Shown here in pieces: positions 1-43,683 of a stretch of DNA of 43,683 nucleotides (the stretch's first letter is position 1; every line of letters begins with the position of its first letter). Location: positions 1 through 43,683 of IMG/VR virus record IMGVR_UViG_3300029142_000007; one strand, given 5' to 3'. This DNA comes from a virus. Lineage: Duplodnaviria; Caudoviricetes. The position numbers and the translations under genes are program-made. Under the pieces are notes generated by a model. That model worked only from the letters and a program-made list of their open reading frames with translations. It was not told the origin of the DNA and ran no database searches.

Positions 1-17
1 GTTTCCCAGTCACGATC
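1..17 (+). other. Library primer remnant (SISPA/random-PCR tag GTTTCCCAGTCACGATC)
   Basis: Exact match to the widely used Round A/B random-amplification primer tag. Its reverse complement ends the window. Confidence 0.9.
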
Positions 18-52
18 GGGGAGGGGTATCGGGCCTGCGGCGTATTAGACAT

Positions 53-92
53 AAAAAGACCCCCCTAGGCACTGCTCATGACCTAGAGGGGC
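53..92 (-). terminator. Rho-independent terminator of the leftward operon
   Basis: On the minus strand, a GCCCCTCTAGG...CCTAGGGGGG stem is followed by TCTTTTT, downstream of the ORF ending at 166. Confidence 0.7.
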
Positions 93-165
93 TAGTAGAG
101 GAAACTACAGATCACTTGAGAGGCGTTCTGCAGTAAATATATTATACTGGCGCTATTGTATTACT

Positions 166-996
166 TCAAGCCTTTAGTGGACGCCACCATGTCCAGTTAT
201 TACCTTCCATAAGAGTTGCAATTTGAGCAATTCTAGCCTCAGTTGATGGATGTATTAGGTTAGGACCTGCATTAAATGCCTCTAACATCATTCTAGTCAT
301 TTCAGTGATAGCAGGATGATGTAAGTCTGGATACAACTCCTGTAGTACTGTCTTGAGATTAGTAAATACACGAGTAGTTTCTTTTGGTGTCATAGGCCAA
401 TACAAACCAGACATACGATTATCTACGCCATGGGCACGATGTTCTATAGTCTTACTCTCACTAGTCTTAGCAGTCTGAGCATTGTAATAATCTTCTTCTT
501 TCTGCCGCTCCAAAGCTTCTTGGAATTTATCAGCTTTTTCTTGTCCAAGCATCTTAGCTACAATATCTGTAGGTATACCTGTGGGATCAGTAGGTTTGTG
601 GTAATGGGAATGACGGGGCGGTTGATAATCGTGCCTTACGGCGTCCTCGTTTACAGGCTCAGCCGACATATCAACCACCTTACCTTCAGGAGTGATCATG
701 ATGGGATCAATAGCCTTATGGGTAATAATGATAGACCCACTGTAGTGGCCAATCTGGCACTCTTTAAGAAGGTTAAGCAGTTGGCTTACAGGTGTTGTAG
801 CAGGAAGAGGGAGATCTTCTCTGCTAAGATCAGGATGTAGTTGATCAGGGCTGAAGATGTGAAGCATTCCTCGGCTTTGTTCATGATCTACAACATAACG
901 AGGCTTGCCTTGTACTGTCCAAAATTGCGCAACAATGTGACCGTCAAATGCATATCCTGTTACTTTGGAAACAGCTTGTCCGATTTTGAATTTCAT
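166..996 (-). CDS. Hypothetical protein with N-terminal DfrB/R67-DHFR-like SH3 domain
   Basis: N-terminal FKIGQAVSKVTGYAFDGHIVAQFWT...YVVDHEQSRGMLHIFSPDQL aligns by eye with R67 DHFR [25 protein letters not shown]...YAVESEAHPGSVQIYPVAAL. The rest is unrecognised. Confidence 0.55.
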   Translation of the reverse strand: MKFKIGQAVSKVTGYAFDGHIVAQFWTVQGKPRYVVDHEQSRGMLHIFSPDQLHPDLSREDLPLPATTPVSQLLNLLKECQIGHYSGSIIITHKAIDPIMITPEGKVVDMSAEPVNEDAVRHDYQPPRHSHYHKPTDPTGIPTDIVAKMLGQEKADKFQEALERQKEEDYYNAQTAKTSESKTIEHRAHGVDNRMSGLYWPMTPKETTRVFTNLKTVLQELYPDLHHPAITEMTRMMLEAFNAGPNLIHPSTEARIAQIATLMEGNNWTWWRPLKA

Positions 997-1286
997 TTTG
1001 CCTGTCCTTCTGTTCTGGATATATTATGGTAAAGTTTCATACGATCTTCTGCATCTTTGATCTCTGCATCATTTGTAGTTAAAATATCCATACGATCTTT
1101 GTTGAAGCGGTTGATTGAAGCTTGTAAGTCAGTTAGCTCACGATTAATCCGCTGAAGATTAGTTATTCCGGGGTTGTCTGGATGAAAGTTGTATATGCCA
1201 AAGCGTATAGCTTTATGGCACTCTTGTGCAACTTCTGTAGCCTCTTCTGCGATTTGCAAAAGTTTGTATTGGATCTCTGATAGCAT
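993..1286 (-). CDS. MazG-like nucleotide pyrophosphohydrolase
   Basis: Acidic motif pattern AEEATEVAQECHKAIRFG...RELTDL is typical of small phage MazG-like proteins. Confidence 0.7.
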   Translation of the reverse strand: MLSEIQYKLLQIAEEATEVAQECHKAIRFGIYNFHPDNPGITNLQRINRELTDLQASINRFNKDRMDILTTNDAEIKDAEDRMKLYHNISRTEGQAK

Positions 1287-1290
1287 GATT

Positions 1291-1485
1291 TTATTCCCTT
1301 GGGTCTGTGAAGTCGTTTAATTCTTCAACTGCTTTCTGATAGGACACAACGAAGTAATCTCGGCCTTTATATTTGCGAACAGCTATGGCCTTAACTTCGT
1401 ATCCGTCGATGCCTTGGAACTTACAATCACTATCGAAAGCTTTGACTGTGCTGTAAGTCTTTACTCTGGAGTGGTATTTGATCAT
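1291..1485 (-). CDS. Hypothetical protein
   Basis: 64 aa, AGGAG SD, start coupled to the upstream stop (TAATG). Confidence 0.65.
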   Translation of the reverse strand: MIKYHSRVKTYSTVKAFDSDCKFQGIDGYEVKAIAVRKYKGRDYFVVSYQKAVEELNDFTDPRE

Positions 1486-1763
1486 TACATCTCCTGTAGT
1501 TCGATATAGATGAAAACGTCGTCGTATTTCATGTAAATTCGGCTGCTGTTTTCATCATGAATGATAGTTGGATTAGTTCCCATCACGAAATATCGATTAT
1601 GAGCTTCTTGAAGAGGTGCCATATGATAATAGAACAACCTTTTCATGATTTTGGCTCTTTTCAATCGCTCTACAAGTGGTGTAATAGCAGCGCAAAAGTG
1701 CTCAAAATACTCATGGTCTTTGTCTGGTAGGACTGGGAACATTTCTTTAGGAAGTTTGTCCAT
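1485..1763 (-). CDS. Hypothetical protein (start reassigned to ATG 1763, MDKLPK...)
   Basis: AGGAG SD sits 5 nt before ATG 1763. The longer TTG start at 1871 lies at about the predicted transcription start. Confidence 0.6.
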   Translation of the reverse strand: MDKLPKEMFPVLPDKDHEYFEHFCAAITPLVERLKRAKIMKRLFYYHMAPLQEAHNRYFVMGTNPTIIHDENSSRIYMKYDDVFIYIELQEM

Positions 1764-1879
1764 TACATCTCCTGTAGTTGACGAAAAAGGGCCCCGCACA
1801 TGCCAGAAGCAATAGCGGGACCAAGTTTGTTGCGATCGAGTTGGGAAGGCGGGAGGAGATTTCCTTTCCAACTAAATAT

Positions 1880-1908
1880 ATTGTAACTTACGGTTGTATA
1901 ATTGTCAA
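1880..1908 (-). promoter_or_regulatory. Sigma70-type promoter, leftward
   Basis: TTGACA-N17-TACAAT on the minus strand in the AT-rich divergent intergenic region. Confidence 0.75.
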
Positions 1909-2195
1909 CCCACAACCTACAACACCTGTAGCGGAGGAACATTTCAAAGAAATGTAAAAAATAACCAACAATAAAATAAAATAATGAAAATTTTTCTGTA
2001 AATGGAAGGGTGGGTGGGGATGATTGTAGAATAGACCTATACCCTATCGGGTGAGTTTTTTCTGAATAATGACTAAGTTCCTTTTTATAGCATACTTCCG
2101 AGAAATAAGCAACCCTTTCAATTGACTATTTTTGATAACTGTGTAACTATTACCATGTTGCAACGAACTACAAGACTTGTAGAAGGAGTAAGAAA

Positions 2196-2537
2196 ATGGG
2201 ATATTCTGATATCAATGGTCCCGATTATACACCTGCTGTAGATCGCACTCCTCTGCGTTATAGCATTTCAAACGTCTTTGAGCGTATGCCTGAAGATCAA
2301 GAAGTGCTTTATACGCTAATTGGTGCGGCTCCGGGTGCGCTTGCACAGGCAAATCGTCCGCGTGTCCAGCATTCTCAGACTGAACTTGGTGGTGTTCGTG
2401 TTATCGAAAATCATTACAAGGTCAACCGGAATACGACTGCTGATGATGTGACTGCAATGCAGGCAATGGTCAACCGTTCTAGCCGCATTCCTCTAGCGGC
2501 AAACAAAGCTGGCCTATTTCTTGGCAAAGCAGGTTAA
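2196..2537 (+). CDS. Hypothetical protein, first gene of the late/morphogenesis operon
   Basis: 113 aa with AAGGAG SD. Confidence 0.75.
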   Translation: MGYSDINGPDYTPAVDRTPLRYSISNVFERMPEDQEVLYTLIGAAPGALAQANRPRVQHSQTELGGVRVIENHYKVNRNTTADDVTAMQAMVNRSSRIPLAANKAGLFLGKAG

Positions 2538-2539
2538 TT

Positions 2540-2564
2540 GAGATGGGGGAGCAATCCCCCTCTC
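2540..2564 (+). other. Stable intergenic hairpin (GGGGGA-GCAA-TCCCCC)
   Basis: GC-rich stem with a GNRA tetraloop right after stop 2537. No U-tract, so a stabiliser or attenuator is more likely than a full terminator. Confidence 0.55.
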
Positions 2565-2580
2565 TACTACAGGAGTTGTA

Positions 2581-3198
2581 ATGACTAAATTTCTTGCAGA
2601 CCCCGATGATCCACTCGTGACAGCTGATGGCGAAGTGTATTCTAGTGGGAACAAAGAAGCAGAGCTGACTACAGAAGTTGTAGAGATAGTAGTTCCTGCG
2701 AAAAAGCTTACAGCCTCGATGCAAAGAACCATTCGAGATTTTCCGGCTGCTACTCCGAATGAGCAGACGATTGTTAATGTCGTTATGGTATTCCATTTGC
2801 TCGGAATGAATGAAAACGAAATGTCGCACCATCTTGGTGTGTCTATCCAGCATGTCCAACAGATCAAAGAGTCTCCAGCTTTTCAGGAAACATATGATCT
2901 GCTCTTCCAAGAAGTTCTCGAAAACAATCGTACAAGTGCTGTAGCAAAGATTAATGCTGCGGCTTCTCGTGCTGTTGATAAGATGATTGAGCTTGTAACA
3001 GATGAAGAGGCTCCTGCAATTGTGCAGATGAAAGCTTCTGAGAATGTTATGAACCGCGCTGGTTTGTCAGAAGATAAACTGCATGGGAAGCATCGCACAG
3101 ATGATAGTGATCAGGTTTTGCACATTGTTATTGATGATGGTGAGCGAAATGCAGGTCCAAGTATTAACATAAACTTCGGAAACAAAGATGGCGAATAA
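2581..3198 (+). CDS. Putative terminase small subunit
   Basis: Directly upstream of and overlapping terL. HTH-like segment (MNENEMSHHLGVSIQHVQQIK) followed by a helical region. Confidence 0.6.
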   Translation: MTKFLADPDDPLVTADGEVYSSGNKEAELTTEVVEIVVPAKKLTASMQRTIRDFPAATPNEQTIVNVVMVFHLLGMNENEMSHHLGVSIQHVQQIKESPAFQETYDLLFQEVLENNRTSAVAKINAAASRAVDKMIELVTDEEAPAIVQMKASENVMNRAGLSEDKLHGKHRTDDSDQVLHIVIDDGERNAGPSININFGNKDGE

Positions 3199-4690
3199 GT
3201 ATGTTGTCAAACCCGGCGGCATTCATGATCGTTTCCGCCAACTAAGAGATAAAGTCCAGATCTTTGGTGGAGGATTTGGTAATGGTAAGTCTGCATGTTG
3301 CTGTGTAAAGGCAATTCAGTTTGCTTTAGACTATCCCGGCAGCAATGGGCTTATTGCTCGTGAGACTTATCCGAAGTTGAATGACACTGTTCGCAAAGAA
3401 TTCTATAAATGGGTTCCGAAGGGAGCAGTTAAAAGATGGCCTACAAAAGATGACAACACTCTCTATTTCAAAAACGGAAGTATTGTTAACTTTCGTTATA
3501 TTGCTCAGCGTGGTAAATCTTCCGTCGATGGTACCACTACTAGTAACTTGCTTAGTGCTACGTATGATTGGATTTTCGTCGACCAGATGGAAGACCCCGG
3601 TATCAAGCACAAAGACTTTTTGGATCTTATGGGGAGGCTTCGTGGTAACGCTCCCTATGTTGGAGATGATCCTACTATGCCAATGAAAGGCCCTCGGGTC
3701 TTTATGATGGCTGTGAACCCTACAGCTAACTGGTTCTATAAAAAACTTGTAGCTCCATATAAACGTTGGCAAGCTACAGAAGTTGTAGAGCCAGATTTGT
3801 TGTATTCTAAGAAACTTGGCAAGCCTATCATGGGACTTGTTGAAGGACCTACTCATGAGAATGCGCACAATCTTGAAGATGACTTCATCGATGGCCTCGA
3901 AACTACTTACACCGGCCAGATGTATGACCGTTTCGTATTGGGCAAATGGGCAGCTTATGAAGGACTTGTATATCCACAGTTTTCAACCGAAACCCACATG
4001 GTCCCTGAAGAAATTCTACACCAGAACTTGATGAAGGATTATGGCCTTGGACAGCGTTACACAGCTATCGAAGGGTTTGACTTTGGACTGGCTAAGCCTT
4101 CTTGTTACCTATTCGGTTATGTGGACACTTTTGGTCGGGTTATTATTCTGGATGGTTTTTATCGACCAACTCCCGATTTGGATCCAGCGGCTGAAGATAT
4201 TCTGCGCATCCGTTATAAATATGATCAGATGGTGAAGGTTGAGAATAGGATAATTGCTGATCCTGCGATATTCAAACGTACAGTGTTTCGTCGTGGAATT
4301 GGTGCTACAGCTGACACAGTTGCTAAGATCTTGAACTCTGATTATGAAATTGGATGTACGCCGGGACAGAATGATATTACATCTGGCATAACAAAAGTGT
4401 CAGCATATCTAAATCCTCATCCAATGATGAACTATTTTGACGCAGCCAAACCGGGACCGTTGATTTACTTCAATCGAAAGCTTACATTCATTGAAGATGA
4501 ATTTGATGCCTACTTTTGGTCAACGAATAGTGAAGGTGAGCGGCAAGATACGCCGAACGATAAAGACGATCATGCGATGGATACAATTAAGTATATGTTA
4601 TCCAAGCGTCCTGAAGCATCCACATTTATGTATCATGTACCAGTGGTAAGACCGGAGTATTACGAATGGCAAGAGGCCCCAGACGCGTAG
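3188..4690 (+). CDS. terL: Terminase large subunit
   Basis: Walker A GGFGNGKS, Walker B-like IFVDQME, NP coupling motif, RNase H-like nuclease GFDFG...DDHAMD. Confidence 0.92.
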   Translation: MANKYVVKPGGIHDRFRQLRDKVQIFGGGFGNGKSACCCVKAIQFALDYPGSNGLIARETYPKLNDTVRKEFYKWVPKGAVKRWPTKDDNTLYFKNGSIVNFRYIAQRGKSSVDGTTTSNLLSATYDWIFVDQMEDPGIKHKDFLDLMGRLRGNAPYVGDDPTMPMKGPRVFMMAVNPTANWFYKKLVAPYKRWQATEVVEPDLLYSKKLGKPIMGLVEGPTHENAHNLEDDFIDGLETTYTGQMYDRFVLGKWAAYEGLVYPQFSTETHMVPEEILHQNLMKDYGLGQRYTAIEGFDFGLAKPSCYLFGYVDTFGRVIILDGFYRPTPDLDPAAEDILRIRYKYDQMVKVENRIIADPAIFKRTVFRRGIGATADTVAKILNSDYEIGCTPGQNDITSGITKVSAYLNPHPMMNYFDAAKPGPLIYFNRKLTFIEDEFDAYFWSTNSEGERQDTPNDKDDHAMDTIKYMLSKRPEASTFMYHVPVVRPEYYEWQEAPDA

Positions 4691-6663
4691 TCCCAGAAGA
4701 TGTAGAGCTGAACGTTGTAGGCACTACAGAAGATGTAGAGACTAATGAGCAAGAAGCTGAACGTGAACTAGGTCAGTATAAACTGGCTGGTGGCATGTCT
4801 ATTCCTGTCCCAAAGGTTGTAGGCAAGATTTGGCAACGTCGTATTGATGATGCTATGAAAGCCTATGATGCTGTTCATGATATGTGGGATAAAGTTACAG
4901 ATGAATACGAAAAAGCCCAGATCCAATCTATGGAAGGGATCGAGAATATTACGGATGTAGCAGATGTTCCTCAATCTGCAGTTGATGAGCCTATTATTCG
5001 TGATAACATTCGTGTTCTCATGCGTACAGCTTATACACAAAATCCTCATTTAGAATTTACTGCCATGACAAAGCAGGCAGAGCCTATGGTAAAGGTTCTG
5101 AGTGAAGTTTTTCAATTTATGGCAAATAAAGAAACTGCTCCGGGCTTCAATTTGAAACAGCATATGAAGCGGTGGATTTTGCATGGACACTTCACTAATT
5201 TTGGTGTGATGAAGCTGGACTTTCAGGACAAAGAAGGTTCCAGAGATGAGGCTATTAATGAGTTTTCTCAAATTGAGCAAGAGCTTCAAAATGCTGACTC
5301 TGAGGACGAAATTGATCGTCTCATGGGGGCGCTACAAGCGTTGTATGAGACTATGCCATTGTTGAAAGACAAAGGTATCAAGCTCAATACTCTTCAGTCG
5401 AAAGCACTGATCCTTGATCCTGAAACAACGATGTATGACCTTTCTACTTGTAATTGGGCAGTAGAACTGGTGCCTCTTGATGAGAATTTTATCAATGAGA
5501 AGTATTATACTCGTGATGAAGAAGGTACTTTGCGTCTCATTGCTAATCCTAAGCATACAATGAAAGAGAAACGTGATCGTACCAAAGACGAAACAAAAGA
5601 GAGCGTACAAACTGAAATATTGAATACTGTTCTTGGAGACAATCCGACAGAACAAGATAAGTTGCGTATGCAGGATAAAACACTGTGCTATCGTATCTAT
5701 GATAGAATGCTGCGACGTATTTATCTATATCGTCATGATGATATGGCGTATCCATTGCATGTGTATCAAGATACAATGAACCTTTCTCGGTTCTATCCGT
5801 TCTTTATTCTTGGGTTTAATGAGCCAGTTGATACTATTATGCAAGGTGGCGAACCTGCTCACTATATTGGATATGTTGATGAGATTAATAAGACAAACCG
5901 TAAGCTTAAACAAATTCGCGATAGTGTGTTCGGTGCGCTCTTGTATGATAAAGACGTGGCTGACTCGAAAGAGGTCGAGAAGCTCATAAACCATTTGAAC
6001 AATCCACGAAAAGTGAAAGCTTTTGGTATTGCTAAAGCTGAAGGAGTGAAGAGAGTTTCTGAGATGGTGGAAGTATTTGCTCCTCCATCAATCGAATATG
6101 AAGGATTGTTTAATACTGCAAATCTCAGAGAGCGCCTTGGTAAGACTTCAAACATCTCTGATATTGAACGTGGTGAGCAGTTCAAGACGAATACCACAAA
6201 TAAACAAGTAGACTTCTATGGTGAGATTAAAAATGAGGCAACAAGTTTCATCTCTGATCAAGTAGAAGAACAATTTGAGTCTTTGGGTTGGGCAATCAGT
6301 GAATTGATTGTATCTAAGTATCAACCTGAAGAGATTGCTGAGATGATTGGAGAAGAGAAAGCTGCGGCCTTCCGTAATATGCCTGTTCCTGAATTTAACA
6401 AGTCATATACAATGGTTGTAGCAGCAGGGTCTACAGAAAAACCTACAAGTTTGTTCAAACGTCGTGAAGCAATGGAACTCGGTCAAGTTCTTGGCCAAGT
6501 AGGACAGGGGGCACCAGCAACAGTTACTGGCCTCTTGTTGCGTCTCTTTGAAGGCGCATTTAGTAACTTCTCAATCAGAGAAGAAGATTGGGAACAATTG
6601 AAGACAGAGTCAGCAGCCAACCTACAGCGAGGTGTAAGTACACAAAATGGCCAACAGCAGTGA
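4666..6663 (+). CDS. Portal protein
   Basis: 665 aa helical protein immediately after terL and before scaffold and capsid genes (podovirus synteny). Confidence 0.8.
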   Translation: MARGPRRVVPEDVELNVVGTTEDVETNEQEAERELGQYKLAGGMSIPVPKVVGKIWQRRIDDAMKAYDAVHDMWDKVTDEYEKAQIQSMEGIENITDVADVPQSAVDEPIIRDNIRVLMRTAYTQNPHLEFTAMTKQAEPMVKVLSEVFQFMANKETAPGFNLKQHMKRWILHGHFTNFGVMKLDFQDKEGSRDEAINEFSQIEQELQNADSEDEIDRLMGALQALYETMPLLKDKGIKLNTLQSKALILDPETTMYDLSTCNWAVELVPLDENFINEKYYTRDEEGTLRLIANPKHTMKEKRDRTKDETKESVQTEILNTVLGDNPTEQDKLRMQDKTLCYRIYDRMLRRIYLYRHDDMAYPLHVYQDTMNLSRFYPFFILGFNEPVDTIMQGGEPAHYIGYVDEINKTNRKLKQIRDSVFGALLYDKDVADSKEVEKLINHLNNPRKVKAFGIAKAEGVKRVSEMVEVFAPPSIEYEGLFNTANLRERLGKTSNISDIERGEQFKTNTTNKQVDFYGEIKNEATSFISDQVEEQFESLGWAISELIVSKYQPEEIAEMIGEEKAAAFRNMPVPEFNKSYTMVVAAGSTEKPTSLFKRREAMELGQVLGQVGQGAPATVTGLLLRLFEGAFSNFSIREEDWEQLKTESAANLQRGVSTQNGQQQ

Positions 6664-7786
6664 TATTGAAAATCTTCAAGACGATCTTGTCGATACCATC
6701 TTTGCAGGGGATGATGAGTTCGAGAAGGATGATGATCTCAAGCTTGAAGGTGACGTTCCGGGAGGTGATACTCTCGATGATGATGACAATGATGAAGATC
6801 CAAAAGGGCAATCAAAGTCAGAATTAGAAGCTGAACTTGAAGCTGAGTTGATGGGAGAGGAAGAAGGCAAAACTCCTATCAAAGAAAAGGCTCAGAAGCC
6901 TACAACACCTGTAGCTAAGAAGCCTGAGCAACAACAGCAGCAAGCTGACCAGTTCTCAACCAAAGATATTATTACTCCGTATGAAACTGATGCGGCTGGT
7001 AATATTACCTTGAATGGCAAAGTTATTGCCAAATCAGGTACTGAACGAAAGATGTTCGAGAGGTTCCGTGGGGAGTTTCAAAAGCAGCATCGTCAGACTG
7101 TTGAGCTTTCTCAGCATATGCAAAAAGTGGTGGATGCAGGTAAGCAGCTTAAAGCTAAATATGATAAACTGATCGAAAGCAAAAACTATGGAGATACCAT
7201 TGGATTGGTTGATGCGGAACAGCGTCAGGCTTTGGAAATTGCAGCAATGTCGAAGGTTGATCCGAAAGGTGCAGCCAAAAAGTTCTTGACGTTGATGCAA
7301 TTAAATGGTATAGATTTAAGTGAACTCGGGACTCCCGATGTAATGGACCCCAAAACTATAGCTGAACAGGCGGTCCAGCAGTACATCGCGTCACAGAAAC
7401 AAAATGAACCAGAGAAACAGCCAGCCTCTGCTACATTACCTGTAGACGTTCCCGACACTCCTGAAGCCCGAGAAGCGATGAGCTTTTTGGAAAAAACCCC
7501 TCAAGCGCGTCCCTTTGTACAGTACATTGATGACGCTAAGAGCAGGTTCCCGCACCTTTCCTATGATCAGATTTGGCACAACCTTCAACAAGGTGTTGCT
7601 AGAGCAAAGGCAAAGGCTGCCCAAAAGCCCGAACAGAAGAAGCCAGTTGATCCAGCATCGACGTCACAGACGCGTCAAAGGAAACGGCCTCAAAAGTTTC
7701 GGAACTCATCAGCAGATCCAAATCAATCATTCAAACAGATTGGTCGGGATTTGCTAAAGGATATTCAGGCTAGAGTCGGAGACTAA
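6647..7786 (+). CDS. Putative capsid scaffolding protein
   Basis: Very acidic N-terminus, coiled-coil core and basic C-terminus, between portal and capsid. Confidence 0.7.
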   Translation: MANSSDIENLQDDLVDTIFAGDDEFEKDDDLKLEGDVPGGDTLDDDDNDEDPKGQSKSELEAELEAELMGEEEGKTPIKEKAQKPTTPVAKKPEQQQQQADQFSTKDIITPYETDAAGNITLNGKVIAKSGTERKMFERFRGEFQKQHRQTVELSQHMQKVVDAGKQLKAKYDKLIESKNYGDTIGLVDAEQRQALEIAAMSKVDPKGAAKKFLTLMQLNGIDLSELGTPDVMDPKTIAEQAVQQYIASQKQNEPEKQPASATLPVDVPDTPEAREAMSFLEKTPQARPFVQYIDDAKSRFPHLSYDQIWHNLQQGVARAKAKAAQKPEQKKPVDPASTSQTRQRKRPQKFRNSSADPNQSFKQIGRDLLKDIQARVGD

Positions 7787-7788
7787 AA

Positions 7789-8745
7789 TTGGCAACTCCT
7801 GAGGCACTTACCCACGCGATGGCAAATCGCAGTCGGAAGAAAATGGTATTTGCTGCCACACTTGCTGGCGGTATTTACTCGTATCTGGCTGCTGCTGGTC
7901 GCATTGAAATGGAAGACGGTGGTCCAGAGATCGAAAACCCGATCATTACCGGTTCCAACCCCAACGTATCAAACGCAACTTACTTTGATACTGTATCGAT
8001 CGATGAAACTAACGAATTTGACACGGTCTTGTATAACATGACCCGTCTCGTTGGTTCTCTTGTCATGTCCGAACAGGAAAGTGATGAGAACAAAGGCGAT
8101 GCAAAGATCATCGACATTCTTTCTGGCAAGCTTGAGGCTCTTGAGCATGCTATTAAGAAGAAGCAGCGTACTGATGCTGTTGGCCTTAACTCTGGTGCCA
8201 AACCTAATGGTATTCAGAACCTCATCGTGTCTGATCCAACTACAGGTTCTGTAGGTGGTATTGATCTCGGTGCAACTCCGCTGTTCCGTAACTCCGCTTA
8301 CGACTTCGATGGTGGACTGGATGAAACAAACATTGAGGAAGCGTTTGACGATATCCTTGATGATCTGACACATGATGATGCGAAACCAAACGTCATCTTC
8401 GTCGGACGTAACATCTGGCGCAAGCATCGTGCAGCAGCGCGTGACAAAGCTCAAATCTCCCTCAAGGATACAGGCTTTGGCAAAAAGCTGATCAACCTCG
8501 GCGTTGTCGGCACAACTCACCAAGGCGTTCCGGTCATTTACGATGAGTATATGGACCCGAATGACTTCTATTTCGTCGATGACGAGCATCTGAAACTCCA
8601 TATCTTGCGTGGTGCGAATATGAAGGTGAAGAAGCTGAACTCTCCGTGGAACATGGATGCCATTGGCCGCCGTTACATCATGGAATACCAGCTTTGTAAC
8701 TGGAAGAATTACCGTACTCATGCCTATGGAACCAACTCCGTATAA
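7789..8745 (+). CDS. Major capsid protein
   Basis: 318 aa (TTG start) after the scaffold. GGPEIENPI and GSVGGID motifs resemble podoviral HK97-fold capsids. Strong codon bias. Confidence 0.82.
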   Translation: MATPEALTHAMANRSRKKMVFAATLAGGIYSYLAAAGRIEMEDGGPEIENPIITGSNPNVSNATYFDTVSIDETNEFDTVLYNMTRLVGSLVMSEQESDENKGDAKIIDILSGKLEALEHAIKKKQRTDAVGLNSGAKPNGIQNLIVSDPTTGSVGGIDLGATPLFRNSAYDFDGGLDETNIEEAFDDILDDLTHDDAKPNVIFVGRNIWRKHRAAARDKAQISLKDTGFGKKLINLGVVGTTHQGVPVIYDEYMDPNDFYFVDDEHLKLHILRGANMKVKKLNSPWNMDAIGRRYIMEYQLCNWKNYRTHAYGTNSV

Positions 8746-8753
8746 GAGGTATC

Positions 8754-9170
8754 ATGGCTACTGGTAACGCACTTAAAGGTGCTCGACTTGAGTTTGTGCT
8801 CCTTCCCTTTGATGAAGAATGGGATCGTGAGATTACTTCTTTTGATAAGAAGAAGAAGCACAACACCAAGAAAACGGTCAAAGAGACTGGAGGGTATATG
8901 CTCTATACTCCCTTTGGCCAGTGTTATCGACTGACGAAAGCTCAAGCTCAGAAAAAGGGTTTGGTTGATCGTGAGCCGGAAATCATCAACCTTGAGAAAG
9001 TCACGGACACTACAAGTCCTGTAGGCCGCTTCAAACATGCTCGTACTATGGAAGCGCGACAGAAGGCCTATCGGGATATGCAGGAGCAAGTTATTCGTTG
9101 CTGCAAAAACCGTGATGCACTCGTCAAGTTCATGAACGAAGGAGACTATGATGCCGCAAGCGCAGCGTGA
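8754..9170 (+). CDS. Hypothetical basic protein (virion-associated?)
   Basis: 138 aa, Lys/Arg-rich, GAGG SD, directly after the capsid gene. Confidence 0.7.
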   Translation: MATGNALKGARLEFVLLPFDEEWDREITSFDKKKKHNTKKTVKETGGYMLYTPFGQCYRLTKAQAQKKGLVDREPEIINLEKVTDTTSPVGRFKHARTMEARQKAYRDMQEQVIRCCKNRDALVKFMNEGDYDAASAA

Positions 9171-9858
9171 GTTCATCTCAGGTATGGAATATTATGTTCC
9201 ATGCATGTCCTGTGGTGCCGAACTTGGTCAGCGTCGTGAAGTATTGGTGGACTTTGGTACTCCAAATGCTTCATCTTCGACAAATATTACCAATGGTGGT
9301 ATTGATGCTGATGCAGGAGCTACAACTACTGTAGCATTGGCTACTCCTCCTACAGCTTCAGCTCGCTTTGGGCAGAATGTTCAGGCAGCTGCTTCTGGTG
9401 CAACAGGTGGAGATGTGATTATTGAGGTTCATGGTCGTGACTATCTTGGTCAGGCTATGGTCGAACAGATCACTGTTACCAATGCTGATGGTACAAGTGC
9501 TGTAGTAGGTGACAAAGCATTCTATTGGGTTGACAAACTTGTGCATGATGGTGGAGCAGGCAATGCTGTCACTATTTCTGTTGGGTTTGGTACCAAACTT
9601 GGAATGCCGTATGCTTCACAGGTTGTTGAGTATACACTCCGCAACCAAGTTGAAACTACATCTGGCACCTTTGTTGCTTTTGATGCAACAGATCCAGCTA
9701 CTGCTACTTCTGGCGATCCTCGTGGTACGTACATTCCTAATGCTGCGGCTAATGGTGCAGACAATATCAAAGTCTGGGCTAAAGTCACTGATTGGGTCAA
9801 TGACAATGACAACGGCGGATTGCATGGTATGCCTCAATACTATGGTACGCAGTTCTAA
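9148..9858 (+). CDS. Putative head decoration/virion structural protein
   Basis: 236 aa, Gly/Ala/Thr-rich beta-type composition, in the head module, GGAG SD. Confidence 0.6.
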   Translation: MMPQAQREFISGMEYYVPCMSCGAELGQRREVLVDFGTPNASSSTNITNGGIDADAGATTTVALATPPTASARFGQNVQAAASGATGGDVIIEVHGRDYLGQAMVEQITVTNADGTSAVVGDKAFYWVDKLVHDGGAGNAVTISVGFGTKLGMPYASQVVEYTLRNQVETTSGTFVAFDATDPATATSGDPRGTYIPNAAANGADNIKVWAKVTDWVNDNDNGGLHGMPQYYGTQF

Positions 9859-9880
9859 ACACTAAAAGAGGAGGCCGACA

Positions 9881-10549
9881 ATGGCTTTTCTATCCTTGGG
9901 AGCACTCACTCAAGAAGTGATCACCAATGTCGGCCTCGTCTCTGGTACGAGTGTTCAGACGTATACTGAACCTCAAGCTGAATTGCAGGTTAAGAACATC
10001 TTTGACTTTCTCTTTCGTAAACGGCGGTGGGACCATCTCTCAGTTACAAAAACATATGAGCTGGATGGTACTACAGGTGTTGTAACGGCAACTTTAGGAG
10101 ATGAGTTGAAAGAGTGGGCACACATCTTGTCTATTCACTGCTCGGACAATGATGATACAGTTCCTCGTGCTTTCAACAGAGATTATCTGCGTGTAGAAGG
10201 TGATAGAGCAAAGTATTGGCGTCCGCTACCTTGGACAGATCCAGTAGCAGCAACAAAGATGATCCAGTTCTTTCCTAACATTGCTACAGTAGATGTAGAT
10301 ATCGAGTTCAAAGTTGAACCTACAATTCAAATCCCCGATGACATCGTTCCGTTTCCACGGGACTTAGTAGTAAACGGGGCCTCATGGTTGTTGCTGGACA
10401 CAGATGGGATTAATCCCACGAACGCGGCCAAATGTCAGGGTATGTTCGAACAGATCTATCGTGATGTTGTGAGCCAAGAAGGCGAAACTCCAATTGGCCA
10501 TGGAACACGAGGACGAACAGGTGACTTCACTGTTCAAACAATCAGTTAG
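9881..10549 (+). CDS. Head-tail adaptor (tail tubular protein A-like)
   Basis: 222 aa, size and position before a ~600 aa nozzle gene, GAGGAGG SD. Confidence 0.6.
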   Translation: MAFLSLGALTQEVITNVGLVSGTSVQTYTEPQAELQVKNIFDFLFRKRRWDHLSVTKTYELDGTTGVVTATLGDELKEWAHILSIHCSDNDDTVPRAFNRDYLRVEGDRAKYWRPLPWTDPVAATKMIQFFPNIATVDVDIEFKVEPTIQIPDDIVPFPRDLVVNGASWLLLDTDGINPTNAAKCQGMFEQIYRDVVSQEGETPIGHGTRGRTGDFTVQTIS

Positions 10550-12332
10550 ACAGAAAATTGCTCGTCGGCGTCGTCAGCCTAGCGAGTTCAAAGAAGCTAC
10601 AATCTCAGATTTTGCTGGAGGTCTTAACACAGTTGATAATGACCTTCAGCTTAATTCTCGTTTTGCTAAAGATTTGGTGAATTTTTATAAGCAAGGCGAT
10701 GGTTCTCAACAACTTCGGTATGGCACTAATTATCTTTGGGATACAAGTCCTGTAGTAAATGGTAACATCATCGAAAACGACTACTTCCAAAATCATCTTC
10801 TTACTATGACTGAAGATGGTGAGATTGCAAAAATTGACTCAAATGGGACTATTACAGCAATCTGGAATACAGCAATTGCAAATGCTCTTCCGGGTGCTCC
10901 TGCTGGATGGTCAACTGGATTAGACTTAATTGATTTTACAGAGTTCAAAAATGAACTTGTTGTTTGTAATGGTGTAGATAAGCCTATTCTAATAGCCTCG
11001 GATCTTACAGTTACGTATCTCCAAGACATCCCAACCGGTTCGAACGTAAATGTCCCAATCGGCAAATTTGTTACGACTAGCTCTAACTATACAGTTATTG
11101 CTGGTATTACAGGCGATCCGGATACGATTTATATCTCAAGTTCTGGAACTAGTGGTACATGGCCGGGAGATCCTGCGCCAAATGACGCAATTAGTTTGAA
11201 TATTGCTGCGTTTGCACCATCTACAGGTGGTTCAATTCGTGGTCTATCGTCATTCAAGAACTTGCTTCTGATCCACTTTGCTACAGCTACTGTAGTATTC
11301 CAGCTTGGTATTTATGATGCTGCTGGTACAACGCATGAACCTCAGTGGATTGAGACTATTCAAGAAGCTGGTATTGTATCTCATAGAACAGAGTTGATCA
11401 TTCCAGAAGCGGCAGGGTTTACAACACCCGGCGGCTTTAAGCGTATGAAGCAGAATACGTTTATTACTGGTACAGCAACGAAACTTATGTCTGATAAGAT
11501 CCAAACGGATATTCAAGGACAAATTCCAACAGTGTATGCTGATAGGATTAGAAGTTTTAGCTTCTTGAATACAGCAGATGACTCTGTCTGGCTTATGCTC
11601 TACGACGGTTCTGAGTACAATATGTATATTGGTGGTACAGATGATACTTTGAACAAGCTAGCTTGGGCAAAAGCGACTGGATGGAATTATGTTTGTGCTG
11701 CTGTAACAGAGGGCAAGCGCGTCTTTCTGTGTAGAGATACATATGTATTCCAGCTTGGTAATGAGTTGTATGATGGTGAGCAATATCTTGCTGATGAAGT
11801 AGGTTTCTATGACTCAGTTTGGGCAACGTCTACAGCATATGTAGTTGGGGACAAAGTCCAAGAAGGTAGTACGGCGTATAGGTGTATTGTTGCTCACACA
11901 TCAGGCGTATTTGCAGATGACTTAGATGCAGAATTTTGGGAAGAAAACGACGGAGATGAAATTGACTTCGTTTGGGAGCTTCCTTGGTCTGATCTTCAAT
12001 CTCGTATGAGAAAGAAACATCTAGGATTTTTGGGCCTTGATACGTCAGGTGCCTCAAATTTCACCTTGCAAATTTTCGTTGATGATATTAGACTAGATGC
12101 AGGTGGTAATTTAGATCCTGCTCTTACTTTAGATTTTGTTGGCGCCGAAAGTGGCGGTTATGGCAACGGTCCCCAACCGTATGGGGGCGGCAGACGAACA
12201 GCGGATGAGCGCCGTTGGGGTTTTCCAGTACAATTCAATAAGATGAAATTGCGAATAGTCGGCTCAGGCAGAAAAGGGCTTGGCTTTGACGCGATTACAA
12301 TCTTGTACAAAAATGGGACATTCCACAGATGA
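10494..12332 (+). CDS. Tail nozzle / tubular protein B-like, with CBM5/12-like insertion
   Basis: N-terminal DFAGGLNT motif typical of podoviral stabilisation/nozzle proteins. Beta-rich. WATSTAYVVGDKV...YRCIVAHTS insert. Confidence 0.7.
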   Translation: MAMEHEDEQVTSLFKQSVRQKIARRRRQPSEFKEATISDFAGGLNTVDNDLQLNSRFAKDLVNFYKQGDGSQQLRYGTNYLWDTSPVVNGNIIENDYFQNHLLTMTEDGEIAKIDSNGTITAIWNTAIANALPGAPAGWSTGLDLIDFTEFKNELVVCNGVDKPILIASDLTVTYLQDIPTGSNVNVPIGKFVTTSSNYTVIAGITGDPDTIYISSSGTSGTWPGDPAPNDAISLNIAAFAPSTGGSIRGLSSFKNLLLIHFATATVVFQLGIYDAAGTTHEPQWIETIQEAGIVSHRTELIIPEAAGFTTPGGFKRMKQNTFITGTATKLMSDKIQTDIQGQIPTVYADRIRSFSFLNTADDSVWLMLYDGSEYNMYIGGTDDTLNKLAWAKATGWNYVCAAVTEGKRVFLCRDTYVFQLGNELYDGEQYLADEVGFYDSVWATSTAYVVGDKVQEGSTAYRCIVAHTSGVFADDLDAEFWEENDGDEIDFVWELPWSDLQSRMRKKHLGFLGLDTSGASNFTLQIFVDDIRLDAGGNLDPALTLDFVGAESGGYGNGPQPYGGGRRTADERRWGFPVQFNKMKLRIVGSGRKGLGFDAITILYKNGTFHR

Positions 12333-14485
12333 CGGATTTTACACCGAATTTGCGGTTAAAACTAATCGACTTTAATACTACAACGTGGCATGATGATGCG
12401 TGGGATAACTATCGTATCATCGATGCTGCGGTAGCTGTGTTTGGATTGTCTGTTCAAGGATTGTGGACAAACTCTACAGCAGTTGTAGTAGGTGAGAACT
12501 ATGTAGATGCTGAGTTGGGAACGATCTGGCAGTGTGTTGTTTCACATACAACTCCAGCAGCTCCTACACTTTTTGCTGACGATCGTACGGCAAATCCGGG
12601 TCGGTGGGCCCCTGTAACAAACATTGGTACGTGGAGAGGTAATTGGGCACCTGCAACAGCTTATGCTGCGCGGGATATTATCTATGAAACTACAAACAAA
12701 ACGTATTACCAGTGTAATACTACACATACTTCTAGTGCTACTTTTCCTCCAGATATTGCAAATTGGGATATCCTCGCAGACTTCTCAATTGTAATTGCTG
12801 AGGCAGAAGCGGCACGAGATGCAGCTCAATTGTCTGAGGCAAATGCAGCAACGAGTGAAGCTAATGCAGCAACAAGCGAGACTAACGCAGCAAATTCCGC
12901 TTCAGCAGCAGCGACAAGTGAAAGCAACGCTGCATCATCTGCGGCTTCAGCTTCTTCAAGTGCTAGTGCGGCGGCAACGTCGGCTTCAAATGCGGCAACA
13001 TCGGAAACAAATGCAGCAGCTTCAGCAGCTTCTGCCCTAGGCTCTTTAACTACTTTTAATGGGCACTATCTTGGGGCACAGTCTTCTGATCCAACATTGG
13101 ATGAGAATGGAGATCCTTTAACAGGAGGAGAGCTGTATTTCAACGATGTTACACTTGTTGCCCGGATTTATGATCTTGGCACTACTACTTGGTACGATGT
13201 AGGTCAAGCTACAAGTCCTGTAGTAAACAGTGGTACAGGCGATGGCACAACTACAACTTTTAATCTTGGTGCTGCACCTATCAGCGAGAACTTTGTCTTT
13301 GCATACACAAATGGCCAGTATGTGCCAAAGAGTGAGTTCAGTATTGTTGGATCAGATATAGTCTATACTACAGCACCTGTAGATGGAGATGATCTTGAAT
13401 GGGTTACGTTGACAGCTGTTGATATTGGAACACCTTCTGATGGAACAGTTGGAGCTGATCAATTAGTTAATGATGATGCCGGTCTTGCAGCTATTCGAGC
13501 TAAGCTTGATATTGGTATCATGGATGATTATTATGATAAGCTGATCAATGGTAACTTTTGGTTGGATCAGCGGAAGAGTGGACCATACACAGCAAGTGGT
13601 TACACACTTGATCGCTGGAAGCTTGGCATAAGTGGAGGTGCTGCTGTATCTGTTACTCAAGTCGCAGATTATACCGGGGGAGATCCTTTGTATGGTTTGC
13701 AACTTGCAAGAAGTGTTGCAGGAACTGCGTCAGCTTTTATTACGCAGCGAATTGAAGACGTTCGTACACTTGCAGGCAAGAAAGCAACAATTTATCTTAA
13801 AATTGCTACAACCGCGGACACTGAAATTGTTTTGCGTATGTGGCAACAGTTTGGCACTGGCTCGAATAGTCCTTCTCCTGTCAATGCCTTTTATATTTCT
13901 GCAGATCAAGCTATCACTTCAGGTGCAGATAACGTTATTAAGCTTGTTGTAGACGTTGATGATCTAACAGGAAAAACAATTGGTGACAGTCCTACACGCA
14001 ATAACTCTGTTGAAGTTGGAGTAGAGTGGCCACATGATGCTACTAATCCTACAGCAACACTAACTTTGAAAGAGTTTGCACTTGTTGAAGGTGATGCATC
14101 TGACCAAGATGATATATTCCGGCCAAGACATAGAGCGCATGATAAGTTGCTTGCAATGCGTTATTATGAGAAGTCGTGGCCAGAAGAAACTGCAGTTGGT
14201 TCAGGTAGTGCATCAGGTTCAACATACGGCAATTTTGCTCGAAATGCTTCAAACCAGAATTATACAACGATTAGGTTTGTTGTACCAAAACGGACTTCGC
14301 CTACTATGACTGCATACGGTAATACAGGCACAGCTGGTAAATACCTAAATGTGTCTGTCTCTGTAGAAGAGAATGCCAATCTATCAGGTACTGCAACTAG
14401 TGCTCTGTTTAATCCGTCAACCTCATCAAATGTTAATTTGGGTGATGTATGGCGTTTGCAGTGGACAGCGGAGAGTGAGCTTTAA
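12329..14485 (+). CDS. Tail fibre / receptor-binding protein
   Basis: N-terminal TPNLRL anchor, two CBM5/12-like W..Y...C...HT repeats, a SEANAAT coiled repeat, a GDGTTTTF module and a C-terminal INGNF..DQR...DRW domain. Confidence 0.8.
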   Translation: MTDFTPNLRLKLIDFNTTTWHDDAWDNYRIIDAAVAVFGLSVQGLWTNSTAVVVGENYVDAELGTIWQCVVSHTTPAAPTLFADDRTANPGRWAPVTNIGTWRGNWAPATAYAARDIIYETTNKTYYQCNTTHTSSATFPPDIANWDILADFSIVIAEAEAARDAAQLSEANAATSEANAATSETNAANSASAAATSESNAASSAASASSSASAAATSASNAATSETNAAASAASALGSLTTFNGHYLGAQSSDPTLDENGDPLTGGELYFNDVTLVARIYDLGTTTWYDVGQATSPVVNSGTGDGTTTTFNLGAAPISENFVFAYTNGQYVPKSEFSIVGSDIVYTTAPVDGDDLEWVTLTAVDIGTPSDGTVGADQLVNDDAGLAAIRAKLDIGIMDDYYDKLINGNFWLDQRKSGPYTASGYTLDRWKLGISGGAAVSVTQVADYTGGDPLYGLQLARSVAGTASAFITQRIEDVRTLAGKKATIYLKIATTADTEIVLRMWQQFGTGSNSPSPVNAFYISADQAITSGADNVIKLVVDVDDLTGKTIGDSPTRNNSVEVGVEWPHDATNPTATLTLKEFALVEGDASDQDDIFRPRHRAHDKLLAMRYYEKSWPEETAVGSGSASGSTYGNFARNASNQNYTTIRFVVPKRTSPTMTAYGNTGTAGKYLNVSVSVEENANLSGTATSALFNPSTSSNVNLGDVWRLQWTAESEL
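12833..13035 (+). repeat. Degenerate 21-bp tandem repeats encoding SE(A/T/S)NAA(T/S)
   Basis: Examples: tctgaggcaaatgcagcaacg, agtgaagctaatgcagcaaca, agcgagactaacgcagcaaat. Typical Ala/Ser fibre stalk. Confidence 0.75.
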
Positions 14486-14486
14486 T

Positions 14487-15527
14487 ATGACAATTCCTCT
14501 TATTCAACCTCATCAGCTCAACGCATCGCCATTGGTAGGTTTTCGAAACAAACTTGCTAATCCGATCTTTAATGTTAATCAACGAGGTACATCTTTTACA
14601 GGTTTAGGAACAGGTGTTAACTATACATCTGATCGTTGGCTTGTTGAAAGGGATGGTTCTGGTGCTACAGTAGATGTAGCAATAACAGAGTTTCCTGCTG
14701 GACAAGCTGCTCCACCAGTTGTATCCCGTGAGTGGTATATGGAGTATGATTGTACAGTTGCAGGATCAGGCGCAACATACAATCGTATTCGGCAGAAGAT
14801 TGAAGATGCTCATACATTACACAATGGCAAAGCAACTGTTACGATTTGGGCAGAAGCGGCAGGTGCAGGAACAGTTAATTTCTCTCTGCACCAAAACTTT
14901 GGATCAGGTGGATCACCTTCATCACAAGTTAATTTGGTATTACAAAATGCTGTTAGCATTGGTGGTAGTTGGACGATGTATCAATACGAAGTTGATATAC
15001 CATCTGTCTTTAGTAAGATATTTGGGACGAATGGCAATAGTCAATTGATCCTCAATATTGATTTGCCTCTTAATGCAACGTATACATTTCGTCTTGCGCA
15101 TGTATCGGTTGTACCGGGGACTGTTGCACCTGAAGATGATCCGATTAGTGCTCGGTTTCTTTCACTTGAGCATATGATTTGTAGACGTTATATGCAGAAG
15201 TCGTATAACTTGAATGTTGCTCCGGGTGCAATTAGTAGTGCTCCGGGTTTGTTGACGAATAGGAATGTACTTGGATCTTCTCTTGCTTGGGCTGCTAAAT
15301 GGGATGTTTATTTCAATCCGCCAATGCGAGGAACTCCTACAGTAACTGCTTATTCACACGGAACAGGTAATGCTGGCAACTTATATGATAGTGTTCTAGC
15401 TGCAGATGTTGGAGCAGGAATAGCCAATCCGGGTCAACATGGTTGTGTTATTCATAATGCTGGAGCAATCTCAACTGTTACAACATCATTCCAGCAGGTA
15501 CACTTCACTGCAATCTCGGAGCTTTAA
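14487..15527 (+). CDS. Second fibre / receptor-binding domain protein, paralog of the upstream fibre C-terminus
   Basis: Start reassigned to MTIPLIQ. Shares N..F..QR, DRW, QxIED, FGxG, RYxxKS and terminal SEL with the upstream gene. Confidence 0.78.
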   Translation: MTIPLIQPHQLNASPLVGFRNKLANPIFNVNQRGTSFTGLGTGVNYTSDRWLVERDGSGATVDVAITEFPAGQAAPPVVSREWYMEYDCTVAGSGATYNRIRQKIEDAHTLHNGKATVTIWAEAAGAGTVNFSLHQNFGSGGSPSSQVNLVLQNAVSIGGSWTMYQYEVDIPSVFSKIFGTNGNSQLILNIDLPLNATYTFRLAHVSVVPGTVAPEDDPISARFLSLEHMICRRYMQKSYNLNVAPGAISSAPGLLTNRNVLGSSLAWAAKWDVYFNPPMRGTPTVTAYSHGTGNAGNLYDSVLAADVGAGIANPGQHGCVIHNAGAISTVTTSFQQVHFTAISEL

Positions 15528-15528
15528 C

Positions 15529-16044
15529 ATGACAATCACAGCAAAATTCATTGACCCTGATCATCAATATGTTGAGCGGTCAGACAAAGTTGGATCAGTC
15601 ATTCCTTTTGAAGGCAATTCTGATTACTTTGAATTGGTTGAAATGGGCATAGTAATAGCTCCCTATGTAGCTCCTACACCTACTGTAGCAGAGCTTAAAG
15701 CTCATCTTGCTGACTATCGTTGGAAGATTGAGACTGGAGGTTTAACTGTACAAGTAAATGGCCATACATTTCCTGTGCAGACAGATGATCGAAGCCAAAC
15801 AAAGTTCAATGCAATTTTGTTAGGAACGATTATTGATCCAACTTTTAGCACTCCCTTCAAAAACAAGGAGGGGAATTTTATTACTTTGAACCGAGATGAA
15901 TGTCAGCAAATGGCAACAGCGGTTGGCGACTTTGTGAAAAAAGCATTCGCTTCAGAAGAAGTGGTACAAGGTCAAGTTGATGGAGGTTCTGTAACCACTT
16001 ATGATCAAGTTGAAACCAACTTTGATCTAGCTATGGGAAGCTAA
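15529..16044 (+). CDS. Tail-fibre-associated protein (DUF4376-like)
   Basis: Start MTITAKF. Pattern RWKIETGG...QTDDRSQ...FITL...AF..E, located after the fibres. Confidence 0.65.
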   Translation: MTITAKFIDPDHQYVERSDKVGSVIPFEGNSDYFELVEMGIVIAPYVAPTPTVAELKAHLADYRWKIETGGLTVQVNGHTFPVQTDDRSQTKFNAILLGTIIDPTFSTPFKNKEGNFITLNRDECQQMATAVGDFVKKAFASEEVVQGQVDGGSVTTYDQVETNFDLAMGS

Positions 16045-16045
16045 G

Positions 16046-16852
16046 ATGAGAGGCATTGAATACTTGGATGGTTCGGATTTGCTGAATGCTACAGGCAATG
16101 TAGGCAGTCCAATTATCATTAAAGGGATCGTGAAAGCGTTTCCTTCAGTTGCAGTTAAATATAAAGTAACTCCTGTGTATGCTGGCTTGGTTTTGGGTCA
16201 GATTGCAGTAGAGAGTGACCATTTCAAAACGATGGAAGAGTATGCTTCTGGTGATGCATATGATACTCGTACTGATTTGGGTAACACTCCTGAGCGAGAT
16301 GGCGATGGTCGATTGAATAAAGGTGCTGGCTTGATCCAACGGACAGGTCACACCAATTTGTCGATTGCAGCCAAACGACTTGGTGTTTCTTTGGCAGAAG
16401 TCCGGAAGCTGTTAAAGGAAGATCCTGAAGTTGCTCTCGAAGATGCATTCCATTATTGCATGGTCGAGCGCGGCAAGCGTACTGCTCAAAGTGCAAAAGA
16501 GGAAAATATTAAAATCCTCACCAAAGCAGTGAATGGAGGCACTACGCATCATGCAGAGCGTGTTAGATACACTCGTCTATTCTGGTTGGCTCTCCTTGGG
16601 CATACTCTCAATGAAAGGGGTATTCGCCAATTTCAATCCAGCTCTTCACATTACACTGATGTTGCTGATGGTAAGATGGGACCAAAAACAGAACGGGCAC
16701 TCTGGAAGGAAATCAAAAACTGTAAATGGCAATCACCGGCTGTACCAACAACTATAGCCGAGAAAACTACTACAGGTGTTGTAGCAACTGGTGGATCAGT
16801 TGGTATAGGCTATCTTCTGTACCAAGCATGGCAATGGCTCTTTGGAGGTTAA
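16046..16852 (+). CDS. Endolysin, glycoside hydrolase family 19, with PG-binding-like segment and C-terminal hydrophobic helix
   Basis: GQIAVES...EE...DLGN...GDG..KGAGLIQRTG...TKAVNGG..H.ER GH19 pattern, and FQ...ADGKMGPKT PG-binding-like motif. Confidence 0.82.
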   Translation: MRGIEYLDGSDLLNATGNVGSPIIIKGIVKAFPSVAVKYKVTPVYAGLVLGQIAVESDHFKTMEEYASGDAYDTRTDLGNTPERDGDGRLNKGAGLIQRTGHTNLSIAAKRLGVSLAEVRKLLKEDPEVALEDAFHYCMVERGKRTAQSAKEENIKILTKAVNGGTTHHAERVRYTRLFWLALLGHTLNERGIRQFQSSSSHYTDVADGKMGPKTERALWKEIKNCKWQSPAVPTTIAEKTTTGVVATGGSVGIGYLLYQAWQWLFGG

Positions 16853-16853
16853 A

Positions 16854-17048
16854 ATGATCAAGAAAGGCTATCGAACAATAATCGTCAATGCTGCTACAGC
16901 TGTTGTAGCAGTTGGAGCAGGCGTCATTGAGTATATGCATGTGATCGAGTTTCCGCGGGAAGTCTTGATCGGAGCCATTGTTGTGGTTAATCTGGGGAAT
17001 GTCTACCTTCGTTCCATTACTACAACGCCTGTAGGAAAGGACATATAA
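16854..17048 (+). CDS. Putative holin
   Basis: 64 aa, two hydrophobic helices, KGYRT...LRSITTTPVG pattern, right after the endolysin, GGAGG SD. Confidence 0.68.
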   Translation: MIKKGYRTIIVNAATAVVAVGAGVIEYMHVIEFPREVLIGAIVVVNLGNVYLRSITTTPVGKDI

Positions 17049-17353
17049 TGAGACTTCAAACTACATCAGTGTTGAAGGGATCACAGCTTGCTCTTAGTGC
17101 AAGTGCTGCGTACTACCAACCTGCTGCAAAGTTGTCGACAGAGACTGTTCGACTTGTTTGTGATGTTGAAAGTTGGTTTGCCGTGCTTCCTTTGAACGAA
17201 ACTGTGAGTACTGCAAATGGAGCTTTGCTTGCTGCAAAGGAAGTAGAGTTCATTGATATTCCTAAAGGGTATCAACTTGGAGTAGTTGCAGGTGGTGCAG
17301 GGATTGCATATATCAATCCTGCTAAAAAGACATTAGATTATGTCCAGTCCTAA
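17048..17353 (+). CDS. Hypothetical (virion?) protein
   Basis: 101 aa, beta-rich, translationally coupled. Confidence 0.65.
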   Translation: MRLQTTSVLKGSQLALSASAAYYQPAAKLSTETVRLVCDVESWFAVLPLNETVSTANGALLAAKEVEFIDIPKGYQLGVVAGGAGIAYINPAKKTLDYVQS

Positions 17354-17480
17354 TGCACCAAACAAGCCGATGCCAAACAAAGTTAACAAAAAAGGTTCTT
17401 TGGCATCTGGAGATAAACAAGTATCTGATGAGTATGTAACTACAGGATATGTAGTTGCAGGATACGTGGAGAGTGGATAA
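17340..17480 (+). CDS. Small ORF missed by the track (46 aa, MSSPNAP...YVTTGYVVAGYVESG)
   Basis: Open frame that fills the gap exactly. Its stop overlaps the next ATG (TAATG). Contains YVxxGYV repeats. Confidence 0.5.
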   Translation: MSSPNAPNKPMPNKVNKKGSLASGDKQVSDEYVTTGYVVAGYVESG

Positions 17481-18112
17481 TGGTTGGCTTTATCAAGCGA
17501 TTAGTAAAAGGCCTCGCACTCACTTGGGAGGAGATGGACCAGAATTGGGATGTTGCGAACAGCTTTAAGAATGTGCTTCTTAGCAGTTCAACAGCAAATC
17601 AAGAGCCCTCTGTTCTAGACACTCCAATTGATATTAACTTTGGAACTCCTACAATTGAAGAAACAACGTATGTTACTTTGAGTGCAGGAGGTATTCTAGA
17701 GTTTCAGCCAGCTGCTGTAGGACGGCGGTTTATTGGCCGTTTGAGGTTTCAGTTTACTCGCACATCTAGTATGGGTGAAGCTCATTTGGCTTCTTGGGCT
17801 GAAATAAGTACCGATAGTGGTGTAATGTGGAATGCAATTGGTGACAGTGCGATTGAAGTGCTTGATGATGCTAATACATCTCAAACACTCTACATTCCAC
17901 TGAACTTTGCCCCTCAGAATGCTGGAGAACAGTATCGTTTTGAGTTGGCAAGAGCATCAACTGATTTTGGATCTGGAGCAGGAGTGAATAATGGTGGTTT
18001 GGCATCCCTTGATGTAAGTGCAGATATCACAGGAGCACCAGTCTCCCCGAGTGCTGGCATTGCCCTTGATATGATTAATGAGAATGGATCATTTGGAGGC
18101 ATGCGTTTCTGA
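17480..18112 (+). CDS. Virion fibre/appendage-like protein
   Basis: N-terminal RLVKGLALTWEEMDQNW resembles fibre-anchoring motifs. Beta-rich C-terminal domain. Confidence 0.6.
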   Translation: MVGFIKRLVKGLALTWEEMDQNWDVANSFKNVLLSSSTANQEPSVLDTPIDINFGTPTIEETTYVTLSAGGILEFQPAAVGRRFIGRLRFQFTRTSSMGEAHLASWAEISTDSGVMWNAIGDSAIEVLDDANTSQTLYIPLNFAPQNAGEQYRFELARASTDFGSGAGVNNGGLASLDVSADITGAPVSPSAGIALDMINENGSFGGMRF

Positions 18113-18372
18113 TGTTGGCTTCAATCCTTCTCAACCCAAAAGCAATAGTGGCTACAGCACTTGTAGCCATTATGCTCGGAACAAATCTATTCTCTTACAC
18201 GAAAGGTAGAAGAGATGTACTTCATAAAATTCAACTGGAGCAAGCTGAGGGAAAAATTAAGATACTCAAGCAAACGATTGAGAGTGACAGCGTCGTGGAT
18301 AATGCCGACGATCCTGCTCTCTGTGCTATCCTTGGTGGTTGCGAGCTGCCAGACGACGAAAGTAGCAACTGA
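18112..18372 (+). CDS. Putative i-spanin (Rz-like)
   Basis: N-terminal TM helix and short coiled coil, overlapped by a lipoprotein gene in another frame. Confidence 0.6.
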   Translation: MLASILLNPKAIVATALVAIMLGTNLFSYTKGRRDVLHKIQLEQAEGKIKILKQTIESDSVVDNADDPALCAILGGCELPDDESSN

Positions 18373-18505
18373 ACCGTGTGACGTTCTCCCAAAGATACGT
18401 GACGCAAAACCTGCAACAAATCATTATATAATAACAAATGACAGACTTTTTGCGATTGATGTAGCTAAAGCAAAAGAGAGGTACGAAACCTTCCGTTGTA
18501 GATGA
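18302..18505 (+). CDS. Putative o-spanin (Rz1-like lipoprotein)
   Basis: MPTILLSVLSLVVASC lipoprotein signal with further Cys residues. Overlaps the 3' end of the Rz-like gene. Confidence 0.65.
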   Translation: MPTILLSVLSLVVASCQTTKVATEPCDVLPKIRDAKPATNHYIITNDRLFAIDVAKAKERYETFRCR

Positions 18506-18515
18506 AGGAATTTTA

Positions 18516-18848
18516 ATGAATGCAAAAACACCACAACCGTCCCTCAATTTAACAGATGCTCGGGTTAAATTTTTCTTGTCTTTGGTAGGTGTTGTTGGTG
18601 TTGTGTTCACCGCGTCGCAGTTTATCACAGATAAAGTAAACCGACTTCAGCGAGTTGAGACAGATGTAGCTAAACATGCAACAGCGCACTCAGGACATAT
18701 AGGTCAATTAGGGGATGACTATGAAACACTTGAACGAGAAGTCAGGAGATTACAGGAAGAGTTACGGGACTTGCAACGGGATCTACAAATCCATCGTGTT
18801 CGACACGAGCAATCCGAAAGAAGCGGAGGAGGTTCGCACCCTCGCTGA
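18516..18848 (+). CDS. Hypothetical membrane-anchored coiled-coil protein
   Basis: One TM segment followed by heptad repeats. AAGGA SD. Confidence 0.6.
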   Translation: MNAKTPQPSLNLTDARVKFFLSLVGVVGVVFTASQFITDKVNRLQRVETDVAKHATAHSGHIGQLGDDYETLEREVRRLQEELRDLQRDLQIHRVRHEQSERSGGGSHPR

Positions 18849-18970
18849 CAAATTTTGGTTACTTTCTGCATCTATGATGTGTGTAACTGCGATAGTATAT
18901 GCCAGTCTCGTTTATGAAGATTGGAAAATAAAACAAAATGCTACAGAACTTGTAGTAGAGGAACAAAAGA

Positions 18971-19426
18971 ATGATTGACTTTTCTCAATATGGAGGGCAA
19001 GATATACCTATGATGCTTAAAGGGATTGAAAGATCCTTGAAATCTTATGGTTATCAGTCCTACGATTTTGATAGTAGTTTTATTCAGCAGATGCTAATCT
19101 CTCGTTTGGGAGATCCACGGTTTTTCTGCATGTTAGCTAAACAGCACGGCGTTCCAGTCGGTGGCCTGTGTGCTTCAGTCACAAACTTTATTATGTGCAA
19201 AGAAGCATACGCGGACGATCACTTCCTCTACATTCTGCCAGAACATCGCAAGTCGATGAGGATCATTACAACACTTGTAGCAGAGTATGAGAAGTGGGGA
19301 AAAGAGCTTGGCCTCAAGGCCGTTAGACTAACACAGACCAACGGATATAAACCAGATAAATTCGCCAAGTTGGCAAAGTATCTTGGTTATGAACATATCG
19401 GGTCTATTAATCAGAAGGAACTGTAA
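18971..19426 (+). CDS. GNAT-family acetyltransferase
   Basis: GNAT pattern FLYILPEHRKS...EKWGKELG...LGYE. Precedes the ejection-protein genes. Confidence 0.75.
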   Translation: MIDFSQYGGQDIPMMLKGIERSLKSYGYQSYDFDSSFIQQMLISRLGDPRFFCMLAKQHGVPVGGLCASVTNFIMCKEAYADDHFLYILPEHRKSMRIITTLVAEYEKWGKELGLKAVRLTQTNGYKPDKFAKLAKYLGYEHIGSINQKEL

Positions 19427-19428
19427 CC

Positions 19429-20334
19429 ATGGGTAGCGGTGGCGCACCAAAAGACAATAGTGCAGAAGTTGCTCGAATTGAAGCAGAAGAAGCAAGACGT
19501 GCTCGAGAAGCTGAAGAAACTCGGCGTCGTGAAGAACGTGAACGCTTTGACACAAATGTATCTAGTGCATTTGATAATGCATTGTTAGCAGCGAATGACT
19601 TCTTTACAACTCAAGGACTTGATCCAAACGAGTTTTCGTCAGCAATTACAACTCGGGCAAATGCTATTCGTGGTGGTATTCCAGATCTTGATGCTTCTCC
19701 GGGTTCATACTTTGAAGGACTTGGCCAATCTGTTTACGATGCAGAAGAAGCAGCTTTGCGCAATCGTCTTGGACGCACAATTGATGAAATTGCTCCATAT
19801 GGTTTTGCTGCGAACCGGATCACTGACACAGCAGATGATGCAACACTGGCAGCAATTCTTGCAGAACAGCAAGCTGATGCTGAACAGTATGCACGTAATT
19901 TGCTTGAGCGTGGTGTGATTACTCAAACTGGTTTTGATGCTGCTCTAGAAGATGTAGCAGGTCAGCGAGCTGGTGCTCAGTTGCGCCTTGATGAGCTTGG
20001 AGCTGGTGAGCTTGAGCGTGGTCGTGCATCGTTGCGTGACATTGCTAACACTGGTCGTTCAACAGTTGATAACTTGCGTCTTGGCTCTACGTTTGATCCA
20101 TATCAGGTTGGCACAAACATTGACACTGAAGCAATCAACTTCTTTGATAACCTTGGTCAAACTCTACGTGGCTTGGCTCCAACAGATCTGTTCTCAACTT
20201 CAGGTTTGGCTAATGTTGCTGGTTCAGCTCAAGGTGCTCAGAACCTTCCATTTGATCCTAATGCTCTTGCAGGTCTTGCTCCAGATACCGAGGAAGATGA
20301 TGATGAAGCAGTAGGTGATAGCATCTCATTCTGA
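19429..20334 (+). CDS. Internal virion / ejection protein
   Basis: MGSGG start and Ala-rich helical composition, after the GNAT as in many podoviruses. Confidence 0.65.
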   Translation: MGSGGAPKDNSAEVARIEAEEARRAREAEETRRREERERFDTNVSSAFDNALLAANDFFTTQGLDPNEFSSAITTRANAIRGGIPDLDASPGSYFEGLGQSVYDAEEAALRNRLGRTIDEIAPYGFAANRITDTADDATLAAILAEQQADAEQYARNLLERGVITQTGFDAALEDVAGQRAGAQLRLDELGAGELERGRASLRDIANTGRSTVDNLRLGSTFDPYQVGTNIDTEAINFFDNLGQTLRGLAPTDLFSTSGLANVAGSAQGAQNLPFDPNALAGLAPDTEEDDDEAVGDSISF

Positions 20335-20351
20335 TACAGGAGTTGTAGCAG

Positions 20352-20699
20352 ATGCCTGATACTAGCCCTGCAAGAGCTGAAGCTGAAAGAAGGCTTATGG
20401 TTCAACTTGGTGAAGAACCTGAATGGGCACAAGATCTTCGAAAAGAGTTCAATAGTCGCTTAGAAAGAATGCCGGATAATCCATCACAAGAGCAGGTGAT
20501 TGAGGCTATTATGTTAGACATAATGGACAAAGATCATGATAGGATTGGTCATTTGATGGAACCTCAACACTTTGAGAATGGTGGAATTGCTGACGACTTT
20601 GATGCTCGGGAATTTATGCAAGGGGTTCCTGTAGAAGACTTGCTTCCTATTTATCAGCACCTACAAGAGATGTATCGTAATCCTAAGTTTCACTACTAA
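20352..20699 (+). CDS. Hypothetical protein
   Basis: 115 aa, AGGAG SD lying inside a palindrome copy. Confidence 0.7.
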   Translation: MPDTSPARAEAERRLMVQLGEEPEWAQDLRKEFNSRLERMPDNPSQEQVIEAIMLDIMDKDHDRIGHLMEPQHFENGGIADDFDAREFMQGVPVEDLLPIYQHLQEMYRNPKFHY

Positions 20700-20710
20700 A
20701 GGAAAATCAC

Positions 20711-21361
20711 ATGCCCGGCCATTATAAAAATGATGTAGCAGCTCAAGTGCTACAAACTATTGATAGCCCATCACCTCAATCTCTTCCTGCTAGACAACAG
20801 TTAGAGCAAGCTGTAGGTGCATCCCCTCAAGCATTGGATATTCAAAGAGCATTCCTTGAAATCATGGGTTTGCAAAATGATCCTCCTAATGTAAATACAG
20901 CCAATCGCCAAACTAGAGCAAGTTCTGAGCTTGTTGGTCGTAGAGCGCATGAAGAAGCTCAAAGAGAGTTTGGAGATGCTCATGGCGGAGACGCTTCTAT
21001 GCAGTTTCAAGCAGAGGATCCAATAGCTCAAATGGGAGATGCTTACTTCGAACTTCCATATCGTAAAGCAAAAGCTGCTGGTGGCTTTCTTGGGCCAGAG
21101 TTGGTCATGAACCCTGATGGAACAGGACGTTATGTTCCCGGTGATGAAAGTCAACGTGGTGTTGTAGAGGACTCAGTGGATCCTCGGCATGGAGAAGATG
21201 AGCTTGAGCATCTTTGGAACAATCTTAATGTTGAAAAACGGAAAGAGTTGTTTGCTCTTATGAATGAAGCGTTTATGTCTCGTCCAGTAGATATTGCAGA
21301 TGAGTTTGTAAACGACGAAATCACTGATTTTGAGAACCGTGAAAACTTTAGGGATCAGTAA
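20711..21361 (+). CDS. Hypothetical acidic protein (ejection module?)
   Basis: 216 aa, AAGGA SD, coupled to the next gene. Confidence 0.7.
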   Translation: MPGHYKNDVAAQVLQTIDSPSPQSLPARQQLEQAVGASPQALDIQRAFLEIMGLQNDPPNVNTANRQTRASSELVGRRAHEEAQREFGDAHGGDASMQFQAEDPIAQMGDAYFELPYRKAKAAGGFLGPELVMNPDGTGRYVPGDESQRGVVEDSVDPRHGEDELEHLWNNLNVEKRKELFALMNEAFMSRPVDIADEFVNDEITDFENRENFRDQ

Positions 21362-22308
21362 TGGTTGCTTTTCTAGGTCCATTGTTAAGTGCTGGTGTAA
21401 GTGGAGCAGGTATTCTTGCTCAACTTGGTGCACAACGCGACCAGCGCAATTTGGGCTATCTGCAACTTTATGAAACTCGTAGAGCTAATCGTGAACGGGA
21501 ACGGTTGGCAAAAGCTACACGATCAGATGCTCTAGGAAATGAAGTTCGGTTCACTCCGGGTCTAGGTTTCCAGACAATTACAACTCCAATGACTGCCCAA
21601 ATTCTCAATGCAATGCAACGAGAAGAACGGGCACAGCTCACAGAAGATGCACCACGTATGCGGGAAGCCGCTGAAAGACGTGATGTAAGAAGTCGTGCAG
21701 CTGATGATGAATTTGGAGAACTGTTCAAAGAGTTTCGTAATCGCAGTCGGCCTAATCGTGAGGTGTTGGAGGCAGATGCTCGCCGACGCATTCTATCTAG
21801 TCGTGACAGAGGCAGGAGGGAAGCCGAAGATGTTCTCGCTAGACAGGCTCTTAGAATGGGCAATTCCGGTTCTTTGGGTCGGATTGCTGCTGCTACCGCT
21901 GGCAATAATATCGAGTCGCTCGACGAGGCACTTGGCCGTGCCGTGGCGGAAGGACGAGAAGCCTTTGGTCAAGAATTGGCCTTGGATCAACAAGAGTACG
22001 GTAATCTATTGCAGCTACTTGCTGGTCTGGCTGATGGCACTACTACATCTCCTGTAGCAAGTCCAACTTATAACCAAGAGTTGTCAGGTCGCCAAGATAA
22101 TGCTTTGAGTACATTGCTTCAGACACTTGGTCAAAACACACAGGCAATGCAAAGTGCTTACGGTCCTCTTATGCGAGCTGCTGGACAGTCCCCCAACTTT
22201 GGTCCTCTTGCTTCTGCTCTTGGCAGGCTTAATTTCGGAGGTGGAGGTGGAAGTCGTCCTACTCAAAAATTCTCCACAGTCGACATTGGTCGAAGGAATG
22301 AGTTCTAA
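21361..22308 (+). CDS. Internal virion / ejection protein
   Basis: Gly/Ala hydrophobic N-terminus (MVAFLGPLLSAGVSGAG) and helical Arg/Gln-rich body. Confidence 0.68.
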   Translation: MVAFLGPLLSAGVSGAGILAQLGAQRDQRNLGYLQLYETRRANRERERLAKATRSDALGNEVRFTPGLGFQTITTPMTAQILNAMQREERAQLTEDAPRMREAAERRDVRSRAADDEFGELFKEFRNRSRPNREVLEADARRRILSSRDRGRREAEDVLARQALRMGNSGSLGRIAAATAGNNIESLDEALGRAVAEGREAFGQELALDQQEYGNLLQLLAGLADGTTTSPVASPTYNQELSGRQDNALSTLLQTLGQNTQAMQSAYGPLMRAAGQSPNFGPLASALGRLNFGGGGGSRPTQKFSTVDIGRRNEF

Positions 22309-25300
22309 TGGCTGATCCGAATACACAGAGCCCGTTTCCGGAGCTGGATGACTTTGAGCGCCAGCTTCGGGAACTAGAAGAATTTGCTCAAGAAGAAGTA
22401 ACGTTGCCTACGGATGAAGTATACCGTGGCACGTTATTGCCGTTTGAGAAGAATATGACTACAGGTGATGTAGGCCTTGCAATTCCCGGAGCAATTCAGG
22501 GAATGCTTGATGCTGCGTCACTTCCGGGTCGAGTAGTTAGTGGTGAACTACCACTTGATCCTACTAATCCTCTGGCTACTCCGGATATCATTCCTGAAGT
22601 AACTAATCTCGGCTTGGAAATGGTGGGCATAGGTTGGGCTCCTAAAATGTCCACTCGTACAGTTAATGCTATGAAGCTGAAGAAGCAGCCTCCAGCACCT
22701 GTAGTAAGACCTGTCAAAGACATTAACAGCAATGCTCCACAGGATCTTGAAACACTTGAAACTGCGAGTGATCTGTATAAAGCTTATGTAGTAGATGAGA
22801 AGTCTACCCTTTCTGGAATTGCAGAACGGGCTGGTGTGCCTGCTCAAGATGATCTCCAGAAGTTGATTGATTTGGATACACAAGCGTCGGCTATGATGCG
22901 GGTTGGCGAGGCTTCCCGTTCCGGCCGACTTAAGACATTTGCTGGTGAGTTCAATTCTCCGATTGCACCTGATACGCTGCGTCGGGAATACTTGAGCTTG
23001 CCTGAAGCTAGCCAACAGGCTATCGATGAATACCTAAAACTTGGTGACTTTATTGATGATATGAACTTGCGCATTCGTCAGAATATTAAACCTGATGAAA
23101 CGCAAAGAGCTTTGGCTACAGCTCGGCAGCGTCGGGCTGATCTTGAACAGATTGAACCTCTAACTATTCAGTTTGCTGATCAGTATCGTCAAGTTACAAG
23201 TGCTGTAAGAGATTTTATGGCTTCAGGCAATAATGCAATGCTGTCAGAAAAGCAGTTGCAAGCTCTGAACATGGATCGCCAGAACTACGTTCCGATTGAT
23301 ATTTTTGGCATTGATCGTAGTCAACCTCTTCTATCTCGTATGGCAGAAGCTTTCCAGCCTCAGAGGCAACGCTCTCTTGATGATTGGTTTTTGCAATCTC
23401 GGGATATTGAAAGCATTGAGAATATTGGAGACAGAACTAATGCAATTGATGCATTGGTCGATTACACACGTTCAGCGCTTCGTTATAAAATGGAGAATGA
23501 TGTTCGCGGGTCATATATTGATGCAATCCAAAACTCTCGGTATGGTCGGAATACAATCATTCAAATGGATGCCGATGAGGTAGCAGATACTACAGGTCGT
23601 GTAGTTGAAGTCTATAAGAACGGAGAGAGGACCAAATACGTTTCATCAAAACTCCAAGCTGAGTTGCTCAAATTTGATCCGTACCTCGCACAGTATCCGG
23701 CAGTGTTCGGACTGAAGCGGCTCTTTGAGCATGGAACTACCGGCGTACTCTCGTTGACTTTTGCCCCTACAACAATGATACGAGATGCTATTGCTGGTAT
23801 GGTCTTCTCTCCACCCGGTACAAAAGGGCCGGGCTTGGAAACTGTTACAGCTCCTTTTAGACAGCTTGCAGCTAAGACACAGATTGCAACCGCGCAACTT
23901 CTGCAAAACGAGTTTAGGCATATTCCTTTCTTGGATAATACTACTCGTCAATCTTGGGCACGTAATCTATCAGATCGATATGCTCGCGGCTTTTATCATA
24001 CAGCAAACGAAGCAGGTGGCTTTGATGCGTCCTTGATGAAGACGAATATTCGATCTGGTCGTGGAGTGCTCAGAGAGGTAGCTCAATCATGGGATGATCT
24101 TGCAACTCGCCATCCAATGTTGGCGGCTACTGTGCGAACTCCAGCAGCTTTTCTACAAGGTTTTGCTCGGATGTACGACGCTATCCAAGAAGCACCTCGT
24201 TTCGCTACTTTCATTAATAATGTTAAAGCTGGTGCTGATCCTGCAGATGCTGTTCGACTGGCTAAAAATCTTACAGGAGATACTACCCGGTCTGGACGCG
24301 TATCAAACCCTGCTGGACAACGCATTACAGCAGATGTAGCAAGTCGTGGACAGCGTGGTTCTGACTTGGCAGAGATTGCAGCTGGACCTATTGGCCGTGC
24401 TGTAGAATTTGGAAGGGAGACAATTCCATATGTGAACCCAACGGTTCAAGGAATGAGACGTCTGGCCACTCGGTTTGCAGAAGATCCTGTAGGAGTGTCT
24501 TCTCGTGCATGGATGTATGTAGGTATGCCTACAATGCTTGCCGAAGGCTGGAACAACATGCTTGGCCCGGAATACACTCACTATGCACATGAGCAACGAA
24601 CCGAACGTGACCAGACGATGAACATGTACATAGGTGTTCCGGGTCAGGACCCTAGATTTGGGATTGAAGTGCCTCTGCCGCATGAGCTTGTTATGTGGCA
24701 TGCACCTTTCAGTCGTCTTGTAGGAGAAATGTCTCGATCTGCTGAACCTGTCCGAGATGCTATTATGGCTAGTGGCCGCAACATCTTTGAGAATGTAGGA
24801 ATGCTTGGCTATCCTGTATTTGGAACACAGATGTTTGCTGCTACAGGTAATACAGCTCCTGACAGTGTTATGAACCCATTTCAAGAAGTATTTGAGCGTA
24901 GAGAAGATTACTCTTCATTCCTCCCTGAGAATGTTGAGCTTATGCTACGTTCTGCATTTGGTGGGATCACTAACACAAATGTGATGGTTCTTGGATCGCT
25001 CTTTGAAGGTGGACCGTCTGCGATGCTTGAAGAGTTTGGGCATCAAATGGCTGCAAGAACTCCGATAGTTAAGAACGTGTTGGGCAAGAAAACTCGCTCA
25101 ACGGCGTTTACTCCTGTATGGACTGAGCGCAATAAGAAGATGGAAGCTTATGATCAGTTCAGAGAAATCTGGGATGCTCATTACAATCCTGATCGTGTAG
25201 GTAATCGTTTGCGCAGTCGTAAAATGCCTTCTATGAAAGACATTATGGATCCTACAAGTATTGTAGCAGCAGCACCTAACCCAATTGCACCACCAAAAAA

Positions 25301-25793
25301 CCCACTGTATCCAACAGTAGGCCAAATCATTGTTGATCGTATTGGTCGGAATGATGATGGTATGACAGGGTTGGCTGCTCAATACTCTGTCCTGTCTCGT
25401 CAGCTTAAACTACTAAAACGGTATAGTGCAGGAAACAAGGAAGCGTTCCGTGAGTACCAAAAGTGGTTCAATAATATTGACGAAAGAGAAGAACAAGCTC
25501 TGGCAAACTTGGGTGAAGAGCCATCCAAGAAAGCGGTACAGAAAGTACGCCGAGCGTATAAAGAAGAACGGATGATCAAGGATATCTACGATGAGCTTGA
25601 AGTTGATTTAGGTGATCGTGATAGTGTTATTCGTTTGATTGACTACTTTGAAGGTGAGAGGAATAAAACACTTCAAGCCCAAGTAGATCTCATGGAAAAG
25701 GTGGAGCTGGATATAACCAAGATGCTCCACCAACAAGGTATGCTTCCACCTAATGAGACTTTTTCAATTGAGCGTCATCTGAAGCCCTATTGA
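22308..25793 (+). CDS. Large internal virion / DNA-ejection protein
   Basis: 1161 aa helical protein, last gene of the structural operon, in the usual position of the largest ejection protein. Confidence 0.72.
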   Translation: MADPNTQSPFPELDDFERQLRELEEFAQEEVTLPTDEVYRGTLLPFEKNMTTGDVGLAIPGAIQGMLDAASLPGRVVSGELPLDPTNPLATPDIIPEVTNLGLEMVGIGWAPKMSTRTVNAMKLKKQPPAPVVRPVKDINSNAPQDLETLETASDLYKAYVVDEKSTLSGIAERAGVPAQDDLQKLIDLDTQASAMMRVGEASRSGRLKTFAGEFNSPIAPDTLRREYLSLPEASQQAIDEYLKLGDFIDDMNLRIRQNIKPDETQRALATARQRRADLEQIEPLTIQFADQYRQVTSAVRDFMASGNNAMLSEKQLQALNMDRQNYVPIDIFGIDRSQPLLSRMAEAFQPQRQRSLDDWFLQSRDIESIENIGDRTNAIDALVDYTRSALRYKMENDVRGSYIDAIQNSRYGRNTIIQMDADEVADTTGRVVEVYKNGERTKYVSSKLQAELLKFDPYLAQYPAVFGLKRLFEHGTTGVLSLTFAPTTMIRDAIAGMVFSPPGTKGPGLETVTAPFRQLAAKTQIATAQLLQNEFRHIPFLDNTTRQSWARNLSDRYARGFYHTANEAGGFDASLMKTNIRSGRGVLREVAQSWDDLATRHPMLAATVRTPAAFLQGFARMYDAIQEAPRFATFINNVKAGADPADAVRLAKNLTGDTTRSGRVSNPAGQRITADVASRGQRGSDLAEIAAGPIGRAVEFGRETIPYVNPTVQGMRRLATRFAEDPVGVSSRAWMYVGMPTMLAEGWNNMLGPEYTHYAHEQRTERDQTMNMYIGVPGQDPRFGIEVPLPHELVMWHAPFSRLVGEMSRSAEPVRDAIMASGRNIFENVGMLGYPVFGTQMFAATGNTAPDSVMNPFQEVFERREDYSSFLPENVELMLRSAFGGITNTNVMVLGSLFEGGPSAMLEEFGHQMAARTPIVKNVLGKKTRSTAFTPVWTERNKKMEAYDQFREIWDAHYNPDRVGNRLRSRKMPSMKDIMDPTSIVAAAPNPIAPPKNPLYPTVGQIIVDRIGRNDDGMTGLAAQYSVLSRQLKLLKRYSAGNKEAFREYQKWFNNIDEREEQALANLGEEPSKKAVQKVRRAYKEERMIKDIYDELEVDLGDRDSVIRLIDYFEGERNKTLQAQVDLMEKVELDITKMLHQQGMLPPNETFSIERHLKPY

Positions 25794-25798
25794 TTATC

Positions 25799-26335
25799 TC
25801 ATTTTCCTCGTCTAGAAGCGGGACGTTTCCGCTTAGCACTGTCTTTGGATATTCGTCGCGGAGTAGGCTCGTCGCTCTCCACGTGATCGCTGGCCTCCGC
25901 GACGTCTTGATTGAGAACTTCTGTACCCACTTCTTCTCCAGCCACTCCTCCAGTATCTCCAGTATCTGATCCCTCGTCCAGATCTTTGTTCGAGTTTTCT
26001 GGATTAGCATGTTCTGCGTCATCCCCGTCATTCCTTGCGAGATCAGATGCTGTCTCAGTTTCGCGTGGAACTTCTGCGTTGCTATCGGACCGTGGGCCAA
26101 CTTCCATTCCTTTCTTTGTTTCGATGTATTCCAAAATTGTTGATGGGTAAGTGTTGATGAATTGTAGGATGAGTTCTGATGCTTGTCGTCTAGCGGCATC
26201 ACTCTCTACAACTCCTGTAGCAAACATTTGTAGAGACTCATGTAACTCAGCTGATGCTTCAGCAAACTCAGCTTGTTCTCTTGTGTCAAAAAAGACACCC
26301 TGAGCTGTTATGTATCCTGAGGCTTCTTGTACCAT
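25799..26335 (-). CDS. Hypothetical protein
   Basis: 178 aa. GYITAQGVFFDTREQAE N-terminal motif, acidic linker, basic tail. Confidence 0.7.
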   Translation of the reverse strand: MVQEASGYITAQGVFFDTREQAEFAEASAELHESLQMFATGVVESDAARRQASELILQFINTYPSTILEYIETKKGMEVGPRSDSNAEVPRETETASDLARNDGDDAEHANPENSNKDLDEGSDTGDTGGVAGEEVGTEVLNQDVAEASDHVESDEPTPRRISKDSAKRKRPASRRGK

Positions 26336-26532
26336 TAAATTAATCCCTCTCTAAATGCCCACTCTTCAGGCAGTTCTAGTTCCTGCTCAAGTCCTTCAGT
26401 GTGTAATTGTCCTACACTCTTTGGGACCCATTTACGTTCTTTGGGTTTATCTTCTGGAGCAACGAGCCAAGCCTTTTCTGTCTCGTGCATTACATCAACT
26501 TTAATTGTTATCAGATTGTGGTTCTTCTTCAT
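26335..26532 (-). CDS. Hypothetical phage protein
   Basis: HETEKAWLV...WVPKS...LPEEWA.EGLI pattern seen in small phage proteins. Confidence 0.65.
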   Translation of the reverse strand: MKKNHNLITIKVDVMHETEKAWLVAPEDKPKERKWVPKSVGQLHTEGLEQELELPEEWAFREGLI

Positions 26533-26734
26533 AGTGCTTCCTATTCAAGTCTTCACATAGTTGGATTGCGTCAGGGAGTAAGCGATGACTACCGTGTGTA
26601 TTAAGTGTCATATCCCATACTTCATATGTAATAATTTTTGCCTCTTCTTCTGTGCAAGGTCCTTGTCCTGATGCATCAAGTGGCATTGGTATTACATAAT
26701 AGTATCGCTTTCTTACATCACTCGGGACTTTCAT
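26501..26734 (-). CDS. Hypothetical protein
   Basis: 77 aa, overlapping operon arrangement, GGAG SD. Confidence 0.55.
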   Translation of the reverse strand: MKVPSDVRKRYYYVIPMPLDASGQGPCTEEEAKIITYEVWDMTLNTHGSHRLLPDAIQLCEDLNRKHYEEEPQSDNN

Positions 26735-26972
26735 TATGTGTCTCCGGTTTTGGATACTGCTTCATAAGTAAGTTTATATCAGAAGCTTGTTCTGTAACAT
26801 CTACAGGATCTGTAGCAGAGCCAAGATAGTGACTTTGTGAAAAGAGTGCTCCATCTCTAATATCTGGCCGCTCTCCATACTTCAGTGCAGGGCCCCAACC
26901 TACACCAAAGTTTTGCCAAAAGAACCATTTCTTTGTCATGCAGCAATCTCCACATCTTGCAAAGTTGACCAA
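26718..26972 (-). CDS. Hypothetical protein (true start probably MTKKWFF at ~26939)
   Basis: Coupled to the polymerase stop. Confidence 0.55.
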   Translation of the reverse strand: MVNFARCGDCCMTKKWFFWQNFGVGWGPALKYGERPDIRDGALFSQSHYLGSATDPVDVTEQASDINLLMKQYPKPETHNESPE

Positions 26973-29440
26973 CGGTGGATACCGCGGTGATCTGGCTGAG
27001 AGATTTTACAATCAGCCGGGATGATTAAAGGACTGCGACCGCGCTTATAGATGTCTTCAATGATGATTGGTTCCTCTGCATACTTCTTGGCAATGCGTAG
27101 TGCGGTTTTAGTATAACCGGGTTTAGCAACACCAATCAAAGCATCATGAACATTGAGCTTAATTCGCATCTTGTTCATATCCCATTCATCATCTTCTTGG
27201 GCTTGGTACATTACTTTCTTGATTTTATCGCCGATGGTAGATTGCGGTACAAGGGCAATAGCACTTTCAAGAGCCTTTGCATCAATTTGTTGGAGGAATT
27301 TATACCGCCGTCCCATTGGAGTCCACAGTTCACGTTCCAGTTTTGCACGACGCTCAACTTCACGCCACCAAGCTTGAACCTCAGGTGAGGCTTGATGGTA
27401 GAGGTTATAGGAGCGTTTGGCATCGAGGAGTGACATACCAGTTGTTTCTGCGAGCCGGGCATACTGCATACGATAGTTAAGGCCATGTCGGCATCGTTTG
27501 GATTTGTACCTGAGAGTGAACGTTGCGGTCGCAGCGTTGAAATCAGGATGGCTAGGTTTTCTTCCTTGGTCATCTACTACATCCGCTGTAGGAACTTCAT
27601 CATATGGGATATTCCACATATCCGCTGCTAGAGATCGGTGGCAATCAAAGTTACCTCCGAGACGTGCCTTTTCAAAGTCCTCTTTCCATTTCGGAATATC
27701 AGCAATCCAAGCAACGACGCGAGCTTCTGCCTGAGCGAGATCGAAGTAAAAGAGTTCACAATTTCCATCCTGTAGCTCTGGGTCATAGTCAGCACATATA
27801 AACTCATACGCTCGTTGGGGGAAATTTTGGGCGTTACCAGCTGTTCCCCACAGATTTTTAGCTGAAGACAAACGGCCCGGAGCTTTTGATACTCCCTGTT
27901 GTTTGAACGTTGGTCGGAAACGGTTATCTGGGTCGAGTTCCATCTCTGCGTACGTCCCGCAGAATTTAGCATCCTTCTTGTATCGGTTATACATAATGAT
28001 GAACTCTCGACATTCATGTGAGGTCCGAGTGTCGTCCAATATCTTTTGCCGAGATTTTTCATCTGTACTGTCCACCAATGTTCTAACTTTGTAATGCTTG
28101 AACAGGCAAATCTTGAGCTGGTCAGGTGAATTGAAGTTCATTGTATAATGAGGCATATTCAACGACTTGCGAAGGTGTGCTGTCATAGCATCTTTTTGCT
28201 TTTCAAGGTCATCGATCAACTCACTTGCTACTTGGTTCTTAACTACAGGATCTGTAGCAATCCCTTCAGTAGTGATCCGTACAAGATGAGGCTCAAGGCG
28301 CATGACGTGATTGAAATAAAAATCAGCCAGCCCTTGTGCTTCAAGCTCTCTACGAATTTTTTCGTAACAAGCATAGGTGAGAGCAGCATCTTTACAGTTG
28401 TACTCCCAGAAAGTATCGATGCTTCCTCCCTCTTTGTATTCATTGATCTCATCTTTGTAATATGGGTGAGTTGTATACTGTGATACCAGAAAGTCGAGGC
28501 CGTGAGGCAAAGTAGGGTACAGAGTATGATGGGCCAGCAGAGTATCAAACCAAATAGGAATGCGAGTCCAGTCTTTATATCCGGTCCAATGTGAGTCAAA
28601 GTTTCCGTTTTGGGCGATGATGGGTTTTTTATCACCCATCTCTTGCATTTTGAGCCAGATTGCATACTCTTCCTCCACAGTATATCGATTATGAGAGCGG
28701 TCACGAAGATTGATACACATAGCAAGATGAGGATCATTTGATAGACCGTGACACGCTGTTTGTCTGTTTGTTGACTCGATGTCCCAAGAAACAGGCTTAT
28801 CAGAAGCAAGAAGGGCATTCATAAAATCCATTGCTTCTTTGTAAGATGGGTTGATGAGCGCTTCTACGTGATGCTCTTTGAATGTACCTGCTACAACATC
28901 TGTAAAGCGTCGCAGATCCATCTGCATGATGATCTCTGTCTTAGGCTCACGCATAACATATGCAGGATTGTAAGAAATGAGAACATTCTTATCTCTCCAC
29001 TTCTTAACTGATCCACGTTGGTTTGTAACACCGGTGACATGGAACAGAGCTTGCAAAGCCATATCACCTAGAACCAAAATGTGCTCAAGATTTGGAAGAT
29101 GCTCCAGTTCCCACTCAAGGATGGTGCACCACTTGTCAAACTCATCCTTCTGGACAGGATACTTGGTGTACTTAGTCGATGCAGCCTGACGCTTTACAAC
29201 ATTTGTAGCATATACTGCTGGACGCAGAATTTGATGCTGGCGTAAAGACTTCCAGAGTACTTGTCCAGAGGCTCCAATAAATGGAGTACCTTTGCGCACC
29301 TCATCTTTGCCGGGAGCTTCGCCAATTATTGCAATCTTAGCATTCGTATTACCAGTACAGCCACACTGAAAAGCCAGATCCATGTTACGAGTTCTATAAC
29401 GAAGCTCATCGTTCATCTCTTTGATGTTAGTCGGTATCAT
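26936..29440 (-). CDS. Family A DNA polymerase with N-terminal uracil-DNA-glycosylase-like domain and 3'-5' exonuclease
   Basis: UDG motifs GEAPG, PFIGASG and TNVVK. Exonuclease motifs WDIES, QNGNFD and YNCKDA. Polymerase motifs A DLAQAEAR, B RYKSKRCRHGLNY and C VHDA. Confidence 0.93.
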   Translation of the reverse strand: MIPTNIKEMNDELRYRTRNMDLAFQCGCTGNTNAKIAIIGEAPGKDEVRKGTPFIGASGQVLWKSLRQHQILRPAVYATNVVKRQAASTKYTKYPVQKDEFDKWCTILEWELEHLPNLEHILVLGDMALQALFHVTGVTNQRGSVKKWRDKNVLISYNPAYVMREPKTEIIMQMDLRRFTDVVAGTFKEHHVEALINPSYKEAMDFMNALLASDKPVSWDIESTNRQTACHGLSNDPHLAMCINLRDRSHNRYTVEEEYAIWLKMQEMGDKKPIIAQNGNFDSHWTGYKDWTRIPIWFDTLLAHHTLYPTLPHGLDFLVSQYTTHPYYKDEINEYKEGGSIDTFWEYNCKDAALTYACYEKIRRELEAQGLADFYFNHVMRLEPHLVRITTEGIATDPVVKNQVASELIDDLEKQKDAMTAHLRKSLNMPHYTMNFNSPDQLKICLFKHYKVRTLVDSTDEKSRQKILDDTRTSHECREFIIMYNRYKKDAKFCGTYAEMELDPDNRFRPTFKQQGVSKAPGRLSSAKNLWGTAGNAQNFPQRAYEFICADYDPELQDGNCELFYFDLAQAEARVVAWIADIPKWKEDFEKARLGGNFDCHRSLAADMWNIPYDEVPTADVVDDQGRKPSHPDFNAATATFTLRYKSKRCRHGLNYRMQYARLAETTGMSLLDAKRSYNLYHQASPEVQAWWREVERRAKLERELWTPMGRRYKFLQQIDAKALESAIALVPQSTIGDKIKKVMYQAQEDDEWDMNKMRIKLNVHDALIGVAKPGYTKTALRIAKKYAEEPIIIEDIYKRGRSPLIIPADCKISQPDHRGIHRWSTLQDVEIAA

Positions 29441-29642
29441 TATTCATCACCTCAATCTGTGCTACAACACTTGGAGGAACAGCTTTGCTTGTACCCTTGT
29501 ACATAAAACCTGTGCCGTCACACCAATCACATATACCCATTGAATGGAAGTAACCACCTCCGCAGCCGTGACAGTACATTTGTTTATACTCACCTTTGCC
29601 TTTGCAAACGCCGCACTCTCTAACATTCTCTGGAAGCTTCAT
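29427..29642 (-). CDS. DnaJ-type zinc-finger small protein
   Basis: CGVCKGKG...CHGCGGG...CDWCDGTG repeats. Confidence 0.65.
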   Translation of the reverse strand: MKLPENVRECGVCKGKGEYKQMYCHGCGGGYFHSMGICDWCDGTGFMYKGTSKAVPPSVVAQIEVMNNDTD

Positions 29643-29848
29643 CTGCCATACTCACTTTTGAAATGATGTGCTTGACCACAAACGGTACAACGCCAGCCAA
29701 TCCATGTAGGATGTTTAGGATCATACTCTGTAATGAGTTCCATTTTTTCAGCGTTTCCATTGCCACAAGCCATACAAGGGTCAAGGTTTACTTTGTACCA
29801 AACCTTGAAAGGTTCTTGGTTTTTGTTTGGTAGGGTCAACAGTGGCAT
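29639..29848 (-). CDS. Zinc-ribbon small protein
   Basis: CMAC...CTVC. Confidence 0.55.
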   Translation of the reverse strand: MPLLTLPNKNQEPFKVWYKVNLDPCMACGNGNAEKMELITEYDPKHPTWIGWRCTVCGQAHHFKSEYGR

Positions 29849-29908
29849 ACCTCCCGTAGTACAAGTTGATTAAGATTAAGAGGAACAGGCTTTCCACACT
29901 TGTGACAC

Positions 29909-30418
29909 CTAATCTTGCTCAGTGTTGGTTTCTTCAATGATTTCTTGTACTGCTTGTGAGCTTCCTTCTGCCCTTTGTTTAATTGCTTCATGCTCTGGTT
30001 GTTCTGCGACATATTTAATCCATCCTTCACAATCTTCTATGTGTTCCATTTGCCGAAAGTTGGTTTCTTCTACCTCTCGAACACGAGCTGCTAACTTGTT
30101 ATTCACTCTCACTAGTTCTGCAATTCGCATATCAGCTTGATAGAACAAATCAGTGATTGTTTCATGGTCTGGCCAGAAAGGTGGATCACCTACAGGTGGT
30201 GTAGTGAGCACTTTGACTTTTAGATCCATACGATTTAGTTTGTTGCGCAAAGCTATCATGCGGTTCCAATGCTCAGTAGATCTACAAAGAATGGTTGCAC
30301 CTTTTGGCGCCATACTCATCATCATATATGATCTGCCAGATGCACGAGCACCAAAGAATATTTCAGCACGTTGGCCAAATGAAGGAAAGTTGCTTGAGCC
30401 GTCAGAGTTTGTAGTCAT
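29909..30418 (-). CDS. Hypothetical protein with degenerate P-loop and coiled-coil tail
   Basis: GARASGRS and WPDH motifs. Similar to the neighbouring ORF. Confidence 0.55.
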   Translation of the reverse strand: MTTNSDGSSNFPSFGQRAEIFFGARASGRSYMMMSMAPKGATILCRSTEHWNRMIALRNKLNRMDLKVKVLTTPPVGDPPFWPDHETITDLFYQADMRIAELVRVNNKLAARVREVEETNFRQMEHIEDCEGWIKYVAEQPEHEAIKQRAEGSSQAVQEIIEETNTEQD

Positions 30419-30803
30419 GGATCGTCTTCTTTAAATCTGGAGTTGGTTTGATTGGAGTTGGTAAACTATAATGCATAATCATCCGTTGGACATCTACGAG
30501 TGCATCTCTGTAGACTGCTTCAATGAGACAATGATCAAACCAAATTCGTGCTTCAGGTTGACGCGCTCTCCACTCTCCTATTCGATGCATACTATGTACA
30601 TCAATTGTGCGCGTTTCAACTTCTTTGCCTTCTCTGCGACAAAGCTGACCAAAGCGACGAGCCTCTTGCTCATGAATAAAAACAACAATGTCTCCATCTC
30701 GAACAAGTTTTACAAGTGTTGTAGTACGACCTGTTCCGCGTTGATGATTTTCTATCTCGTGCAAAGCTGCTAGGAAGTGTGGACCGTAACCATAGATATC
30801 CAT
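30402..30803 (-). CDS. Hypothetical protein with degenerate P-loop
   Basis: RGTGRTTTL, DIVVF and WFDH motifs. Confidence 0.6.
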   Translation of the reverse strand: MDIYGYGPHFLAALHEIENHQRGTGRTTTLVKLVRDGDIVVFIHEQEARRFGQLCRREGKEVETRTIDVHSMHRIGEWRARQPEARIWFDHCLIEAVYRDALVDVQRMIMHYSLPTPIKPTPDLKKTIHDYKL

Positions 30804-31006
30804 CAGAGTAACATCCCTTTGTTATCTAGCTCAATAATCTCTTTGAGCTTGAAGCCTGCTTTCTTCAATTCAATGATTTGATGAAGGCGATCATTTCCAT
30901 CTTCAAAATGATAGTTAACATTAGGCAAGTAAACACCTGTACTCTTTCCAGTACTATCATGAATTAAGAAATTATCATCGATTTGAATGGATATAGTTTT
31001 CATCAC
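30803..31006 (-). CDS. Hypothetical protein
   Basis: 67 aa, coupled starts and stops, GGAGG SD. Confidence 0.55.
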   Translation of the reverse strand: MMKTISIQIDDNFLIHDSTGKSTGVYLPNVNYHFEDGNDRLHQIIELKKAGFKLKEIIELDNKGMLL

Positions 31007-31467
31007 TCATCCTCCGTAATTGTAACTGGCACAACTGTCCACTTTTTGCCTTCAAGCACATCACGCTCACATCGAAACTTATCTACTAGACAGTCCCACA
31101 CATCATCTTCATCTTCTCTTACAGAAGTATAGTCATAGATACGACCATCATACCTAGCTATAAATCCACGTATCCTTGGAGTTTCCATATACTCACCTAC
31201 CACTTCTAGAATAAGATCGTTGTTTCTAGGATGTAGCCAAGGGCGCATAGGACGCCCCTGACCAAGTTGTCTACAGCACTTGTAGTAGAGGTCTTGATGA
31301 GCTTTAATCGGATCCTCCGTCACCTCCTCGATCAGTTGAACTAGGGTGTGTTCTATGTTGTTGTTTAACAACGTCGCGGATAGCGCTCTCTGCCCGAGTA
31401 ATTGGAGTATCCTCCGAGGCGTCATAAGCCAATTCTCCCAAATCTCTTGAAGACTCAAATGGTACAA
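31003..31467 (-). CDS. Hypothetical protein (true start probably further downstream)
   Basis: The ORF fills the gap, but its 5' part overlaps the neighbouring gene by 160 nt. Confidence 0.4.
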   Translation of the reverse strand: MYHLSLQEIWENWLMTPRRILQLLGQRALSATLLNNNIEHTLVQLIEEVTEDPIKAHQDLYYKCCRQLGQGRPMRPWLHPRNNDLILEVVGEYMETPRIRGFIARYDGRIYDYTSVREDEDDVWDCLVDKFRCERDVLEGKKWTVVPVTITEDE

Positions 31468-31774
31468 TAGGTGGTTTTACTTCTGCATGTCGATCAAGTA
31501 CTCTTGCCTTCAAAATAGACGAAGATCTTTCTGCGGCAGTAAGTACTTCTAAAGTTTCTTCCACCGTAAAAATTGCATCAGCTACCTCTTGCTGTAATTC
31601 CATCAAGAATTGACGGTCTTCTGTAAGATCTTTAATAGCTTCGTCATAGTTAGAGACAGCATTTAAGAGTTGCTGATCAATACGTTCTGTGATCTTTTGG
31701 ACAGTCTGAGCTGACTGTTTAAATCCTTTTGCATCCTTTGCTACAGGTGCTGTAGTTCTAGGGGCATCATTCAT
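31304..31774 (-). CDS. Hypothetical coiled-coil protein
   Basis: 156 aa, ATGA overlap with the helicase stop. Confidence 0.65.
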   Translation of the reverse strand: MNDAPRTTAPVAKDAKGFKQSAQTVQKITERIDQQLLNAVSNYDEAIKDLTEDRQFLMELQQEVADAIFTVEETLEVLTAAERSSSILKARVLDRHAEVKPPIVPFESSRDLGELAYDASEDTPITRAESAIRDVVKQQHRTHPSSTDRGGDGGSD

Positions 31775-32970
31775 TTCTTCATTTCCTCTCTTGCTGGCTT
31801 GAGGGCTGCATGTAGGGCTCCATTGCCCACAATCACATTGGCCAAATGCTTGGCACGAGTGACGGCTGTGTAAAAGTTCTCACGACTGAGAACAAACGAC
31901 TTGTTAAGAACAACAAGTACCTCTTCAAACTCTGACCCCTGAGCTTTGTGCGTTGTAATGGCATAAGCCAATTGAATACGCTGGCGGGGATCATAAGTAA
32001 AAATAGTTCGATCGTTTGCAGGATCATAGCTCTCTACAAGTGGTGGAATGACTACATCTTTGTCATCAAAGTTGAGCACGATATGCCCATCCTCTTGATC
32101 AAAGTCCACTACCCAACCAATCATACCGTTGTAGAGCTTGAGCTTATAATCGTTCTTTGTCCAGATAATCTTATCACCACGACGCAAGCGAACTGGTACA
32201 TCATCGTCAGCATGCTCTCTAAGAGGCAACTCAAAGTGTTCACCTGAACCGTTAAGTCTTTGCTGCATGTATGCATTGAGAGCGTACACGCCATACTTAC
32301 CTTTGTTAGTTGGAGTGATAAGCTGTTTATTTGTCCCCCTAAAGCTATCATCTACTAACTCTTCTATCTTCTCAAAGAGCTTGTGTGTACCGGGACGCAA
32401 CAAACGAAACTTCTCATTTGTGCGAGGTGGACGGCCTGCAATGATATCGTGAGCAGCTTGGATCAATCCATCATCCGAACGAAAGTTGTGTGTCAGTTTA
32501 TAAGATGGCCATTTCTCCAATAGTTTCTTAAACGGACTAACTCCAAGCACTGGTGGAAGCTGATTACTGTCACCAAAGAACCGAATGACTGCTCCGGGTT
32601 TCATTGCATCGATAATCCCACGATACAATTCTGGGTCTACCATTGAAGCCTCATCGATGAAGATTGCATCATACGGTAGAGGATAATCTTTGTTGTGTGC
32701 TGGCAGTCCTGCATCATTCTCATCTTCAGGCATTGTATAACGCATCATTCGGTGGATGGTTTTAGCTGCAATACCTGTAGCTTCTTGGATGCGTTTAGCT
32801 GCTCTACCTGTAGGAGCTGCGAGGATTGGATATTCTACTGGAATACGTTCGAAGGCAGCTTTGAGAATTGTTGTCTTACCTGTACCAGCTTCACCAGTCA
32901 CTCCAGCAAGACGCTTTTCTGTGTCAATGCAAAGCTCAATCGCTTCATCTTGTTCAGGACTGTATTCCAT
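31771..32970 (-). CDS. RecD-like (SF1B) DNA helicase
   Basis: GEAGTGKT, APTGRAA, TIHR, IDEASM, GDSNQLPPV, NG.IG, AYAITTHKAQGSE and YTAVTRA. Start reassigned to MEYSPEQ. Confidence 0.92.
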   Translation of the reverse strand: MEYSPEQDEAIELCIDTEKRLAGVTGEAGTGKTTILKAAFERIPVEYPILAAPTGRAAKRIQEATGIAAKTIHRMMRYTMPEDENDAGLPAHNKDYPLPYDAIFIDEASMVDPELYRGIIDAMKPGAVIRFFGDSNQLPPVLGVSPFKKLLEKWPSYKLTHNFRSDDGLIQAAHDIIAGRPPRTNEKFRLLRPGTHKLFEKIEELVDDSFRGTNKQLITPTNKGKYGVYALNAYMQQRLNGSGEHFELPLREHADDDVPVRLRRGDKIIWTKNDYKLKLYNGMIGWVVDFDQEDGHIVLNFDDKDVVIPPLVESYDPANDRTIFTYDPRQRIQLAYAITTHKAQGSEFEEVLVVLNKSFVLSRENFYTAVTRAKHLANVIVGNGALHAALKPAREEMKK

Positions 32971-33385
32971 CCTCAGTTTCCCCTTTTCTAAAACCAATCT
33001 CAACCAACTCATTGAGATCAATTTGTTCCATTGTTGCTTTGTGTTGAAGAGTGTATCGTTGCTGTTCTCGATGTTCAGCTATGACCTCATAATCTCCAAC
33101 CTCACCATCATCCTTGATACCTACAACACTTGTACCAACTCCTCCATTTATCATGATGAGCAAATAGTTACTCATGATTGGATAGGCTTCAATTACGTTC
33201 TTCTCGAACACTTCAGCCCAAACAAAGTCGATACCTGCCGACATGACACAAGCTCTAACTTTGAACATACCAGCGTCTCTGGTTATTACAGTGCATAAAA
33301 TAGGGGAACCATCTGGAAGGGATGCAAGTTTGTCACCTACAGTAAATTGGGAAATGCCTGTTTCAATTTGATGGTACTTTTTCAT
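32954..33385 (-). CDS. Hypothetical protein
   Basis: 143 aa with GAGG SD. Confidence 0.65.
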   Translation of the reverse strand: MKKYHQIETGISQFTVGDKLASLPDGSPILCTVITRDAGMFKVRACVMSAGIDFVWAEVFEKNVIEAYPIMSNYLLIMINGGVGTSVVGIKDDGEVGDYEVIAEHREQQRYTLQHKATMEQIDLNELVEIGFRKGETEDGIQS

Positions 33386-33402
33386 AGTAGTTTCCTCTGA
33401 GA

Positions 33403-33435
33403 GTTGCAGCGGGAGAAGAGGCTCCCCCGCTACAA
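33403..33435 (-). other. GC-rich hairpin after the SSB-like gene
   Basis: GCGGGGGAG-CCTCTT-CTCCCGC on the minus strand. No clear U-tract. Confidence 0.45.
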
Positions 33436-33444
33436 GTGTTGTAA

Positions 33445-33882
33445 TTAGGTGTCAGCGTTGTCGATTGCAGCAATCTCAGGACGCTTTTCACCTTGCCACT
33501 CACCCATCTTCAGGTTGAGCTTAACCTGATTACCTTCCCACTGATTGTGGTCAATGGTAGATGTTGCGAGGGACAGACCCAGAGCACGATACCACTTCTT
33601 CATCGCTGTAATCGAACGACGATTGGTCATGTCGAGTGCCTGAAGGCGGCTGTAGACCAGCTTTGTACCTTCCGGGTTATTCTCAACATCGTAATCTGCC
33701 GGGTAAGCTTCGGTCGGGATTTCGAATACTACGTAGTAGTACTCATTGTTGTTCTCCGACACACGCTTATCAACTTCAGCGATAGTCGCAATGTAGTTAC
33801 CCGCCGGAAGCGGCTCAAAGTCTTCAAACTCTTCGAGATTGCGCTCAAGTTGTGTGATATCTGCTTCGGTTTCTGTACTCAT
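33445..33882 (-). CDS. ssDNA-binding protein (DUF669-like)
   Basis: FEPLPAGNYIATIAEV...YYYVVFEI motif. Acidic. Adjacent to the Sak4-like ATPase. Confidence 0.72.
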   Translation of the reverse strand: MSTETEADITQLERNLEEFEDFEPLPAGNYIATIAEVDKRVSENNNEYYYVVFEIPTEAYPADYDVENNPEGTKLVYSRLQALDMTNRRSITAMKKWYRALGLSLATSTIDHNQWEGNQVKLNLKMGEWQGEKRPEIAAIDNADT

Positions 33883-33940
33883 TTCAAAATTCCTCTAGTT
33901 GTTACAAATGTTGTAGTTGGCGTGAGCAGTTTCCATCCTT

Positions 33941-34747
33941 TCATTGTGGTAGAGCCAACTTCTTTCTACCTTGTTCTTGCCACGTTCTGATCCAGACAGT
34001 GAGACTGTGTGGTTGTGTCTCATCATCAGCCTCTGGATCATATTTCAACACGAATGATGACTTCTTCTTTTCCGCATCAAACATCCGTGTTTTCATAGGG
34101 GATCTGTTTCGAGCGGGACGCAAGTACACTGTCCGCACATCATCCACATCCTCCATGTACCATACCTCTGAGATTTTGAGCCCTACGTCATTGTTAGCCT
34201 TGCCACCGAGCATCATTGTCCAAGAGATGACTTGTCCTTTTTCGTTCGATCGATCGTCGCCTTCGTGAGTAGTAAACCAACAATGTTTCTTTACAACTGC
34301 TGTAGCTTTGAGGATGTTGGACACTGCACGTAAGATGTACTGGCGACGCGCACCGTACGCAGTCTGTCCCGGTTCCTCGATTGTTGGCTTGAAATTCTTT
34401 CCCGCACCTGCGTTGTTTTTGACTGCTATGTTCAAGCCCTTCTCGGCAAGAATAGTTAAGCTGTCTACTACAACACTAGCAAACTTATCTCCATTTGCTT
34501 GGATGTACTTTGGTACATCTGTATGCATTGCATCCATCATGTTTCCGTCAGCCATCTCATACATTCGAAGCACGAGGAAGTCATCGCTTTCGGGCAAGCT
34601 TGCATCACCATCTGGATCAAGCATCACAAACAAAATGGGTTTGGGCAGGGATTGTAAGAAGGTTGTCTTTCCGGCACCAGCTCTACTCCAGAGAATACCT
34701 GTCGATCGAACTTGCTGGTTCTTTGTCGTTTCTACTGGTGGCATCAT
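33941..34747 (-). CDS. Sak4/AAA_24-like ATPase (ssDNA annealing/recombination)
   Basis: SRAGAGKTT Walker A, VVVDSLT Walker B, FTTHE and KTR. Confidence 0.8.
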   Translation of the reverse strand: MMPPVETTKNQQVRSTGILWSRAGAGKTTFLQSLPKPILFVMLDPDGDASLPESDDFLVLRMYEMADGNMMDAMHTDVPKYIQANGDKFASVVVDSLTILAEKGLNIAVKNNAGAGKNFKPTIEEPGQTAYGARRQYILRAVSNILKATAVVKKHCWFTTHEGDDRSNEKGQVISWTMMLGGKANNDVGLKISEVWYMEDVDDVRTVYLRPARNRSPMKTRMFDAEKKKSSFVLKYDPEADDETQPHSLTVWIRTWQEQGRKKLALPQ

Positions 34748-34749
34748 TC

Positions 34750-34977
34750 TTAGTTTCCTTTTCCCGCTCGAATGTCTTGCGGGTCTGTTGTCTTAGAAGC
34801 TACAATACTTGTAGCGAGGTTTTTAATCAATCGAGTTTGTTCACTATGCAACAAAGTTGTAAGATCACTAATTGCATCATACACAGTAGTTTTACCTGCT
34901 GTTACGTCGCTGTGTACTCCCTCCAGATACGAGATCACGCTAAGTGTCTCTCTTGCCAGCGTTTTAGATTTTTCCAT
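34750..34977 (-). CDS. Hypothetical protein
   Basis: 75 aa, within the operon. Confidence 0.55.
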   Translation of the reverse strand: MEKSKTLARETLSVISYLEGVHSDVTAGKTTVYDAISDLTTLLHSEQTRLIKNLATSIVASKTTDPQDIRAGKGN

Positions 34978-35176
34978 CCGATTTACCTATGTACTTGTAG
35001 CCGATGATTGTCGGCGGTTTTATCCTCTTGATTGGTGCGTCAACAACATCCTCTTTATACACGCTTTTCATTGCTTTTTCAAGCCCCCTGCGCAAATCAA
35101 TCTCAGTCATACCTATAGGCTTTACGACCCTAACTGTCAAGTGTACTTCTTCAAAGAATTTTTTAGCCATCACCAA
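34964..35176 (-). CDS. Hypothetical protein
   Basis: 70 aa, within the operon. Confidence 0.5.
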   Translation of the reverse strand: MVMAKKFFEEVHLTVRVVKPIGMTEIDLRRGLEKAMKSVYKEDVVDAPIKRIKPPTIIGYKYIGKSDGKI

Positions 35177-35388
35177 TCCTGATCGTCGATTTGGTCCCCA
35201 AGCTCAATTTCATCCTCGACTACATCACCTGTAACAAAGACCTTCGACAGTGGCTCAAGTCCATACTTCTCTTGAATAGTCTTAACTACTTCAGGAGTAT
35301 GCGTTTCGAGCCCTAAGGTCCTATCCTCGTTGTATATGAAGATACCAAGCCCATGTGCATCCATCTGGATCTTAAACGTTTGGCTCAT
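35170..35388 (-). CDS. Hypothetical protein
   Basis: 72 aa, ATGA overlap with the nuclease stop. Confidence 0.55.
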   Translation of the reverse strand: MSQTFKIQMDAHGLGIFIYNEDRTLGLETHTPEVVKTIQEKYGLEPLSKVFVTGDVVEDEIELGDQIDDQDW

Positions 35389-36470
35389 TTAATCTCTGCC
35401 TTTGCAAGTTTGCGCTCAATCTCAAGCTGACTTGGAGACTTTGGAGCTGGTTCCATATCTTCAAACATCCACTGTTGCTCAACTTTGGTGCCTGCACACA
35501 AGTCTACAAATCCACATGGGTTATAATACCGATTGCATGAATGAGTAAACATAGGAGAGTTAAGCACATCGTCTTTGTATTGCATGTAAAGATTGTGTGC
35601 GTAATTGATTGTATCCAACCATTCGAGTTTCTTGTCATTGTCCCTCCACGCTTCAAAAGCTATGTAATCTTCATGATTGCCTGTTTGTTTGACCTTGATA
35701 CCAAGTATCCTAGTCTGCTCAACTACAAGACCTGTAGTCATTTCTGACATGACCATGTATCCTGTGGGTTGCTGTGACACTTCGAATGCTCGCCGAAACG
35801 CATCATCCAACCGGGATGCTGTCTTGAGTTCTTCGAGTCTAAGAGACTTGCCATCAGCACGTACACTAATACCGTCAACAGTGCCGATATAAATAAACTT
35901 TTCATCAACGACGATCGCCCATGTGTTCTCAATGCCTACAGCACTTGTAGGATCATTTTCGTCTTCTACCCAAATCTGATTACGATCCATCGTTGCCCAC
36001 TGCTCTTTTACAAAGCGAAGTGTAGCTTCTTCAAGGTTCGCAATTGTGCGGTTCTTATCTCGGGGATCATCGTAGAACGTACCAGTGTGGATCGTACCAA
36101 AGCAAAGCATCTCCAGCTCATTGCGTGGGTCACGTTTCTGGTCCGTAGCTGTCTTTAGAATAGTCTCCCATCGATTGGGATACTCTTCTGTATTAAACAG
36201 TCGTTTGCCGTGATAGGCTGCATGATCTTTCAATCCTTGTTTACGCCAAAGTTGCCAAAGACGAATAGAACTGAAGACCTCATGCATCGCGCTTCCAGCT
36301 TCTAGAGCCATCGCACGATAATTAGTTTTGAAATACAGTCCCTTCATGTATCGAATGATACCCCATTTGGGACAAGTTAGAATTGCTGTGGTAATGCTGT
36401 GTGAGTACACTGGCATCCCACTATCAAAGTCTGCTTTTGTAGCAAACCGTACACGATCACGATAATTCAT
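35385..36470 (-). CDS. PD-(D/E)XK nuclease (RecB/AddB/Cas4-like exonuclease)
   Basis: SHS...TCPK, GSAMH, GTVD...EELKT...Q...Y and C-terminal C..Y..C....C Fe-S-type cysteines. Start set at MNYRDR. Confidence 0.8.
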   Translation of the reverse strand: MNYRDRVRFATKADFDSGMPVYSHSITTAILTCPKWGIIRYMKGLYFKTNYRAMALEAGSAMHEVFSSIRLWQLWRKQGLKDHAAYHGKRLFNTEEYPNRWETILKTATDQKRDPRNELEMLCFGTIHTGTFYDDPRDKNRTIANLEEATLRFVKEQWATMDRNQIWVEDENDPTSAVGIENTWAIVVDEKFIYIGTVDGISVRADGKSLRLEELKTASRLDDAFRRAFEVSQQPTGYMVMSEMTTGLVVEQTRILGIKVKQTGNHEDYIAFEAWRDNDKKLEWLDTINYAHNLYMQYKDDVLNSPMFTHSCNRYYNPCGFVDLCAGTKVEQQWMFEDMEPAPKSPSQLEIERKLAKAEIK

Positions 36471-36691
36471 AGTTCTGCACTCGCTGTCCACATCATTCCA
36501 CCAAGATCAAAAGTTAGTATCTTTTTATGAGCATCTACGGTTTCAACACTAACAAGTTTTCCTGTATAAATGCCCGGAGGTAGAATATCATCACGCAGAG
36601 CTTGAATCTTCATCAAGTTGGATGCTGTTATGGCTACAGGTGCTGTAGCTCCTATCCCTAGCAAGAATTTACGTCTGCTTAATAAAGTCAT
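36467..36691 (-). CDS. Small protein with twin-arginine-like N-terminus
   Basis: MTLLSRRKFLLGIGATAPVA. Confidence 0.55.
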   Translation of the reverse strand: MTLLSRRKFLLGIGATAPVAITASNLMKIQALRDDILPPGIYTGKLVSVETVDAHKKILTFDLGGMMWTASAEL

Positions 36692-36992
36692 GCCGAGCAT
36701 TCCTCTCATAGTGAAATTGGTTATCACGCTCAACTTGTTGAAGTTGTCTCAGTATAGTTTCTACTGTGTATCGTTGAGCAAAAGCTTCAACAATCGACTT
36801 CAAGTCGTAGTCATACTGATTAAGTTGTTTGCGTATCTCTGATGGCATCTCATCGAACAGGTCAAAGTATGTCATACCGGGCCAAAGGTGGATCACTTCT
36901 ACAGGAGATGTAGAGGGGATATCACGGTACACAGGTATGTCATAAGCACGACTTATCTGTACCGGAACCTGTCCCGATGGGATTGCCATCAC
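36669..36992 (-). CDS. Hypothetical protein
   Basis: 107 aa, within the operon. Confidence 0.55.
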   Translation of the reverse strand: MMAIPSGQVPVQISRAYDIPVYRDIPSTSPVEVIHLWPGMTYFDLFDEMPSEIRKQLNQYDYDLKSIVEAFAQRYTVETILRQLQQVERDNQFHYERNARHDFIKQT

Positions 36993-37297
36993 TCATCCTT
37001 TGCAAGATTTTGGTGCGTAACCATATCCATAGCTGGATCTTTGAAGTCAGCATCAAACTTCTTATCCATCTGTTTAGCCTGCTCAATTGACTGAGCAATC
37101 TCTGGATTAAGTTTGGCTAACAAAATGAAAGCCTTCATCAACTTCTGATTGATTGCTTGCTGCTGATTAATAGCTCTCTGCATATCAAAAAGCTGAAGGT
37201 TCTGCTCTGCAATGATTGTAATTGCAGCTTGCGGCATAGTTCCTCGAAGGGCTTTATGAATATCTTCAACCGTACGGCCAACAATATCGACGGGCAT
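36989..37297 (-). CDS. Hypothetical coiled-coil protein
   Basis: 102 aa, AGGAG SD inside a palindrome copy. Confidence 0.65.
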   Translation of the reverse strand: MPVDIVGRTVEDIHKALRGTMPQAAITIIAEQNLQLFDMQRAINQQQAINQKLMKAFILLAKLNPEIAQSIEQAKQMDKKFDADFKDPAMDMVTHQNLAKDE

Positions 37298-37543
37298 TTA
37301 CATCTCCTGTAGGTGAAAGTGTCGAATAGACGCGGAGTTGTATGTAGGATAGACTTCACCTATGAAGGCATGCAATACCCAAACAACGATACCAGATATT
37401 ACAGCATGGAATATCAACTGTCGGTCAAATGTCAGTATACCTACAACACTTGTAACCAGAAAGTACGCCCATGCTCCTACATACAACAACATTGTCTCAC
37501 TCTTTTCTATCTCTGCAAAACCTATACAGATCTTTACTGTCAT
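37298..37543 (-). CDS. Hypothetical membrane protein
   Basis: Two hydrophobic segments. Confidence 0.5.
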   Translation of the reverse strand: MTVKICIGFAEIEKSETMLLYVGAWAYFLVTSVVGILTFDRQLIFHAVISGIVVWVLHAFIGEVYPTYNSASIRHFHLQEM

Positions 37544-37685
37544 ATGGTAACTTCTCAGCCTGCCAATATGCTCTCATATCTTCTACACAAGCATCACCTG
37601 CTACATAGAAAAACACTCGATAAAGGACTCCTGCAAAAGCAAGTAAGCTGATAATTATCAAGAACACCGTAAAACCTGTTTTCAT
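37497..37685 (-). CDS. Hypothetical membrane-anchored protein
   Basis: N-terminal TM segment. Confidence 0.5.
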   Translation of the reverse strand: MKTGFTVFLIIISLLAFAGVLYRVFFYVAGDACVEDMRAYWQAEKLPYDSKDLYRFCRDRKE

Positions 37686-37689
37686 GGTC

Positions 37690-37905
37690 CTATCCTTGAA
37701 GCTTAATCATCTCAATCAACATGCCTCGCTGTACAGGTTCTTTTGCTATCGCGTAAGCTTGTCGAATGTAGATGAGTGGAGTTTCATCCAGATTGTGCTT
37801 TGGATCACCAATGCTATACAAAAACCGAGCCAGCATCTTAATAGATGGGTCCGCCTCAATGGCTCGGGCAATTGCTACATTCTGGATATGCTCTTCATTA
37901 GTCAT
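37690..37905 (-). CDS. Hypothetical protein
   Basis: 71 aa, GGAG SD. Confidence 0.55.
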   Translation of the reverse strand: MTNEEHIQNVAIARAIEADPSIKMLARFLYSIGDPKHNLDETPLIYIRQAYAIAKEPVQRGMLIEMIKLQG

Positions 37906-38194
37906 TCATTTTCTCCGCCGTCTGAATGTCATCTTCAACTACAGCCATTGTAGCTAGATCTTTCTCAATTGCTGTAATCATTTCATCCATCTTAGCGAGT
38001 TTCTTCTTCACACGCTCAGAAGCATTTTCCCACTTCTTGTGTGCAGCAGTCCCTTTCTTGACGAACTTCTTCTTCTCAGAGCTAAGGTACTCTTGAGATA
38101 GCAGATTACGATTTGCTCGCACCTCTTCAAGATGCGTTTGATATTCTTTGGCAGTCGCTGTACGAATATCTGGAGCAGTGAATAACTCAGCCAT
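37898..38194 (-). CDS. Hypothetical basic coiled-coil protein (start reassigned to MAELF)
   Basis: GGAG SD before ATG 38194. This start avoids the overlap with the WYL-like ORF. Confidence 0.6.
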   Translation of the reverse strand: MAELFTAPDIRTATAKEYQTHLEEVRANRNLLSQEYLSSEKKKFVKKGTAAHKKWENASERVKKKLAKMDEMITAIEKDLATMAVVEDDIQTAEKMND

Positions 38195-38462
38195 TTTGAG
38201 GCTCCACATAAATTGTTTCGTAAGCAATGTCCCGCAAAGCGAAACTACGAGTTTCCATCTTATCGTGATCAAATGCCTCAAGAAAGTACTGTGGGTCTTT
38301 GTGCCACTGTGTAGACCCATACCATACTTTGTGAGGGCTGACTGTTCGCGTAAGAGTTTCCTCTCTATGATTTTTGTAAGTGAATGACATTTTACTTGTC
38401 TGCCACTGAGGCATAAGCAAAGCAAACAAAAATCCTAGGGCTGCTGCGTTGTCGTTATCCAT
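38187..38462 (-). CDS. Stand-alone WYL-like domain protein
   Basis: FTYKN...TRTVSP...QYFLEAFDHDKMETRSFALRDI matches the WYL pattern Y...R.V.P...WYL.A.D.....R.F...I. Confidence 0.68.
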   Translation of the reverse strand: MDNDNAAALGFLFALLMPQWQTSKMSFTYKNHREETLTRTVSPHKVWYGSTQWHKDPQYFLEAFDHDKMETRSFALRDIAYETIYVEPQNG

Positions 38463-38835
38463 CGAGGTTCCTCTCTACAGAAGTTGTAGTGCGTTGCTTA
38501 GGTTTGATACGAGCTTGCACAACCAGAGCACGTAACTCAGGCTTGGAGATGTTATACTTCTCAACAAGCAACTCAACGAATTTCTCTACATCAAACTCTT
38601 TCCATTTATCGGTCTGACGTTCGACATAGAAACCCGGAGTTTCTACACTGAATTTGTCTTTTTGGGGAAGGACTTCTTTCATTGCTGCTTTGGCCAAATC
38701 TTTACGATTATCAGCAACCTTGGCAATGAAATTCCAGATGTAGTAACTCTCAATCACTGCATCTTTATTCTTTTTGTGCTTCTGTTCGGCTTCTTTGGCC
38801 AACTCTTCTAGAGCACTTGCGATCGCTACAGACAT
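38455..38835 (-). CDS. Hypothetical protein
   Basis: 126 aa, GAGG SD. The start codon lies inside a palindrome copy. Confidence 0.65.
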   Translation of the reverse strand: MSVAIASALEELAKEAEQKHKKNKDAVIESYYIWNFIAKVADNRKDLAKAAMKEVLPQKDKFSVETPGFYVERQTDKWKEFDVEKFVELLVEKYNISKPELRALVVQARIKPKQRTTTSVERNLDG

Positions 38836-38852
38836 TGTAGTTTCCTCTCAGC

Positions 38853-39089
38853 TTAAACCCACCTATAGCCTTTGGTGGCATGAAGCCTCCACGGCCAATT
38901 CCTTGTTTCCAAGAGCTTGTTCCACTTGATCAAAGTGGTACGTCTCGGGTTTTTACTCCGGACAAACTGACGCGGGTTCTGAGGGATGTTACACAAACCT
39001 ATGCTACTAGCACGTAGGTCCATCTTTGGTTTCTTTTTGAGATAATGTTTCCGCACTTTCGTCTCCATATCTAACAGTGATTTTCTCAT
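38853..39089 (-). CDS. Hypothetical basic protein
   Basis: 78 aa, start uncertain. Confidence 0.45.
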   Translation of the reverse strand: MRKSLLDMETKVRKHYLKKKPKMDLRASSIGLCNIPQNPRQFVRSKNPRRTTLIKWNKLLETRNWPWRLHATKGYRWV

Positions 39090-39288
39090 GTGGAGTACTG
39101 GTCACTCTGTCCAATACACCATTTCCGTAACAGTTGAAGTAGGTTCCTTCAGACACGTCTTTGTTATAGTGTGTCCAAATACGCCAGCATTGGTCGATGG
39201 GGTTCCATTCAAGAAATGGCTGCTGACGATCAATCAATCCTACTCTCAATTTCCTTCGTGCTACAGGAGTTGTAGTTTCCTCGCTCAT
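39007..39288 (-). CDS. Hypothetical protein (start MSEETTT)
   Basis: GAGG SD, just downstream of a predicted promoter. Confidence 0.55.
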   Translation of the reverse strand: MSEETTTPVARRKLRVGLIDRQQPFLEWNPIDQCWRIWTHYNKDVSEGTYFNCYGNGVLDRVTSTPHEKITVRYGDESAETLSQKETKDGPTC

Positions 39289-39314
39289 GTGACCCTCTTT
39301 CGTGATCATTCTTA

Positions 39315-39344
39315 ATAATAACCCAACACCCTACAAAAAGTCAA
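39315..39344 (-). promoter_or_regulatory. Sigma70-type promoter, leftward
   Basis: TTGACT-N18-TATTAT with an AT-rich UP-like tract. Confidence 0.55.
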
Positions 39345-39468
39345 TAAATAAAAATATCAACAATTTGTAGGTGTAGGGCGCGGGCATGGCGCGTTATGTC
39401 CTGTGTGGTGCAGGACGTACCTCTCCCTGTTGAGGTACGTACGTACGTATCACATCGCAGAGCTAAAG

Positions 39469-39699
39469 TCAATCGGTCCAGTCAATTTGCATAACCCTTT
39501 CTACAAGTGTTGGATTAGCTCGCAAGATTGCCGCAAGAGATGCAGCATTATGCCAGTATTGCAACTCTGTCCGATAGCTGAAATCTTTCACTAAGAGCTC
39601 TCGTAACAGATATTCTGCTTCATATTGGTTAGCATCTTCTTTGTCGTCAAAGATCGTGCCATCTGTAGTTTCGTACCTAGTTACTGTTTTAACAAACAT
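39469..39699 (-). CDS. Hypothetical protein (start MFVKTV)
   Basis: YETTDGTIFDDKEDA motif. AGGAG SD inside a palindrome copy. Confidence 0.6.
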   Translation of the reverse strand: MFVKTVTRYETTDGTIFDDKEDANQYEAEYLLRELLVKDFSYRTELQYWHNAASLAAILRANPTLVERVMQIDWTD

Positions 39700-40025
39700 G
39701 GATACAACTCCTGTAGCCAATGTTTCGTGTCATTACCCTCTTGATAATTGACTTCACCTGTATCACTAGTCAACCGAATGCATACATCATGCGCGATTGC
39801 ATTCAATTCTTCATGCATTTCAGGAGCCATCATAATCATCTCTTGCTGAATGCCAAGGTTTTCTTTAATCTTCTCATAGAGGTAGTTGATTATAACCTTC
39901 TGCACTACAAGACTTGTAACGCATATCTCTCCAGCGAACAGCAGCTCAACAGCTTTGTTCAAGTCATCCCGAAACTGTTCATCTGATTTACAGCCACAAG
40001 GGGCAGGGAGTGTTAGCTTTCTCAT
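39681..40025 (-). CDS. Hypothetical protein
   Basis: 114 aa, ATGA coupling. Confidence 0.55.
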   Translation of the reverse strand: MRKLTLPAPCGCKSDEQFRDDLNKAVELLFAGEICVTSLVVQKVIINYLYEKIKENLGIQQEMIMMAPEMHEELNAIAHDVCIRLTSDTGEVNYQEGNDTKHWLQELYPCLLKQ

Positions 40026-40432
40026 GTTGCTTTGTCCTTGTTCCTTTGAGCAAGTGCTACAAGTGCTGTAGTATCTACACCTAAACTCTGTAAGTCTTGC
40101 ACTTGTTCATGAAAGCTATGGCTTTCAATTGCATACGCATTCCAAAACAAATTTTGATCATGCAAAGACATAATAGCCCGCAAGAATTTATAACCGTCTG
40201 GATCACCTGTTTGGCCGCCCTCAACAGCACCAAAACGCTTTTGGATGTATGGAATTGCACTATCCAAGGTAGCTGCTGCATCTAGAGGATTTAGGTCAAG
40301 TAACCAACCAACAGCACAATGACGGTCTGAAGGTCCATTAAATAGACAAGTGCCTTCCATATCTGAGCATTGCCCATCTTGAGCAATCATACGATCCAGC
40401 ACATAATCAAAAGCTTTCTGATATTCCAACAT
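40022..40432 (-). CDS. Hypothetical phage protein
   Basis: AFD....M..Q...C...C.VG.L pattern of small early phage proteins. AGGAG SD. Confidence 0.65.
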   Translation of the reverse strand: MLEYQKAFDYVLDRMIAQDGQCSDMEGTCLFNGPSDRHCAVGWLLDLNPLDAAATLDSAIPYIQKRFGAVEGGQTGDPDGYKFLRAIMSLHDQNLFWNAYAIESHSFHEQVQDLQSLGVDTTALVALAQRNKDKAT

Positions 40433-40581
40433 CGCTTTTCTCCTACAGTACTTGTAGTGACTTCATTGTCACCCACAATGCTAAACCCATTATACCACAT
40501 GAGGCATAGATATACACCTTGATAACTTTGCGCGTGTACGGATGCATATCAATGTCTCCTGTTATTCAAAAGGTTACAAAT

Positions 40582-40614
40582 ATAGCGGGGATAACACTAC
40601 ATCATCCCCGCTAT
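40582..40614 (-). terminator. Hairpin, probable terminator after the 285-aa gene
   Basis: ATAGCGGGGAT...ATCCCCGCTAT 11-bp stem followed by ATTTG on the minus strand. Confidence 0.6.
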
Positions 40615-40622
40615 GTACTGGA

Positions 40623-41480
40623 TTAGATGTTTTCATCTATCCGGGCTTTGAGGTTCTGAAGCTGTTTCTTCATTCCCTTGGTAAGCTTGCCCTCTTGTGC
40701 GACCATTGCGCGGATCACACGATTACACAGTGCGCCAAACTCTTCATCTGACATTCCAAGTTTTGCTTCATCGCGCTCACCTTCGCCACCTTTTGCGGCA
40801 GGCTTTGGCTTGTGCTTTGCAGTGGCAACTTTCACAAGGCTTGCCATTGTCGGGGAATGCGTTGCACCTTCAACCGCTGTACGTCCACCGATTGCAACTG
40901 TCCCTTGTTCGCCACCAATTTCTTTTGGAGCGTTTGCAATGACAGGCACAAACTCACCTGCATCATTCTTTTTATAGGACAGATCACTAGGTTTACACCC
41001 GGAGTCAATCAGTGCCGCCGTTGCTTTGCAAGCCTCTGCAAAACGCTGGTTTAGCCGCTTACGGTTCTTAAACCGCTTGTTGTATTCATCCGGGTTTTCC
41101 TGTTTCAGATCCGCCGTATAAGCATAGAGTGCTTCAACGCGCTTGTCAGTCCATTTGTAAATGACTTCATCGTCTTCAGTCATGGTGCGGGTCTGAACAC
41201 CCATCGCAACAAGCAACCGTGTGTTGAGTTTCTGAACGTCGCCGGGCTTGCCAAAGATAGAAAACACGTCAATGTTGTTCTTCTTTGCATTTGCCAGTTC
41301 GAAAACAGCTCTTGCCATTTCAAACTGGATGTTGCCTTTTGCGTCAGTGACGGCGGCGGCTTTTTGCTGCAACTCTTCATCGATAGCTGCAACGGTTACA
41401 AGGTTGACAAGAAAGTCATTGCCAAACTCAGCAGGAACCTTTTTGTCAAAGGCTTTAATTTCAAGATCAGTACCAGTCAT
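40623..41480 (-). CDS. Hypothetical protein, probably abundant (own promoter and terminator)
   Basis: 285 aa, Lys/Ala-rich, GAGG SD, monocistronic layout. Confidence 0.8.
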   Translation of the reverse strand: MTGTDLEIKAFDKKVPAEFGNDFLVNLVTVAAIDEELQQKAAAVTDAKGNIQFEMARAVFELANAKKNNIDVFSIFGKPGDVQKLNTRLLVAMGVQTRTMTEDDEVIYKWTDKRVEALYAYTADLKQENPDEYNKRFKNRKRLNQRFAEACKATAALIDSGCKPSDLSYKKNDAGEFVPVIANAPKEIGGEQGTVAIGGRTAVEGATHSPTMASLVKVATAKHKPKPAAKGGEGERDEAKLGMSDEEFGALCNRVIRAMVAQEGKLTKGMKKQLQNLKARIDENI

Positions 41481-41546
41481 TTTCTTTCCTCTACAACTTC
41501 TGTAGTTTCCAAACTAGATCACACCTCTATGTGATCTACGCTAGAA

Positions 41547-41575
41547 ACTATGACACACAATTGCGCGTGTGTCAA
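41547..41575 (-). promoter_or_regulatory. Sigma70-type promoter for the 285-aa gene
   Basis: TTGACA-N17-CATAGT overlapping an inverted repeat TGACACAC...GTGTGTCA. Followed by a leader hairpin TAGATCACA...TGTGATCTA. Confidence 0.55.
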
Positions 41576-41583
41576 ATTGTTTC

Positions 41584-41847
41584 TTACTTTTCCACACGAT
41601 CAAGCTTGAATGCTTGACTGTATTCCTCTCCAGCGTTGATACGCCTAACAAACTTGTCACGTTCCTTTTTCGTGCTGAAACCATACAATCCCGGTTGTGT
41701 CACTACAGATGCTGTAGTATCGCATTCATGTATACCATCTGCACCTTTGTCAATGCTTGCTGTCACAAGCCCGTCACGTAGTTCATAGCTTGAACCCGGT
41801 CCTACCATTGCGAAGTAGGGATATTGTAGGTTAGCTGGAAAATGCAT
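41584..41847 (-). CDS. Hypothetical protein
   Basis: 87 aa. Confidence 0.55.
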   Translation of the reverse strand: MHFPANLQYPYFAMVGPGSSYELRDGLVTASIDKGADGIHECDTTASVVTQPGLYGFSTKKERDKFVRRINAGEEYSQAFKLDRVEK

Positions 41848-41954
41848 TTCATAAACCTTTCATTCGTTGGGAGATGGGGAGGGGGAAACCACATGCCTAA
41901 CCTACCACTAAGGAACACGCAAGCCTGCACTATGGTCAACGCCCTCACCACTAC

Positions 41955-42392
41955 TTATATCGCTGTCCTAACAGCTCTAATATCATCTCCATCATGAACC
42001 ATCGTATCTGATACAACTGCTGTAGTCCATACAATCGTATCTTGAAACATATGCAGCTTAGTAACTTTAGCTATGCGACTAGCCTTTAATCGCGCATTCT
42101 GCTCTTGCACATCTGCATTATACGTCCCTGTTTGTTCAACAAGATATGACTTCAGTTGGTGAATTTCACTCTCACCTAAATCAGCTTTGACAAGTACAAC
42201 ATGATAACCGCGCTTGTCAAGTATAATAGCTATGAATTTATCACTAGTCATCTTATCATCTCCTGTACGCAGAATGCACGATTGACCATCGCCATACTGG
42301 CTACCATTGACACTTTCAGATACACTACATCTCATGTAGTACATTTGAAAGCGGACAGGTGACACTAGGGTCTTTGGGGCAATGAGCGCCAC
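41955..42392 (-). CDS. Hypothetical protein (start uncertain, possibly MTSDKF)
   Basis: ORF in the early region. AGGAG precedes an internal Met. Confidence 0.5.
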   Translation of the reverse strand: MALIAPKTLVSPVRFQMYYMRCSVSESVNGSQYGDGQSCILRTGDDKMTSDKFIAIILDKRGYHVVLVKADLGESEIHQLKSYLVEQTGTYNADVQEQNARLKASRIAKVTKLHMFQDTIVWTTAVVSDTMVHDGDDIRAVRTAI

Positions 42393-42420
42393 CTGTCCTA
42401 ACTCTAACGCTGTTGGGACG

Positions 42421-42693
42421 TTAGAGGTTTCTGATCAGTGCATTAAACTCAGCACCAATACCAACATTGCGGAAACGATCTCCAGCTTTGACCATGCGAG
42501 GCATTGTCTGTGTATCACAGGCTGTTTGTGCCTTTTCCGATAGTACAAACTTCTCACATGCAGCGGCGAAGTTTTCCTGAATATTTGACCGCGCTTCCAC
42601 TGCTGCTGTCTGTTCAGGGATATTCTCTTCTGCTGACAGTGCTACAGATGTTGTAGATACGAGTACAGCCATTGCGATAACAAGATTTTTCAT
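42421..42693 (-). CDS. Secreted/periplasmic small protein
   Basis: Sec signal MKNLVIAMAVLVSTTSVALSA and two Cys. Confidence 0.65.
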   Translation of the reverse strand: MKNLVIAMAVLVSTTSVALSAEENIPEQTAAVEARSNIQENFAAACEKFVLSEKAQTACDTQTMPRMVKAGDRFRNVGIGAEFNALIRNL

Positions 42694-42733
42694 TATTCCA
42701 TTCCTCTATTCAAGTTATGTAGTTACTACACAG

Positions 42734-42913
42734 TTACACAGTTGCGACGCTTTTAATGCGCTCTTCTGATTGAGGCACAACAAGGACACTACCGGCCATT
42801 GCTTCCGCCCTACGTTTGGCTGCTTTCTGCGTATTATCCGCAAGTTGAAGTGTTGCAATGCAACTTCCCTTCACAAACAGGCCAAATGTATACATATACT
42901 TTGCTTGTTCCAT
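42734..42913 (-). CDS. Small early ORF missed by the track (59 aa, MEQAKYMYTF...)
   Basis: GAGAGGA SD and an open frame to TAA at 42734, just downstream of a predicted promoter. Confidence 0.55.
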   Translation of the reverse strand: MEQAKYMYTFGLFVKGSCIATLQLADNTQKAAKRRAEAMAGSVLVVPQSEERIKSVATV

Positions 42914-42948
42914 AGTCCAATCCTCTCATTGGCTTATCAACTACAGGT

Positions 42949-42978
42949 ATTGTAGTCTAAATTGGGGTAGAAAGTCAA
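42949..42978 (-). promoter_or_regulatory. Sigma70-type promoter whose -10 lies inside a palindrome copy
   Basis: TTGACT-N18-TACAAT. The -10 overlaps CTACA-N5-TGTAG at 42941-42955. Confidence 0.6.
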
Positions 42979-43176
42979 GAAATATCTCTTATTATTTTCT
43001 CGTTTCTACCCCAAATTGCACTACATTTGCTGTGCTATGGGATAATAACCAGTGATATTGTACCTTTCTCTATGGTGCAGCTACAGATGTTGTAGCTACA
43101 GGCCATTTTGGTGCAGTGTTAGCAAGAGATAGTGGTCGGTCAGGTGCAAGCCCGCTTCCCAGTCTCACGCGTGAGA

Positions 43177-43374
43177 TTATTGTGGTATTGCTATAAACTT
43201 ATAGCTACAACATTTAGCTACTGGCAACGATGCAAGACATTCCTCTGCATCTTCATAGTTATCATGCTCTACCCATTGATTGATACTACTTTCTTTCACC
43301 TTCCAACATACTATGAACATGTTGCTTTCAGTGGCCATCGCTTCAGCCCATTTGAATATTGTGCTACCGTCCAT
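43177..43374 (-). CDS. Hypothetical protein
   Basis: 65 aa, weak support. Confidence 0.4.
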   Translation of the reverse strand: MDGSTIFKWAEAMATESNMFIVCWKVKESSINQWVEHDNYEDAEECLASLPVAKCCSYKFIAIPQ

Positions 43375-43666
43375 TTGTCTTGTCTCTCTCTGTGTCTCTC
43401 TATGTTTATGACTATACGCCTACAGCACTTGTAGTACTACCAACCATAGGTTGAAAATGCACTTTTTTCGGTTGTATTTGCATTTTATTTTATATGTGGA
43501 TAAACATGTGGATAACTATCATCGCGCAAGTTGGCATGGATCTTGCTACTACAAGACCTGTAGTGCTGTTGCTTATTAGAAGCATTCTAAAGTGTTTCAT
43601 GTGAAACATCATGCCCCCTACTCCCCCCGTTTCCAAAAGCCGCCCCCGTGACTGCTTCCGCCGCCG

Positions 43667-43683
43667 GATCGTGACTGGGAAAC
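43667..43683 (-). other. Library primer remnant (reverse complement of the SISPA tag)
   Basis: GATCGTGACTGGGAAAC is the reverse complement of bases 1-17. Confidence 0.9.

Follow-up and report, generated by a model that had tools for sequence, protein, structure and literature searches.

The window analyzed here, a stretch of phage DNA of 43,683 nucleotides, contains 91 copies of a 15-bp palindrome, cTACArswsyTGTAg, and these sites form a symmetric double-stranded signal that selection maintains so that early, replication and virion genes are all covered evenly. The best candidate for a protein that reads the palindrome is p285, a 285-amino-acid protein encoded by an early gene (40623..41480, minus strand), and its DNA binding and function are inferred. 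The explanation proposed here, which is given somewhat less than an even chance, is that the 91 palindromes are binding sites of p285, which would dock as a dimer approximately every 500 bp and thereby form a coat over the entire phage DNA that marks it as self.

A preliminary description of this DNA listed at least 56 exact and more than 30 single-mismatch copies of the gapped palindrome CTACA-N5-TGTAG, and recounting agreed: 56 exact copies, 34 copies with one mismatch and one copy that retains only the core make up the total of 91 sites (331..43563). Every coordinate quoted in that description corresponds to a site, and the mismatches fall mainly on the outermost C/G, as it had noted (30 out of 34). 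The sites, which have no strand, start at positions 331, 558, 786, 1064, 1485, 1670, 1763, 1917, 2168, 2227, 2567, 2669, 2930, 3774, 4724, 5332, 6407, 6900, 7431, 8240, 9010, 9320, 9491, 10071, 10284, 10741, 11281, 11830, 12474, 13209, 13368, 14665, 15674, 16089, 16770, 16894, 17020, 17440, 18152, 18941, 19266, 20334, 20661, 22043, 22459, 22690, 23194, 23590, 24325, 25252, 26206, 26801, 27577, 28243, 28891, 29194, 29462, 30190, 30710, 31271, 31741, 32766, 33121, 33430, 33902, 34291, 34800, 35220, 35723, 35936, 36634, 36899, 37298, 37441, 37939, 38475, 38826, 39261, 39702, 39905, 40057, 40443, 41491, 41703, 42011, 42325, 42642, 42941, 43081, 43420 and 43549. The spacer had been described as fixed in length and variable in sequence. 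Its length is indeed fixed, with no copies of CTACA-Nk-TGTAG at the 15 other spacings (0–4 and 6–15) in the window and 87 TACA-N5-TGTA cores compared with 0–3 at other spacings, but its sequence is constrained to the consensus R-S-W-S-Y (R 150/174, S 140/174, W 160/174, strand-symmetrised) and the site is therefore a 15-bp palindrome. The earlier estimate of about 0.05 expected copies and a 1000-fold enrichment holds only under the crudest null model (0.049 exact copies with independent bases), whereas fair null models give a 40–140-fold enrichment. The observed half-site counts predict 0.39 exact copies, and synonymous-codon shuffling gives 1.2 in-gene copies (maximum of 5 in 500 shuffles) compared with the 46 observed. 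The concern that the motif might be an assembly artifact was refuted because six other records of the same clade contain 35–83 TACA-N5-TGTA cores each and contigs from three runs of one study (one run possibly being the source of the window) match positions 24000–43600 nearly letter for letter where they cover them.

The majority of the sites (76 out of 91) are located inside predicted genes and 15 are located outside genes. Within genes, 68 out of 76 sites read x-Thr(ACA)-x-x-Val(GTA)-x, a frame bias that arises because the palindrome creates a TAG stop in frame 0. Thr-x-x-Val is nearly twofold enriched in the window proteins, and an excess was found in five out of six clade genomes tested compared with none out of five genomes with other motifs; the palindrome is kept even at the price of altered amino acids. 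It is very improbable that the double-stranded site has no protein reader and that the palindrome instead serves as a target for modification, folds as an RNA hairpin, encodes a peptide motif or results from codon use. Such an origin could draw on the many sites that read Thr-x-x-Val in one frame and on the arms, which can pair in a weak stem of 5 bp (about -2.5 kcal/mol), but it is opposed by the synonymous shuffles, by the 15 sites outside genes and by the frame-0 stop as the source of the frame bias. Outer mismatches of the non-pairing C/A type (38) are about as frequent as wobble T/G (43), the arms display no co-variation and an RNA-pairing signal that was sought in the sites is absent. 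The profile of 447 clade sites oriented by transcription is symmetric with no orientation bias. DNA modification is disfavored because N6/N4 (PF01555) and C5 (PF00145) DNA methylases were found in none of 25 family records; the 72 ORFs of the window likewise include no methylase, which sets the sites apart from the targets of restriction–modification systems and orphan methylases.

The sites are evenly spaced, with a coefficient of variation of the gaps of 0.60 compared with 0.98 for random placement (matched by none of 10,000 placements). Two gaps in the window are shorter than 100 bp where random placements predict 16.8, the longest gap is 1382 bp compared with 2415 bp in random placements, and 94% of window positions have a site no farther than 400 bp away (81% expected). 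Of 62 gaps measured inside long ORFs in six clade genomes, 5 are shorter than 200 bp (16.2 expected). A site could be written silently at 88 protein positions, and the 23 of these that lack one lie nearer to another site, at a median of 102 bp as against 325 bp (p = 3e-7). Among the in-gene site positions of 17 core genes in seven clade genomes, 50 out of 74 are unique to one genome. Taken together, the even spacing, the saturation near existing sites and the turnover between relatives indicate that the density of sites is conserved but their position is not. Site density is alike in the early, middle and late arms of the genome, only 16 out of 71 promoter-like sequences have a neighboring site (7.4 expected), and the combined signature of even spacing, saturation, turnover and amino acid cost points to coverage rather than gene regulation.

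The palindrome is a trait of a family of uncultured podophage-like viruses of approximately 45 kb. TACA-N5-TGTA is common to the nearest clade, and sister lineages carry odd-centered palindromes of their own (GTGTGA-S-TCACAC, GTTTGA-S-TCAAAC, CTTTAA-S-TTAAAG and GATTAA-S-TTAATC) that occupy short intergenic gaps and ribosome-binding sites. The family thus displays at least five motif variants, one to each lineage, and the motif classes follow the phage clades. No iterated palindrome was found in the next outgroup (33 loci, each 8 kb or longer, and three rebuilt records), although the small terminase (TerS) and a winged-helix-like (wHTH) ORF are present there. Tyrosine integrase (PF00589), resolvase-type recombinase (PF00239) and ParA (PF13614) were found in none of the 25 family records, no lysogeny genes were found in the family, and a cI-like HTH was identified in five records, the window not among these. 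A single capsid match was found in 185,579 species genomes. The end of the window contains DnaA-box and parS-like host motifs, a cluster that is not common to 22 relatives.

The p285 gene co-occurs with the motif: it is present in 24 out of 25 family records (16 out of 17 among records not retrieved via p285) and in every near-complete motif-bearing record that spans the locus, and it is absent along with the motif from the outgroup (0/5 records). The divergence of p285 is sharpest where the motif changes, with an identity of 0.50 within the TACA clade as against 0.15 between it and the GTGTGA class (a ratio of 3.3, compared with 1.1–1.9 for 20 other families). Residues R136 and N139–N144 are invariant in all nine TACA-type sequences, and 107 out of 150 homologs have a pI >9. 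The protein folds confidently in prediction into a long N-terminal helix, a compact core with a helix-hairpin unit (residues 79–110) and a basic helix (residues 130–159), and a C-terminal helical hairpin on a linker, without a clear structural match. It belongs to no Pfam or PHROG family, and searches of Pfam, PDB sequences and folds, as well as a profile search of solved structures, returned no match. A tblastn search of 50,697 phage records with a GTGTGA-class member as query gave no match at E ≤ 1, in a collection that may not include Corndog. A sigma-70-like promoter consensus (TTGACA-17-CATAGT with an extended -10 TG; 41547..41575, minus strand, a consensus match) lies ahead of the gene, and the palindrome copy at 41491–41505 sits between this consensus and the ribosome-binding site.

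It is unlikely that another phage protein reads the sites, for which three candidates were considered: the small terminase, with the sites as dispersed packaging or DNA-selection signals (2581..3198, plus strand; phrog_2538, E = 2e-4, with an HTH-like segment), the conserved wHTH ORF (25750..26202, minus strand; fold assigned by visual inspection of the alignment, no Pfam match, overlapping 25799–26335 in a different frame) and a ribbon-helix-helix-like protein of the sister lineages (fold likewise judged by eye). TerS and the wHTH ORF are found family-wide, and the palindrome copy at 2567..2583 (plus strand) overlaps the TerS start, with a spacer that also serves as the gene's Shine-Dalgarno sequence (the copies at 1485, 1763 and 37298 are arranged alike); a site lies within 65 bp of the TerS start in 8 out of 20 records. 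The ribbon-helix-helix-like protein, present in 19 GTGTGA-class records, varies with the sub-motif. However, TerS and the wHTH ORF are both retained in all three motif-less outgroup records and, although the motif is constant in the TACA clade, their putative recognition helices differ among its members (TerS identity 0.38); no ribbon-helix-helix-like gene turned up in genomes of the TACA or CTTTAA type.

A possible but doubtful alternative is that p285 reads the sites as a stoperator-like global repressor that blocks promoters and stalls RNA polymerase genome-wide, either maintaining a carrier state without integration or acting as a timer that titration by replicating genomes would release. 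Sites near gene starts are overrepresented in the window (16 out of 91, 6.9 expected), one copy (42941) holds the predicted -10 hexamer of a sigma-70-like early promoter consensus (42941..42978, minus strand, a consensus match) and another follows the p285 promoter consensus. In Cluster A mycobacteriophages (L5, TipsytheTRex), operators and stoperators form many 13-bp sites in short intergenic gaps and promoters (PMC9283540, PMC6550527), asymmetric, oriented with transcription and bound in temperate phages by a monomeric repressor with an HTH and a Stoperator domain (PMC9283540). Both systems have many sites across a phage genome. The joint divergence of motif and phage protein seen in both (PMC6550527 for Cluster A) favors a repressor, as does the placement of the sister-lineage sites, similar to that of stoperators (PMC9283540). 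In contrast to stoperators, which require orientation (PMC9283540), the sites described here are palindromic, unoriented and, in the TACA clade, mostly coding. Most promoter-like sequences have no site, and the lack of tyrosine integrase, resolvase-type recombinase and ParA in the 25 records, the scarcity of cI-like HTH proteins and the single capsid match likewise argue against a repressor. The genome of phiC31 (AJ006589) offers a further parallel, as one perfect palindrome recurs 15 times across 41 kb and a repressor is annotated, but phiC31 is temperate with an integrase and has 6-fold fewer sites. Its dispersed inverted repeats are known as CIR. A language-model neighbor of p285, PF25746, is weak and under threshold (0.82 and 0.80), and homology of p285 to the phiC31 repressor c was rejected (profile probability 0.3%, no PF25746 match), a further point against repression.

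It is also quite unlikely that a host protein (a regulator, a nucleoid protein or a defense factor) docks on the sites or is lured by them as decoys, with lineage differences that reflect host differences. Motif classes that follow phage clades may also follow hosts, the GTGTGA-type arm resembles the CRP half-site TGTGA, and host motifs occur at the window end. Against this, the strict motif occurs no more than once in any of 401 bacterial genomes (one phylum; the host may lie outside the sample), the 22 relatives do not share the DnaA/parS cluster, decoys do not need even spacing, and the divergence of p285 coincides with that of the motif. The strict motif occurs 20 times in the 44-kb phage and as single copies in 12 out of the 401 genomes, with enrichment in none, which within this sample of one phylum disfavors a host chromosome-organizing protein of the matS/HIP1 type. 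Like the window sites, matS and HIP1 are short palindromes along a chromosome that are selected and linked to DNA organization rather than to single genes; matS/MatP of Escherichia coli has 23 copies in 800 kb, approximately 70-fold sparser (PMC3330122), and HIP1 of cyanobacteria is an 8-mer with a 10–90 kb periodicity (PMC5861425). Both are host systems, and the p285 profile matches no solved structure. The preliminary idea that a dimeric sequence-specific protein of phage or host marks the whole genome is supported by the symmetric profile, the lack of orientation bias and RNA pairing, the even spacing, the saturation and the co-occurring phage gene, a host chromosome-organizing protein being the less favored version.

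If p285 coats the phage DNA, it would read the site via the basic helix and/or the helix-hairpin unit, its terminal helices would link bound dimers, and each bound unit may protect or organize a few hundred bp around it. The most likely role would be to protect the incoming DNA against nucleases or silencers that move or spread along DNA, with the host chromosome, almost free of sites, left unprotected; sites at promoters and ribosome-binding sites might serve feedback control as a secondary use. The coat could also shield phage DNA from a probable PD-(D/E)XK-type nuclease encoded by a conserved replication-region gene (35385..36491, minus strand; no Pfam match), whose profile matches a distant phage with a gene annotated as such a nuclease.

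The closest published case is that of the Cluster O mycobacteriophages, and because of it the phenomenon cannot be called undescribed, as it first was, whereas the motif, the family-wide motif switching and the candidate reader p285 were not found in the published literature. Cluster O phages such as Corndog are described (PMC4351075) as having more than 30 genome-wide copies of 17-bp dyad repeats of unknown function, approximately one-third in genes, mostly off promoters and without meaningful orientation, with a dimeric binder predicted. The two systems share a gapped palindrome with a fixed odd spacer, more than 30 unoriented copies in and between genes, and a phage without integrase or parAB. 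They differ in motif sequence and virus group, and the Cluster O repeats are clustered toward one end, whereas the 91 sites in 44 kb are evenly spread, mostly in genes with amino acid change, turn over in position, switch motif between lineages and have a named reader candidate. Lytic Microbacterium phages of clusters EC, EF and EG carry start-associated and inverted repeats (5–12 copies, function unknown; PMC7302621); motifs just upstream of start codons and the lack of an integrase resemble the sister-lineage layout, but these repeats are confined to intergenic gaps of some regions and do not cover the genome evenly.

A broader reading, offered tentatively and with odds clearly against it, is that a widespread uncultured phage family uses a genome-wide self-recognition code, in which an early protein with a novel DNA-binding fold would act on a lineage-specific palindrome placed every few hundred bases, even within proteins, and build a protective chromatin, addressed by sequence, that forms on phage DNA alone. 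The protein and its code would have been rewritten together several times, yielding natural orthogonal reader–site pairs. The dispersed palindromes of non-integrating phages have been unexplained since the Cluster O description (PMC4351075), and the family makes the question testable without phage culture, as it supplies a single candidate protein, five or more natural variants of the motif and a quantitative signature. If p285 shields or organizes site-bearing DNA, this would be a self/non-self strategy that relies on a bound protein rather than on base modification or a shell; if p285 represses, it would be stoperator-like control in a lytic-looking phage by an unrelated protein. In either case, the repertoire of DNA-binding folds may gain one whose specificity has been reprogrammed in nature.

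The window contains 56 exact copies of CTACA-N5-TGTAG and 87 TACA-N5-TGTA cores, and no exact copies with any other spacer counted between the two half-sites (0–4 and 6–15 nucleotides). A spike at spacer 5 alone is the result that the preliminary description had named as support, and its tally of at least 56 exact and more than 30 single-mismatch copies agrees with the 34 one-mismatch copies counted, 30 of which are altered at the outer base, where most mismatches had been placed. The fixed spacer length was likewise borne out, but the spacer sequence, described as variable, has the consensus R-S-W-S-Y and the element is therefore a 15-bp palindrome. The expectation of about 0.05 exact copies was reproduced under independent bases (0.049) but rises under fuller null models, to 0.39 based on the observed half-sites and, for copies within genes, to 1.2 after synonymous-codon shuffling (46 observed). 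No wobble preference was found in the arm mismatches.

A total of 76 out of 91 sites lie in predicted genes, and 68 of these are framed as x-Thr-x-x-Val-x; in frame 0 the palindrome would be read as a TAG stop. The proteins contain 111 instances of Thr-x-x-Val (63 expected; 62–81 for other Thr-Val spacings), an excess which indicates that the proteins are altered by the DNA signal. Synonymous codons alone could write the site at 88 positions, consisting of 65 used positions, a set inflated by those that the motif itself created, and 23 unused positions that are close to a further site (median distance 102 vs. 325 bp).

The question of regular spacing had been raised earlier, and the gaps between sites in the window are indeed much more even than random (coefficient of variation 0.60 vs. 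0.98), with two gaps <100 bp (16.8 in random placement) and a longest gap of 1382 bp (2415 bp). The evenness is also present within long ORFs of six genomes of the TACA clade, the nearest relatives that share the core (5/62 gaps <200 bp vs. 16.2). Among 74 in-gene site positions compared across seven clade genomes, 50 are unique to one genome and eight are common to at least four, although gappy alignments may split some shared positions. Site density is alike across the early, middle, and late arms, and neither helical phasing, orientation bias nor a fixed promoter element near the sites was found; of the 71 promoter-like sequences identified across 15 records, 16 are close to a site (7.4 expected). 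Selection appears to act on density and coverage rather than position, and a palindrome without any reader is highly improbable.

The record (43,683 bases, estimated completeness 95%) is podophage-like. The plus strand encodes terminases, capsid, tail fibres, endolysin and an Rz-like spanin (weak match), and the minus strand a RecD-like helicase, a Sak4-like protein, SSB and a family A DNA polymerase fused to an N-terminal uracil-DNA-glycosylase-superfamily domain (26936–29440); no primase was recognised among the 72 window ORFs. The search for relatives found no cultured one. A proteobacterial host is suggested by tail fibres that match phages of Rhizobium and Stenotrophomonas and by the near-absence of GAATC/GATTC (one copy) and CCAGG/CCTGG (none); GANTC is linked to alphaproteobacteria. 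Many 6-bp palindromes are avoided as well, and the avoidance pattern of short sites differs from relative to relative, suggesting different hosts. At 25750–26335 (minus strand) a winged-helix-like ORF (25750–26202, 18 records) lies, in another frame, within the acidic tail of ORF 25799–26335; both genes are conserved. A stand-alone 91-aa WYL-domain protein (38187–38462, minus strand; Pfam match above cut-off) lies among the early genes and is shared with one relative only. In the gene maps of several relatives (G004, G014, G017, and G026), the small terminase gene is separated from the large one by 4–8 kb of additional genes.

Searching with the capsid yielded 394 viral contigs, of which 80 were kept. 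Ten (L001–L009 and L068) carry TACA-N5-TGTA at 0.8–2.1 per kb and the other 70 contain 0–2 copies, most with palindromes of their own. Analogous palindromes, suggested earlier as something to look for, were present in the 22 records fetched, as the TACA type in seven (38–84 sites; G005 has the variant tTACAA) or as lineage-specific versions: GTGTGA-S-TCACAC in nine, degenerate TGTRYGA-S-TCRYACA in three, and a single record each for GTTTGA-S-TCAAAC, CTTTAA-S-TTAAAG, and GATTAA-S-TTAATC (0–4 copies in reversed-sequence controls). Four further complete records match the family pattern. A simple palindrome score was passed by 46 of 54 family loci (≥8 kb) and by none of 33 outgroup loci, reached through a capsid of 48% identity. 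Outside the TACA clade the sites mostly occupy stop-to-start spacers, often serving as Shine-Dalgarno sequences too, and 9–39% lie deep in genes, compared with 47–76% in the TACA clade; the spacers may be the cheapest spot for a fully specified 13-mer or may reflect regulation.

Several further elements were observed. A 24-bp inverted repeat (41551–41574) overlaps the −35 region of the predicted promoter of p285, an early 285-aa protein (40623–41480, minus strand); its arms resemble the GTGTGA/TCACAC motif of the sister lineages, and six other records each contain one comparable element. An RHH-like gene (fold judged by eye; weak DUF6290 match) between SSB and helicase (L195:7727–8005 and homologues) is confined to 19 GTGTGA-class records, and its strand residues vary with the sub-motif. 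By copy counts, unrelated viral contigs (L128, L148, L158, L092, L109, and L144) carry other abundant gapped palindromes or repeats, namely GTAC-N14-GTAC (23 in 20 kb), TCCT-N12-AGGA (23 in 17.5 kb) and GATC-N14-GATC (12–23).

The same 17-mer stands at 1–17 and 43667–43683 as an inverted repeat. In three runs it also turns up as a loose end at numerous internal positions; it is therefore a library primer of the random-amplification type and not a phage terminal repeat. The last motif copy is flanked by two perfect DnaA boxes (43495 and 43507) and a parS-like 16-bp palindrome at 43593 (one mismatch to the consensus); this cluster (43495–43608) is not shared by 22 relatives.

Palindromes of this kind are already published and still unexplained. 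In Cluster O mycobacteriophages, which have neither integrase nor parAB, a 17-bp dyad repeat is present 34 times, and the authors conclude that its role is other than transcription initiation (PMC4351075). Lytic Microbacterium phages carry 5–12 start-associated repeats (PMC7302621), and HIP1 (PMC5861425) and matS (PMC3330122) are host analogues. phiC31 contains 15 dispersed palindromes. The Cluster A stoperators are asymmetric and oriented (PMC9283540), diverging together with their repressor (PMC6550527). A cI-like HTH is sporadic in the family (5/25 records). Global repression of the stoperator kind, or a timer based on titration, is a rather unlikely explanation. Searches of the 25 family records for an integrase, a resolvase-type recombinase, ParA and a methylase (PF01555, PF00145) were all negative.

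The strict motif, with 20 copies in the window, was present in only 12 of 401 bacterial genomes at one copy each, with 0–4 copies per genome for the backwards control; the genomes belong to the phylum of the bacterial assembly in which the outgroup capsid gene lies. Judged on this sample, the site would distinguish phage DNA well from that of a host. Reading by a host protein is improbable, and that some other phage protein reads the palindrome is doubtful. A p285 coat is favoured above all these readings: p285 would dock on the palindromes and mark phage DNA, and the coat would shield or organise it, a tentative proposal that falls somewhat short of an even chance and in which binding and all later steps are inferred. 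Neither the motifs nor the virus family itself was found in the literature searched, and compared with published dispersed repeats the sites are denser and more evenly spread, the motif is rewritten lineage by lineage, and a candidate reader is named. The palindrome system is real, strongly selected and family-wide, and its candidate reader is concrete and testable.
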